Source: Trueperaceae bacterium
GTDB lineage: Bacteria; Deinococcota; Deinococci; Deinococcales; Trueperaceae
Assembly (NCBI GenBank): GCA_035703635.1
Contig: DASSXV010000086.1
Location: 1-40,119, forward strand
DNA length: 40,119 nucleotides
Reading direction: 5' to 3'
This document shows positions 1-40,119 of the stretch, piece after piece. The position numbers and the translations under genes are program-made. The notes beneath the pieces are model-generated. The model worked only from the letters and a program-made list of their open reading frames with translations. It had not been told where the DNA came from and did not search any database. The number at the start of each line of letters is the position of its first letter. Position 1 is the stretch's first letter.

Positions 1-836
1 TCGACGCCCGTGACGTAGAACGGCAGGTGCCGCGCGCCCGCGTTGGGCTGGAACTCCGTTACCGGCAGGAAGTTCTCCGGGTGAAAACCGATCACCTCGT
101 CGGCCGTGCGGATGAGGTTCATGGCCGGCGAACCCATGAAACGCGCAACGAACGTGTTCCCAGGTTCGCGGTAGATGTCGCTCGGCGTGCCGATCTGCTC
201 GATCTTGCCGTGGTTCATGACGGCCACGCGCTCGCCCAACCCCATGGCCTCGACCTGATCATGCGTGACGTACACGGTCGTTATTCCAACGCGCTGGTGC
301 AGCTTCTTGAGCTCGTGGCGAGCTAGGTGGCGCAGCTTGGCGTCGAGGTTGGAGAGCGGCTCGTCGAGGAGGAAGAGGTTCGGCTCGCGCACGAGGGCGC
401 GGGCGAGAGCCACGCGCTGGCGCTCGCCGCCTGAAAGCGCGCGCGGCTTGCGCTGCAGCAGGTGGCCGATGCCGAAGAGGTTGGCGGCCCACTCAACCTT
501 CTGCTGGATGGCGGCGCGCTGCATGCCGACCGCCTCGAGCGGGAAGGAGATGTTCTTGCCGACGGTCTTGTGAGGGTAGAGGGCGTAACTCTGGAACACC
601 ATGGCGATGTTGCGGGCGTTGGGGGGCAGGTCGTTGACTACCTGCCCCCCTATCAGCACGTCGCCTGACGTGAGCTTCTCGAGCCCCGCGATGGTGCGCA
701 TGAGGGTCGTCTTGCCCGACCCGGAGGCGCCAAGCAGGACGAGGAACTCGCCGTCCTTCACGTCGAGGTCAACGCCGTCTACGGCACGCACTCCGCCGAA
801 GTGCGTGTGCAGCGACTTGACCGCGAGGGTGGCCAC
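1..836 (-). CDS. Sugar ABC transporter ATP-binding protein (MalK-like), 3' end truncated by the window edge
   Basis: Not in the ORF track. Manual translation from GTG at 836 gives MATLAVKSLHTHFGGVRAVDGVDLDVKDGEFLVLLGASGSGKTT (Walker A), IAMVFQSYALYPH (Q-loop), LSGGERQRVALARAL (signature), LFLLDEPLSNLD (Walker B) and VYVTHDQVEAM (H-loop). Confidence 0.95.
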   Translation of the reverse strand, partial: MATLAVKSLHTHFGGVRAVDGVDLDVKDGEFLVLLGASGSGKTTLMRTIAGLEKLTSGDVLIGGQVVNDLPPNARNIAMVFQSYALYPHKTVGKNISFPLEAVGMQRAAIQQKVEWAANLFGIGHLLQRKPRALSGGERQRVALARALVREPNLFLLDEPLSNLDAKLRHLARHELKKLHQRVGITTVYVTHDQVEAMGLGERVAVMNHGKIEQIGTPSDIYREPGNTFVARFMGSPAMNLIRTADEVIGFHPENFLPVTEFQPNAGARHLPFYVTGV

Positions 837-872
837 GTCAGGCCGCCCAGGGGCAGGGGCGAGGGTCCAAGG

Positions 873-2306
873 TCAGATCAGTCCGCGCTGGCGCCAGGCA
901 TCGAAGATCTTGCGCGCCTCCGCTGCGGCTGTGCGGATGGAATCCTCCGTCGATTCGTCCCCGCGCACCGCGCGCGCGAACATGTTGGGGATGACGAAGG
1001 TGTTGAACGCCTCGGCCACGGCGGGGCTGGTGTAGCCGGGGCGCCCGACGTTGGTGGTCCACTCCACGGCGTTCTTCAGGGGCTTGAGCTTCCCGACGGC
1101 CTCACCCTCGAGGCGGAAGGGGTCGTCTTCGAACCACGCCTCGTGCAGGTCGGCGAAGGTCGTTGCGCCTGCTACGGCAGGGAAATCGCCGTTGCCAGTT
1201 ATCGGCGAGTTGAAGAAGCTCGGGGAGTTGTAGAGCTTGCTCGCGTACATGGCTTGGTCGTAGTTCGCGGCGAGGTCGAGGACGAACTGCTTGGCGGCGT
1301 CGACGTTCTTGGCGTGCTGCGGAACGATGTAGTTGTAGATCACGTGCGCGTTGCTCCACGCGCTGCCGCGCGGGCCGTGCAGGGCCGGCCCGAAGTAGAC
1401 GTCCTTGGCGATGTCCGGCACGTCGGCCTGCGCCGAGCGGTAGGCGGAGATGGAGTTCATGATGTAACTCGCCCGGCCGGCGATGAGCGCCTGGTTGTTG
1501 GACGCCGCGTTCCAGGCGAAGACCTCGGGGGTCATGGCGGCGTCGTAGAGGCGCTTCATGAAGTTGACGGCCTCGACGGCGTTGGTGAACGCGTCGCCCT
1601 GGTCGATGACGATGTTGCTGTTGACGTCCTGCAGCATGCTGTCGAACGAGTAGAGGATGGCGCGGTGCGCCATGTTGGAGTCAAGCTCCTGCGCTAGCCC
1701 GATGCCGAGCTGCACGCCCTGCTCGTCGCGGATCTTGCCGCCGATGGTTACCAGGTCCTCCCAGGTCGTTGGGCCGTCCGCCATGCCGGCTTTGTCCCAC
1801 AGGCTGCGGCGGTAGTTGGCCGGGTCGATCGTCCAGCCTATGCAGAACCCGAAGTACTTGTCGGTTACGGGGTTGTACGAGTAGTGCTTGGACAGGTCCA
1901 GCTGCCCGCCTAGGTTATTGCTGGCATCCTGGTTGATGTCCGTGAGGTCGAGGAGGCTCGGCTCGAACTGCCCGGCCTCGGCGCCGACTATCTCGATGAG
2001 GTCGTGGCCGCTGCCGGCCGAGATCTCTGCCGCCACCGTGGTGGGGAGGTCGGCGAGGTTGACGTGGTCGACGATGACGTTCACGCCGTTAGCCGCGCCC
2101 CACTCCTTGGCGTAGGCGTCGAACCAGGTGTCGTAGCTCGGGACGAAGTGACTCCACTGCAAGATGCGCAGCGTGCCGCTCTGCCCTTGCGCCCTGAGGA
2201 TGGAGGGGCCAGCCGCGGCCGCCGCGGCCGCCACGCCGACCAGCTTCATGAACGAACGCCGCGAGATGCGCCTACCGAACGGATCTAGCTTGTAGAACGG
2301 GTCCAT
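873..2306 (-). CDS. Carbohydrate ABC transporter substrate-binding protein with Tat signal
   Basis: 477-aa ORF with a twin-arginine motif (SRRSFMK) followed by an Ala-rich helix. It has family-1 SBP features (LRILQWSHFVP, NYRRSLWDKAG, PTTWEDL) and lies directly upstream of the ATPase on the same strand. Confidence 0.9.
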   Translation of the reverse strand: MDPFYKLDPFGRRISRRSFMKLVGVAAAAAAAGPSILRAQGQSGTLRILQWSHFVPSYDTWFDAYAKEWGAANGVNVIVDHVNLADLPTTVAAEISAGSGHDLIEIVGAEAGQFEPSLLDLTDINQDASNNLGGQLDLSKHYSYNPVTDKYFGFCIGWTIDPANYRRSLWDKAGMADGPTTWEDLVTIGGKIRDEQGVQLGIGLAQELDSNMAHRAILYSFDSMLQDVNSNIVIDQGDAFTNAVEAVNFMKRLYDAAMTPEVFAWNAASNNQALIAGRASYIMNSISAYRSAQADVPDIAKDVYFGPALHGPRGSAWSNAHVIYNYIVPQHAKNVDAAKQFVLDLAANYDQAMYASKLYNSPSFFNSPITGNGDFPAVAGATTFADLHEAWFEDDPFRLEGEAVGKLKPLKNAVEWTTNVGRPGYTSPAVAEAFNTFVIPNMFARAVRGDESTEDSIRTAAAEARKIFDAWRQRGLI

Positions 2307-2785
2307 CGCCAGAATGCTCCTTCCTCACCCGCGGTTGACCCGCGGGCCCCATGACGTGCACGGGAACAATGCGTGGCCGCGCCCGCGCCGCAAGTGGCGA
2401 TGGGAAGAAGGAGGGGTGGGAGGCAACGTGCAACGCGGACGCTGGCACCTTGGTCTTACCTGGTTGCTGGTTGGCCTCCCCTCGTGCGCGGCCAACGTGA
2501 GTGGCCGATGTGAGCAGTCCGTGTGCGTGGCTCGCGCACGGCCGGTGAGCGGCCGGAATGGGTAACCCAGATTCGGGTTCGACCGCGCGGCTAGCGAGCC
2601 TGATTGACTAACTAGCGTCAACATAGGCCCTCATGAGGGTTCGTGCAAGGTCTGATGAGCGGTAGCGGCGTTTCATGCGACAAGTGCCTAGCGTCTCTAG
2701 GCGCAAGCCCGCCAAAACCCGACTGTTAGCGGCTAGCCTGTTCTCACGAAAACGCCACTTCAGCTTCGTCCGGAGGTCTTGGCAC

Positions 2786-3367
2786 ATGAGCACCAGCGCA
2801 CCACCACCAGGCATGGTCCTAGCAGACGACGGTATCGCCCGCCCCCCTTGGGCGGCGGCCCACCCGCTGCTGCGCGACTACTACGACCACGAGTGGGGCG
2901 TGCCGCTACACGAAGAGCGCGCCCTGTTCGAACTCCTCAGCCTCGAAGCGTTCCAAGCGGGCCTGTCGTGGAGCACCATCCTCAAGAAGCGCACGGCGTT
3001 TCGCGCGGCGTTCGCTGGCTTCGAACCAGAGACCGTCGCACGCTTCGACGATGCGCGCACCCTTCAACTCATGCAAGACGCTGGCATCGTGCGCAATCGC
3101 CGCAAGATCGAGGCGACTGTCGCCAACGCGCGCGCCACCATCGCCATGCGGGAGGAAGGCGGCCTCGAACGCCTCGTCTGGTCGTTCGAGCCGACCGCCG
3201 GGGCGGCACAAGCAGCCGCGCGGGCGGCCACCGTGTCGCCAGAGTCAACGGCGCTCTCCAAGGCGCTACGCGCCAGAGGGTTCAAGTTCGTAGGCCCAAC
3301 CACCATGCACGCCTTCATGCAGGCGGCAGGAGTGATCGACGTGCACCCATCAGGGAGGGAGCGCTGA
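2786..3367 (+). CDS. tag: DNA-3-methyladenine glycosylase I
   Basis: Motifs YYDHEWGVP, LFELLSLEAFQAGLSWSTILKKR, GIVRNRRKIEA and GFKFVGPTT. GGAGG RBS at 2772-2776 supports the ATG at 2786 rather than the ORF-track start at 2675. Confidence 0.95.
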   Translation: MSTSAPPPGMVLADDGIARPPWAAAHPLLRDYYDHEWGVPLHEERALFELLSLEAFQAGLSWSTILKKRTAFRAAFAGFEPETVARFDDARTLQLMQDAGIVRNRRKIEATVANARATIAMREEGGLERLVWSFEPTAGAAQAAARAATVSPESTALSKALRARGFKFVGPTTMHAFMQAAGVIDVHPSGRER

Positions 3368-3423
3368 CGACGCCCGCCAGCCGCGTTCAGCTGCCCCGGA
3401 CGCTGTTCTGATAGTGTCGCCCC

Positions 3424-4392
3424 ATGAGATCAGGAATTACGGGGGGCGTCGTGAATGAAGGCGTGACGGGAGTAGTTAAGGGTGCCGCGGTCAAGGGCGC
3501 GCCAACACTGGTGATGAGGCGCCTGCTACTTACGCTGGTGGCGATCTGCACCTGCGCTTACGGCGCTGCCGCTTTCGCACAAGACGGCGCGGGCGAACCA
3601 GAAGAAACCTTCGCAGAAGGCCAGTTCGCGGCGGTGGAGCGCGACCTGGCTAACGAGGCCGCACCAGCCGTCTTCGCCGTTGGCCTCTCAGCCGGCTTCC
3701 CCGCCTACCAGACGGTTGCGCTGAACGTCTCGCTTCAAGCGCAGTTCGTAGGCGCGCAACTCAAGGGAAGCTGGACCCCCGCCGGCGTGTACTTGGGCGG
3801 CCAACTGCGCGCCTACCCGCCCATCCCTGTGCCGATCCCCCTGTACGTTGGCGTGGGCGGCGGAATCTACGGTCCGTTCGCGAGTTACCACTTCGCGGTC
3901 GGCACCCACGTGCCGCTTGGGACTGCCCTACGCCTCGACCTCGAAGGGGGAGTGGCGAACGTTCCGCAACTGGATAAGCGCGGCTGGGTGCCCCACCTCG
4001 CCGCTGGCATCAGTTACGCCTTCCCCGTCGAGCTGTCGGCAGCCACGGGCCCGACCTCGGCCACCGTCGGCGGCTCCGCGCCGCAGCCCGCGGCGCGCTG
4101 CGAGACCCCAAGCGAACCTAACCGCGAGCAGATCCCCGGCATCATCGATGACATGGTCGACGACTTCATCCTCAGCGCACGAGCGACCTACGGCAGCGTC
4201 TACACGGGCCTCAGCTACGGTTACAAGATCGGCAGCGTGCGCATCTCGGGCAAGACGGCCAACGTCAGCGTCAACTACTCGGGCAGCGTCACCGAGATCC
4301 TCACCGGAACCAGCCACAGCGCATCGGGCACGGCCAAAGTGCAGCTGACCTGGACCGGTTGCGCATGGGGTGGCGGCAGCATCGACTACTAA
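3424..4392 (+). CDS. Secreted hypothetical protein, possible small outer-membrane beta-barrel plus C-terminal domain
   Basis: Signal-peptide-like MRRLLLTLVAICTCAYGAAAFAQ (alternative start 3514), amphipathic beta-strand-like segments (LYVGVGGG, LRLDLEGG, LAAGISYAF), a Pro/Ala/Thr linker and a second domain. Confidence 0.6.
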   Translation: MRSGITGGVVNEGVTGVVKGAAVKGAPTLVMRRLLLTLVAICTCAYGAAAFAQDGAGEPEETFAEGQFAAVERDLANEAAPAVFAVGLSAGFPAYQTVALNVSLQAQFVGAQLKGSWTPAGVYLGGQLRAYPPIPVPIPLYVGVGGGIYGPFASYHFAVGTHVPLGTALRLDLEGGVANVPQLDKRGWVPHLAAGISYAFPVELSAATGPTSATVGGSAPQPAARCETPSEPNREQIPGIIDDMVDDFILSARATYGSVYTGLSYGYKIGSVRISGKTANVSVNYSGSVTEILTGTSHSASGTAKVQLTWTGCAWGGGSIDY

Positions 4393-4495
4393 CCGCCCGG
4401 CGCGCGTGGAGAAACCCACACCGGACGCGAAAATGGGTGCCACCTCACTCTTCTCACTGGCGCTGAAACGAGACTCGAAGCACGAGGGGACTGCC

Positions 4496-4569
4496 CTCGA
4501 AACGCGATAAAACCCGGTCTGTATCTGGGCGCCTGGGCCGGGTGGAGCGAGTGGCGCAACCGGTTCGAG
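4496..4569 (+). ncRNA. Cyclic di-GMP-II riboswitch aptamer (#1), upstream of the GH114 gene
   Basis: Sequence CTCGAAACGCGATAAA ACCCGGTC TGTATCTGGGCGCCTG GGCCGGGT GGAGCGAGTGGCGCAACCGGTTCGAG. It has a closing stem CTCGA/TCGAG, an 8-bp inner stem (4512-4519/4536-4543), a pseudoknot GCGCC 4529-4533/GGCGC 4553-4557, and the conserved TGGGC...GAG..AGT....CAACCG pattern of the class II (RF01786-type) aptamer. Confidence 0.85.
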
Positions 4570-4645
4570 TAGGCAAAGCCGCTTTTTCGTCTACATGTGC
4601 CGCAACTTGCTCCCGACAAGGCCTCGAGAAGCGGGGAAGCTGCAG

Positions 4646-5815
4646 ATGAACGCCAAACCCGGGAGCAGCGGCAAAGCCAAGATGATCACGTTACTCATCG
4701 GCAGTTTAGTGGTGGCTCTGGCCGCTGGCTGCTCCGCGACGGCCGCGCCGCAAGTGGCCGCCGGGATGATCCTCGCCAGCCACCACGCATCGCTTGACCA
4801 AGCCTTCCCGCTCGACGGTCAGCGCGTCAACGGCGAACTCCACGTGTTCGTGACCGAACCGGAGTCGAAGCTGAAGTTCGTCGACTTCTTCGTAGAGGAC
4901 TCTGCCGGCGAGCAAGTGAGAATCCGCCGCGACGACACCGCTCCATTCACCCCCATGCCAGACGGCGAACCCCTACGCCTTGACGACCTTGGTGAGGGCA
5001 GGCACGTCATCATCGGCGAACTGCACGACCTAGACGGTGGCACCACCGTCGCGCGCGCCGAGTTCGAAGTTGCGGCCACTACGGACCAGGCGCCGCCAAC
5101 CACACCGACCGGCGAGATCTGGCGGCCGAGGCCGGGTACTTCGTGGCAGTGGCAGCTAAGCGGGAAGCTTGACCTGAGCGTAGAGGCGGACGTGTACGAC
5201 ATCGACCTCGAGCTCACGTCGGCGGAAACCATCGCGCAGCTCCACGCCGCTGGCCGCCGCGTCATCTGCTACTTCAGCGCAGGCAGCTTCGAGTCGGTCC
5301 GCTCCGACGCCGCGCTCTTCCCCGCGTCCGTGAAGGGCAAGGCGATGGACGGCTGGCCTGAGCAGTGGCTCGACATCCGCGCCATCGACGCCCTGGCACC
5401 CGTCATGCTCGGCCGCCTCGACCTAGCCAGGGCCAAGGGCTGCGATGCGGTGGAGCCAGACAACGTCGACGGCTACGCCAACGACACCGGCTTCAACCTG
5501 CGCGCCGCCGACCAGTTGGCCTACAACCGCTGGCTGGCGAACGCCGCGCACGAACGCGGCCTGGCCATAGCCCTCAAGAACGACCTCGATCAGGTGCGCG
5601 ACCTCGTCGACTACTTCGACTTCGCCATCAACGAGGAGTGCTTCAGTTGGAACGAGTGCGAGCTGCTCACGCCGTTCATTCAAGCGGGCAAGGCCGTGTT
5701 CGGCGCCGAGTACGAACTCTCGACCGGCAGTTTCTGCTCCAAAGCGATTGCATTGAACATGGACTTCATCCTGAAGGACTGGAACCTCGGTGCTGCCCGC
5801 ACCTCCTGCAGGTAG
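4646..5815 (+). CDS. Endo-alpha-1,4-polygalactosaminidase, GH114 (Ega3-like), lipoprotein with an N-terminal Ig-like domain
   Basis: Lipobox ALAAGC and GH114 motifs WQWQL, VYDIDL, VICYFSAGS, WLDIR, KGCDAVEPDNVDGY, LKNDLDQ, FAINEEC and KAVFGAEY. Start ATG is at 4646 or 4682. Confidence 0.9.
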   Translation: MNAKPGSSGKAKMITLLIGSLVVALAAGCSATAAPQVAAGMILASHHASLDQAFPLDGQRVNGELHVFVTEPESKLKFVDFFVEDSAGEQVRIRRDDTAPFTPMPDGEPLRLDDLGEGRHVIIGELHDLDGGTTVARAEFEVAATTDQAPPTTPTGEIWRPRPGTSWQWQLSGKLDLSVEADVYDIDLELTSAETIAQLHAAGRRVICYFSAGSFESVRSDAALFPASVKGKAMDGWPEQWLDIRAIDALAPVMLGRLDLARAKGCDAVEPDNVDGYANDTGFNLRAADQLAYNRWLANAAHERGLAIALKNDLDQVRDLVDYFDFAINEECFSWNECELLTPFIQAGKAVFGAEYELSTGSFCSKAIALNMDFILKDWNLGAARTSCR

Positions 5816-5822
5816 CCGCTGT

Positions 5823-6536
5823 TCAGCCCGGCAAGCCGGTGACGTTACGGTTCGTGACCTGGACGCGCAGCCCGAGGTGGGTGCCGCGCTGCACCGCGAA
5901 GTCCGCTAAGTCTGGCTTGTTGGCGTAATCCAGGGCGTACACCTCACGGCCCGTAGCCCGCAGTAGCCGCAGGCGGGTGGCGTTGTCGAGGAGCTCGCGG
6001 CCGCGCAGCGCGCGGTAGCCGTCCTCCCACGTCGTCGAGAACGACTCGAACAAGAAGCCGTCAACGAACGGCGCTATCTCGCGGTGCAGGTGGTGACCGC
6101 GGTTGGCCAACAGGTAGCCGTCGCCGACCACGCCGCGCAGTTCGCTTAGTAGCGTCACCAAAGCCACCCGGCCGCCCGCCAACATGGGCGGAGTCTCGAG
6201 CGTGTCCAGCAGCAGCCCGGTGAAGCCGTCAGCCAACGCCACGTCTGCTTGCGCCCGCACGTGAGCCAACCACTCAGGGTGAGCCGGGTCTACGTAATGG
6301 CCGCCCCAGATGGGGTTGCGTTCGGCGAGTTGCCACGGCGCCTCGGGGCCCGTGTCCTCACCCAACGACAAGTAGGCCAACGCTTGGGTGCCGTGGGCGG
6401 CGAGGAGCTTGATGTCGGACGGGAAGTAGTGATCGGCCTGCAGTACCACGCGCTTGTGCCGTGCGAGGGTCGCCACCTCGCCGGAACCGTAGTAGACGAG
6501 GAGGTCGGGGTGGGACCTAGAGGAGGTAGACGGCAT
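5823..6536 (-). CDS. PelA-hydrolase-like (GH166/TM1410-like) alpha-1,4-galactosaminidase domain protein
   Basis: Motifs VYYG, LAYLSLGE, NPIWGGHYVD, GFTGLLLDT, LLANRG, VDGFLFES and YALDY. Its start overlaps the end of the upstream membrane-protein gene. Confidence 0.8.
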   Translation of the reverse strand: MPSTSSRSHPDLLVYYGSGEVATLARHKRVVLQADHYFPSDIKLLAAHGTQALAYLSLGEDTGPEAPWQLAERNPIWGGHYVDPAHPEWLAHVRAQADVALADGFTGLLLDTLETPPMLAGGRVALVTLLSELRGVVGDGYLLANRGHHLHREIAPFVDGFLFESFSTTWEDGYRALRGRELLDNATRLRLLRATGREVYALDYANKPDLADFAVQRGTHLGLRVQVTNRNVTGLPG

Positions 6537-7842
6537 AGCGGCCCACCTGCCTGACGCGCAACTGGGCTACGAGCAGCAAGACAAGCGCGAGGTAGGCGCT
6601 GACCACCAAGAACGGCATGCCAGCCACCGCCGCCACGCCGGCGAGCAGGAACGGGATGCTCGCCCCGGCCGGGTTCCCGAGCGCGAAACCAACGACCGAG
6701 ATGCCCAGGCTGAGGCCGAAGAGGCCGAAAGCGAACCAGTAGAAGTGCCAGCCCCCCACGCCCAGCACCGCCTCGATGATCAGCGCGGCAAGCAGCGGCA
6801 GGACGTACATGCCGACGTAAACGAACAACGCCGTGTGCGCGTACGTGCGGAACCCGGACGCGCTGGTCGAGCGCCACAGGCGCGCCGTGAGCGCAGCCTT
6901 GAGCATGATGAGGAAGCGTTGCGAGAGCAACAGCACCAGGAGCAATAGGACCCCGCCAGGCACCACGTCGCCAGCCGGGTCCTCGTGGCGCAGGAGCGCC
7001 AGGATGAGCAGCCCCTGTCCGACGCCGTAGAGGAACGGGTGCAGAGCAACGCCGATGCTGCGGCGCAACCAATCGAAGATGGGCCGCGTATCGCGCCACG
7101 CGAGCGGCAAGCACATTGCGGCCACGGCGACGACCACGATCAGTTGCGGCATCACTGCAGGCACGGGGAGCAGCGTGGCCAGTACGAGGCCAAGCAGTAC
7201 GAGCAGCGGAACGGTCAATGCCGCGACCCGCCTCTCGGCCCACAGCAGCGCGCCGACCGCGAACCACGTCAGTGTCGGGGCGAGGGTCGCTAACCCGTAC
7301 TGCAGCAGTGCCCAACTCCCGACTATCGCAAGTATGCCAAGTTGCACGAGGAACGCGAGGACGACGCCTTGCTCAGTCCGCAGCAGTTCTCCCTTGGCCT
7401 TCTGCAGCACGGCGGCGCCAACCTGCGACCACACGAGGATAACCATGGCGGGCGCCAGCATCTCGACCTGACTGAAGGCTCCGAGAAGGAAAGTGGCCAC
7501 GAACGCTAAGCCCATGGCCACCGGCGTTGCCCAATCGCCAGTGCGTTTACGTTTCACCTTGTAGCGGTCGCGTATGCGCGGCGTGCGCGCGTAAAGCTGG
7601 TGCGCCAACTCGAAGTGGCTGCTTACCCCGAAGCGCGCCAGCGCCGATGCGCTGTTGTACCCGAGCGCCTCGAGGTGGGCGACGATCTCGTACGGTCCGC
7701 TCGCCTCGAGGCAGAGGAGGTTGAGTGAGCGGCCGAGTTGGTCGACCGGCGCGCGGCTGCGGCGCTCAGGTCCGTCCCAGTTGCTAGCCGCCACTTCTGG
7801 GGGCACGTAATCGGGTGGGGTGTAAGCGACCGGCTGGCTCAC
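6517..7842 (-). CDS. Multi-pass membrane protein coupled to PelF (putative exporter/PelG functional analogue)
   Basis: About 10 or more hydrophobic segments follow a soluble N-terminus (EIVAHLEALGY...ARFG..SHFELAHQLYARTPR). GTGA start/stop overlap with pelF at 7839-7842. Confidence 0.65.
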   Translation of the reverse strand: MSQPVAYTPPDYVPPEVAASNWDGPERRSRAPVDQLGRSLNLLCLEASGPYEIVAHLEALGYNSASALARFGVSSHFELAHQLYARTPRIRDRYKVKRKRTGDWATPVAMGLAFVATFLLGAFSQVEMLAPAMVILVWSQVGAAVLQKAKGELLRTEQGVVLAFLVQLGILAIVGSWALLQYGLATLAPTLTWFAVGALLWAERRVAALTVPLLVLLGLVLATLLPVPAVMPQLIVVVAVAAMCLPLAWRDTRPIFDWLRRSIGVALHPFLYGVGQGLLILALLRHEDPAGDVVPGGVLLLLVLLLSQRFLIMLKAALTARLWRSTSASGFRTYAHTALFVYVGMYVLPLLAALIIEAVLGVGGWHFYWFAFGLFGLSLGISVVGFALGNPAGASIPFLLAGVAAVAGMPFLVVSAYLALVLLLVAQLRVRQVGRYAVYLL

Positions 7843-9254
7843 CGCGCCAACCCAACGCGGCTGGAGCGCGAGCCCATCTCGCCGTACAGTCCGCGGTAGC
7901 CGTCGTACATGCGCGAGAGCGTGAAGAGGCTAAGCGCGCGCTCCCTGGCGCCCTCACCGAGGCGACGCCTCAGCGGCACGTCGACTAATAGTTCAGCGAG
8001 GGCGGTGCCAAACTCCTCGGGCGCCCGCGGGTCGACCATGCGGCCGAAATCGCCGACAGCCTCGCCCACGCCCCCGACCTGCGTTGCCACCACTGGCCGG
8101 CCGCACATCATGGCCTCGATGGCCACGTAGGGGAAGCCCTCGGAGATGCTCGAAAGCGCCACGACGTCGGCCGCGTGATACGCGGTGTGAACGGGCTTCA
8201 CGGGGCCCTCGAAGGTCACGGACTTGGAGAGATCGAGTTCCTCGACGAGGCGTCTCACCTTGGCGTTGTATGCCTCGTTGCCCTTCGGCACCGGCCCGAA
8301 GAGCTTGAGGCGAGCCTCCGGCGCCACCTGCGTGACGGTCGTGAACGAACGGACGAGCGTTTCGAGGTCCTTGATGGGGTCGATGCGCCCGACCCACGAC
8401 ACCGTCGGCGCCTGGTCGGCGTGCCACGCCGCTTCGGGGAACGCCTCTGGCGCCACTCCGTTGTAGACCACGCGGGTCTTCTCCGCCGCGGCACCCAACT
8501 CGATCTGCCAGGTGCGGTTGAACTCGCTAACGGACACGACGAGGTCGGCGTCTTCATAGATGAGGCGAGCGAGGGCGAGATAGAAGCGTGAGCGTAGGAG
8601 CTTCATGCCTGGCGGGTTGCCTTCGCTCGTGAGGCTCAGGTAACGCTCGCGCAAGTACAGCCCGTGCTCCGTGAGCATGAGCGGGATGCCGTGCGCCTTG
8701 GCCGCCAACCAGGCCGGAATGGCCGACAAGCCGTTGGAGGTCGTGTGTGCCTGGTCGGCGACGGCGGGGATGAAGAGCAAAGGCCCTAGGGTGCCCTTTA
8801 GCCAATTGACGGATAACGCCACCTCGGCCATTGGCGGTTGTTCGCCGTTGGCGCGCCAGATGGCGAAGCGCACGGCATCCCAGGTGGACGGCTTGTCGAA
8901 ATACGGCCACAAGTCGACGGTGGTGCCGAGCGTGGCGAGGTCTAGCAGGCCCCTAGCGAAAGACTTGATGTCGTCATCTGCGAACCCGAGGAGGTTCTCG
9001 AGCCCGTTCCTGAACTCGAACTCGGCCTTGACCCCGCGGCCGGAACGCGCCGCCCGCGGGGTCCAGAGCCGCGCCGAGGTGAGGGCCCCGACGTTGGCTG
9101 GCAGAGAGTAGGCGGGCTCCGTTGGGAGCGGCCCTGTGACCTCGAGCAGGTGGTAGTCGTAGTCGGACATGCCCCTGACGAGCTGATCGCACCACGTGCT
9201 CACGCCACCCATGATCGACGGGTAGGTGCCTTCCGTTGTGAGCAGGATCTGCAT
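7839..9254 (-). CDS. pelF: GT4 glycosyltransferase PelF-like (DUF3492 N-terminus)
   Basis: Motifs LTTEGTYP..MGGVSTWCDQL, LMLTEHGLYLRER, GRIDPIKDLETL and SISEGFPYVAIEAM. GGAG upstream supports the ATG at 9254. Confidence 0.9.
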   Translation of the reverse strand: MQILLTTEGTYPSIMGGVSTWCDQLVRGMSDYDYHLLEVTGPLPTEPAYSLPANVGALTSARLWTPRAARSGRGVKAEFEFRNGLENLLGFADDDIKSFARGLLDLATLGTTVDLWPYFDKPSTWDAVRFAIWRANGEQPPMAEVALSVNWLKGTLGPLLFIPAVADQAHTTSNGLSAIPAWLAAKAHGIPLMLTEHGLYLRERYLSLTSEGNPPGMKLLRSRFYLALARLIYEDADLVVSVSEFNRTWQIELGAAAEKTRVVYNGVAPEAFPEAAWHADQAPTVSWVGRIDPIKDLETLVRSFTTVTQVAPEARLKLFGPVPKGNEAYNAKVRRLVEELDLSKSVTFEGPVKPVHTAYHAADVVALSSISEGFPYVAIEAMMCGRPVVATQVGGVGEAVGDFGRMVDPRAPEEFGTALAELLVDVPLRRRLGEGARERALSLFTLSRMYDGYRGLYGEMGSRSSRVGLAR

Positions 9255-9365
9255 GACGCTAGCTCCCGCGCACCGCGCCAGCGGCGGTGGCCACGGCAAG
9301 ACCGTGACCTCCGCGCTGGCGACGGAAGGCGAGTGGTGGGAGTGCGGCCACTAGCATGCGCAGTC

Positions 9366-12356
9366 CTAGTCCTTGAACTCGAAGCGGGCGCCGATGGTTG
9401 CGTCGGCACTGAGCGTGATGGTGCAGGTGACGCCGTCGCAGGCGCCAGTGAAGCCGTCGAAGGTCGAGCCGAGCAACGCGACGGGCGCGAGGGTGATGGT
9501 CGTGCCGGCCTTAACCTCGATCTCGCACTCGTCGATGCAAGCGGCGCCGTTCGGGCTGGTTATCACTACCCCGAAGCCGCTGCCGGACAGTTCGAGCGTC
9601 AGGGTGTGCATCACGACCTCAGGGTCCACCGCGGGTGCGACGGTTACCGTCGTTTCGCGAATGACATCTGCGCCGCCCGTCCAGCTAGCCACGAGTTCGT
9701 AAGTCGTGGTTGCCGTTGGGTTGACGGCGTGGTTGCCGCTGGCCGGTAGGCCCGTTACGATTTCCGCGCTGTCCTTCACGCGCAGGGCGATGTTCGTTGC
9801 GGTGCCGGTGACGGTCCAGTTGAGCTGGGTGCTCTCGCCCACCGTGATGGCGGCTGGTGAAGCGCTGAAGCTGGTGATGAGGGGTGCAGGCGTGACGGCG
9901 ACGGTGACCTCGGCCACTACGTCGGAGCCGCCCGTCCAGCTAGCCACGAGTTCGTAAGTCGTGGTCGCCGTTGGACTAACGGTGAGACTGCCTGCGTCAG
10001 GGAGGCCCGCTTCAACCACGCTGCCGCCCTTCACGCGCACCGCGAGGCTGGTGGCACTGCCGGTGACGCTCCAACGGAGTTGCGTGGTTTGGCCGGCATT
10101 GATTGCAGCTGGGTCAGCGGCGAACGTTCCGATGACGGGCATCACGGGCGGCGCTGCCGGTCCGACACTGAACGTCACGGACTGCCCGGCGCTGAACTCG
10201 CGCTGCGAGATCACGCGACCGTTGTAGGCGAGGTCGGTCGAGCCGCTGCCAAGCGACGCTCCCGTGAAGAACACCGGCCCGGCGTTCGCGGCGGTGAGGG
10301 TCACCGTGTTCGTCATGCGGTCCCATACGCCGGTGACTCCGGTGGCTAGGAACTCGGTGCGGGCGCGCACGTAATCGCCGGAGGCGTCGTTCGTGTACGA
10401 GAGGAGCGGCTCGTTGGCCACCGCGGCGTACTTGGTGAACAAGGCTGCGGTCCAGTCGTAGAGCGTTGATCTGCCCGCCTCGTACTCGTAGAAGTTGGGG
10501 ATGTGGAAGTAGTGCGGGTACGGCGAGCCGGAGAGAAGATGGACCAGGGCGATGTCGGTATCGAGATCCAGGATCTCTTCGTAGCTGAGCGGCTGAGTCA
10601 GTCCGGGGATGGGCTCAGTGCCGCCCGGCCCGTACGTCATGTTGTAGGCCTGCGTAACGGCTTCAGGCGTGGTGACGGTGGCGAACAGGTTAGTCGGCCA
10701 CCGTGGCACTAGGAACACGGCAGCGTTTATCGGGTGCTCGATGCCGCAGGCCCAGCAGTCGGGCTCATGGCTTGGGGTCGACATGTTGGACGCCAGGTAG
10801 CTGCGGCCACTGTCGACCACGGCTTGCAGCAGGTATGGGCTCGAGTGATCGAGGCCGAAGTCGACCTTCGGGCCGGTGTCCGGCCCTCCCGGCGCGTACC
10901 AGCCGAGGCCGGAGATGTCGCCAGTAACGAGGCTACGTACCGAGTTGGTCGGGTCGAGGCCCATGGCGGTGGCGAGGTTGTCGCTATTGCTGATCTCGGT
11001 GATTATCTCGTCATAGTTCGGGCCAGGATCGGGCAGTTCAGGGATCCAGTCCATGTACTCATGGCTCCAGGTGTGGTTCACCCAGCGGAACTCGCCAGCC
11101 AAGCACCTCGTCATGCTCGAGAGGGTGTGAGACGAGGCGGGTAGCTCGCAGTCGATGATGCTGCTTGGCTCGGCGTTATCACCGTTGAACGCCATCGCCC
11201 AAGTGAAACCTGGGGCAATGCCGCCGCCTAGCGTGCGTAGGCCCTGTTGTTGGGCCACGAGGCTGTAGGCGTCCTGGGCATCCAATTCAAACTCGACGTC
11301 TTGGCTGATACCGCCAACTCCAACGTCCCAGAAGCCGGTCTTGCTGAACCAGTCGTCGACGTCGGCCTGATAGCTGGCGCGCCGCTCGCCGATGTGCACG
11401 CCACGCATCGCCCAACGCAAGAGCGAGGGCCCGATCTGTTGGGTGTAGATGGCTGGTGTGTTCGATGCGCCCCAGGCCGGGTTGTTGTACAGCATCGTCA
11501 CGCGCTCGCGCCCGTCGGTCTCGGTAAGCAAGGCGAGGATGTCGTCGCCAGCCATGAGCAGTGGAGTGGTGCCGGGCAGGGGGTCGCGGCTCGGGAATCC
11601 ATCGCTTCCGTACACGTCGATCTCGCTGCCAGCGGGAAGGTCGTTGAATACGGTCAGGCCAGCCGCCGTCGGCGTTATGACCGCAGAATCCAAATCGGAC
11701 GGCGTCCAACTGCCCACTCCGAGATCCTCAGGTGCACTGTAGGGCGCCCCGTAAAGCGTTGCCTGGCGCACCCCGTAGTCGCGCTCGTAGTTGAACAGGA
11801 GCTCCCACTCGCCTGAGTCCAGTGCGGACTCCCAAGCTGGGGCGTAGACGAGGTTGCTGGTGCTAAGCAGTATGGCCTGGTAGCGCCCGACCCCGTCACC
11901 ACGCACGAGCCTGTCGGGCGTGAGGGTCTCTTCTGACGCCACGAACCAGTCGTACGGCGTGCCCGTCTGCTCGAGCAGCGCTATCCAGGCGCCGGTGGAG
12001 GGCTCTATCTCCCCCGCGTTGTTGGTCGCTGAGATGAGCAGCGCCTTCATCTCGACTTTGTCGCCCACCCCGAGCGGCCTCAACCACGTTTGCGGTTCGC
12101 CCTCCGGAATGGTGCCGAGGTGGAGCGGAGCGGAGTAGAACGGACCGCGTGGGACAACAACCGAGGGATTCCACGGCTCAGTCGCGTGGGTTGGCGCTGG
12201 CACTTCCTTGCGCGCGTCTTCGGCTTTGGTGACTGCGGGGCTGGTGCTGCATGCAACGAGCACGGCGGCTAGCGCAATGAACGTTATGAGCATGCGTAGC
12301 GCCGCTACCGGCACTTGTCTGCGGTTGGGGTTCCGGCCCTGCTTCACGCGGCTCAC
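9366..12356 (-). CDS. Agd3-like (CE18) polysaccharide de-N-acetylase lipoprotein with C-terminal Ig-like repeats
   Basis: Lipobox AVLVAC; Agd3-type motifs YERDYGVRQ, DVDDWF, FRWVNHTWSH, LVPRWPTN and HYFH; two ~85-aa Ig-like repeats and a terminal B-repeat-like domain (FDGFTGAC.G.TC). GTGA overlap with the upstream gene. Confidence 0.8.
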   Translation of the reverse strand: MSRVKQGRNPNRRQVPVAALRMLITFIALAAVLVACSTSPAVTKAEDARKEVPAPTHATEPWNPSVVVPRGPFYSAPLHLGTIPEGEPQTWLRPLGVGDKVEMKALLISATNNAGEIEPSTGAWIALLEQTGTPYDWFVASEETLTPDRLVRGDGVGRYQAILLSTSNLVYAPAWESALDSGEWELLFNYERDYGVRQATLYGAPYSAPEDLGVGSWTPSDLDSAVITPTAAGLTVFNDLPAGSEIDVYGSDGFPSRDPLPGTTPLLMAGDDILALLTETDGRERVTMLYNNPAWGASNTPAIYTQQIGPSLLRWAMRGVHIGERRASYQADVDDWFSKTGFWDVGVGGISQDVEFELDAQDAYSLVAQQQGLRTLGGGIAPGFTWAMAFNGDNAEPSSIIDCELPASSHTLSSMTRCLAGEFRWVNHTWSHEYMDWIPELPDPGPNYDEIITEISNSDNLATAMGLDPTNSVRSLVTGDISGLGWYAPGGPDTGPKVDFGLDHSSPYLLQAVVDSGRSYLASNMSTPSHEPDCWACGIEHPINAAVFLVPRWPTNLFATVTTPEAVTQAYNMTYGPGGTEPIPGLTQPLSYEEILDLDTDIALVHLLSGSPYPHYFHIPNFYEYEAGRSTLYDWTAALFTKYAAVANEPLLSYTNDASGDYVRARTEFLATGVTGVWDRMTNTVTLTAANAGPVFFTGASLGSGSTDLAYNGRVISQREFSAGQSVTFSVGPAAPPVMPVIGTFAADPAAINAGQTTQLRWSVTGSATSLAVRVKGGSVVEAGLPDAGSLTVSPTATTTYELVASWTGGSDVVAEVTVAVTPAPLITSFSASPAAITVGESTQLNWTVTGTATNIALRVKDSAEIVTGLPASGNHAVNPTATTTYELVASWTGGADVIRETTVTVAPAVDPEVVMHTLTLELSGSGFGVVITSPNGAACIDECEIEVKAGTTITLAPVALLGSTFDGFTGACDGVTCTITLSADATIGARFEFKD
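9672..9974. repeat. Intragenic direct repeat from a tandem Ig-like domain duplication
   Basis: GCCGCCCGTCCAGCTAGCCACGAGTTCGTAAGTCGTGGT is identical at 9672-9710 and 9927-9965 and extends to 47/48 nt. The 255-nt period equals 85 codons (PTATTTYELVASWTGG twice). Confidence 0.95.
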
Positions 12357-13180
12357 GGCTCCGTTCCGAGGTTGACGAGGCGTAACGCGCCGACTACCAG
12401 AAGCGCCGAGCTGGCGCGCGCCTGGGTCGTGGTCAGGCGCCCGAGGGTGTCGAGTGAACCCGTGCCAAAGCCAGCGTTCGTGAGTTCGGCGCGCGTAGCC
12501 TCAGGGAAGCTGAAGGCACCGAGGGAGTCGTCAGCCACGCAAGAGAAGGCAACGGTGCCGTCTGAGCCGACGAGGATGATCGCCGAGTTGGCGCCGCCGG
12601 GCGTCCAGCCGAACCGCGTATTGACCGTGATGTTCGCGGCGTCGAACCCCTGCAACGTGGGCGTCTTGCCGGTGGCGACCGTCACGTTGTTGAACGCGGG
12701 GAAAGCGCCAGTGGCTGCTAGTTGCAGAGAAAGGCCGTCGGTCGGGAGCGGCGCAAGGGCCGCTGCTAGTGAGTAGCGACCGTCCGGGCCGCGCTCTAGC
12801 GAACCGTAATCCGTGGCGCCCGTAAGGAGCTGGATGGTGCCCGCTAACAACCGATTGCCGCTGGGCGCGCCGATCACGCTGCCGCCGGTAGGGGCCGCGG
12901 CAGCCGACACGTCACACGTGCCGACTTGCGCACCGAACGGGCTGCCCATCAGCTCCTCCGCGCGCTTAGTGGTGAGCTCAACGAAGGTCGCCTGACCAGC
13001 AGGCGCCCCGACCTCAGTGGCCTGGCTGAGGAGCACCAAGCCAACGCGGTCAACGGACGCCGGGTCCGGCTGCTGCTGCGGGCGGCAACCAACTAACGTG
13101 AGGGCGAGGAGCGCCAACGCCGCCGCGGCGCCACGAGAGGACTTGCGCAAGAGTGAGTACTTCGACCGATGACTCTTCAT
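12353..13180 (-). CDS. Hypothetical lipoprotein, first gene of the Pel/GAG-like operon
   Basis: Basic N-terminus plus lipobox LTLVGC, a beta-rich body, and GGAAGGA/GGAG RBS-like sequence upstream. Confidence 0.75.
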   Translation of the reverse strand: MKSHRSKYSLLRKSSRGAAAALALLALTLVGCRPQQQPDPASVDRVGLVLLSQATEVGAPAGQATFVELTTKRAEELMGSPFGAQVGTCDVSAAAAPTGGSVIGAPSGNRLLAGTIQLLTGATDYGSLERGPDGRYSLAAALAPLPTDGLSLQLAATGAFPAFNNVTVATGKTPTLQGFDAANITVNTRFGWTPGGANSAIILVGSDGTVAFSCVADDSLGAFSFPEATRAELTNAGFGTGSLDTLGRLTTTQARASSALLVVGALRLVNLGTEP

Positions 13181-13199
13181 CTACTCCGGTCCTTCCAGT

Positions 13200-13272
13200 C
13201 CCCGCTCGGTTGCGCTACTGGCTAGACGTGCTCCAAGCGCCCAAATTGGGAGCACGCTTCATCGCCTCGGGT
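13200..13272 (-). ncRNA. Cyclic di-GMP-II riboswitch aptamer (#2), leader of the Pel/GAG-like operon
   Basis: Minus strand reads CCCGAGGCGATGAAG CGTGCTCC CAATTTGGGCGCTT GGAGCACG TCTAGCCAGTAGCGCAACCGAGCGGGG. It has a perfect 8-bp inner stem, a pseudoknot GCGCT/AGCGC, a closing stem CCCG/CGGG and the conserved TGAAG, TTTGGGC and AGTAG.GCAACCG elements. It ends about 20 nt before the ATG. Confidence 0.9.
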
Positions 13273-13521
13273 TGTGAGGTTGGCCCCCCGTAACAATTGG
13301 GCCGGCTGTCTTGTTAGTGATCCTAGAGGCGAACCTCTTACAGGGCTCTTAACTCTGTGCGCTGGTGCCAGGTGCCTGGCACGGCTCGGGGGAAGCGGTC
13401 GTCTTGCCTTGTAACTACTTTGCCACAAGCGCCTGGCTAGAATCGACTTACGGTCGGGTAGCCTGGTCTTGGGCCAGCCTCGCACATCGAGCGAGCCCTA
13501 ACCTCGAGGAGGACAAGAACG

Positions 13522-15114
13522 ATGCTGAAACGTCTGACGATCCCGGTCCTGATCACGTTGCTCGTGGTTGCCTGTCAACCGAATCCAGCGCCCGTGAAGC
13601 TATCCATCAGCTCTCGCATGCCAGCCGCCAGTGCCGCTAACGTGCCAGTAGATAGTGTCGTGGCCGTTACCTTCAACGTCGCGATCAAACTTGCGACGCT
13701 AGATGACAACTTCACCCTCTCACAGGGCGACACGCCCGTGGACGGCACCGTTGTCTACGACCCGAGCACGCGCGTAGCAACCTTTACCCCAACCGCCCCG
13801 CTGCTCAACGACACGGTTTACACCGCGACGGTGGGCGCGGCCGTCGAGAGCCACCAGGGTGCGCGCCTAGGCGCGGACTCTAAGTGGTCGTTCACCACCG
13901 CAAGCGTCGTCATCGTGCCAAGCGTCACGAGCGTAACCATCGTGGGCGGCGACTTCTCCCTCCTCCCAGCTGAAACGGAAACCCTCCTCGTTGATGTCGT
14001 AGTCGTTGATGGCGCGGACGCTGCCGTCGAGTGGACCAGCAGCGACGACACCGTTGCCACCGTCGACGCCTCAGGCGTCGTGACCGCAGTGGCGCCTGGC
14101 GCTGCCACCATCACGGCGACCAGCACCTTCGACAACACCAAGTCGGACAGCGTGACCGCAACCGTCAACCCGTCCCCGGCCGTCACCGCGGTTGAGATCG
14201 ACCAGGCCACTCCCGCCACCACCGTCGGCGGCACCGTTACCCTCACGGCCACCGTTACGGCCGTCGGCGGCGCTGACGAGAGCGTTACCTGGGCGTCCGC
14301 CGCCGACGCCGTCGCCACCGTCGACGCGGCGAGTGGCGTCGTCACCGGCGTGGCCTCAGGCACCGTCACCATCACGGCCACCAGCACCTTCGACGCCAGC
14401 GTTTCCGACACGGTCGATGTGGTCGTTGCGGAGCCGTTGAGTTACACCGCTTCCGCCTACCCAACCACAGTCGGTGCCGCCACCATCGACAACGTCATCT
14501 CTATCCTTCCGCCTACTACCACCTCCGCTGGTCATGGCGCACTGTCATACGCCCTCACTGGCGGAGCACTGCCCCCAGCGTTCGTCGTCGACAACGGTGT
14601 GATGGCACCAGAGACCTATGAGATCGTCCTCGATGAGAATACGGGCGAGATCAGGGGCAGCACCGGCTGGCCGGGCGTCTTCACCGGCACCGTGACGGTC
14701 ACGGACGAGCTCGGACAGACCGCCGACCTGACCTTCTCGATCACCGGCGTGCTCGACTTCGAGGTCTACAACTCCGAAGGCACCGCCACCCAGTCCACTT
14801 TCCCGTACACCAGCACCACCGAGACCGTGGTTCCTGGAGACCGTATCCGTGTCAGCGGCGTTGACAACACCCTGTGGTTGCCAGCCGACTTCGCTTCGGG
14901 CCTCGCCTTCTCTCTCAACTTCACTAGCGTTGTGCCAGACGCAGGTGGAGCTCTCCCGGATGAGGCATTCCTGGTCAACGCTAGCGAGGGCGTCGTAAGC
15001 CTAGGCACCGCCCTGGACACTCAGTTGTGGTCTTACGGTCTGGTGCTCGATTACGACGGCGCCAGCGTCACCGTTCCGCTACTCTTCGAGGGCGAGAACT
15101 ACGTCGTCCCCTGA
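13522..15114 (+). CDS. Surface lipoprotein with Ig-like domains (SbsA/Big_5-like, two Big_2, further Ig-like domains)
   Basis: GAGGAGG RBS; lipobox LLVVAC; ATFTPTAPLL.DTVYTATV (Big_5-like); two W.S....VATVDA.GVVT.VA.G..TITATSTFD repeats (Big_2). Confidence 0.85.
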   Translation: MLKRLTIPVLITLLVVACQPNPAPVKLSISSRMPAASAANVPVDSVVAVTFNVAIKLATLDDNFTLSQGDTPVDGTVVYDPSTRVATFTPTAPLLNDTVYTATVGAAVESHQGARLGADSKWSFTTASVVIVPSVTSVTIVGGDFSLLPAETETLLVDVVVVDGADAAVEWTSSDDTVATVDASGVVTAVAPGAATITATSTFDNTKSDSVTATVNPSPAVTAVEIDQATPATTVGGTVTLTATVTAVGGADESVTWASAADAVATVDAASGVVTGVASGTVTITATSTFDASVSDTVDVVVAEPLSYTASAYPTTVGAATIDNVISILPPTTTSAGHGALSYALTGGALPPAFVVDNGVMAPETYEIVLDENTGEIRGSTGWPGVFTGTVTVTDELGQTADLTFSITGVLDFEVYNSEGTATQSTFPYTSTTETVVPGDRIRVSGVDNTLWLPADFASGLAFSLNFTSVVPDAGGALPDEAFLVNASEGVVSLGTALDTQLWSYGLVLDYDGASVTVPLLFEGENYVVP

Positions 15115-15123
15115 ATGACCCGG

Positions 15124-15158
15124 CCGGGGGCCACCCATGCAATTTGGGTGGCCCCCGG
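15124..15158 (+). terminator. GC-rich hairpin after the Ig-like gene (probable terminator)
   Basis: CCGGGGGCCACCCA-tgcaatt-TGGGTGGCCCCCGG forms a perfect 14-bp stem 9 nt after the stop codon, with no strong U-tract. Confidence 0.7.
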
Positions 15159-15297
15159 TACCTGACCACTAGCACTCGCTTCCTTGGGTTGATAATGCGT
15201 CAGTGCTGCCACGCGGTTGGCTTGGCGGCCGTGCGCCGCCGCTTGATACGCTCGGAGCGGTAGCATCTAAGGTAGTCCTAGTTAGGGAGCATGGCAC

Positions 15298-16914
15298 TTG
15301 AGTATTCCGCCGGCCGCTGGGCCGCAAGCACCGACTCGCACCGTACGGCTGTCAGACGCCCTGCGTTCCCTCAAGCGCGGCGCGCCTTTGGCGCTTGCCA
15401 CTGCGCTAGTAGCTTGCGTGGTTGCCTTCTTCGTCACGCAGCGCATGGAGCCCGTCTACCAAGCAGAGGCCGGACTGTTGGCCTCCCAGCCCCCAAGCTC
15501 GTTCGGGGCGGTCGACCTCATAACGCCGCCGCCCGTCGACCCGCGCGTATACCAACGCGTGCTCCTAGACAGCACGCTCATGCACGACGCCCTGCTGCGC
15601 CTAGACGGGGTTGACCGCGACGCGGCCGCCATGAAGGCTTTCCAGCGCAGAGTGCGCGTATCGGTCGAGAACCAAGACATATCTAGCGTCATCCATATCG
15701 AGGTCCGCGACTCGTCTCCCCAACGCGCCGCGGACTACGCCAACGCCCTCTCGAGCGCGCTGATCGACTGGGACCGTAACCGCGCGCGGGAGATGGTGGA
15801 TAACAGCATCGCGGCCATCGAGCGCTCCATCAGCGACATAGACGCCGAGATTGCAACGGCGGTAGCGGCAGGAGACGCCGCCAGTGCCCAGCGGCTACAG
15901 GCGTTGGGCGCTACCCAGCGCGAGCAACGCGTTCGCGAGCTAGAGTCTGCCCGCACGCGGAGCGCTTCGGCCGTGGTCGTCGGGTTGTTGGAACCCCTGA
16001 GCGTGGCGCAACCGCCAGCAGAGGCCATCGGTCCTCGTCTCGTCTTCAACGTCTTCGTGGCGCTCGTGCTCGGGCTCATATTCGGTTACGCCGTCCAGTT
16101 CCTCAGGTGGTCGGCAACCAACGCCGTGGCAAGCAGGCAGCAGCTAGAAGAGCTGACCGGGAAGCCGGTGTTGGCAGAGTTCCCGCGCCTACCGCACGGC
16201 GGGCATCGCCTGCCGCCTGACGCCGTCGGCTTCTTCCGAGCACGCATACTTCAAGCAGTGAGTAACAAGCGGCCAGCGGTGTTCGGCATCACTAGCGTGG
16301 ACACGTATGCGGAGAAGGCCGGCGTGGCCGTCTCTTTGGCTGATGGGCTTGCCCGCGGCGGCCTACGGACCCTTCTGATCGATGCCGATCTACGGCGCGA
16401 GGGGCCAGGGTTCGGCCTCGACCTAGGGCGCACCCAAACGCCCTCGCTAGACAGTTACCTCCAGGAGCCCAAGCGCGTCGTGCAGCCTGTTACGGTGTTC
16501 AGTGACGTGAATAACTCGTTCGACGTCCTTCCTACCCGCGCGCCAGTCAGGTACCCGAGCGAGATGCTCGCCTACGGCTTCGATGCGTTACTAGCCAACC
16601 TGCGCGAGGCGTACGACGCCATCGTCGTCGACCTGCCGCCTGCACTGGAGTACGCGGATACCCTGACGTCCGCCACGGCCTGCACGGGCGTCGTGATCGC
16701 GGTGGGTGTTGGCACTAACGCCGGGCACGTCACCGACGCCGTTAACCTACTCGAGGGCAGCCAGGTGCAACTGTTGGGCGCGGTTCTCACGGGCAACGGC
16801 GCGGTCAAGCGGGTACGTTCGGCGGGGGCCAGCGTGCGGGGGCGCACGGCTACCACGCCTCCACCAACCGACGCGCCCGCCCCAAAGGCCGTGGCGCGTG
16901 TCAAGAGCCGCTGA
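15298..16914 (+). CDS. Polysaccharide co-polymerase Wzz/Wzc-like with a degenerate BY-kinase domain
   Basis: N-terminal TM then PVYQAEA, a coiled-coil region, a second TM after PRLVFN, then LEELTGKPVLAEFP, LLIDADLRR and YDAIVVDLPP. Confidence 0.85.
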   Translation: MSIPPAAGPQAPTRTVRLSDALRSLKRGAPLALATALVACVVAFFVTQRMEPVYQAEAGLLASQPPSSFGAVDLITPPPVDPRVYQRVLLDSTLMHDALLRLDGVDRDAAAMKAFQRRVRVSVENQDISSVIHIEVRDSSPQRAADYANALSSALIDWDRNRAREMVDNSIAAIERSISDIDAEIATAVAAGDAASAQRLQALGATQREQRVRELESARTRSASAVVVGLLEPLSVAQPPAEAIGPRLVFNVFVALVLGLIFGYAVQFLRWSATNAVASRQQLEELTGKPVLAEFPRLPHGGHRLPPDAVGFFRARILQAVSNKRPAVFGITSVDTYAEKAGVAVSLADGLARGGLRTLLIDADLRREGPGFGLDLGRTQTPSLDSYLQEPKRVVQPVTVFSDVNNSFDVLPTRAPVRYPSEMLAYGFDALLANLREAYDAIVVDLPPALEYADTLTSATACTGVVIAVGVGTNAGHVTDAVNLLEGSQVQLLGAVLTGNGAVKRVRSAGASVRGRTATTPPPTDAPAPKAVARVKSR

Positions 16915-17905
16915 CGCCAAGCCACTAGCTGGAGCAAGCGGCGCGTTAGTCGTCTCCCTCGACTTCGAGCTCGCGTGGGGCGTCAGGGACATCTTCAGTC
17001 TCGACGGTCCCTACCGCGCGAACCTGCTTGGCGCAAGGGAGGCCGTCCCGCGCATCCTCGACCTGCTTGCCGAGTACGGCGTCGCGGCGACCTGGGCTAC
17101 GGTCGGTTTCCTCTTCGCTGAGTCGCGCGAAGAGCTGGAGCATTACTCCCCCAACCTGCGGCCGCGCTACGCCAGCAAGCACTTCGACCCCTACGCAGAC
17201 GCCCTCGGCGGCGGCGAAGCCGACGACCCACTGCGCTACGCGCCCTCCCTCATCGCCCAGATAGCAGCCACGCCGCGCCAGGAGATCGCCAGTCACACTT
17301 TCTCGCACTACTACTGCCTGGAGGCCGGCCAAAGCGCAGAAGAGTTCGCGGCCGACCTAGCCAGCGCCGTTGCCATCGCGAAAGCTCATGGCCACGTCCT
17401 TAAGTCGCTGGTCTTCCCGCGCAACCAACTACGCGCGGACTACCTGCCGCTGCTGGCGCGCACTGGGTTCACGGCATTCCGCGGCACAGAGTCAAACTTC
17501 CTCAACCGCCCGCGCCCCGGCGCCTCAGGCTCGACAGTCGTGAGGGGACTGCGGGCCGCGGACGTCTTCGTTAACCTGACCGGCTCCGGCGCGGTGCCAT
17601 GGTCGGCCGTCAAGCCGCTGGGGGGCGTAATCAACGTCCCGTCAAGCCGCTTCCTACGGCCGTGGCAACCTAACGGCAGCCTGGAGGCGCTTAGGTGGCG
17701 TCGGGTAGCTTCTTCCATGGAGGCGGCTGCGATGGGCGGAGCGCTCTTCCACCTGTGGTGGCACCCGCACAACTTCGGGGTGAACCTCGAGCAGAACCTG
17801 CACGCCCTTCGGCGGCACCTAGAGCTCTACGCGCGGCTGCGCGACAAGCACGGTTTCAGTAGCTACTCCATGGCGGAGGTGGCCGAGCTCGTACGGCCCA
17901 GCTAG
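16898..17905 (+). CDS. Polysaccharide deacetylase (CE4-like)
   Basis: Motifs VSLDFELAWG, ATWATVG, EIASHTFSHYY, VFPRN and HLWWHPHNFG. The probable GTG start at 16898 overlaps the end of the wzc-like gene. Confidence 0.85.
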   Translation: MSRAADAKPLAGASGALVVSLDFELAWGVRDIFSLDGPYRANLLGAREAVPRILDLLAEYGVAATWATVGFLFAESREELEHYSPNLRPRYASKHFDPYADALGGGEADDPLRYAPSLIAQIAATPRQEIASHTFSHYYCLEAGQSAEEFAADLASAVAIAKAHGHVLKSLVFPRNQLRADYLPLLARTGFTAFRGTESNFLNRPRPGASGSTVVRGLRAADVFVNLTGSGAVPWSAVKPLGGVINVPSSRFLRPWQPNGSLEALRWRRVASSMEAAAMGGALFHLWWHPHNFGVNLEQNLHALRRHLELYARLRDKHGFSSYSMAEVAELVRPS

Positions 17906-17909
17906 CGAG

Positions 17910-19082
17910 TTAGCCCGCGAGCAGTTCCGCGTACAGCGCTTCGTGAAGGGCAAGCACGTTGCTGATGTCGAAGCGAGACATAGCGATTCGGCCGCTCCGC
18001 CCCATGGCGTGCGCGAGCTCGGGGTCGCCAGCGATCAGGCGCATGGCGTTGGCGAGCGCAGCTACGTCACCCACCTCGTGCAATATGCCTGTTTCGGGGG
18101 TAACCAGTTCGCCAACGCCGCGGATGCGGGTGGCGATCACTGGTCGCTCGAGGCTAGAGGCCTCCATCAACGACCGTGGCAGGCCCTCGCGCTCAGACGG
18201 CAATAGCACGGCCGTTGAGGCCGCAACTAACGCGGGTATGTCCTGGCGGTAGCCGAGGAGCTTCACGCGGTCGGCAACGCCGAGGCTTTGCGCCTGCGCC
18301 GCTACCTCACCCATCAGCGGCCCGACCCCTGCCAGCGCCAACACGGCGTTAGGTAAGTTGCTCGCGGCCAGCGCCGCCACCGCGTCCTTGTGGCGCTTAC
18401 CGGGGTTGAACTCCGCGATCATGGTGAACAGCTGCTCTGCGCCTTCCAGCTTCAACTCGGCGCGCACGGCGGCCACCGCCGCTGGGTTCACGGCGGTCGG
18501 TTCGTAGCGCGACGTGTCGACCCCGATGCCTGGCATGTAGACGACGCCGCCGCGCCGCGCAAGCGGAAATGCTTGGGCCGCCGCAAGGTCCTCCTGGTTT
18601 ATTACGACGAGCCGATCTGTCCAGGCACTTGCCACGCGCTCGAGCCCCCAGAAGATCGCCGCCTGCACGGGCGGTGCTCCGCGGTAGAAGTGGAACCCAT
18701 GCGCCGTGTAGACGACGCGCGGCGTTCCCGTCAACCGCATGCGCCGTAGGGCGTAGCGCGTAACGAAGGCGGCTATGGGGTCGTGGGCGTGAACCAGGTC
18801 GTAACCGCCACAGCGCACTAGCGCGCGCAGCTCCTGTGGCGCTGTGGTCAGGTTGACTAGGTCCGTAGGCTTGCGGGTCCAGCCGATGTCGTGCACTTCA
18901 TCGAACGCTGCCTTGCTGCGCTCGTCTTGCATAACGCCGTTGCTAACGGCGTCCACGCGCCAACCCAAGCCCCTGAAGTGCTCAGCATACGGCAGCAGGA
19001 ACGCTGTAAGCGTCGAGGGCACGCTGGTGGCGATCAGCAGTCTTGGCGGTCCAGAGGCGCGGCTGAGCGCGGCTAGGTTCAC
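17910..19082 (-). CDS. Glycosyltransferase family 4
   Basis: Motifs YTAHGFHF, AEFNPGKRH, LLGYRQDI and LPSEREGLPRSLMEA. GTG start at 19082 overlaps the TGA of the upstream GT. Confidence 0.9.
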   Translation of the reverse strand: MNLAALSRASGPPRLLIATSVPSTLTAFLLPYAEHFRGLGWRVDAVSNGVMQDERSKAAFDEVHDIGWTRKPTDLVNLTTAPQELRALVRCGGYDLVHAHDPIAAFVTRYALRRMRLTGTPRVVYTAHGFHFYRGAPPVQAAIFWGLERVASAWTDRLVVINQEDLAAAQAFPLARRGGVVYMPGIGVDTSRYEPTAVNPAAVAAVRAELKLEGAEQLFTMIAEFNPGKRHKDAVAALAASNLPNAVLALAGVGPLMGEVAAQAQSLGVADRVKLLGYRQDIPALVAASTAVLLPSEREGLPRSLMEASSLERPVIATRIRGVGELVTPETGILHEVGDVAALANAMRLIAGDPELAHAMGRSGRIAMSRFDISNVLALHEALYAELLAG

Positions 19083-20230
19083 GCCTTGCCGCGCCGCGCA
19101 AGGAGTTCTCGGTAGACGGCCTCCCACTGGTCGACCACGCCAGCAAGGCCGAAGTTCAGTTCGATCTCATGATGAGCCGCCTCACCCATGGCGCGCGTCT
19201 CATCCTCGCCCAACTGCATGAGCCTAAGCATGGCCTCGGCCAAAGCGGTTGGGTCGCGAGGGGGCACTACGAAGCCGGTCTTGCCGTCGGTCACCACCTC
19301 ACGGTTACCGCCTACATCCGTAACCACCGCTGGGAGCCGCGAGGCACCCGCCTCGAGCAGCACCATCGGCAGCCCCTCCCACGCTGACGACATCACGTAC
19401 GCGTCGGCAGCAGCCATGAGGTCCACCACGTCTTTGCGCGCCCCCAACATCCGGAAGTGCGCGCCGTCTAGTCCGGCCGCTTGGACAAGTCGGTCGAGCT
19501 CACCGTGAAGGTTGCCTTCGCCCGCGACCAAGATTGTCGTTGGCGCCGCGTCGTTTCTTGCGGCTAGTTGTCGCACCGCCTCGATTAGGTTCGGGTAGTC
19601 CTTCTGCTCTTCGAGGCGCCCAACGGCCAGCCACAAGAAGGTGCCGGGGGCTATGCCGAGTTCCTGACGCTTCGCTTCCCGCGCGCCGGGTTGCGGCTGG
19701 AAGTTCGCGAGGTCGAGGCCGTTCGGCATGTACTTTATGCGGGCTTTGGGCGTGGCGCCGACGGCGACGAAGTGCTCGACGCAGAGGCGACAGACGTTGG
19801 TGGTCAGGTCGCAGAGTGGGTCGGTAACGCGGTAGGCGAGTTCGCGCCAACGTGCGCCCTCGGAGTAGTTGTGGGCGGTAGAGATCTGCACAGGCATGGG
19901 TGAGAGCAAGCGCGCCAAGCGCGTAAGGAGGTTGGCGTGCACCATGTGGCTGTGGACTACGTCGGGGCGGTTGGCTCGCACGACGTTGGTTAGCTTGAAG
20001 AGTGCCCGCGGATCACCGATACCGCGCTGCATGGCGAGACTATGGAACGGGATCTCAAGCTCCTGCAGCTCTGACTCGAACGCCTCTGCGTCACGCATGC
20101 TGACCAGGGTCACGGTGTGCCCTCTACGTTTCAACTCGGCAGCCAACAGAAAGACCTGAACCTCGGCGCCGCCTTGCATAAGGGACGTGGTAACGAACTG
20201 AACGCTAAGTGGCTGACCAGCGTTAGACAT
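19079..20230 (-). CDS. Glycosyltransferase family 4 (WbnK-like)
   Basis: Motifs GGAEVQ, PDVVHSHMVHAN, VGRLEEQKDY and SSAWEGLPMVLLEA; GGAGAGG RBS. Confidence 0.9.
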   Translation of the reverse strand: MSNAGQPLSVQFVTTSLMQGGAEVQVFLLAAELKRRGHTVTLVSMRDAEAFESELQELEIPFHSLAMQRGIGDPRALFKLTNVVRANRPDVVHSHMVHANLLTRLARLLSPMPVQISTAHNYSEGARWRELAYRVTDPLCDLTTNVCRLCVEHFVAVGATPKARIKYMPNGLDLANFQPQPGAREAKRQELGIAPGTFLWLAVGRLEEQKDYPNLIEAVRQLAARNDAAPTTILVAGEGNLHGELDRLVQAAGLDGAHFRMLGARKDVVDLMAAADAYVMSSAWEGLPMVLLEAGASRLPAVVTDVGGNREVVTDGKTGFVVPPRDPTALAEAMLRLMQLGEDETRAMGEAAHHEIELNFGLAGVVDQWEAVYRELLARRGKA

Positions 20231-20396
20231 CCGAACCTCTCCGGCCGCGCCGCACTGAAGGGCGCTGGCCGCGACGGGAAGTTTAGCACCTGCGCCGCGG
20301 CGGCCTGGGACGCTGCCGCGCAGGACGCAGTGCGGCGAGCTTTAGAATGCAGGTCGGCCGTTGCAGAACGCCGCCACTGGAGTACCGCCGCGCCAG

Positions 20397-21830
20397 ATGA
20401 ACCCTAAGCTGAGAAGAACTGTTCAATACCTGCTGACCGTAGTGCTCGGTCAGGGCCTGTCGTTCCTGCTCCTGCCGGTGGTGACGCGCTTTCTAGATCC
20501 CGTCGAGTACGGCGAGTACGCTCTTGCGCTCACCGTATCCGGGCTCGTTGGCATGTTCGCATCTGGTTGGGTCCGCAACGTTGGCTTGCGCCTCTATTAC
20601 GACGCTAGCGAGCGCGGCACCACGCGCGGTTTCTACCTTGGGACGGCGCTCGTCCAGGCCGTGCTTGCATCCGCGCTCTACGGCGCCGTGCTACTCGGGC
20701 TGCAGGCCTTCGATCTCTTACCTGCGCGCATGGGCGTGTTGCTTGCCGCTGGCCTCGTGCTAATCATTGGCGACCAGTACGGCTACGCCGTCACCCTGCT
20801 CCGCGCGGAGGAGCGCACGACCGCCTTCACCGCCGCGGAGGTAGGCAGCGGCCTTCTGCGCTTTGGCGCCACCCTCGGCGGCCTGTATGCGGGCTTCGCC
20901 ACGGCGCAACTCCTGTTCTTCGCGATGGCCGCAGCGTACTTGGTTGGCACCCTGTTCGCGGTGCCGATGCTATGGCGGCGCCTCAGCGGTCCGAGCCGGA
21001 TCGACTTCAAGGGGCTAGTAGAGACGGTGCGCGCGGGCCCCTCCGCCCTGCCGTTCTCTGTGGCCGCTTGGCTAGATAACCTCGCTAGCCGTCTCATATT
21101 GCAAGGGTTCCTCGGCACCGCCGTGGTCGGCGTCTTCAGCGTCGGCTACTCGATCGGGGAGCGGCTCGTTGGCAGCCTCACGCAGGCCGTCTTCATGATG
21201 GCGTGGCCGAGCATCCTCAACGCCTGGCGCGAGGGTGGAGTCAAGCTCGCGCGCCAAGCCTTGAGTGACGCGCAGCGCATCTACGCGTACCTCACCCTCG
21301 GGCCAGTCCTGTTCCTCGTGATCTTCGGCAGCGAGGTGACGCGCCTCCTGACGGGCCCCGAATACCGCGACGCGAGCGTGGTGGTGCCGCTCGTGGCCAC
21401 GGCCATGTGGTTCCGCGGGCTGTCCTCGTACTTGAACCGCCACCTCGAGCTGAACAAGCGCTACGCGCACCTGTCGCTCGTCGCCATTTGCGGGGCGCTC
21501 GTGAACGTTGGACTGAGCTTCCTGCTCGTCAAGGACTACGGGATGGTCGGGGTCGCGACGGCGACGGTCTTCAGCAACTCGCTAACGTGCGCTTTCTATT
21601 TCCTCACTCGCGATAGGGAGCTAACTCGCGTGCGCTTCGGCTCGTTCGCGGCAGCGGGGGGCCTCGCGGCCTTGGCGTGGGCGCTATCGTCGGCCGTCGG
21701 GGTCTTCGCTACGCCGGGTGGGGTAGTGGTCGGTGACGTCAAGATGGCGGTGTTCATCGCCGTGTACGCTCTCGGCTTCGCAGGAGTGTTCCTAGGGCGC
21801 AGGCTGCTCAGCGCCCGAGGCGCGCTGTGA
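20397..21830 (+). CDS. wzx: Polysaccharide flippase (Wzx/PST family)
   Basis: FLLLPVVTRFLDPVEYGEY motif, about 12-14 TM segments, VGVFSVGYSI and YGMVGVATAT. ATG at 20397 has GGAG upstream. Confidence 0.85.
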   Translation: MNPKLRRTVQYLLTVVLGQGLSFLLLPVVTRFLDPVEYGEYALALTVSGLVGMFASGWVRNVGLRLYYDASERGTTRGFYLGTALVQAVLASALYGAVLLGLQAFDLLPARMGVLLAAGLVLIIGDQYGYAVTLLRAEERTTAFTAAEVGSGLLRFGATLGGLYAGFATAQLLFFAMAAAYLVGTLFAVPMLWRRLSGPSRIDFKGLVETVRAGPSALPFSVAAWLDNLASRLILQGFLGTAVVGVFSVGYSIGERLVGSLTQAVFMMAWPSILNAWREGGVKLARQALSDAQRIYAYLTLGPVLFLVIFGSEVTRLLTGPEYRDASVVVPLVATAMWFRGLSSYLNRHLELNKRYAHLSLVAICGALVNVGLSFLLVKDYGMVGVATATVFSNSLTCAFYFLTRDRELTRVRFGSFAAAGGLAALAWALSSAVGVFATPGGVVVGDVKMAVFIAVYALGFAGVFLGRRLLSARGAL

Positions 21831-23133
21831 CTTCTCCCCAGGTACCGATCGCGAGCACGAGAGCCAACGCTATCCAGTAGAGGAAGCCGTCCGGCGCGGT
21901 CGAGGTCACGCACGCGCCAAGCAGGAACAACGTCAGGCCGACCCCGGCAAGGCCCAACGTGCCGCGCACGCGCCAACTGACGACGAGGCCCGCGAAGTGC
22001 AACGCCAAGAACAGTCCGAGGCCAACGAAGCCGAACTCGTACAAGACCTCGAGGTAGGCGTTGTGCGTCGATGTAAGCGTGCCGAAGCCGCGCTGCACGA
22101 CGTCTACGCTGCTTTCGAAGCCGTTACCGAGGAGCAGCTCCTTGACGTCGCCCTCACGGTAGGCGCCATACACCGCCTGCCAGATCGGCGTGCGGCTGCC
22201 GCCAGACTCGACCCGCTCGCTCGTGAAGCGCTGCACCAGCCCTTCGCCACCGGGCAGTATCGCGCCAGCTCCGATCATCGCGAGGAGCGCGACCACGACC
22301 AGCAACTTGCGCCAGTCCTGCACGACGAGACGCGTGAAAATGGCGACGAGCGCGAGGCCGGCGGCGATGGCCATGCCGCGCGAGGCTAACAGCAACAGTG
22401 AGTACGCCAGCACCCCAGTAAGGAGTAACAACAGCGCACCTTGCCACCGGCGCCCAGCGGTGCTCAATGCCTGAACACTGGCCGCCGCAGCGATCACGAA
22501 CCCGAGCCCGACGTAGAAGGCCACGACGTTCTCGTTAACGTCCACGTCGCCGCGATAGGCGAAGCCGCCGCGAATGGCGCTCTCGATCACCCAGCCGGCC
22601 ACGCCAGTGGAGGCCAGCACGGCGGCGCCAGCCACCAACTTCACGCCGCGCTGCGTCCGGAACTGCAGGTAGGCGATGGCGCCCAAAAGGTACGCAAGCA
22701 CGCGCTGGATGATGGCGAAGTCGATGGCCTGGACGAAGCCAACGAACGACGCTGCCACCACGGCGAGGAACGCGAAGTAGAGCCAGAAGTACGTCGATCG
22801 CACCCTGATGCCCTGGCCGAGTAATGCCGCGACCATGCTGAACACGAACGCCGCATAGAACGGATAGAAGAACCCGTTGATGGTGAGGCCGCTGAAGATC
22901 GTCTCGTAACCGCAGAACGCCAACCAGTAAAGCCCAACGACGATCTCGGACTTGTAACTGCTGTTCATGAACAGCAGGAAGACGCCAAGCACCAAGACCC
23001 CACCAAGCGCGATCTCTGCAGACAGCGCCGCCAGCGCCCCGATCAGCACGGCGCCGATCAGCAACCAGACGCGCACTGCGGCCTGGCCGCGCGCTTCGTC
23101 AGCGCCACTACGCGGCAACCTCGTAACCGACAT
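21808..23133 (-). CDS. O-antigen ligase/Wzy-like polymerase
   Basis: Multi-TM protein with LLASRG, SGGSRTPIW, LLGNG and THNAYLEVLYEFGFVG (Wzy_C motif). ATG at 23133 is preferred over the ORF-track start at 23223, which would overlap the divergent gene. Confidence 0.85.
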   Translation of the reverse strand: MSVTRLPRSGADEARGQAAVRVWLLIGAVLIGALAALSAEIALGGVLVLGVFLLFMNSSYKSEIVVGLYWLAFCGYETIFSGLTINGFFYPFYAAFVFSMVAALLGQGIRVRSTYFWLYFAFLAVVAASFVGFVQAIDFAIIQRVLAYLLGAIAYLQFRTQRGVKLVAGAAVLASTGVAGWVIESAIRGGFAYRGDVDVNENVVAFYVGLGFVIAAAASVQALSTAGRRWQGALLLLLTGVLAYSLLLLASRGMAIAAGLALVAIFTRLVVQDWRKLLVVVALLAMIGAGAILPGGEGLVQRFTSERVESGGSRTPIWQAVYGAYREGDVKELLLGNGFESSVDVVQRGFGTLTSTHNAYLEVLYEFGFVGLGLFLALHFAGLVVSWRVRGTLGLAGVGLTLFLLGACVTSTAPDGFLYWIALALVLAIGTWGEVTARLGR

Positions 23134-23208
23134 CGCCAGTACTTTACTCCGGGCTCCGCCAGCCGCGGTTCGTAAGTCGGCAGGCGCCCTCTCACGTAAT
23201 CTAGGCGG

Positions 23209-24348
23209 GTGCCAGACGCTCACCCCAACCCCAAGGTCCTGTTCATCATGGCAAGCTACGCCGTGGGAGGCACCGAGTTGCAGTTGGCCGCGCTGCTAGC
23301 GAACCGCCCAGCGTGGGCCGCAGGCTACACCCTCGAGACCATCACGTTCCTCCCGCCACGTTCGAGCGCGGTCACCCAACTGTTCGAGGCAGAGGGCGTT
23401 AGCAACACGCTCATCAACCGCGAGGCGCTGTCGTTCCCGCGGTTCTTCTGGCGCCTCCTCACGCAGGTGCGGCGCTCGCGGCCTGACGTACTGCATGCCA
23501 TGCTCGACTCATCCACCGGCGCATGGGGACGCCTGGCTGGTGTGCTGGTCGGGGTTCCTGCCATCGTGCAGTCGGACCGCTCGGTGATGGAGGAGGGCAC
23601 CGGCACGCATAGACGGCTCAGGCCGTTCCTCGACCGCCGCACGCAGCGTTTCCTGCCCAACGCCAACGCCATAGCCGAGAGGCTGATGCGCAGTGGCGTG
23701 CCGCGGGAGCGCATTACGGTCGTGCCTTCAGGTGTCGACCTGGCGCGCTTCGACCCGGCCAGCGTTCAACCTACCGGCCGTTACCGCAGCGCGGCGGGAG
23801 GCGTAGTAGCTGGCTTCGTTGGGCGCTTTCACGCCGTGAAGCGCCTCGACGTACTGCTGGACGCGGTTGCCTCCCTACCTGAGGCCCAGCGGCCAGCGCG
23901 CCTGGTGCTTGCGGGGGACGGCCCAGAGATGGCCGCCGTGCAGGCGCGAGTAGCAGCCGAACCCTGGCTACGCGAGCACGTCGAGCTGCTCGGGGCGTGC
24001 GACGACGTACCAGGCTTCCTGGCGGAGATCGATTACCTCATCCTCTCCTCGGAAGTCGAAGGTGCGCCGAACGCCGTCATAGAAGCCATGGCGATGGGCA
24101 AGCCGGTGGTCGCAACGCGGGTCTCTGACGTACCTGGCATTGTCAAGGGAGCCGGGTTCCTCGCGGAGCCAGGAGACGCGGCCTCGTTGGCTGGCGCCAT
24201 AGCGCAGATGCAGGCCCTCACGCCGGCCGCGCGGGCGGAACTAGGGCGGCACGGACGCCTGAACGTCGAGGCCAACTACGACATGAAGGTAGTCGCCGAA
24301 CGCTTCTGGGAGGCGCACCGTCAACTCCTCACGCGGCGTGCGCGTTAG
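23209..24348 (+). CDS. Glycosyltransferase family 4
   Basis: Motifs GGTELQL, VGRFHAVKR and SSEVEGAPNAVIEAMAMGKPVVAT. Confidence 0.9.
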   Translation: MPDAHPNPKVLFIMASYAVGGTELQLAALLANRPAWAAGYTLETITFLPPRSSAVTQLFEAEGVSNTLINREALSFPRFFWRLLTQVRRSRPDVLHAMLDSSTGAWGRLAGVLVGVPAIVQSDRSVMEEGTGTHRRLRPFLDRRTQRFLPNANAIAERLMRSGVPRERITVVPSGVDLARFDPASVQPTGRYRSAAGGVVAGFVGRFHAVKRLDVLLDAVASLPEAQRPARLVLAGDGPEMAAVQARVAAEPWLREHVELLGACDDVPGFLAEIDYLILSSEVEGAPNAVIEAMAMGKPVVATRVSDVPGIVKGAGFLAEPGDAASLAGAIAQMQALTPAARAELGRHGRLNVEANYDMKVVAERFWEAHRQLLTRRAR

Positions 24349-26273
24349 GAGTTGGCACGGCTCCACTGCTGATACATGAGCACGGGCCATAACCGGTGTT
24401 GCCAATCGGCCTTGCCTGAGAGGTGCTGCTGCCACAGCTCACGAAGTGGCTCGGCGCGGAACTGCCCCTCCAGCTCGAGCGCCTGGACGGACAAAAGTCC
24501 GTCTGCCCAGCCCTTCAGCGGTCCACGTAGCCAGGCGCTGATCGGTACGCCGAAACCTTGCTTGGGACGGTCAACCAGCGCTCGCGGCACGTGCCGGTAG
24601 AGAAGCTGCTTGAGCAACCACTTCTGCTCACCGGCGCGCACGCGCAGGTCGTGGGGAAGCGACCAGGCGAACTCGACCACACGGTGATCCAACAGCGGCA
24701 CGCGCGTCTCTAGCGAGTGAGACATGGCGGCACGGTCGACCTTGACGAGCACGTCATCCGGTAGGTACGAGCGGGTGTCGAACGCCATCATGCGCTCAGT
24801 TGGGTGGGTGCGCGCCAACTCGGCCTTGGCCGCCCACGATGGGGTTGGGGTGGCCCCGCTCTTCAGGACCGCTGCTGGATCGGGCCAGTTGGAGATGCGC
24901 ACGTCGTACAACGCGGCGACGTCGCTCGCGCTGAACGCGGTGCGGAAGCCGCGCACACGGTCGGAGAAGAGGTGGGGGAAGCCCCCGACCTGCAACTCAA
25001 CCATCACGCGTTGCAAGGCGCTGGCGGGTATGGCGCTCATGCCCAAGCTGGCTGCGCGCCGCACGGTCGGGTTGAGGGCCGCCGCGCGCGACCATAGTCG
25101 GCTCGTTCTGGCGTAGCGGCTGTAGCCGGCGAAGAGTTCGTCACCGCCGTCGCCTGAGAGCGCCACCGTCACTTGGGTGCGCGCCAACCCAGCAAGCAAC
25201 CACGTTGGAATGGCCGAGGAGTCGCCGAAAGGTTCGTCGTAGATGACCGGGAGTTTCGGGATCACGGCTTGAGCCTCAGCGGGAGTCACGACGAGCTCCG
25301 CATGCTCGGTTCCAAGGTGCTTGGCTACCTCGCGCGCGGCGGCCGACTCGTCGAACGCGTTCTCACTAAACCCGATGGTGAACGTCTTGACCGGAGCGCC
25401 GCCCAGACTCTGCATGAGCGCCACTACCATGCTTGAGTCGATGCCACCGGAGAGGAAGGCGCCCAGCGGCACGTCAGACATGAGCTGGCCGCGCACGGAC
25501 CGGGAGAGGAGGCGCTCCAACTCGTCGAGGGCCTCTTCGTCACTCCCCGCGAACGTGGAGGTGCGCGCCGCGACTTCCGTTAGCGACCAGTATGGCGTCG
25601 GCTCAGGCAGCGTTGCCCCGCTGGCGGCGTCGACCGTGACGCTCGTGCCAGGCGGCAGCTTGTAGATGCCTTCGTAGATCGACAGTGGGGCCGGGATGTA
25701 ACCGTGCTTCAGGAACGAGGAGAGCGCTCCCTGGTCGATCGTTCCGCTGAACGCGGGGTGTGCTCTAAGGGCCTTCAGCTCTGAGCCGAACAGCAACGTC
25801 CGCCCCTTCTTGCCGTAGTACATGGGCTTTTCACCCAACCGGTCGCGGGCCAACGTGAGCCGCGCGGTCTCGCGGTCCCACACGGCTACCGCGAACATGC
25901 CGACACTGCGCCTGAGGGTCTCCTCCAAGCCGAAGGCCTCGAAGCCCGCCAGCAGCGACTCGGTGTCGGAGTGGCCGCGCCAAGCTGGCGCTGGCCGAAC
26001 GAGAGCGCGGAGCTCTTCGTGGTTGTAGATCTCGCCGTTGAACACGATGACGTAGCGGCCACTAGCAGAGGTCATCGGTTGGTGGCCAGCCGGGCTGAGG
26101 TCCACGATCGCCAGGCGGCGGTGCGCAAGCGCCACGCCACGAGGCGCGTCCAGCCATACTCCGGCGTCATCTGGACCGCGGTGGCTGACAGCAAGTGCCA
26201 TGCGCGCCAAGCTCTCTTTGGCGCCCTCTTCGCTAAACCCGCCGGTCTCGATGAAGCCCGTAATGCCGCACAT
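24345..26273 (-). CDS. asnB: Asparagine synthase (glutamine-hydrolysing)-family amidotransferase, EPS-associated
   Basis: MCGITG Ntn start, HRGPD, HRRLAIVDL, FNGEIYN, FLSGGIDSS, ALSGDGGDELF and ETRVPLLD. Confidence 0.92.
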   Translation of the reverse strand: MCGITGFIETGGFSEEGAKESLARMALAVSHRGPDDAGVWLDAPRGVALAHRRLAIVDLSPAGHQPMTSASGRYVIVFNGEIYNHEELRALVRPAPAWRGHSDTESLLAGFEAFGLEETLRRSVGMFAVAVWDRETARLTLARDRLGEKPMYYGKKGRTLLFGSELKALRAHPAFSGTIDQGALSSFLKHGYIPAPLSIYEGIYKLPPGTSVTVDAASGATLPEPTPYWSLTEVAARTSTFAGSDEEALDELERLLSRSVRGQLMSDVPLGAFLSGGIDSSMVVALMQSLGGAPVKTFTIGFSENAFDESAAAREVAKHLGTEHAELVVTPAEAQAVIPKLPVIYDEPFGDSSAIPTWLLAGLARTQVTVALSGDGGDELFAGYSRYARTSRLWSRAAALNPTVRRAASLGMSAIPASALQRVMVELQVGGFPHLFSDRVRGFRTAFSASDVAALYDVRISNWPDPAAVLKSGATPTPSWAAKAELARTHPTERMMAFDTRSYLPDDVLVKVDRAAMSHSLETRVPLLDHRVVEFAWSLPHDLRVRAGEQKWLLKQLLYRHVPRALVDRPKQGFGVPISAWLRGPLKGWADGLLSVQALELEGQFRAEPLRELWQQHLSGKADWQHRLWPVLMYQQWSRANS

Positions 26274-26551
26274 TCCAGCCCGCACACTACACCGCTGACG
26301 GTTGCCTCGAGGCCGGCGGCGTCATAGGGCCGGTCTAATCAGATGGGGCCTTAGTCATAGAACCCTCTCATCTGTGGGCTGTAACTTAGTCCTTGTCGGG
26401 TTCCATTAGGGCCCGCCACTCGAAAGCGATGATGCGTGCGCCGCAAAGTGGGCGCTTGGTGCGCGCGGAGCTAGTAGCGCAACCGGTCGAGTTCTTTTCG
26501 TCTTTTCAAGAACTGGTTAAGTACCCACCTAGTGGACATCTGGAAATGGTG

Positions 26552-26625
26552 TCCGGAGGCTATGAGCCGTGTATCCCGACTTGGGCATCAAGGGACACGG
26601 GGAGCCAGTGATGCAACCGGCCGGA
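26552..26625 (+). ncRNA. Cyclic di-GMP-II riboswitch aptamer (#3), upstream of the PL9-like lipoprotein
   Basis: Sequence TCCGGAGGCTATGAG CCGTGTATCCC GACTTGGGCATCAA GGGACACGG GGAGCCAGTGATGCAACCGGCCGGA. It has a closing stem TCCGG/CCGGA, an inner stem with a 2-nt bulge, a pseudoknot GCATCA/TGATGC and the conserved TTGGGC and GAG..AGT..TGCAACCG elements. Confidence 0.88.
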
Positions 26626-26667
26626 TGGTGAAGTCAGGTTGCATCCAGACTGTGGGAGCAGGTTCGG

Positions 26668-28656
26668 ATGCGTACAGCAATTTCAGCAAATAGAACCGCC
26701 AGCAGCGTGCTGGCACTGTTTCAACCGAAGTATCTGAAGGGGATTGCCATAATGGCGGCAATCGGACTATTAGCCGCGTGCGGACAGGTCACTAGCGTCC
26801 CTGGCGGCGATGAAACTCAGATCGAACCAACGTGGTCGTGGAGTCCGGTCGGCTACGTCGACGACACCGTTGGGACGGCCGCCGTCGACGACGCCCTCAC
26901 GGTGCACGGCTCCGGAACGGACATCTGGGATGGCCGTGACGAGTTCTTCTACGTCTACACCAGCCTCGTCGGCGACGGCTCACTGTCGGTCAGGGTCAAG
27001 GACCTGCAGGCCGACAACCCGTGGGCGAAAGCTGGCGTCATGCTCCGTGAGAGCCTCGACCCAGACGCGCGCAACGTGCTCCTGCACATTTCCAGGGAGA
27101 ACGGTTCGGTACTGCAGATGCGCCCTGAGACTGGCGGAGCAACCATCAACGATGCGGGGCACGACACGACCATGGCCGTGGGCGGCTGGGTGCGCCTCAC
27201 CCGCACCGGCGACACCGTCCTTGGTGAACTATCTCGCGACGGGGAGAGCTGGACCGAACTCGGCAAGTACGACATCGCTTTGGGCGACAACGCCCTCATC
27301 GGCTTCGCGGTGACTGCGCACGACCGCGGCAAGGTAGCGACGGCCGAGTTCACCAACGTGAGGCGCAACTGGCGCGGCGTTCCAGGCGCTAGGCCGGTCG
27401 TCAAACCAGAGCCGCCAGTGACTCAGCCGACCCCACAGCCCCCGGTCACCGACCCGACCCCAGTGCCGCCCGTCCTCGGGGGCGCCGAGTACGACCTGCC
27501 GCCCGCTACCCTCTACGTGGCCACCAATGGCAACGACAGCAACTCGGGCCGCACCGCTAGCGCGCCGCTTAGAACCATGTCGAAGGCCACCTCCATGGTG
27601 CAGCCAGGTGACGTCGTTTACATTCGCGGAGGCGTCTACCCGATCAACGTCGCGTTCAGAACCCCCGGTACGGCGACCAAGCCCATCGTGTGGGCCTCTT
27701 ACCCGGGCGAGACGGCGATCTTCGACGGCGCAGACCAGAGCCGTGGTAGCAGCCAGCACCGCGTGTGGGTCGACGGCGTGTCCTACAACCACTTCGTGAA
27801 CTTCGAGGTTCGCAACAGCCCTCAGCAGGGCATATTCGTGCGCAACGCCAGCGATAACCTCTTCCACGGCCTCGTCGTCCATGGCAGCAACGGCAGCGGG
27901 ATCCAGAACTACAGCGGCAACCGCAACCGCTACGAGTACCTAGTCACCTACGACAACTTCGACACCGTCAACTCCAACGGCAAGATCGGTGAGGACGCCG
28001 ACGGCATCGGTATCTCAGCAGGTGACTCCAACGTCATCAGTCGCGTGATCAGCTACTACAACTCAGACGACGGCATAGACGCCTGGCGGTCCACGAACAC
28101 CATCATCGAGCACTCCGTGGCGTTCGATAACGGGCGCGGCGCCAACGGCAACGGCAACGGCTTCAAGCTAGGCGGCAACAGCGAAGATAACCGTACGGTC
28201 GCGCGCTTCAATATCGCGTTCTCCAACAAGGCCTCCGGCTTCAGCCAGAACACCGGCCGCAACATCACCGTCTACAACAACACCGCGTATGGCAACTCTG
28301 GCCCCAACTACGACGTTGGCTCGACCGTCACGGTGCGCAACAACCTGTCGATCGGCGGCCGCAACAACGTGTTGAGCAGCGCGATCAGCGGCAACAACTC
28401 GTGGGACTTGGGCATCACCGACGTACGCGTACTGAGCACCGACCGCAATAGCCCCGACTTCCTCTCATTGCGCGCAGACAGCCCCGGAATTGACAGGGGT
28501 AGCGACGTCGGGTTGCCGTACCTCGGCGCGGCCCCGGACCTGGGTGCGCTCGAGTACCAAACGACGATCGCCGACCTGCTCGACTCCGAGCGGCTCCCGA
28601 TCACCGAGATCGTCCGTGCGGCCATCGACTCGGCGACCTTGGCGCTAGGGCACTAG
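26668..28656 (+). CDS. Lipoprotein with a concanavalin/DUF1349-like domain, Pro-rich linker and right-handed beta-helix (PL9 lyase-like)
   Basis: Lipobox LLAAC; GSGTDIW.GRDEF and WAKAGVMLRESL; YVATNGNDSNSG; DADG, NSDDGIDAW and NGNGFKLGG (PL9 Ca-binding aspartates and catalytic Lys); APDLGALE. Confidence 0.8.
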   Translation: MRTAISANRTASSVLALFQPKYLKGIAIMAAIGLLAACGQVTSVPGGDETQIEPTWSWSPVGYVDDTVGTAAVDDALTVHGSGTDIWDGRDEFFYVYTSLVGDGSLSVRVKDLQADNPWAKAGVMLRESLDPDARNVLLHISRENGSVLQMRPETGGATINDAGHDTTMAVGGWVRLTRTGDTVLGELSRDGESWTELGKYDIALGDNALIGFAVTAHDRGKVATAEFTNVRRNWRGVPGARPVVKPEPPVTQPTPQPPVTDPTPVPPVLGGAEYDLPPATLYVATNGNDSNSGRTASAPLRTMSKATSMVQPGDVVYIRGGVYPINVAFRTPGTATKPIVWASYPGETAIFDGADQSRGSSQHRVWVDGVSYNHFVNFEVRNSPQQGIFVRNASDNLFHGLVVHGSNGSGIQNYSGNRNRYEYLVTYDNFDTVNSNGKIGEDADGIGISAGDSNVISRVISYYNSDDGIDAWRSTNTIIEHSVAFDNGRGANGNGNGFKLGGNSEDNRTVARFNIAFSNKASGFSQNTGRNITVYNNTAYGNSGPNYDVGSTVTVRNNLSIGGRNNVLSSAISGNNSWDLGITDVRVLSTDRNSPDFLSLRADSPGIDRGSDVGLPYLGAAPDLGALEYQTTIADLLDSERLPITEIVRAAIDSATLALGH

Positions 28657-28685
28657 CAGCACCGCAAGCTAGACGACCGGACTCC

Positions 28686-28723
28686 GCTTGGCCAGCAGCA
28701 CTCGAGGGTGCTGCTGGCCAAGC
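28686..28723 (+). terminator. Hairpin downstream of the PL9-like gene
   Basis: GCTTGGCCAGCAGCAC-tcgagg-GTGCTGCTGGCCAAGC forms a perfect 16-bp stem followed by CTTAT. Confidence 0.7.
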
Positions 28724-28736
28724 CTTATCCTTGGGA

Positions 28737-29894
28737 ATGGCCAGCGCACGACAGACTACTGACGCCAGTGCGTCACCCACTGGCGCGTATGCGCGCCCCG
28801 AGTTCGCCTTCCTCCTACCTTCCCTTAGGGGTGGCGGAGCCGAGCGCGTCGTGATGGACCTGGCGCGCCAAGCAGCGGACGAGGGGCACGCCGTCGACAT
28901 GGTGGTATTGAATCGCGCTGGCGCCGTGGTGGATGACCTCGGTCCGGGCGTGCGAATAGTGGAGCTGGGCAGGAGCCGCGCTGCCTTCGCGCTACCGGCC
29001 ATGATCGGCTACCTGCGTCACGCGCGCCCGCGAGCCATGCTGACCACGCTAGAACACACGAACGTCTTGGCAGTGATCGCTGCGCGCCTCGTGCCGGGCG
29101 CTGGCGCCGCCCCCCGTACGCGCGTCGTCGTGCGCGAGGCGAACACCGTCAGCGAGGACCTCGTCGGCTTGAAGGGCCGCGCAGTGCGGGCACTCATGCG
29201 CGTTGCTTACCGCTCCGCGGACGCGGTCGTGGCCGTGTCGCTTGGCGTGGCCCGGAGCCTAGAGGCCGAGCTGGGCCTCAACCCAGAGCGCGTGCGCGTG
29301 ATCCTCAACCCGGTGATCACGCCGCGCGTGCTGGCCGGCGCCAAGGAGCCGGTTGGGCACGCCTGGTTCGCGCCAGGCCAGCCGCCTGTCATCTTGGGCG
29401 TAGGGCGCCTCACGGAGCAGAAGGGCTTCGACACACTCGTTAAGGCGTTCGCCACGCTGCGCGCTTCTCGGCCGTGCCGACTCATCATTCTCGGGGAGGG
29501 TGAGTTGAGGCCGGAACTCGAGGCGCTAGCGCGTGATCTGGGGATCGAGGCAGACGTCGACTTGGCCGGCTTCGTCGGCAACCCGTTCCCATACATGGCG
29601 AACTGCGCTGTGTTCGTACTGTCGTCGCGCTGGGAGGGGTTGCCGAACGTGCTCATCCAAGCGATGGCCGTAGGTGCCAAGGTCGTGGCCAGCGATTGCC
29701 CGAGTGGCCCTGCCGAGGTCACCGACGGCGGCACACTAGCGCCGCTCGTGCCGGTGGACGACGTGGCGGCGTTGGCCGCAGCAATGAGCGCCACCCTCGA
29801 GCGGGAGGCCAGCGAGCTTCCCGAAGGGTGGCGCGAACGTTACGAGCTTGAGGCGATCACTGCCGCCTACCTAGACGTCATGCGGGGCGGCTAG
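28737..29894 (+). CDS. Glycosyltransferase family 4 (WabH-like)
   Basis: Motifs GGGAERV, VGRLTEQKGFDTL, GFVGNPFPY and SSRWEGLPNVLIQAMA.G..VVASDCPSGP. Confidence 0.9.
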   Translation: MASARQTTDASASPTGAYARPEFAFLLPSLRGGGAERVVMDLARQAADEGHAVDMVVLNRAGAVVDDLGPGVRIVELGRSRAAFALPAMIGYLRHARPRAMLTTLEHTNVLAVIAARLVPGAGAAPRTRVVVREANTVSEDLVGLKGRAVRALMRVAYRSADAVVAVSLGVARSLEAELGLNPERVRVILNPVITPRVLAGAKEPVGHAWFAPGQPPVILGVGRLTEQKGFDTLVKAFATLRASRPCRLIILGEGELRPELEALARDLGIEADVDLAGFVGNPFPYMANCAVFVLSSRWEGLPNVLIQAMAVGAKVVASDCPSGPAEVTDGGTLAPLVPVDDVAALAAAMSATLEREASELPEGWRERYELEAITAAYLDVMRGG

Positions 29895-29908
29895 TCCAGC
29901 CAACCCAG

Positions 29909-31831
29909 CTAGTAGCCGAGGATCTGCGCTAGTGGTATCCCGAGGAACGAGCCGATGGTCTGACCGACCGGGATTGCACCAAGGTCAGGTGCGGCGCCAG
30001 TGTAAGGCAGGCCGATGTCGCTGCCCCTGGCCTTCACCGAACTAGTGCTCGAGGGCGCCAGGAAGTTCGCTGAGTTGGGGTCGGTGCTCACGAACGATGG
30101 GTTGCCCACCCCGACGTTCCACGAGTTCGTCTGCTGCTGGTTGCTGCCGTCGTCTTCCCAGACGCGCTTGTTGTCGGCATACCCGAGGTTGTTGCGCAGC
30201 CTCCCTGAGCCAACGATGTAGCCGTAAACGCCGTTGTTGTAGGAAGTGTTCTGGTCGAGGGTGACGTTGCGGCCGGAGTTGTAGTTGAAGCCCTCGCTCT
30301 TGTTGCCGTACGCGATGCTGTAGCGGATGACGGTGTTGCCAGCCTGACTGCGGCCGCCGAGCTTGAAGCCGTTGCCGTCTCCGCCTTGGAAGCCGTTCTG
30401 GAAGCTAACGCAGCGCTCGATGACAGTGTTGACCGACAGCCAGGCGTCTATGCCGTCGTCGGAGTTGCGGTACGACACGCAGTGATCAAGTCGCAGGTCG
30501 CGGCCAGCGGAGAGGCCGATTCCGTCGGCGTTCCCGCCGCCACCGTCCGAGTTGTCGTGGGTGATGAAGTAGGAGAAGCGGTTCCTGTCTCCGGAGAGGT
30601 TCTGGATGCCGGAGAGGCCGTTGCCGTACGTACGCACGTGGGCGATGACGTTATCGCTTGCGTTCACTAGCTGAATGCCCTGGGCGCTGTTGTTGCGCAC
30701 GATGAAGTTGCGGAAGACATTGAAGCTGGCGCCCTCGAAACGGACGTTCTGGTAGGCGGCCTGCCCGGAACCGTCCAGCACGGCGCATTCACCTGGGTAC
30801 GACTCGAACACGATCGGCCTAGCGGCAGAGCCTGACCGTTGGAACGACACGTTAGAGGAGTAGGTTCCACCCCTCACCCACACGACGTCACCGGCGCTAA
30901 CCACATCTGCGGCCCGTTGGAGCGTGCGGAACGGCCGGTCGGTGCTGCGACCATCGTTACTATCGGAGCCACCGGTCGCAACGTAATAGGTTGGGGTGTA
31001 AGCGGGCGCTAGCGGCTCGGAACCACAGACCCACGTGCCGTTGAAGACAGCGGAGGAGTCTCCGGGCGGCGGCGGCGTCGGTGTTGGTGTCGGTGTCGGC
31101 GCCGGCGTCGGGCTAGGTGCGGGGTTGGTTGGCGGGACGGGCGTGCTCGGCGTTGCTTGTGTGCCAAGGACCAGGCGGGGGTTGGAGAAGTACGCCACGG
31201 CCACGTTGCCAGGCGAGTGGGCCGTTACGGCCAATCCAATCAGCGCGTCTTGACCCATGGGCAAGTTGTAGCGGCCAAGCTCGCTCCAGGCCACCCCGTC
31301 GCTCGAGAGCTCGCCGATGACCTCGCCACCCTTACGCGTCAATCGCATCCAACCACCAACGGGCATGCTCGGGTCGTTGCCAGCGCTATTGACGGTGGCG
31401 GCGCCGTCGCTTAGGCGCGCTTGGAAGACCGAGCCGTTCTGGCCGCTGATGTGGATGAGGGCGTTGCGGGCATCCGGTTCGAGGCTAGTGCGGATCATGA
31501 TGCCGGCCTTGCTCCACTCATGAGCAGCGGAGAAGTCGTGCAGCTTCACGCTTAGAGAACCGTTGCCTCTGATGGGGGTGTAGACGTAAAAGAACTCGTC
31601 GCGGTCGCCCCAAATATCAGTGCCGGAGCCGCTCACCTTCATCAGGCCACCAGGAGGAGTTGATGCGGTCTCGAGCTGAGCGACGGGGTCGTAGCCGATG
31701 GCCACGGTCGACCACTCGACCTCTGCCGGCGAACCAGGCAGTTCGGCCGCCACCTGCCCGCAGGCGGTGAGCAACGCAAACAGTATTGAAAGAGCCGTTA
31801 ACAACTCAACACGCGCAAGGGGGCGCCTCAC
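29909..31831 (-). CDS. Paralogous lipoprotein with a DUF1349-like domain, Pro-Thr linker and PL9-like beta-helix
   Basis: Lipobox LLTAC; GSGTDIWGDRDEFFYVYT; YYVATGGSDSNDG; NADG, NSDDGIDAW and GNGFKLGG. Colinear with the protein at 26668-28656. Confidence 0.8.
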   Translation of the reverse strand: MRRPLARVELLTALSILFALLTACGQVAAELPGSPAEVEWSTVAIGYDPVAQLETASTPPGGLMKVSGSGTDIWGDRDEFFYVYTPIRGNGSLSVKLHDFSAAHEWSKAGIMIRTSLEPDARNALIHISGQNGSVFQARLSDGAATVNSAGNDPSMPVGGWMRLTRKGGEVIGELSSDGVAWSELGRYNLPMGQDALIGLAVTAHSPGNVAVAYFSNPRLVLGTQATPSTPVPPTNPAPSPTPAPTPTPTPTPPPPGDSSAVFNGTWVCGSEPLAPAYTPTYYVATGGSDSNDGRSTDRPFRTLQRAADVVSAGDVVWVRGGTYSSNVSFQRSGSAARPIVFESYPGECAVLDGSGQAAYQNVRFEGASFNVFRNFIVRNNSAQGIQLVNASDNVIAHVRTYGNGLSGIQNLSGDRNRFSYFITHDNSDGGGGNADGIGLSAGRDLRLDHCVSYRNSDDGIDAWLSVNTVIERCVSFQNGFQGGDGNGFKLGGRSQAGNTVIRYSIAYGNKSEGFNYNSGRNVTLDQNTSYNNGVYGYIVGSGRLRNNLGYADNKRVWEDDGSNQQQTNSWNVGVGNPSFVSTDPNSANFLAPSSTSSVKARGSDIGLPYTGAAPDLGAIPVGQTIGSFLGIPLAQILGY

Positions 31832-32019
31832 AGCGGACCCGCGTACGATGGGAGCGTTCTACTGATGTTGATGACGGAGTCGGCATGACCGACCGCGAGC
31901 CTGAAGGAACGCATTCCCCCTCCATCTGTCGTTGCGTACGCTGACGTAGCAAGACTTTGATGAAGTTACCTTCATCTGATGTGAGGCGGGTTAGTAAGTT
32001 GGTCGATGTGACAATCCAG

Positions 32020-32054
32020 CGCGCTTCGCTCGGAACAGTTCCGAGCGAAGCGCG
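32020..32054. terminator. Perfect 35-nt palindrome downstream of the Ig/beta-helix gene
   Basis: CGCGCTTCGCTCGGAAC-A-GTTCCGAGCGAAGCGCG has 17-bp arms and a 1-nt spacer, 54 nt beyond the stop of 32109-34193(-). Confidence 0.55.
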
Positions 32055-32108
32055 TGGCGTTGGGGGAGAAGAAGGCATTACGTTGAGGTGCTTAGCTGAG
32101 CGTGGTGC

Positions 32109-34193
32109 TCACCACTTTAGCCCTTCTGAGGTCAAGCTGGCCGGGAAGGTGGTGCCGCCAAGCTGACCGAGGCTGGCCCCGCGTATGCCGTCATCGTTCT
32201 GGATAAGGTCCTGGGGCGTGTTGCCAGAGAGCGTCCCACCCGTACGGACCAGATGATTGATCTCACCAACGTAGTAGCGCTGCATGATGCCGCCGCCGTA
32301 CCCCGTCACGCCAGTTACGCCAGCCGCGTTGTTGGTAATGGCGACATTTGCGAGGTTGGTCATGGCGTTTACCCCGTGGAACAGGCCGCCACCTTGATCG
32401 GTGGCGAGGTTATTCGTCAGTGCACCGGTGGTGAAGGAGAGGTTGGCATAATTGGCGATGCCCCCACCGTAGCTATAGTCGGTTGGGTCTGAAATCACGA
32501 AGCCAGCCGCAAGGTGGTTTGCGACGTTTCCGTCCACGGTCACGCCGTTTAGGGTCATCGTGCCCATGTTGTGAATACCGCCTGACGACTGGCGGGCAAT
32601 GTTGTTCGAGACGTCGACATTAGTGAGGGTTGCGGTTCCCTCGTTGAACAGGCCGCCACCCGTACCGTTGATGCCCGGGAACTGCGCTGGATCGCCGGCG
32701 CTGCCGCGGATGTACCAATCGTGGTCGATCTCGACATCTAGCGTAGCAGCGGTGTTGCCCATGATGCTGCTGTCGATCATGGTCAAATTCGCGCCGGGCA
32801 AGTTGCGAATGGCGCCGCCGGACCCGAAGGCGCGGTTGTCCGTAATGCTGCTGCCACGCACGGTCAGAGTGCCAGCGTTATGAATGCCAGCGCCAGTGTA
32901 GATGAAGGTGCCGCCAGTGATCACGAGGTTCTCTAGAGTGGCCGTAACGCCAACTGGCACGTAGATGACGCGCGACTCGTATGTGAATTGGTCGCCAGGG
33001 TCGCCAGTTTGCCAGGCGGTCATGCCCTGCAAGGTCACCTGAGCACCAGCAGGACCGCTGATGGTCACGTCGTGGCGCAAGATCAAGTGGGAGTCGACGA
33101 CTCCGCCACCGACTGGGATGAGGTCAACACCGCGCACGTTGATGGAGGTTATGTCTGAAGCGAAGCCGATTATCGCGCCAGTCTGTGCGGAGGCAAGAAC
33201 GGAGCGGAGCGAGCCGGGAATGGAAGGTTCCGGCACCCAGCCGCGCAAGTCGTATGGGTCGTAATCCTGGTTGTTGACCACGACGTTATCGAGGGGATCG
33301 AGGTCCCGGCTGACAGTACCTTCGGCATTGGTAGCCTCCAGGCGGAAGGCCTGGTGCGTGCTGTCTGGTAGGGCAACCGTAGCGTCAGTTGAGCTACCGG
33401 GGTAACTGCCGATGACCTGCCTGTCAGTGTCATCATTGGGGTCGAAGCTGTACAGGTTGATGCTCGTTGCGTTAGTTACCGCCCAGCTGAGTTCAGCTTG
33501 GCTGCCAGCAACAACGGTGCCAGTGAAGAACGTGATGTTTGGCCCGGCACCGACTGGGACCACAGTGACTACGACGGAGGCAGTCATCGTGGGCAGGCCG
33601 ACAGTCGTGGCAGTGACGGTAGCAGTGCCGACAGACACGGCGGTTACGACCCCGGCGCCGGTGACGCTAGCAACGGCGTCGTTCGAGCTGCTCCACGTGA
33701 CCTCTTGGCTGGCACCACCTATCACGGTCACGTTAGCCGTGAGCGTGACAGTGCCACCAACTTCAAGGCTGGGATCCAGCTGATCGATCTCTACGCTGAT
33801 CACGGCTGGCCCGGCGCCCACCGGCACCACCGTGACCTCGACAGATGCCGTCCTCGTTGGCGAGCCAACGCTGGTAGCGGTGACGGTGGCGCTACCCTCG
33901 GCGACGGCGGTAACTAGCCCCGAACCCGTGACGGTGGCAACGGCCTCATCGGAACTCTCCCAGGTGACGGCCTTGCTCGCGCCGCCCAGGACGGTGACCT
34001 TGGTGGTGAGCGTGACTGTGCCGCCGACCTCCAAGGTCGGGTTGGCCTGCTCGATCTCGACCTTGACCACGCTTGGGGTGACGGTGGGGCCACCGCAGGC
34101 GGCCAGCCAGAAGGTGCCGACAACCAGCAGCAAACCTAACAGTGCGCTGCGTGGGCGCCGCCTAGAGAAGTGAGACTTAGTTGATTTACTCAT
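32109..34193 (-). CDS. Surface lipoprotein with two Big_2 domains, a further Ig-like domain and GG(G/A)I-repeat beta-helix (Pmp-like, adhesin-like)
   Basis: Lipobox WLAAC; two V.W.SS...VA.VTG.G.VTAV..G.ATVTAT repeats; PGSLRSVL; repeated GAGIHN, GGAIRN, GGGLFN, GGIHN and GGGIAN motifs. ATG at 34193. Confidence 0.8.
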   Translation of the reverse strand: MSKSTKSHFSRRRPRSALLGLLLVVGTFWLAACGGPTVTPSVVKVEIEQANPTLEVGGTVTLTTKVTVLGGASKAVTWESSDEAVATVTGSGLVTAVAEGSATVTATSVGSPTRTASVEVTVVPVGAGPAVISVEIDQLDPSLEVGGTVTLTANVTVIGGASQEVTWSSSNDAVASVTGAGVVTAVSVGTATVTATTVGLPTMTASVVVTVVPVGAGPNITFFTGTVVAGSQAELSWAVTNATSINLYSFDPNDDTDRQVIGSYPGSSTDATVALPDSTHQAFRLEATNAEGTVSRDLDPLDNVVVNNQDYDPYDLRGWVPEPSIPGSLRSVLASAQTGAIIGFASDITSINVRGVDLIPVGGGVVDSHLILRHDVTISGPAGAQVTLQGMTAWQTGDPGDQFTYESRVIYVPVGVTATLENLVITGGTFIYTGAGIHNAGTLTVRGSSITDNRAFGSGGAIRNLPGANLTMIDSSIMGNTAATLDVEIDHDWYIRGSAGDPAQFPGINGTGGGLFNEGTATLTNVDVSNNIARQSSGGIHNMGTMTLNGVTVDGNVANHLAAGFVISDPTDYSYGGGIANYANLSFTTGALTNNLATDQGGGLFHGVNAMTNLANVAITNNAAGVTGVTGYGGGIMQRYYVGEINHLVRTGGTLSGNTPQDLIQNDDGIRGASLGQLGGTTFPASLTSEGLKW

Positions 34194-34434
34194 TATTATC
34201 AATGCCGTCCAATCTAGCTAGGCGCTCGGCCTTTCATAGCGCGGCCGTGCGTCCTACGCCGGACTTACGTCACACCCACACTTGCCTTGTGGGCGCTCCG
34301 CGCACCAGGATGTGAGTGGCCGTGTGAACCCCCGTTGGGCCGCACGCTGCGGAGTATTCAGCTAGTCTACATTGCGGTTCGTTGGCACAAAGATGAGCTT
34401 GGCCAAGCGAACCTACAGGAAGTCAGGTACGAGC

Positions 34435-36444
34435 ATGTGCGGCATCGCCGGAATCTACGACCACGCTGATCCAGCCGGTCTCCGCGACCTCCTCCTAACC
34501 ATGGCGGGTGAACTCGCGCACCGCGGGCCAGACGGCGTCGGCCTTTACCTAGACGGCTCGTTCGGCATGGTGAACACGCGCCTGTCGATCATCGACTTGG
34601 CGGGTGGCGACCAGCCGCTCAGCAACGAGGACGGCCGTTATTGGGTCATGCAGAACGGCGAGATCTATAACTACCCGGAGCTGATGAGCGAGCTGGAGGG
34701 CTTGGGTCACCGGTTCCGCACGCGCTCGGACACGGAAGTCATCGTGCACGCTTTCGAGGAGTGGGGCGAGGGTTGCCTCAATCGGCTCAACGGGGAGTTC
34801 GCGTTGGCGGTCTACGACCGCCACACGAAGCGCCTCTTCCTCGCGCGCGACCGCTTTGGCATCAGGCCGTTGTTCGTGGCGGAGTTCGGGGGCGAGTACG
34901 TTTTCGCTTCCGAGGCGAAGGCGTTGCTGCGCCACCCGCGGTCGCGCCGCGAGCTCGACCCGTTCGCGTTGGTCGAGACCTTCACCATCTGGGCGGTGCA
35001 ACCGGACCGCAGCGCGTTCCCTGGTATCAGGGAGCTGCCTGCGGGGCACTTCGTGTGGGTGGGACCCAAGGGGCCCGAGGCGCCGGTGCGGTGGTGGGAT
35101 ATCGGCTTCGGGCCGCGCGAGGGTGTGCGTCAGGGCTCCGTCGACGAGCTGAAGGAGGAACTCCTCAGCCTGTTGGACGATGCGACGCGTATAAGGCTCC
35201 GCGCAGACGTGCCCGTCGGCGTTTACTTGAGCGGCGGCCTCGATTCGAGCGCCACGACGGCGTTGGCGCGCAGGCATTCGCGCGGGCCGCTCGAGGCGTT
35301 CAGCGTGACGTTCGAGGACCCGCGCTTCGACGAGGCGCCGTTCCAGCAGCGCATGGCCGCAGAGTTGGGCGTCAACCTGCGAACGGTCAGGGTGTCGGAC
35401 GCAGACGTGGCGGCGGTCTTCCCCGAAGTGATCCTGCACGCCGAGAAACCCATGCTGCGCACAGCGCCCGGGCCGCTGCTGCTCCTGTCGCGCTTCGTGC
35501 GCACCTCCGGTTTCAAGGTCGTGCTCACGGGTGAGGGCTCCGACGAGCTTCTCGGCGGCTACAACATCTTTCAAGAGGCCATGGTGAGGCGTTTCTGGGC
35601 GCGGCAACCAGGGTCGCGCTTGCGGCCGCGCCTCCTCGGCAAGCTCTACCCCTACTTGTCGCGCGACTTGCAGCAGGGTGGCGGGTTCATGGCGGAGTTC
35701 TTCAAGGCCGGCATGCTCGAGCTGAACGACCCGCTCTACTCTCACCGCCCGCGCTTCCGCACCACGGCGCGCAACCTGCGCTTCTTGGCCCCCGACACGC
35801 TGGCCACGACGATAACGGTCGGCGACCCGGAGGCGCGCGTCGTTGCCCGTCTTCCGGAGGGGTTCCAACGCATGGGCCCGCTTGGGCAGGCCCAGTACCT
35901 CGAGATAAGTACGTTCCTCACGGGTTTCCTGCTGCATTCGCAGGGCGACCGCATGCTCATGGCCAACTCGGTCGAGGGGCGCTTCCCGTTCCTCGACGTG
36001 AACGTCGCCGAGTTCGCCGCCGCGCTGCCAGAGCGCCTCAGGCTGCGCGACCTTCAGGAGAAGTACCTCCTGCGCAAGTCTCTCGCCAACGTCCTGCCAG
36101 ACGACATAAACAAGCGGCCGAAGCGCCCGTACCGCGCTCCGATCCTACGGGCGTTCTTCGGGCCCGGGGCGCCGGATTACGTGCGCGACCTCCTCGCACC
36201 CGAGCGCGTTGCGGCCAGCGGGCTGTTCAAAACCGCTCACGTCGTCAAGCTCGCCGAGAAGGCACGGCGTTACGCGGACGTCGGCTTCAGCGAGAGTGAC
36301 GAGATGGGACTGGTGGGCGTACTCTCCACCATGCTGCTGCACGAGCAGTTGGTGAGGAACCCGACGCTCGCCGCGCCAGCCGTGGCCACGCGCGTGGTCG
36401 AGGGTGACCATGCGACCGCCGTTGGTCCAGTAAGGGTCTCGTGA
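34435..36444 (+). CDS. asnB: Asparagine synthase-family amidotransferase (second copy, ACP-module associated)
   Basis: MCGIAG start, HRGPDG, RLSIIDL, QNGEIYNY, ARDRFGIRPL, YLSGGLDSS, VLTGEGSDE and DRMLMANSVEGRFPFLD. Confidence 0.9.
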   Translation: MCGIAGIYDHADPAGLRDLLLTMAGELAHRGPDGVGLYLDGSFGMVNTRLSIIDLAGGDQPLSNEDGRYWVMQNGEIYNYPELMSELEGLGHRFRTRSDTEVIVHAFEEWGEGCLNRLNGEFALAVYDRHTKRLFLARDRFGIRPLFVAEFGGEYVFASEAKALLRHPRSRRELDPFALVETFTIWAVQPDRSAFPGIRELPAGHFVWVGPKGPEAPVRWWDIGFGPREGVRQGSVDELKEELLSLLDDATRIRLRADVPVGVYLSGGLDSSATTALARRHSRGPLEAFSVTFEDPRFDEAPFQQRMAAELGVNLRTVRVSDADVAAVFPEVILHAEKPMLRTAPGPLLLLSRFVRTSGFKVVLTGEGSDELLGGYNIFQEAMVRRFWARQPGSRLRPRLLGKLYPYLSRDLQQGGGFMAEFFKAGMLELNDPLYSHRPRFRTTARNLRFLAPDTLATTITVGDPEARVVARLPEGFQRMGPLGQAQYLEISTFLTGFLLHSQGDRMLMANSVEGRFPFLDVNVAEFAAALPERLRLRDLQEKYLLRKSLANVLPDDINKRPKRPYRAPILRAFFGPGAPDYVRDLLAPERVAASGLFKTAHVVKLAEKARRYADVGFSESDEMGLVGVLSTMLLHEQLVRNPTLAAPAVATRVVEGDHATAVGPVRVS

Positions 36445-36512
36445 GCGCCGCCAGCTAGACTTTGAGTGCGAACTACGAGCAGAGTTCAAGTGAGACAGGA
36501 AAGGCACGACAG

Positions 36513-38096
36513 ATGGTTCGAAAGTACGCGAGGCTGCTCCAGGACAGTCTGACGCTCAGCGCTGCGGCGAACGCTGACAAGATCGCCGTGATCACGGCGG
36601 ACGAGCGCGTAGCCTACCGCGAGTTGCATGAGCGCTCGTTGCGGTTCGCCGCGCTACTGCAGGCGAGTGGCGTCAAGCGCGGCGACCGCGTGGCCGTGTT
36701 CCTCGAGAACTCCGTCGACACCGTCGTCGGCGTGTACGGCGCCCTTTACGCCGGCGCCGCGTTCATCGTCGTCAACCCGCAGACCAAGGAAGACAAGCTC
36801 CATTACGTGCTGGCGGACTCTGGCGCGGCCGCGGTGCTTAGCGAGGGGCGCCTGGCGCGCGCCGTCGCTAACCTCATGGCGGCCGCCGACACGGTGCTGC
36901 CGCACCTGAAGGCGCTAGTGCACGCTAGCGGCGCCGTGGGTAGCGAACCGCCAGCGGTTGGCGCGCCGGCGGATTACGCCGAGCGGACGTTGGCCGCCGC
37001 CACCTCCACCGACGTTTCGGCTCCCGGCACCATCCCGCTCGACCTCGCGGCCCTCGTTTACACCTCGGGCAGCACGGGTAACCCCAAGGGCGTCATGCTC
37101 AGCCACCAGAACATGGTGTTCGCGCAGGGCAGCCTCGTCGAGTACTTGCGCCTAGACGAGAGCGACAGGATCCTCAATCTCCTGCCGCTGGCGTTCGATT
37201 ACGGCCTCTATCAGGCGCTCATGACCGTCCACTTGGGCGCGACGTTGGTGCTGGAGCGCACCTTCGCGTTCCCGGCGGCCATCGTCAAGCGCGTGGTCGA
37301 GGAGGGGGTCACGGTCTTCCCCGGCGTGCCAACGGTGTTCGCCACGCTGCTCGCCCTCCACCGCAACACCCCCGTCGCCATGCCGACCGTGCGGCGCTTC
37401 ACGAACACCGCCGCGCACCTGCCAGACGAGTACGTGCCTGGCCTGCTCGCGATGAGCCCAGGCGCCCTCATCTACAAGATGTACGGCCTCACGGAGTGCA
37501 AGCGCGTGTGCTACCTCGAGCCGGAGCTGGTGCTCAGCAAGCCGTCATCAGTCGGCAAGGCCATCCCTGGCACCGAGACGTACCTGCTTGGCGAGGACGG
37601 GGAGCCGACGCCGGCTGGCGAGACGGGCACGCTCTACGTCCGCGGCCCGCACGTCATGCTGGGCTACTGGAACCTCCCTGCCGAGACGCAGCACATGCTC
37701 AAACCAGGCAAGTATCCGGGTGAGCGCGTGCTATGCACCCACGACTTCTTCCGCGTCGACGAAGACGGCTGCCTCTACTTCATGGGCCGCTCGGACGACA
37801 TCATCAAGAGCCGCGGCGAGAAGGTCAGCCCCGTCGAGGTCGAGAACGCACTGGCGGCGGTGCCAGGCGTGCGCGAGGTGGCCGTCATCGGCGTGCCTGA
37901 CGAGCTCATGGGTCAAGCCGTGCGCGCCTTCGTCGTCCTCGACACTGGCGTCGCCTTCACCGAGCAGGCTTTCAAGCGCGAGGCCATGGCGCGCCTCGAG
38001 GGCTTCATGGTCCCGCGCGACGTGCGCTTCGTGGACGACCTCCCCAGGACCGCCACCGGTAAGGTACGCAAGAAGAGCCTCGTCGAGCGGGAGTGA
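36513..38096 (+). CDS. Class I adenylate-forming (acyl-ACP/CoA ligase-like) enzyme
   Basis: YTSGSTGNPKG (A3), MYGLTE (A5), GRSDDIIKSRGEKVSPVEVE (A8) and LPRTATGKVRK (A10). ATG at 36513 follows AGGAAAGG. Confidence 0.92.
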   Translation: MVRKYARLLQDSLTLSAAANADKIAVITADERVAYRELHERSLRFAALLQASGVKRGDRVAVFLENSVDTVVGVYGALYAGAAFIVVNPQTKEDKLHYVLADSGAAAVLSEGRLARAVANLMAAADTVLPHLKALVHASGAVGSEPPAVGAPADYAERTLAAATSTDVSAPGTIPLDLAALVYTSGSTGNPKGVMLSHQNMVFAQGSLVEYLRLDESDRILNLLPLAFDYGLYQALMTVHLGATLVLERTFAFPAAIVKRVVEEGVTVFPGVPTVFATLLALHRNTPVAMPTVRRFTNTAAHLPDEYVPGLLAMSPGALIYKMYGLTECKRVCYLEPELVLSKPSSVGKAIPGTETYLLGEDGEPTPAGETGTLYVRGPHVMLGYWNLPAETQHMLKPGKYPGERVLCTHDFFRVDEDGCLYFMGRSDDIIKSRGEKVSPVEVENALAAVPGVREVAVIGVPDELMGQAVRAFVVLDTGVAFTEQAFKREAMARLEGFMVPRDVRFVDDLPRTATGKVRKKSLVERE

Positions 38097-38156
38097 ACCC
38101 CGCGGGGCGCGAACTAGCCGCAGCCCACGGCACCGCACATAAGGAGCAACAGAGAG

Positions 38157-38441
38157 ATGACACTTAACACCATAGACACCGCCACCATCGACCAAGACGT
38201 GCGCCAGTTCCTAGCTGACAACTTCATCCTCGATGACGGCGGGACTGGGCTCGGCGCGGACGACTCCCTCACGCAGGCAGGGGTGCTCGACTCAATGGGC
38301 GTCCTCGAGCTGATCATGTTCGTCCAGGAGCGCTTCGGCGTGAGCATCCCTGACGAGGACACGCTTCCGGAGAACCTCGACAGCGTCTCGCGCATCGTCA
38401 ACTACATCAGCAAGCGTCTGGCGGCAGAAGCGCGTGGCTGA
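38157..38441 (+). CDS. Acyl carrier protein
   Basis: Small acidic protein with a GVLDSMG phosphopantetheine site, FGVSIPDED..PENLDS, and a TAAGGAG RBS. Confidence 0.92.
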   Translation: MTLNTIDTATIDQDVRQFLADNFILDDGGTGLGADDSLTQAGVLDSMGVLELIMFVQERFGVSIPDEDTLPENLDSVSRIVNYISKRLAAEARG

Positions 38442-39432
38442 GGGGTTCGGCCCTCACGTCCTTCGGCTGCCAGACCCGGAGGCGAGCATCGAGGCCATCG
38501 CCGCGGGCATGCGCCGCGAGGTGCGCGCCTTCAGGCGCAAGGGTGGAGTGCTCGGCTTGTCCGGCGGCATCGACTCGAGCGTGGTGGCGGCTCTCGCCGC
38601 CCGCGCGTTCGGGCCGAAGAACGTGCTCGGGGTCCTCATGCCGGAGGCCGACTCGTCCGCCGACACCCTCATGCTCAGCCGCCTAGCCGCAGAGGGCGCC
38701 GGCATAGGCACCGTGCTGGAGGAGATAACGCCCATACTGGACGCCGTCGGTTGTTACCGCCGCCGCGATGAGGCGTTCAAGCGCGTGATCCCGGACTACG
38801 GCCCCGGCTGGAAGGCGAAGATCGTGCTGCCGAGCGTCATCGACTCTGACGCCTTCCGCATCTTCTCCGTCGTTGCGCAGGCGCCAGACGGCACCACCTT
38901 CAAGGAGCGCTTGCCGCTCGAGGAGTACCTGCAGGTCGTCGCCGCCACTAACTTCAAGCAGCGCACCCGCAAGATGCTCGAGTACTATCACGCGGACCGC
39001 CTAAACTACGCGGTGCTCGGCACCCCGAACCGCCTCGAGTACGACCAGGGGTTCTTCGTCAAGAACGGCGACGGCGCTGCAGACATCAAGCCCATCGCGC
39101 ACCTCTACAAGTCGCAGGTCTACCAACTAGCCGAGGCGCTGGGGGTGCCAGCCGAGATCCGGTCGCGGCCACCGACCACGGACACGTACTCCATGCCGCA
39201 AAGCCAGGAGGAGTTCTACTTCTCGCTGCCGTACGACAAGATGGACCTGTGCCTCTACGCCGTCGACAACGGGATCTCTGCTGCCGTGGTGGCCGACAGT
39301 CTGGGCCTGACGCAGGAGCAGATCGAGCGCGTGTTCCAAGACATCGCTGGTAAACGCCGCGTTAGCCAGTACTTGCACGCCGCACCGCGCCTCGTCGTTG
39401 GCGACGGCCAGGGCCCGAGCGGCGCGGCCTGA
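38434..39432 (+). CDS. nadE: NH3-dependent NAD(+) synthetase-like protein (probably a specialised paralogue)
   Basis: GLSGGIDSS PP-loop, NFKQRTRK, GTPNRLE..QGFFVKNGDG..DIKPIAHLYKSQVY and PPTTD. No glutaminase domain. GTG start overlaps the ACP gene. Confidence 0.8.
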   Translation: MAEGFGPHVLRLPDPEASIEAIAAGMRREVRAFRRKGGVLGLSGGIDSSVVAALAARAFGPKNVLGVLMPEADSSADTLMLSRLAAEGAGIGTVLEEITPILDAVGCYRRRDEAFKRVIPDYGPGWKAKIVLPSVIDSDAFRIFSVVAQAPDGTTFKERLPLEEYLQVVAATNFKQRTRKMLEYYHADRLNYAVLGTPNRLEYDQGFFVKNGDGAADIKPIAHLYKSQVYQLAEALGVPAEIRSRPPTTDTYSMPQSQEEFYFSLPYDKMDLCLYAVDNGISAAVVADSLGLTQEQIERVFQDIAGKRRVSQYLHAAPRLVVGDGQGPSGAA

Positions 39433-39439
39433 GGTCCGA

Positions 39440-40119
39440 ATGAAGATCAGAGCCTTCGAACCGGAAGACGTCGCCGCCGTAGCCTCGCTGTGGCAGTACT
39501 GGTTCAAGGACAAGACCCGCACGCCTGACCCTCGGCTCGTGGCGCTCGCCACGCGCATCTACGTCGATGACCCGAACACGGACGGAGAGATCCGCCCACT
39601 AGTCGCGGTCGACGACGCTGGCGCCATGCTCGGCTTCCTCGGTACGAGCGTCACGCCCATCGTGGTCGACGGGCGTGAGGGCAAGCTGGCCGGCGTGTTC
39701 CCGTCCGTCGTCAGCCCGGACGCGCCGACGACCGTGGCGGCCTTCCTCCTCCGCAAGTTCCTCGCCGGACCGCAAGATTTCACCTTCAGCGACGGCGGGC
39801 ACGTGAAGTTCGAACGCATCTGGGAGCTGCTCGGTGGGCGCATCATGCAGTTGCAGTCGCTGCGCTGGGTGAAGCTGCTGCGCCCTGGAGCCGTCGGCCT
39901 CGGGGCGGTAGCGGGGCGCCGCGCCTCCGTGGCGGCGTTGGCGCCCGTCCTGCGGCCCCTCGTCGGTGGCGGCGACCAACTAGCCCGCCGCGCCATGCGC
40001 ACGCGCCTGAGGGCGCCTGCGGGCTCAGGCGACTACGTTACGGAGCCGCTCACCCCGCAGCTGATGGCAAGCGCGGCGCCGGAGCTGCTCGGTAAGGCGC
40101 GGCTGCGCCCCCGTTACCT
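39440..40119 (+). CDS. GNAT-fold acyltransferase-like protein, truncated by the window edge
   Basis: Not in the ORF track. Open frame from ATG 39440 to the end: MKIRAFEPEDVAAVASLW...LVAVDDAGAMLGFLG...LLRKFLAGPQDFTFSDG...RIWELLGG. The start resembles a GNAT N-terminus (IR.....D...V..L). Confidence 0.65.
   Translation, partial: MKIRAFEPEDVAAVASLWQYWFKDKTRTPDPRLVALATRIYVDDPNTDGEIRPLVAVDDAGAMLGFLGTSVTPIVVDGREGKLAGVFPSVVSPDAPTTVAAFLLRKFLAGPQDFTFSDGGHVKFERIWELLGGRIMQLQSLRWVKLLRPGAVGLGAVAGRRASVAALAPVLRPLVGGGDQLARRAMRTRLRAPAGSGDYVTEPLTPQLMASAAPELLGKARLRPRY

Follow-up and report, generated by a model that had tools for sequence, protein, structure and literature searches.

A probable agd3-type exopolysaccharide cluster led by c-di-GMP-II riboswitches in a Trueperaceae-like member of the Deinococcota

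Introduction

How might c-di-GMP reach a Pel-like polysaccharide synthase in a locus where no PelD is recognised, and is such a locus a new type of system or a member of a known one? These questions are raised by a 40,119-nt stretch of DNA (contig DASSXV010000086.1, assembly GCA_035703635.1; hereafter, the window) from a Trueperaceae-like member of the Deinococcota, a soil or sludge bacterium. A preliminary description of the window had read it as a hybrid of bacterial Pel and fungal galactosaminogalactan (GAG) machinery in which RNA sensors replace PelD. According to the relevant passages of PMC8461298, it is not yet clear how c-di-GMP activates Pel-type synthases, and this holds for PelD as well. 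Bacterial clusters of the agd3 type are described in Bamford et al. 2020 (PMC7229062), whose passages on these operons list 'Agd3, GTB, TM, GH114' in Thermus brockianus, 'GH114, Agd3, GTB, TM, GH114' in Meiothermus ruber and related sets in Deinococcus. All of these agd3 operons encode a cytoplasmic glycosyltransferase (GT) and a multi-spanning membrane protein, usually together with a GH114 protein.

Results

A cmscan search over the entire window returned four matches to RF01786, each full length (model positions 1–84) and each exceeding the 53.5-bit gathering score. Two of them lead the units listed in Table 1, in agreement with the earlier proposal of two convergent units in which c-di-GMP-II riboswitches precede a GH114 lipoprotein gene and a five-gene operon. 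The other two form a tandem pair elsewhere in the window (26413–26497(+) and 26546–26631(+)). Each aptamer of the locus was located directly 5' of the first gene in its unit. In the operon, 13 nt separated the end of the aptamer from the ATG, and the Shine–Dalgarno sequence (SD; GGAAGGA) began approximately 3 nt past helix P1. In the GH114 leader, a 73-nt spacer lay between the aptamer and the conserved ATG; this start was set by alignment with relatives, which share the SD and the ATG, whereas the longest open reading frame opens at 4595. The 3' arm of the small hairpin upstream of the GH114 aptamer is at the same time the 5' strand of P1, and the two structures could compete. An equivalent hairpin could be drawn by eye in all five aligned GH114 leaders (the window and related loci L008, L009, L010 and L012).

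Table 1. Features of the two riboswitch-led units, with positions in the window
Feature	Position	Strand	Basis
Small hairpin CGAGGG - loop - CCCUCG upstream of the GH114 aptamer	4483-4499	+	Pairing judged by eye
c-di-GMP-II riboswitch aptamer, GH114 gene leader	4491-4572	+	RF01786 65.3 bits, E 1.5e-12, model 1-84
GH114 (Ega3-like) endo-alpha-1,4-polygalactosaminidase-type predicted lipoprotein	4646-5815	+	Pfam PF03537 280.5 bits (cut-off 27)
PelA-hydrolase-like (GH166-like TIM barrel) protein, 237 aa	5823-6536	-	PDB PelA 5TCB E 2.9e-15
Membrane protein, 441 aa, 12 helices, predicted MOP-flippase fold	6517-7842	-	AF2 model, VIA-align
PelF-type GT4 glycosyltransferase (DUF3492 + GT1), 471 aa	7839-9254	-	NCBIfam NF038011
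Agd3-like CE18 deacetylase, predicted lipoprotein, 996 aa	9366-12356	-	CBM87_Agd3, family profile, fold
Predicted lipoprotein, 275 aa, encoded by the first operon gene	12353-13180	-	No Pfam family
c-di-GMP-II riboswitch aptamer, five-gene operon leader	13194-13278	-	RF01786 59.2 bits, E 8.2e-11, model 1-84

The two-unit arrangement, aptamers included, was kept in relatives whose membrane proteins are 60%–67% identical. The GH114 aptamer was present in all six carriers within the genus of the window (G000 and five others), at the same position in L008, L009, L010 and L012, and the operon aptamer was present in all five loci of the genus with their 5' end on the contig (e.g., L008, L009 and L010). 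A second genus (G359) had one aptamer before Agd3-GH114-OEP-OEP and another before PelF-membrane-PelA_h. Because the aptamers abut the first genes and the arrangement is kept in relatives, their association with these genes is not due to chance, and with a class-II riboswitch at the head of each convergent unit, c-di-GMP would act on expression. Outside these lineages the picture differed: among 29 genomes with a full-length homologue of the membrane protein, 23 had no RF01786 match on the locus contig, although some of these contigs are short and two weak matches were left unlisted.

A scan of positions 4300–13600 found five terminator-like sites (5.9 expected) and one promoter-like site (0.8 expected), with no terminator-like site in either leader. 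When nine leaders were folded with P1 forced or free, the accessibility of the SD and AUG shifted in no consistent direction. The operon aptamer lies so near the start codon, with the SD beside P1, that there is room for translational control alone. The class-II switches of Clostridioides difficile described in PMC6200980 act as 'on' switches in four of four cases. For the operon switch of the window, 'on' at high c-di-GMP seems slightly more probable than 'off'.

From the riboswitch onwards, the operon encodes a lipoprotein, an Agd3-like deacetylase, PelF, a membrane protein and a PelA-hydrolase-like (PelA_h-like) protein. The junctions comprised overlaps of 4, 4 and 20 nt and a gap of approximately 109 nt between the Agd3 and PelF genes; overlaps at three of the four junctions, as stated in the preliminary description, are thus correct with the PelF start set to the ATG at 9254. 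Here and below, 'lipoprotein' denotes lipobox-like L-x-x-C motifs read by eye. The lipoprotein encoded by the first gene was found at the same position in L008–L011 (38%–59% identity), and an Atlas search with it returned unnamed clusters only and no structure.

Besides a CBM87 domain, a CE barrel and a C-terminal beta domain, the Agd3-like protein had two additional Ig-like repeats. In Pfam scans, CBM87_Agd3 (PF25116) scored 30.9 bits against a cut-off of 27.6, whereas Agd3_CE (PF25115) scored 23.0 bits with the single window protein, short of its cut-off of 27.6. A phmmer search of the PDB with the single protein likewise returned no Agd3 chain and one spurious match (E = 0.36). Since the single protein misses both the Agd3_CE cut-off and the Agd3 chains in the PDB, its assignment to CE18 depends on the profile of the family together with the fold. 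The profile, built from 43 homologues, matched Agd3 (6NWZ) in three stretches (E = 3e-43), and the AF2 model (pLDDT 93.9) matched the same structure in Foldseek (E = 1.5e-35, TMq 0.73, 715 columns), with 16% identity to fungal Agd3 in the fold alignment. The catalytic motifs CM1–CM4, as defined in the passages of PMC7229062 on them (D-D, H-x3-H, R and H), were retained. The residues D334/D335, H428/H432, R552 and H618 were all present in the 996-aa protein, and in the 43 sequences the corresponding columns were conserved in 43 (D-D), 43 (first H), 42 (second H), 31 (R) and 43 (last H) cases. The CE18/Agd3-like nature proposed earlier for this protein was therefore upheld, as was the Ega3-like nature of the GH114 protein, which matched Ega3 (PDB 6OJB/6OJ1, E = 7e-57, residues 159–375) and also the PDB alpha-galactosidase entry 9EP6 (E = 1e-23). 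According to the passages of PMC7229062 on these genes, Ega3 acts specifically on deacetylated GAG, and its gene is co-regulated with agd3.

The PelA_h-like protein further matched PelA (9CGY, E = 3.4e-11) and, more weakly, GH114 (9EP5) and TM1410; its Pfam GH114 score of 20.7 bits was under the cut-off of 27. One Glu of this protein aligned with the position at which PDB chains 5TCB and 5TSY differ, which we take to be the catalytic residue of PelA_h. The window protein has no signal peptide, and a hydrophobic N-terminus was absent both from it and from 19 of 19 relatives, in which the top 15-residue hydropathy was 1.19. A cytoplasmic PelA_h-like hydrolase fits badly with the periplasmic role of PelA.

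PelF, also named in the preliminary description, passed the NF038011 equivalog cut-off (178.3 bits against 100) and matched DUF3492 in Pfam (153.5 bits), and it was the single PelF above the cut-off in the whole genome. The membrane protein encoded next to it had no Pfam or NCBIfam family. It consists of a cytoplasmic helical N-domain (approximately aa 25–90) followed by 12 helices. An 'ERRS' stretch in the N-domain was considered as a c-di-GMP-binding motif and dropped because it was not invariant in a wider alignment. With the AF2 model (pLDDT 84), the top 14 chains in VIA-align were all MATE, MurJ or WzxE (Z 10.3–17.2; next, 6.7), and Foldseek gave weak MOP matches (best E = 0.015, TM 0.44). 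The family counted 569 cluster representatives in public data at E ≤ 1e-3. PelG (PF16933) had no match in the membrane protein at E ≤ 0.01 and none in the 39 family members scanned. A 12-helix fold of the MOP/PST type is predicted for PelG. Judged from fold alone, the MOP-fold protein may be the likely export component of the locus.

Predicted complexes of PelF and the membrane protein gave ipSAE values of 0.66, 0.64 and 0.67 (best control, 0.00), and the three runs shared at least 82% of contacts with a partner pLDDT of at least 78. Of 157 solved complexes, 116 attained the ipSAE mark, against 2 among 215 mismatched pairs; these counts are a rough guide here, as the alignments used were our own. 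In these models, the conserved N-domain of the membrane protein is predicted to dock PelF. A library protein (P0163) consists of PelF domains followed by the N-domain of the membrane protein, and longer or fused forms of the membrane protein numbered 0 among 8000 candidates, a count that is weak evidence. The predicted N-domain/PelF contact may also be a point of post-translational control. In 20 related loci, the genes for PelF and the membrane protein were always adjacent, PelA_h lay beside them in 19, and the deacetylase and hydrolase were co-directional with the synthase and MOP-type protein in an overlapping operon in 10–11.

Among the parts of a canonical Pel operon, only PelF and the PelA_h-like gene were recognisable. 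Pfam scans of the 27 window ORFs detected no PelB, PelC, PelD, PelE or epimerase family, as the preliminary description had said of the locus, and no Spherulin4 (Sph3/GH135) was found among the scanned ORFs; nor was an outer-membrane export component recognised in the window. A galE gene was located elsewhere in the genome (contig C31, 398.7 bits). PelG had no match in the genome at E ≤ 0.01, with a positive control in Thermotoga, and none of 364 Deinococcota genomes had a PelG match over the cut-off. A search of the genome for PelD_GGDEF (PF16963) gave no match, but its control also matched nowhere, as did that of a search for c-di-GMP-I riboswitches, which leaves both searches uninformative.

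The genome encoded 11 GGDEF proteins and no PilZ protein (the PilZ control was positive in five genomes), and it carried seven class-II aptamers, all upstream of matrix-related genes. RNA-library contigs from four runs in two studies covered 25–30 of the 30 bins of positions 4300–13600, with DNA carry-over possible. One such contig, from X15, spans the convergent junction; these contigs carry no information on strand, level or regulation.

Discussion

We consider it probable that the locus is a riboswitch-led member of the known agd3-type exopolysaccharide clusters, related to Pel and fungal GAG, that operates through the pathway proposed here. Its gene set and order are shared with the operons in the passages of Bamford et al. 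2020 cited above; thus, the earlier idea of a novel fungal/bacterial hybrid does not hold, as such operons in Thermus, Meiothermus and Deinococcus had already been reported there. In those passages the membrane protein was left unclassified, and the predicted MOP fold and N-domain docking on PelF are added here; the missing signal peptide of the PelA_h-like hydrolase also looks new. The same passages make no mention of a riboswitch, and Truepera is absent from the accessible part of the supplementary data. No literature was found that joins a c-di-GMP riboswitch with a pelF polysaccharide or with an exopolysaccharide and GH114, and, by titles and the opening lines of abstracts, none of the papers found on c-di-GMP-II riboswitches in Deinococcus concerns this locus. 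Riboswitch gating looks new for an agd3-type cluster; it is conserved in the genus and recurs in a second one.

Compared with Pel of Pseudomonas aeruginosa (PelA–G) and the Gram-positive pelDEA(DA)FG operons, the locus shares a PelF-type GT4, a PelA_h-like domain, a step of de-N-acetylation, a predicted dependence on c-di-GMP and, as the likely product, a GalNAc/GalN polymer. It differs in that no PelB, PelC, PelD, PelE or PelG family was detected and in that its hydrolase stands alone as a protein that lacks an export signal. Its deacetylase is of the Agd3 type (CE18), whereas that of Pel is of the PelA type or a CE26 PelA_DA in the passages of PMC13254593 on these enzymes, and c-di-GMP would be sensed by leader RNA rather than by the GGDEF I-site of PelD, the sensor described in the relevant passages of PMC8461298. 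With the GAG cluster of Aspergillus fumigatus (Uge3, Gtb3, Agd3, Ega3 and Sph3), the locus has in common Agd3 and Ega3 homologues that retain their catalytic motifs, along with a GT4 synthase and a membrane component. In contrast to that cluster, the synthase and the membrane part are encoded as two proteins, the position of Sph3 (GH135) is taken by a PelA_h-like protein, and there is no epimerase gene. The aptamers belong to the same family as those found before surface and adhesion genes in C. difficile (McKee et al. 2018, PMC6200980). In the passages on them, those switches were assayed through transcript levels, whereas the operon aptamer of the locus abuts the SD and start codon, the leaders have no terminator-like site, and the genes downstream form a synthase-type polysaccharide operon plus its hydrolase.

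In the proposed pathway, cytoplasmic PelF would polymerise a GalNAc-rich alpha-1,4 chain from UDP-sugars, which the galE gene elsewhere could supply; GalNAc/GalN as the sugar of the polymer is suggested by homology only. PelF would be anchored to the 12-helix MOP-fold protein by way of the latter's loops and its N-domain, which is cytoplasmic and conserved. As the likely export component, the MOP-fold protein may take over from PelG, and perhaps from PelD and PelE, though it lies outside the PelG family. Outside the cell, the Agd3-like CE18 lipoprotein could strip part of the N-acetyl groups to give a cationic, adhesive polymer, and the GH114/Ega3-like lipoprotein might trim GalN-rich stretches. 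The signal-less PelA_h-like hydrolase would be translationally coupled to the membrane protein.

Several other explanations deserve consideration. The preliminary description held that the riboswitches are an evolutionary replacement of PelD, with c-di-GMP control moved wholly from protein to RNA. The part of this claim that stands is that no PelD or PelG family occurs in the locus; in its favour, too, are a genome without PelG or PilZ, the matrix-related targets of all seven class-II aptamers and the riboswitch gating of both units. However, PelG is missing phylum-wide and not here alone, the PelF-membrane-PelA_h core occurs without RF01786 on the contig in most genomes with a membrane-protein homologue, and the N-domain predicted to touch PelF could itself be a regulatory site. 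PelD_GGDEF was unmatched, but with its control equally silent, that search does not establish its absence from the genome. Complete replacement is accordingly rather unlikely. Given the 23 homologue genomes without RF01786 on the locus contig and the lack of PelG above its cut-off in all 364 Deinococcota genomes, riboswitch control is a lineage-specific addition and not a one-for-one replacement of PelD. A different polymer (e.g., a GlcNAc-based one), or extracellular enzymes that degrade a foreign GAG- or Pel-like matrix, would be compatible with the low identity to fungal Agd3, with the presence of an alpha-galactosidase entry among the GH114 matches and with a GT4 donor specificity that is unreadable from sequence. 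Yet Ega3 is by far the best GH114 match, the enzymes are co-operonic with the synthase and MOP-type protein in about half of the related loci, and the same co-occurrence is reported in the operon passages of Bamford et al. (PMC7229062), which makes this explanation very improbable.

Concerning regulation, the two switches could have opposite polarity, with synthesis on at high c-di-GMP and GH114 on at low c-di-GMP, leading to dispersal. The expression platforms do differ, one combining a long spacer with a hairpin that shares P1 and the other having the SD at P1 close to the ATG, and a matrix-degrading enzyme would be a natural dispersal factor. This push-pull arrangement nevertheless seems quite unlikely, because Aspergillus co-regulates agd3 with ega3 according to PMC7229062, a single aptamer leads Agd3 and GH114 together in G359, the C. 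difficile class-II switches reported as tested in PMC6200980 are all 'on', and neither leader showed a direction in the folding test. Variant aptamers sensing a ligand other than c-di-GMP could also be imagined, as related variant families exist in the Rfam clan and five overlapping lower-scoring clan matches were suppressed; with canonical RF01786 the best clan model, full length and at 59–65 bits, at all four sites, and with the GGDEF proteins encoded in the genome, that explanation is scarcely credible.

Within the favoured reading, as a riboswitch-led agd3-type cluster, a bolder extension may be put forward, although we regard it as doubtful. PelF, the MOP-fold protein and the signal-less PelA_h, translationally coupled in 19 of 20 loci, might constitute a minimal three-protein Pel/GAG-type synthase without PelD, PelE or PelG, maybe nearer to the shared ancestor of Pel and fungal GAG than either of these systems, with the N-domain as a new recruiting, possibly sensing, module and, in the genus of the window, with two different riboswitch platforms that time synthesis and trimming separately.

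The locus apparently offers a natural Pel-type synthase under simpler control, through two short leaders amenable to in vitro probing and reporters. The predicted interface of PelF with an unclassified MOP-fold protein provides a concrete model for how PelF may be held at the membrane. Furthermore, the combination of 11 GGDEF proteins, no PilZ and seven class-II aptamers before matrix genes suggests that this little-studied phylum harbours a second-messenger regulon centred on RNA.

Organisation of the locus

The locus, situated on contig C49 of a draft genome (2.9 Mb, 88 contigs, 97.65% complete) for which MAGs of the Trueperaceae and Deinococcaceae are the nearest named relatives, comprises a GH114 gene and a convergent five-gene operon. 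Four full-length c-di-GMP-II aptamers were detected in the window by cmscan, all above the Rfam gathering score for RF01786 (53.5 bits), including one in the leader of each unit. The start codons of the GH114 and PelF genes were set by alignment with relatives, and with these starts three of the four operon junctions overlapped (by 4, 4 and 20 nt), while a gap of ca. 109 nt separated the Agd3-like gene from PelF. The GH114 protein matched the Ega3 structures 6OJB (E = 7e-57) and 6OJ1 (E = 1e-56). The aptamers, gene families and overlaps of the preliminary description were thus essentially correct, and the covariance model upheld both leaders.

Riboswitch aptamers and genes of the locus, with the remaining aptamers of the genome
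Feature	Position	Strand	Match or context
c-di-GMP-II aptamer, leader of GH114 gene	4491-4572	+	RF01786, 65.3 bits
GH114 gene	ATG 4646, 3' of first aptamer	+	Pfam, 280.5 bits
c-di-GMP-II aptamer, leader of five-gene operon	13194-13278	-	RF01786, 59.2 bits
Operon gene 1, 275-aa lipoprotein		-	No known family
Operon gene 2, 996-aa Agd3-like protein	9366-12356	-	
Operon gene 3, PelF	ATG 9254	-	NF038011, 178.3 bits (cut-off 100)
Operon gene 4, 441-aa membrane protein		-	No family
Operon gene 5, 237-aa PelA_h-like protein		-	5TCB, E = 2.9e-15
Tandem c-di-GMP-II aptamers	26413-26497, 26546-26631	+	RF01786, 62.4 and 62.6 bits; 5' of 662-aa beta-helix protein (26668-28656) and GT4 gene
Tandem aptamers (L069)	C53:73761-74011		5' of two GH26-like genes and a GSDH-type gene
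Single aptamer (L070)	C23:83792-83876		5' of ca. 15 co-directional genes

The convergent GH114 and PelA_h-like genes ended in stop codons (5815 and 5823) separated by only 7 nt. No terminator-like hairpin occurred in this interval, and one RNA-library contig bridged the junction; transcription of either unit may read into the other. A 322-aa ORF without a Pfam family (3424-4392, forward strand) ended ca. 100 nt 5' of the GH114 aptamer.

Agd3-like deacetylase and PelA-like hydrolase

Taken alone, the 996-aa protein passed the Pfam cut-off for CBM87 (30.9 vs. 27.6) and failed that for Agd3_CE (23.0 vs. 27.6), and phmmer matched no Agd3 chain in the PDB. The assignment, borderline from the single protein, became strong once 42 homologues were added: the family profile matched 6NWZ (E = 3e-43) in three stretches spanning all three domains. 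The AlphaFold model of residues 60-720 (mean pLDDT 93.9) likewise retrieved 6NWZ first in Foldseek (E = 1.5e-35, TM 0.73), followed by human heparan-sulfate N-deacetylase NDST1. The catalytic set described by Bamford et al. (2020; PMC7229062), namely the base/metal Asp pair, the H-x3-H motif, an Arg that coordinates the base and an acid His, was fully kept in the window protein, and in the family all these residues were invariant or nearly so except the Arg (31 of 43 sequences). Profile, fold and catalytic residues therefore agree on a CE18-like protein, as had been proposed. The family profile also matched the NDST1 deacetylase domain by sequence (E = 2e-5; Foldseek E = 4.5e-18), and some relatives carried Pfam HSNSD-CE.

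The PelA_h-like protein keeps a Glu at the position where the PDB chains 5TCB and 5TSY differ, and in almost every locus its gene overlaps the membrane gene at the latter's 3' end. An N-terminal hydrophobic segment was absent from the window protein and from all 19 relatives. Cytoplasmic placement would set this protein apart from both PelA and Sph3.

Membrane protein and its predicted docking to PelF

The membrane protein matched no Pfam or NCBIfam family, although 569 relatives (E ≤ 1e-3) emerged when its profile was run against 1.84 billion cluster representatives; a Pfam scan of 39 relatives left 37 without any family and assigned PelG to none. Its model (pLDDT 84) shows 12 helices preceded by a small N-terminal domain that is itself helical. 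Matches to this model in Foldseek were weak (best E = 0.015). In an exhaustive structural alignment, MATE, MurJ and WzxE chains filled the top 14 places (Z 10.3-17.2 over ca. 300 residues; next 6.7), on which basis the modelled transmembrane part is assigned to the MOP-flippase fold. The profile matched 84 of 364 Deinococcota genomes, that of the window included, and since many of these matches covered only residues ca. 20-95, the N-terminal domain is the best-conserved part of the protein.

When PelF and the membrane protein were predicted as a complex, the three runs scored 0.66, 0.64 and 0.67, and none of the three controls exceeded 0.00; contacts agreed between runs to at least 82%, and the partner pLDDT was at least 78. 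Of 157 solved complexes, 116 attain the mark for such scores, as do 2 of 215 mismatched pairs; these counts apply roughly here because the analysis used its own alignments. The predicted PelF interface involves residues 46-63, 77 and 91-94 of the N-terminal domain, the cytoplasmic loop 319-331 and the C-terminus. On the PelF side, contacts are predicted at residues 139-147 and 201-226, facing 51-59 and 319-331 of the membrane protein among others. These predictions lend support to a putative binding of PelF to the membrane protein. Two library proteins are possible natural fusions of these parts: P0163 (600 aa, possibly cut by the contig end) has PelF domains followed by the N-terminal domain at 496-596, while in P0252 (876 aa) the N-terminal domain is preceded by a Spherulin4 (Sph3-type) domain. 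The absence of longer fused forms of the membrane protein among 8000 candidates is weak evidence.

Distribution of the locus and its riboswitches

PelF and the membrane gene stood side by side in all 20 related loci, and PelA_h came next in 19; Agd3 was adjacent in 10 (11 after extension of the locus in genome G359) and GH114 was present in 10. To survey gating, RF01786 positions, the two weakest matches left aside, were compared with locus positions. Within the genus of the window, the locus occurred in 5 of 17 other genomes. The GH114 aptamer was found in all six carriers, and the operon aptamer in all five carriers whose operon 5' end lay on the contig, that of genome G317 being cut off. 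In genome G303, the operon aptamer was located further upstream, ahead of a duplicated lipoprotein–Agd3 pair. This tandem duplicate (G303:C35, L067/L049; 272 aa, and 1796 aa with CBM87 and CE) followed the aptamer and preceded the usual operon.

In G359, which belongs to another genus, one aptamer preceded an Agd3-GH114-OEP-OEP-DUF4874/4832 unit, and a second lay ca. 560 nt 5' of PelF-membrane-PelA_h. The two TolC-like OEP genes and the DUF4874/DUF4832 gene following Agd3 and GH114 at this locus (L068, G359:C9:141500-153000) may provide a route of export through the outer membrane, which is missing from the window locus. Of the 29 genomes in which the membrane homologue was full-length, 23, seven of them from a single genus (g58 of family f5), had no RF01786 match on the locus contig, some of these contigs being short. 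Riboswitch gating is thus real and conserved inside one lineage, and it recurs with a different gene partition, but it is not general to this system.

Possible mode of riboswitch action

The operon aptamer ended 13 nt 5' of the ATG, and a conserved GGAAGG Shine-Dalgarno (SD) motif began ca. 3 nt after its P1 helix, an arrangement that can accommodate translational control only. In the GH114 leader, the spacer measured 73 nt and carried a conserved block of SD and ATG; in all five aligned GH114 leaders, a small upstream hairpin (4483-4499 in the window) shared its 3' arm with the 5' strand of P1, as judged by eye, and may compete with that helix. A terminator scan found no terminator-like site in either leader, and SD accessibility did not change consistently when nine leaders were folded with P1 forced or free. 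A rise in c-di-GMP usually raises matrix synthesis. The four tested class-II switches of C. difficile described in PMC6200980 were all 'on'. On these two analogies, we lean towards an operon switch that would be 'on' at high c-di-GMP.

The locus was divided into 30 bins, of which 25 to 30 were covered at ≥ 95% identity by RNA-library contigs from four runs in two studies. Such coverage could reflect expression in sludge communities; the contigs carry no information on strand, level or regulation. One contig from run X15, preceded by adapter sequence, started exactly at 4491, where the GH114 aptamer begins; this lone and weak hint points to either a fragment end or a transcript start.

Comparison with Pel and galactosaminogalactan systems

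The locus would work like Pel, but only PelF and the PelA_h-like gene are recognisable and its deacetylase is CE18, not of the PelA or PelA_DA type; hence, it is not such an operon. Nor is it a fungal-type galactosaminogalactan cluster, which it would likewise resemble in function, because Sph3 and an in-cluster epimerase are missing and the synthase is split. A bona fide galE was present on contig C31 (398.7 bits), and PelF was single-copy in the genome. Bamford et al. (2020; PMC7229062) reported Agd3 homologues in 45 bacterial species, with Deinococcus-Thermus among them; all operons that they identified contained a cytoplasmic glycosyltransferase together with a membrane protein of multiple spans, usually with GH114. 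In their Supplementary Data 2, Thermus brockianus is entered with 'Agd3, GTB, TM, GH114', and Meiothermus ruber and Deinococcus have comparable sets. The 'hybrid' architecture proposed in the preliminary description is therefore already in print. In the open-access literature searched, we found no report linking a c-di-GMP riboswitch to pelF, agd3 or GH114.

The further proposal, replacement of PelD by riboswitches, does not emerge from the phylum-wide comparison: PelG exceeded the cut-off in none of the 364 Deinococcota genomes, and most loci lacked RF01786 on their contig. A profile search found no PelG family in the window's genome (control matched in Thermotoga); PelD_GGDEF gave no match there, but its control also matched nowhere. 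The locus is a published cluster type under new regulation, and its unexplained features are the signal-less hydrolase, the MOP-fold protein without a family whose N-terminal domain is predicted to dock PelF, and an apparently RNA-centred c-di-GMP regulon.

Genome-wide context of c-di-GMP riboswitches

The genome contained seven class-II aptamers at five sites, two of which belong to the locus, and all five sites were located 5' of matrix-type genes. The tandem aptamers of the window, which could sharpen the response, lie within a large Wzx/Wzy/GT4/AsnB polysaccharide cluster (13.5-40 kb). The gene run on C23 (including Big_7, FG-GAP, ABC exporter, epimerase, NeuB, cytidylyltransferase, GT2, Wzy, GT1 and AsnB) suggests a polysaccharide with nonulosonic acid. 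The genome encoded 11 GGDEF proteins and no PilZ at E ≤ 0.01 (control matched in five genomes). Among the receptor types covered, PilZ included, riboswitches may be its main recognisable c-di-GMP receptors, and its c-di-GMP regulon is apparently centred on RNA.

Follow-up and report, generated by a model that had tools for sequence, protein, structure and literature searches.

Known systems and the present locus

c-di-GMP riboswitches are enriched in Deinococcota (PMC12452182). Class II, represented by Rfam family RF01786 and structure 3Q3Z (PMC13715770), also occurs in tandem, with 59 doublets and 9 triplets on record (PMC9481103), and the accessible part of PMC11477304 describes the four switches of this class in C. 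difficile as ON. Bacterial agd3 operons, with Deinococcus-Thermus among their hosts, were reported by Bamford et al. in 2020; in the accessible part of that paper (PMC7229062) they are described as uncharacterised and no regulator is named, and the word "riboswitch" is absent from its main text.

We analysed a window of 40,119 nucleotides from a Trueperaceae bacterium, a relative of Deinococcus represented by a metagenome-type genome. Its aptamers have in common with known RF01786 cases the full-length match, the pseudoknot, the pocket bases and, with changes in two copies, the kink-turn region, but differ in the Trueperaceae host and in their predicted translational OFF platforms. As in known class II tandems, two complete aptamers precede one surface-protein gene; here, however, the target is a PL9-like lyase, a clear output comes from the second aptamer only and no consensus terminator was found. 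The locus shares with bacterial agd3 operons an Agd3 homologue, a cytoplasmic glycosyltransferase, a multi-spanning membrane protein and GH114 genes, but it has a riboswitch in front, an extra lipoprotein and a membrane protein assigned to the MOP fold. With Pel systems (P. aeruginosa pelA-G; B. cereus pelDEA(DA)FG; PMC7112168, PMC13254593) it shares PelF above cut-off, a predicted MOP-fold exporter and a separate glycoside hydrolase gene adjoining the operon, whereas it has no PelD or PelG Pfam match, its deacetylase is of the Agd3 and not the PelA type, and c-di-GMP input is predicted at the mRNA and not via PelD. In the C. difficile PPEP-1/adhesin circuit, as presented in the accessible part of PMC11477304, riboswitches likewise act in opposite directions on a surface structure and on the enzyme that releases it; in that circuit the OFF role falls to class I and the ON role to class II, whereas at the present locus a single aptamer class would take both roles, and the genes concern polysaccharides.

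Bacterial agd3 operons have already been published, as have the riboswitch class and its class II tandems. We found no paper that links the three, and the supplements of PMC7229062, PMC9481103 and PMC12452182 may list Trueperaceae operons or tandems. Judged from its sequence, the locus is a new wiring of known parts.

Four class II aptamers

Aptamers were called by cmscan with the RF01786 gathering score of 53.5 bits. The earlier note on this DNA had named three c-di-GMP-II riboswitches, and its proposed covariance-model run gave 59–65 bits for them, above the gathering score: aptamer 1 (4491..4572, + strand, 65.3 bits), aptamer 2 (13194..13278, - strand, 59.2 bits) and aptamer 4 (26546..26631, + strand, 62.6 bits), each matched at full length with E from 1e-12 to 8e-11. 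The count itself was one short, as another full-length copy, aptamer 3 (26413..26497, + strand, 62.4 bits), forms a tandem with aptamer 4. No further class II copy appears in the window at E up to 1. Equivalents of the pocket residues A69, A70 and G73 (as named in PMC13715770) are present in all four, together with GCAACCG and the standard first P2 pair, and the pseudoknot loop reads as complementary to its 3' strand in each. The pseudoknots quoted earlier (GCGCC/GGCGC, GCGCT/AGCGC and GCATCA/TGATGC) and the inner stems all occur in the sequence in the form given. The mutual covariation reported with them stands insofar as the stems differ with pairing kept, but among the four copies it is ordinary RF01786 family variation between paralogues, with no sign of local origin.

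The GAG and GCG variants (RF03169, RF03170) were rejected, with 45.7–57.6 bits for GAG and 39.8–52.2 bits for GCG, each below RF01786 (57.6 and 52.2 for aptamer 1, 45.7 and 42.8 for aptamer 2). We regard the identity of the aptamers as c-di-GMP class II as almost certain. That the ligand in vivo is a cyclic dinucleotide other than c-di-GMP (3',3'-cGAMP or c-di-AMP) seems very improbable. Binding of 3',3'-cGAMP at 11 nM is on record for a class II derivative (PMC13715770), the genome has one DAC domain, and all four copies pass the GAG cut-off, aptamer 1 also the GCG cut-off; yet the canonical model scores higher for every copy, the pocket reads A-A-G, and the genome encodes 11 GGDEF domains (GG(D/E)EF site kept in nine) and an MshEN protein. 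PilZ was not found by a search that recovered its positive control, and a class I c-di-GMP aptamer was not found by a search whose control stayed silent.

The kink-turn, to which we assign positions on the assumption of tandem G-A pairs, keeps its consensus in aptamers 3 and 4. Aptamer 1 departs from it by an A for the first G, and in aptamer 2 the opposite strand of the kink-turn reads CUA where the consensus has GGA, with one base inserted after the pocket; the kink-turn changes were not found in the orthologues. It is conceivable that aptamers 1 and 2 have drifted into remnants without switching function, as these unshared changes, the lowest score of aptamer 2 and the lost or decayed orthologous copies of three genomes (G002, G014 and G141) would suggest. 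We consider this quite improbable: both copies pass the cut-off and retain the pseudoknot, the pocket and the AUG spacing of their orthologues.

All copies are intergenic and on the same strand as the downstream ORF, 14–170 nt upstream of ORFs whose translations show a lipobox-like cysteine. Their position in leaders of polysaccharide-linked lipoprotein genes, as the earlier note had it, is borne out, and the genus as a whole conserves this placement. The "local" regulon is wider than the name, with seven RF01786-type aptamers in the host genome, three of them on two other contigs; "invisible to ORF annotation" was too strong, since a routine Rfam scan detects the aptamers; and "biofilm" may be apt, to the extent that protein families indicate such a role. 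The note had named neither the targets (PelF, Agd3, GH114, PL9) nor the direction of control.

Leaders of the likely degrading enzymes

Leaders were compared by constrained folding over orthologues, with the cost of opening the ribosome-binding site (RBS), bound minus free, as the measure and shuffled sequences as controls; the energies omit the pseudoknot and the ligand, and the leaders are kin. On the whole, the four class II aptamers are likely translational riboswitches.

Aptamer 1 precedes a GH114 lipoprotein, an Ega3-like endo-alpha-1,4-galactosaminidase (4646..5815, + strand; PF03537 280 bits; 6OJB and 6OJ1 with E of 7e-57 and 1e-56), whose ORF opens at 4595 and whose probable start is 4646. 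A hairpin at 4484..4498 (+ strand), recognised by reading and folding, would hide the 5' strand of P1 as a ligand-free element; its counterpart is readable in all seven orthologous leaders and forms in several free-state folds. In the predicted expression platform (4596..4648, + strand), folding gives the strand 4596–4612 two alternative partners, the 3' side of the aptamer or the ribosome-binding region 4632–4643 ahead of the AUG at 4646, and ligand would turn the gene OFF. The RBS opening cost exceeds +0.5 in six of seven leaders, with a mean of +4.0 compared to -0.4 in shuffles, and over eight boundary settings the medians are positive in six of the seven; leader L044 runs opposite, with a median of -2.4.

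Aptamers 3 and 4 precede a PL9-like right-handed beta-helix lyase lipoprotein (26668..28656, + strand) within a Wzx/Wzy polysaccharide cluster. It matches Pel9A (1RU4) with E 2e-27, including an aligned GNGFKLGG, and scores 100.7 bits against NF041899, far under the cut-off of 740. In the platform of aptamer 4 (26637..26671, + strand; SD-like GGGAG at 26654–26658), folding and comparison let the switch strand 26637–26646 pair with either the pocket strand 26610–26618 or the start-codon strand 26666–26671, and the predicted effect of ligand is again OFF. An in-frame AUG lies within the same hairpin in all 13 lyase leaders; the 9-nt switch helix and the outer AUG pairs are invariant, although the leader search pattern itself required them. 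The opening cost exceeds +0.5 in nine of 12 leaders and is negative in none (mean +3.5 compared to -0.2 in shuffles), and over eight boundary settings all 12 medians and 88 of 96 cells are positive, with no negative cell. The single-aptamer lyase leader of G003 reaches only +0.6, and a compensatory start-codon hairpin read there by eye is absent from the bound-state fold. A metagenome pattern scan found an aptamer in three of 120 stretches, the others being chance inverted repeats.

Without ligand, the linker hairpin (26534..26554, + strand), which comparison of leaders places over the outer 5' strand of aptamer 4 P1, would form, and the switch strand would hold the pocket strand and leave the AUG open; with ligand the aptamer would be fixed and the freed switch strand would pair with the AUG strand, the SD lying in the loop. 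The GH114 leader would follow the same OFF logic, spread over about 85 nt. Taken together, the folding results make OFF control of both degrading enzymes, GH114 and PL9-like, quite probable.

Only aptamer 4 has a clear output platform, whereas a pseudo-cooperative tandem would have an independent platform for each aptamer. It is possible that the tandem acts as a relay, in which ligand binding to aptamer 3 sets a strand free, this strand undoes the linker hairpin, aptamer 4 can then fold and a single cooperative output results. A strand complementary to the aptamer 3 pseudoknot loop (26448–26457) lies at 26519..26528 (+ strand), with its motif present in 11 of 13 leaders, and adjoins the linker hairpin, which has 4–9 pairs in 13 of 13 leaders and two-sided changes at pairs 2, 5, 6 and 8; the leader in the window has no consensus terminator, and coupling amounts to -3.2 to -4.1 kcal/mol in three of 12 leaders, including the window-like copy L121. 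In the other nine, however, coupling is -0.3 to +1.2, several leaders lack the releasing hairpin, some with a U-rich run after P1, and in G008 the first aptamer is degenerate and the second intact. With support in three of 12 leaders, the relay was set aside as the main account, and we think it unlikely.

Upstream of the tandem there is a candidate promoter (26366..26387, + strand) consisting of a TCTCAT box and a -10-like TAACTT 11 nt on; a consensus scan found no sigma-70 promoter in the three leaders. No intrinsic terminator was found on the coding strand of the leaders, and one terminator-like site lies on the opposite strand at 26715-26697.

The synthesis operon and its leader

The operon downstream of aptamer 2 encodes, on the - strand, a lipoprotein, an Agd3-like deacetylase, PelF, a predicted MOP-fold exporter and a GH114-like protein. 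The first gene product (12353..13180) is a 275-aa lipoprotein without known family: it has no Pfam match and its nearest atlas clusters are unnamed. The Agd3-like (CE18/CBM87) deacetylase lipoprotein (9366..12356), which has C-terminal repeats, had no match in a single-sequence PDB search and was linked to 6NWZ by a profile search (E 4e-39). It carries catalytic motifs CM1-4 (DD, HxxxH, PRWP and His); DD, HxxxH and the last His are invariant in 11 of 11 aligned proteins, while the catalytic-motif Arg is not. The PelF-family GT4 glycosyltransferase (7839..9299, probable start near 9257; DUF3492 and GT4) scores 178 bits with NF038011 (cut-off 100). The last gene product, a small GH114/TM1410-like protein (5823..6536), matches PF03537 at 20.7 bits and TIGR01370 at E 2e-6, both below cut-off. 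A glycosyltransferase, a multi-spanning membrane protein and a GH114 gene near an Agd3 homologue are the features by which the accessible part of PMC7229062 recognises agd3 operons, and all are present here.

The membrane protein (441 aa, 6517..7842) has no PDB or Pfam family by sequence, and PF16933 (PelG) gave no match while its control did. Its structure model (pLDDT 91.8) points to a MOP (MATE/MurJ/Wzx) fold, as MOP proteins occupy the top 14 VIA rows (best Z 18.1, 328 aligned, rmsd 4.8; next Z 7.2); Foldseek returned weak MOP rows only, with E 0.02 or worse. PelG is, we assume, a MOP-like protein, and on the strength of the model the 441-aa protein is likely a PelG-equivalent exporter. 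By Pfam no operon gene contains a GGDEF or PelD domain, and no unassigned PelE-type gene stands in the operon. PelD (PF16963) was found neither in the host genome nor above cut-off in any of 251 phylum genomes, in a search without positive control. A galE-family epimerase is encoded elsewhere in the genome.

The platform of aptamer 2 is short (13178..13200, - strand), with an SD-like GAAGGA at 13195-13190 and an AUG 27 nt past the pocket, a spacing of 26–27 nt in all seven leaders, and it leans ON. Here a weak, bulged P1 would surrender its 3' strand, in the absence of ligand, to a second partner that lies between SD and AUG, and ligand would turn translation ON. That partner is readable in six of seven leaders and appears in three of seven free minimum-energy structures. 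Over eight boundary settings four of seven medians are negative, one is positive and two are neutral, with 28 negative and 13 positive cells of 56. The shuffled controls are also negative (-1.2 in the first run; -0.7 and -0.4 in the second, in which one row was mis-registered), and the window's own leader gave +0.6, -0.4/+0.6 and -0.8 in three runs. We slightly favour, from the modelling, that ligand turns the synthesis operon ON.

Alternatively, all three leaders could be OFF, or the synthesis leader neutral, such that c-di-GMP lowers the surface lipoproteins together and GH114 processes the polymer alongside Agd3 instead of dispersing it. The synthesis leaders are inseparable from shuffles, with the one positive and two neutral medians, and agd3 and ega3 are co-regulated in the fungus according to the accessible part of PMC7229062. 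The excess of negative cells and the second partner of the P1 3' strand speak against this alternative, which we hold to be rather unlikely.

Conservation of the aptamers

An aptamer precedes GH114 in all six pelF-bearing genomes of the genus and the operon head in five of the six; the head-gene aptamer is absent in G002 and in one of two copies in G014. In G141 a C stands at the position equivalent to A70, and the aptamer lies about 560 nt away from pelF. The cassette is present in 27 of 128 family genomes and also in other families. Outside the genus, one of 24 pelF loci has a detectable aptamer, several of these loci ending at contig edges. For this reason the riboswitch appears, in the genomes compared, to be a late addition to the cassette, and its origin as a replacement of PelD was ruled out; with the cassette so widespread and the aptamer so rare outside the genus, the lack of PelD extends more widely and is likely the older state.

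Biological implications

These results lead us to propose, with moderate confidence and from modelled folds, that at high c-di-GMP the two likely polysaccharide-cutting lipoproteins would be OFF and, less certainly, a Pel/galactosaminogalactan-like synthesis ON. PelF would polymerise an alpha-1,4-GalNAc-type chain and the MOP-fold protein export it; Agd3 would deacetylate the chain and GH114 cut the deacetylated polymer, while the PL9-like lyase may cut a uronate-type polymer of the adjoining Wzx/Wzy cluster. More tentatively, and with less than even probability, the locus could be a PelD-less, fungal-type (Agd3/Ega3) machine whose c-di-GMP input comes wholly from RNA, with one aptamer class setting synthesis ON and both dispersal enzymes OFF, and with the pseudoknot strand of the lyase tandem serving as a start-codon decoy.

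All component classes are known, and for the synthesis operon the predicted direction only leans ON. If true, class II translational OFF switches would be compact natural parts with a sign opposite to that of C. difficile class II. A c-di-GMP riboswitch before the agd3 operon would tie this operon to the biofilm signal and indicate how it may be induced.

Aptamers in the window and in the host genome

The window contains four c-di-GMP-II aptamers, all exceeding the RF01786 cut-off of 53.5 bits: aptamer 1 at 4491–4572(+) (65.3 bits), aptamer 2 at 13194–13278(−) (59.2 bits), and a tandem formed by aptamer 3 at 26413–26497(+) (62.4 bits) and aptamer 4 at 26546–26631(+) (62.6 bits). An earlier note had proposed three aptamers; its sites and quoted pairings are right by both the RF01786 scan and sequence reading, but the count is four, the third site being a tandem. 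Two variant models scored below RF01786 at all four sites, and the equivalents of A69, A70 and G73, the c-di-GMP contacts in 3Q3Z according to PMC13715770, are kept. Copies 1 and 2 have one kink-turn change each, absent from orthologues.

The host genome (2.9 Mb, 66% GC, completeness 97.65%) has seven aptamers in total. The remaining three (loci L001 and L004; contigs C53 and C23) comprise a tandem before a GH26 lipoprotein gene and a single copy before an Ig-domain lipoprotein gene. The genome encodes 11 GGDEF domains, nine with an intact GG(D/E)EF site, as well as one MshEN protein and one DAC domain, and the domain search gave no PilZ match. RF01786 is frequent in the group, with matches in 33 of 41 genomes (29 above the cut-off). 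The locus is present in contigs of sludge RNA runs.

Genes downstream of the aptamers

The lipoprotein downstream of aptamer 1 is a GH114 protein near the fungal Ega3 (E 7e-57). Converging on its gene are the five genes headed by aptamer 2, which encode a lipoprotein without family name, an Agd3-like deacetylase (profile match to 6NWZ, E 4e-39; metal and catalytic residues retained), PelF (178 bits, cut-off 100), a 441-aa membrane protein (6517–7842) and a weak GH114-like protein. No Pfam family, that of PelG included, matches the membrane protein. In a comparison of its model (pLDDT 91.8, built from 122 sequences) the top 14 structural rows were all MOP transporters; the best has Z 18.1 over 328 residues at an rmsd of 4.8, and the row after these 14 falls to Z 7.2. 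PelG is MOP-like, and the membrane protein is a putative PelG equivalent. Its MOP-fold family comprises 676 representatives with E values of 0.001 or below; residues 1–96, a conserved N-terminal helical part beyond the structural match, are a candidate PelF-docking or regulatory domain. Profile searches run without a positive control found no PelD in the host genome and none over the cut-off in 251 phylum genomes. The operon fits the make-up of the bacterial agd3 operons described in PMC7229062, among whose named hosts is Deinococcus-Thermus. The window elements are real, known riboswitches on a known operon type.

The tandem is followed by a PL9-like lyase lipoprotein gene (1RU4 match, E 2e-27) within a Wzx/Wzy cluster with amidotransferases. 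A second PL9-like lipoprotein gene (29909–31831(−)), which faces the first with a glycosyltransferase gene between them, and an Ig-domain lipoprotein gene (32109–34202(−)) have no aptamer. Adjoining the polysaccharide cluster, 34372–40117(+) encodes consecutively an AsnB-like amidotransferase, an AMP-binding ligase, an NAD-synthase-like protein and an ORF without assignment, possibly for polymer amidation or acylation.

Predicted direction of switching

For each leader, the energy needed to open the ribosome-binding region with the aptamer forced, as a stand-in for ligand, was compared with that in the free state (values are forced minus free), in folding that omits pseudoknot and ligand energies and among leaders that are kin. 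In 12 lyase tandems out of 133 loci examined, with the window represented by L121, which has the same sequence through the start codon, nine values exceeded +0.5 and none was negative (mean +3.5 vs. −0.2 in 12 shuffles each); medians over eight boundary settings were positive in all 12. A single-aptamer leader (L151) gave +1.5 in a separate run. Strand 26637–26646 would have two alternative partners, the pocket strand and the AUG-containing strand, and a linker hairpin, kept in 13 of 13 lyase leaders with two-sided changes at four pair positions, would hide P1. The search pattern that collected the lyase leaders required the switch strand, which is also present in all eight tandem-type leaders among the matches listed, collected without requiring it. 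It is shorter in genome G003, whose leader reached only +0.6, and the more distant lyase leaders L057 and L095 do not have it. Only 3 of 12 leaders favored a relay in which aptamer 3 acts on aptamer 4, which is considered unlikely.

Six of seven GH114 leaders exceeded +0.5 (mean +4.0 vs. −0.4 in shuffles), and six of seven had positive medians over the eight settings, L044 being negative. That c-di-GMP turns off both degrading enzymes, GH114 and PL9-like, is a well-supported prediction of the folding models.

Synthesis-operon leaders averaged −0.5 vs. −1.2 in shuffles, and −1.0 vs. −0.7 for the SD window after P1 was re-registered, with one row mis-registered; medians over the eight settings were negative in four of seven and positive in one. 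The AUG lies 26–27 nt past the pocket in all seven, and in six the 3′ strand of P1 has, by reading, a second partner beyond the SD-like sequence. This arrangement favors, without proving, that ligand turns synthesis on.

Conservation and origin of the link

Class II tandems are already known (59 doublets; PMC9481103), Deinococcota are reported to be enriched in single and contiguous c-di-GMP riboswitches (PMC12452182), and C. difficile has class II ON switches and inverse adhesin/protease control employing both riboswitch classes (PMC11477304). Searches of open-access papers, excluding supplements, turned up none that connects class II riboswitches with operons of agd3 or pelF, or with Trueperaceae. 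The combination of a catalogued aptamer class with a known operon type is one that we could not find in print.

Thirteen of 128 family genomes, from four genera, have the lyase-type leader (reversed-pattern control, 0). A lipobox-like motif is present in 19 of 28 further downstream ORFs, a hand-picked non-redundant portion of the aptamer set; of the 28, four belong to GH26, three to the subtilases and two to the beta-helix proteins, an Ig domain is present in four, and ten match no family. In genome G018 (L046, 6581–12280), three class II aptamers above the cut-off and one weak copy lie within 6 kb, preceding GH99-like, AlgF-like and MBOAT genes. A TCTCAY/GTAAGA motif, frequently a direct repeat with a period of 9–11 nt, lies upstream of aptamers in the window (4444–4457(+), 13353–13335(−), 26366–26387(+)) and in L046, L063 and L066. 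It is found in 27 of 78 leaders, which are not independent (shuffle mean 6.5, maximum 13), and is possibly a response-regulator box common to the regulon.

Six of 18 genomes of the genus, the host's included, carry pelF. All six have an aptamer upstream of the GH114 lipoprotein gene and five have one upstream of the operon head; G002 lacks the latter, and G014 lacks it at one of its two operon heads. Three genomes (G014, G015 and G016) have upstream a second lipoprotein and a far longer Agd3 unit. The second, longer Agd3-like lipoproteins of relatives (L038 3410–11308, L043 4037–11923, L041 7498–12867) have many C-terminal repeats and are headed by their own lipoprotein gene and aptamer.

In Pel systems c-di-GMP works via PelD (PMC13254593, PMC7112194, PMC7112168), and streptococcal PelD is without the binding domain. 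Outside the genus, pelF occurs in 21 further family genomes (27 of 128 in the family). We scanned 24 such loci, 21 from the family and three from other families, several ending at contig edges, and found an aptamer at one (L237 of G141). This class II aptamer (9127–9209), with C at the A70 equivalent, lies about 560 nt upstream of pelF, ahead of an apparently decayed leader, and is a relic or a variant. The PelD-less cassette is more widespread than the riboswitch link and, with an aptamer at only 1 of 24 loci outside the genus, the riboswitch is best interpreted as having joined that cassette later.

Follow-up and report, generated by a model that had tools for sequence, protein, structure and literature searches.

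An Uncharacterized Carrier-Protein Cassette with an Unclassified Tandem-GNAT Gene beside Polysaccharide Genes in a Trueperaceae Genome

The present study examined a window of 40,119 nucleotides, which comprises all of contig C49 from a Trueperaceae genome (G000; 2.9 Mb, 97.65% complete). Its last five genes represent a cassette that is known but uncharacterized, here in a variant form that includes an unclassified tandem GNAT. The four-gene core of this cassette (an AsnB, a ligase, a carrier protein, and a long NadE paralog) is widespread. Judged by sequence identity, the core of the window is orthologous to an uncharacterized operon on pSymB of Sinorhizobium meliloti. We consider the chances about even that the product of the cassette is an amidated four-carbon acyl group destined for a surface glycan, namely, a beta-linked, amidated aspartyl group on a glycan amine. 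The NadE paralog is very probably not the NAD synthetase of the cell.

Results

Five co-oriented, tightly packed frames were located on the plus strand, in the place and arrangement given in a preliminary description of this DNA. They encode an AsnB-type glutamine amidotransferase of the cassette subfamily (34435..36444; Pfam GATase_7 and Asn_synthase, TIGR01536), a stand-alone adenylation enzyme, hereafter the ligase, with a VinN-type beta-aspartate pocket (36462..38096, with an alternative possible start at 36513; PDB match 3WVN and pocket alignment), a dedicated carrier protein (ACP; 38157..38441; PP-binding, Ser46 for phosphopantetheine), a long NadE paralog of the PRK00876 subfamily (38434..39432; NF002048), and the N-terminal 226 of approximately 369 residues of a tandem-GNAT protein (39440..40119). 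The ACP and NadE-like frames overlap by 8 bp, and the GNAT frame opens 7 bp past the nadE stop. The last 141 bases of the window are exactly the first 141 of contig C20, on which the GNAT frame ends at base 571. AsnB and NadE flank the ligase and ACP in the window, as described; gene order differs between genomes. In a scan for promoters, the region before asnB yielded a single weak site, against 0.4 expected. Contigs from RNA libraries of two studies covered the operon and its neighbors evenly; contigs of this kind are no evidence of transcription, and DNA may have been carried over.

The cassette is positioned between a Wzx/Wzy-type polysaccharide cluster and amino-sugar genes. The cluster (15445..29894, no strand assigned; Pfam and NCBIfam matches) lies upstream of the cassette in the window and contains a Wzc-like kinase, a deacetylase, four GT4 genes, a flippase, a polymerase-like gene, and a second, stand-alone AsnB. 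The same gene families flank the cassette in relatives from the genus. The cluster is a candidate acceptor pathway, and we infer its linkage to the cassette. On C20, beyond the GNAT end and on the opposite strand, are genes for an epimerase, an aldo-keto reductase, a PglF-like dehydratase, a PglC-like sugar transferase, and a DegT aminotransferase.

A scan of genome contigs for the NadE-like protein confirmed at least 493 relatives. The best 80 loci, which are the closest ones among these relatives rather than a random sample, come from Deinococcota, Actinomycetota, Planctomycetota, Desulfobacterota, Verrucomicrobiota, Spirochaetota, and others, and 50 of them are at least 14 kb (hereafter long loci). 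In a tblastn search of the best 80 loci, the ligase was found in 67, the ACP in 62, and AsnB also in 62, the last count taking in a few stand-alone AsnBs. All four core genes occur together in 42 of the 50 long loci among the best 80, and this grouping is, therefore, not due to chance. Polysaccharide gene families, labelled by Pfam on representatives, were present in 54 of the best 80 loci and in 39 of the long loci; together with the amino-sugar genes directly after GNAT on C20, this bears out the neighboring polysaccharide context proposed in the preliminary description. None of the tallied polysaccharide families was found in the other 11 long loci. The partners in the 50 long loci of the best 80 were a secreted SGNH-like protein (19 loci), a hexapeptide acyltransferase (18, mostly with SGNH), a GNAT of the window type (9), another GNAT (2), and an alpha/beta hydrolase (2); 15 long loci had none of the tallied candidate transferases. 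No condensation, thioesterase, or export genes recurred in the cassette loci, and tblastn detected no secreted SGNH-type partner in G000.

Ramos-Vega et al. reportedly described in 2009 an S. meliloti pSymB operon with the order asnB, ACP (SMb20651), ligase (SMb20650), and nadE. We found asnB-ACP-ligase-nadE on S. meliloti megaplasmids. The comparison was made with another strain, RCAM1115, with the SMb numbers resting on the cited description, and gave identities to the window of 49% for AsnB, 39% for ACP, 48% for the ligase, and 60% for nadE; the similarity named in the preliminary description was thus confirmed. The operon was not found at 1.56-1.60 Mb of NC_003078. SMb20650 is co-transcribed with SMb20651, acylates SMb20651 in vivo, and is no substitute for FadD (PMC7232532), and the function of the S. 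meliloti ACP has been described as open (PMC5686131). The two cassettes share the same four genes and the same VinN-type ligase motifs. They differ in gene order, and the S. meliloti copy has no GNAT or glycan genes beside it, whereas the window cassette is located beside glycan genes, in a genome in which no other nadE was found. A literature search revealed no characterization of the four-gene cassette; a preprint on MmcA mentions an ACP-ligase operon in Methanosarcina.

The window AsnB starts with ATG followed by a Cys codon, and the Ntn Cys2, N74-G75, and the PP-loop SGGLDS are all intact. It scored 482 bits against TIGR01536 (cut-off 267) and is 42-83% identical to the AsnBs of other cassettes. 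Its identity to stand-alone EPS AsnBs, such as that at 24345-26285 in the window, is only 31-33%. The exosortase-A-associated families TIGR03108 (amidotransferase) and TIGR03098 (ligase) are the best or second-best NCBIfam matches for AsnB and the ligase, and they share the polysaccharide context. However, both scores are under the cut-offs (433 versus 817 bits for AsnB and 410 versus 592 bits for the ligase), and the window cassette has no PLP decarboxylase. An exosortase adjoins 8 of the 62 scored ligase loci. DdaH is an amidotransferase that amidates a starter or carrier-bound acid. For OxyD, an AsnB-type enzyme, a role in forming an amide starter unit has been suggested (PMC6164072). The window system would resemble both in the AsnB-type amidation of a starter or carrier-bound acid; in contrast, OxyD and DdaH serve polyketide or peptide assembly, without a NadE paralog.

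The best single-domain PDB match to the ligase was 3WVN (E 3e-82), which is listed as VinN (PMC11253843). In VinN, D230, F231, S299, K330, and R331 bind 3-methylaspartate and L-aspartate as beta-amino acids (PMC11253843). A gap-free pocket alignment places D246, Y247, T316, K347, and R348 of the window ligase at these positions, where the PDB chain and the PMC11253843 numbering differ by an offset of 16 residues that we deduce from the alignment. K534 is listed with these pocket residues. The window ligase accordingly has the VinN-type set of an amine-binding Asp, a bulky next residue, a Ser/Thr opposite, and Lys-Arg in a shortened loop. Since it keeps the D, K, and R of the VinN pocket, L-aspartate activated at the beta-carboxyl is its likely cargo. 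The preliminary description had expected a dicarboxylate or an amino acid, and the pocket points to a dicarboxylic amino acid. Pocket residues were counted in 62 near-full-length cassette ligases (of 68 called). R348 is present in 62/62, and the whole D..KR code in 25/62; the code is incomplete in 37, 36 of which are without the amine-binding Asp, and the cargo, therefore, appears to differ across the family. We read the cassette ligases as a distal-carboxylate-binding family, in which an aspartate-specific branch would include the window and S. meliloti enzymes. VinN, from the vicenistatin pathway, is likewise a beta-amino acid adenylation enzyme with a stand-alone carrier and the same pocket residues. 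However, genes for a polyketide synthase, a decarboxylase, or a mutase are absent from the surroundings of the window cassette, and the partners of its ligase are two amide-forming enzymes and a GNAT.

The ACP matches PP-binding and carries the DS motif with Ser46; D45, S46, G48, and N73 are invariant in 47 relatives. In comparisons with the profile of the ACP family, peptidyl/aminoacyl carriers (2MY5, PigG, PltL, and the D-alanyl carrier) ranked over fatty-acid ACPs. A PPTase gene is present on C74 of G000. The predicted complex of the NadE-like dimer with the ACP scored 0.29 against a mark of 0.32.

The NadE-like protein scored 488.5 bits against NF002048/PRK00876 (curated cut-off 313). It has no glutaminase domain and carries a conserved insertion of approximately 55 residues at residues ~105-160. 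The NadE fold is kept (Z 27-28 to 1XNG, 3FIU, and 2E18), as are the PP-loop, most of the catalytic (ATP-pyrophosphatase) residues, and the dinucleotide-binding-region residues K175, R177, R179, F207-F208, K210, D213, and K307. The protein thus resembles ammonia-dependent NadE (EC 6.3.1.5) in fold, PP-loop, and catalytic residues, but is approximately 55 residues longer, forms its own clade, and travels with ACP and ligase genes, not with pncB. The clade, separate and long-branched with a support of 99, was obtained in a quick tree with housekeeping rows from Deinococcota only; the housekeeping NadEs of its own order fell outside it.

This paralog is the only full NadE match in G000, the remaining rows being partial PP-loop matches. 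The preliminary description had claimed that it is not a housekeeping enzyme and had named a sole nadE as a point against that claim. On its face, G000 presents this very situation since the search for a separate housekeeping nadE found none. The result must be read with the missing upstream pathway: none of nadA, nadC, pncB/nadV, pncC, nadD, nadR, and pnuC was found in G000, where absence from a MAG is not proof. The genome has one strong nucleotidyltransferase, which, from its sequence motifs, we take to be CoaD. Missing nadD alone proves little because five relatives with pncB and canonical nadE are also without a recognizable nadD; the lineage may hold an unrecognized adenylyltransferase.

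Across 37 family genomes, which are kin and, thus, give non-independent counts, canonical nadE was found in 9 and pncB in exactly those 9. The long type was found in 16, including 3 that also have the pair of canonical nadE and pncB, and neither type in 15, 11 of which are at least 90% complete. The long type is the sole NadE found in G000 and 12 more family genomes (one of the 12 closed), and pncB, nadV, and nadC were not found in any of these 13. Among 50 distant carrier genomes, taken as the longer ones of 69 non-Trueperaceae-biased loci and with NadE classes assigned by ourselves, 46 have a second NadE without the insertion; for 31 of these separate NadEs, E was below 1e-45, and the other 15 lie in long frames of the kind seen in glutamine-dependent forms. 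The 36 longer hits included 10 complete ligase-NadE fusions, 1 NadE-ligase fusion, and 1 complete AsnB-NadE fusion, and most of the remaining ones were partial and may be frameshift artefacts. Two NadE paralogs occur in 6 of the best 80 loci of the at least 493 relatives. The missing upstream pathway, the tracking of nadE with pncB (9/9), the separate nadE in 46/50 distant carriers, and the ligase fusions in 11 clusters together make a housekeeping role of the paralog improbable, as the preliminary description had held. Two Azospirillum/Herbaspirillum papers deal with a "NadE1" that depends on glutamine and does not belong to the PRK00876 subfamily. A NadE homolog presumably participates in pyrazofurin synthesis; a literature search found no paper on it.

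The two pieces of the GNAT are 68 and 75% identical to a full-length relative (L005). Pfam and NCBIfam scans gave no family match for the fragment, and the full-length relative had no NCBIfam match; 32 of 76 GNAT family members weakly matched Acetyltransf_9. The protein collection contains 98 homologs of the L005 relative, and not one of them is informatively named. Its model, used as a stand-in, is a tandem GNAT (pLDDT 95.8) similar to the NMT 8FBT (Z 18.3 over 301 residues, rmsd 5.2) and the Eis-like 2HV2 (Z 17.6 over 288 residues, rmsd 3.9), at 7-17% identity to solved N-myristoyltransferases and Eis-like members. The model predicts that the fifth gene encodes two NMT/Eis-like GNAT domains in one chain.

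The GNAT gene is directly behind nadE in 11 of the 16 family carriers and absent from 5; among 22 metagenome loci, the same position was found in 20, and the remaining 2 are truncated by the contig edge. Its place is taken by a PglD/NeuD-type acyltransferase in G030 and G031 and by an FAD oxidoreductase in G011. The closed genome G003 has the four-gene core with nothing co-oriented in this place and no match to the window GNAT. In G018, the genes ahead of a 30% identical GNAT relative are pglC, pglD, and those for a luciferase-like monooxygenase, a DltA-like A-domain, and an ACP. The GNAT family is, thus, associated with carrier systems in sugar loci, but the core does not need it; in the lineage of the window, GNAT is tied to the cassette but replaceable. 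The genome context favors the carrier rather than acyl-CoA as its donor. The GNAT-like fifth gene of the preliminary description is retained as a predicted tandem GNAT and placed outside the conserved core since 5/16 carriers and S. meliloti are without it. A strict link between GNAT presence and PglD absence was sought and not found, with G000, G004, G006, and G014 having both. The PglD-like gene of G000 is on C23, and its product could acetylate the amino sugar instead.

Discussion

An amidated aspartyl group on a glycan is suggested by the VinN pocket, the co-occurrence of the core, the fusions, the position of GNAT, and known beta-aspartyl amino sugars; aspart-4-yl groups have been described on 4-amino-4,6-dideoxy sugars in Providencia and Treponema glycans (PMC10609480). 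We infer every reaction of the following pathway. Like VinN, the ligase would probably adenylate L-aspartate at the beta-carboxyl, and it would load the product onto the phosphopantetheine of the ACP, leaving the alpha-amine and alpha-carboxyl free. We lean slightly towards the free alpha-carboxyl then being amidated while tethered, which would give a beta-linked isoasparaginyl group. This step is assigned to the NadE paralog because carboxyl adenylation is NadE chemistry and because NadE was found fused to the ligase; the ammonia may come from the glutaminase of AsnB. AsnB would then introduce another amide, either into the unit or into an acceptor uronate, and the roles of the two enzymes may be swapped. 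That the tandem GNAT takes the group off the ACP thioester and attaches it to an amine has, in our view, a little better than an even chance; the most likely acceptor is the 4-amino-6-deoxy sugar produced by the PglF-like and DegT enzymes encoded on C20.

Several results count against this explanation. The long NadE is the sole NadE found in 13 genomes and has the NadE fold and most catalytic residues; transferases and polysaccharide families were missing from 15 and 11 of the 50 long loci of the best 80, respectively; the S. meliloti operon has no adjacent transferase or glycan genes, and G003 has no GNAT; 37/62 ligases are without the full code, and G000 has its PglD-like gene on C23. Moreover, two amide-forming enzymes face one free carboxyl, and one enzyme is, therefore, left without a clear substrate. 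Possible roles for the second enzyme are action on a uronate, ammonia supply, coupling of the sugar amine, and formation of an amidine or nitrile. The carrier-protein module for a polysaccharide substituent, as originally proposed, is partly supported: orthology, cargo, context, and NadE speak for it, and the sole NadE and a GNAT outside the core against it.

The constant core beside a variable or missing transferase (missing in 15/50 long loci of the best 80, G003, and S. meliloti) also fits a core that couples by itself. One amide-forming enzyme would adenylate a carboxyl, on the tethered acid or an NDP-uronate, the nucleophile would be a sugar amine or a tethered amino acid, and GNAT would only cap the product with an N-acetyl or similar group. 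The NadE paralog keeps dinucleotide-binding-region residues and a conserved insertion, the fold relatives of GNAT are acyl-CoA enzymes, and known aspartyl substituents are N-acetylated (N-acetyl-aspart-4-yl sugars; PMC10609480). However, an ACP thioester is already activated, and its release needs a transferase or hydrolase. The G018 member of the GNAT family, which follows an A-domain and ACP that are unrelated, fits carrier-dependent transfer, and most family ligases are without the amine-binding Asp. We regard coupling by the core itself as unlikely.

The placement in polysaccharide clusters might instead reflect shared regulation or insertion sites, with the cassette making a diffusible small molecule or modifying a lipid or protein. 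S. meliloti carries the cassette alone, 11 of the 50 long loci of the best 80 are without the tallied polysaccharide families, VinN-type enzymes and peptidyl carriers derive from natural-product pathways, and the top fold match of GNAT is the protein N-acyltransferase NMT. We consider this quite unlikely: 39 of these long loci, from many phyla, are in polysaccharide clusters, hexapeptide sugar acyltransferases and the secreted SGNH-like family (19/50) are frequent partners, and condensation, thioesterase, and export genes do not recur.

A long NadE that is, or doubles as, a NAD synthetase amidating imported NaAD, placed to use AsnB ammonia, would agree with the sole NadE of G000, the NCBIfam subfamily name, and the kept fold and catalytic residues, but is very unlikely given that no gene making NaMN or NaAD was found in G000 and no pncB, nadV, or nadC in the other 12 sole carriers, that NadE is absent from 11 family genomes of at least 90% completeness, that 46/50 distant carriers keep a canonical nadE, and that ligase fusions and paired paralogs (6/80 loci) occur.

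The S. meliloti operon has been without a known product since 2009. If the glycan reading is true, it would account for the way in which beta-aspartyl-type groups come to be placed on bacterial polysaccharides, and a tandem-GNAT family that is unclassified would be added. The PRK00876 subfamily is named NAD(+) synthase in NCBIfam and deposited records, and metabolic models may credit genomes like G000 with NAD synthesis that they seem to lack.

Since one free carboxyl faces two ATP-dependent nitrogen-adding enzymes, a second step beyond the amide, or coupling to the sugar amine, may also be envisioned. We give a low probability to the view that the PRK00876 subfamily is a re-purposed NadE fold acting on a carrier-tethered acid, either turning the amide into an amidine or nitrile or coupling the sugar amine, and that the cassette is a general cross-phylum route to a nitrogen-rich glycan substituent not yet described, with swappable cargo and transferases. 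The cargo would be aspartate or amine-free dicarboxylates, and the transferases the tandem GNAT, the hexapeptide enzyme, and the secreted SGNH protein.

NAD supply in the source genome and its relatives

A whole-genome search of the source genome (G000) found none of nadA, nadC, pncB, nadV, pncC, nadD, nadR, or pnuC. Neither nadV nor nadC was found in the 18 genus genomes examined, and pncB was present in two of them. Recognisable NAD synthesis or salvage was missing from G000, G003 (a closed genome), G013, and further members of the genus. We speculate that these organisms may obtain NAD through the uptake of the intact molecule or by an unrecognised route. Five family relatives (G002, G017, G029, G031, and G035) carried both pncB and the canonical, housekeeping-type nadE, and nadD gave no match above the cut-off in these genomes. 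An NMN-synthetase route or an unrecognised adenylyltransferase is possible in these five relatives.

Variants and partners of the cassette

Six loci (L024, L039, L045, L058, L064, and L084) each contained two long NadE paralogs, the second of which belonged to a divergent branch with 37-42% identity to the window protein (38434-39432); some of these loci also had two ACPs. In Actinomycetota (L015, L021, L042, L047, L056, L060, L062, L063, L069, and L081), a second ACP-like short frame with no obvious DS motif immediately preceded asnB, and an AcpS gene was often located there as well. The genus relatives L137 and L143 (in G012 and G005, respectively), L011, and L013 had ligase-ACP-nadE-GNAT without an adjoining asnB.

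In other phyla, among the best 80 loci of at least 493 NadE-like relatives, a secreted SGNH-like family recurred next to the cassette (L047:6537-7367 and 22 further loci). This family has the motifs GHQS ... DGGH and almost no Pfam or NCBIfam matches, and is a candidate extracytoplasmic transferase or esterase.

The tandem GNAT family of the window cassette was also found in a different carrier cassette, in which pglD, a luciferase-like monooxygenase, a DltA-like A-domain, and an ACP precede the tandem GNAT in that order (L142, G018:C23, 3-4857).

Other glycan genes

A Pel-like or galactosaminogalactan-like cluster occupies window 4595-13180, and encodes two GH114 proteins, a PelF-type GT4 (above the cut-off), an Agd3-like deacetylase, and two unassigned frames (Pfam, NCBIfam). 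Beta-helix (Pel9A-like) and Ig-domain proteins, secreted or lipoprotein-like (13522-15114, 26668-28656, 29909-31831, and 32109-34202), are placed between the glycan cluster and the cassette and are kept in genus relatives. Elsewhere in G000, a second glycan cluster (L086, G000:C23:56000-75999) encodes NeuB, a PglD-like acetyltransferase, a nucleotidyltransferase, a third AsnB, DegT, and a pyruvyl transferase, and is probably a nonulosonic acid polysaccharide locus.
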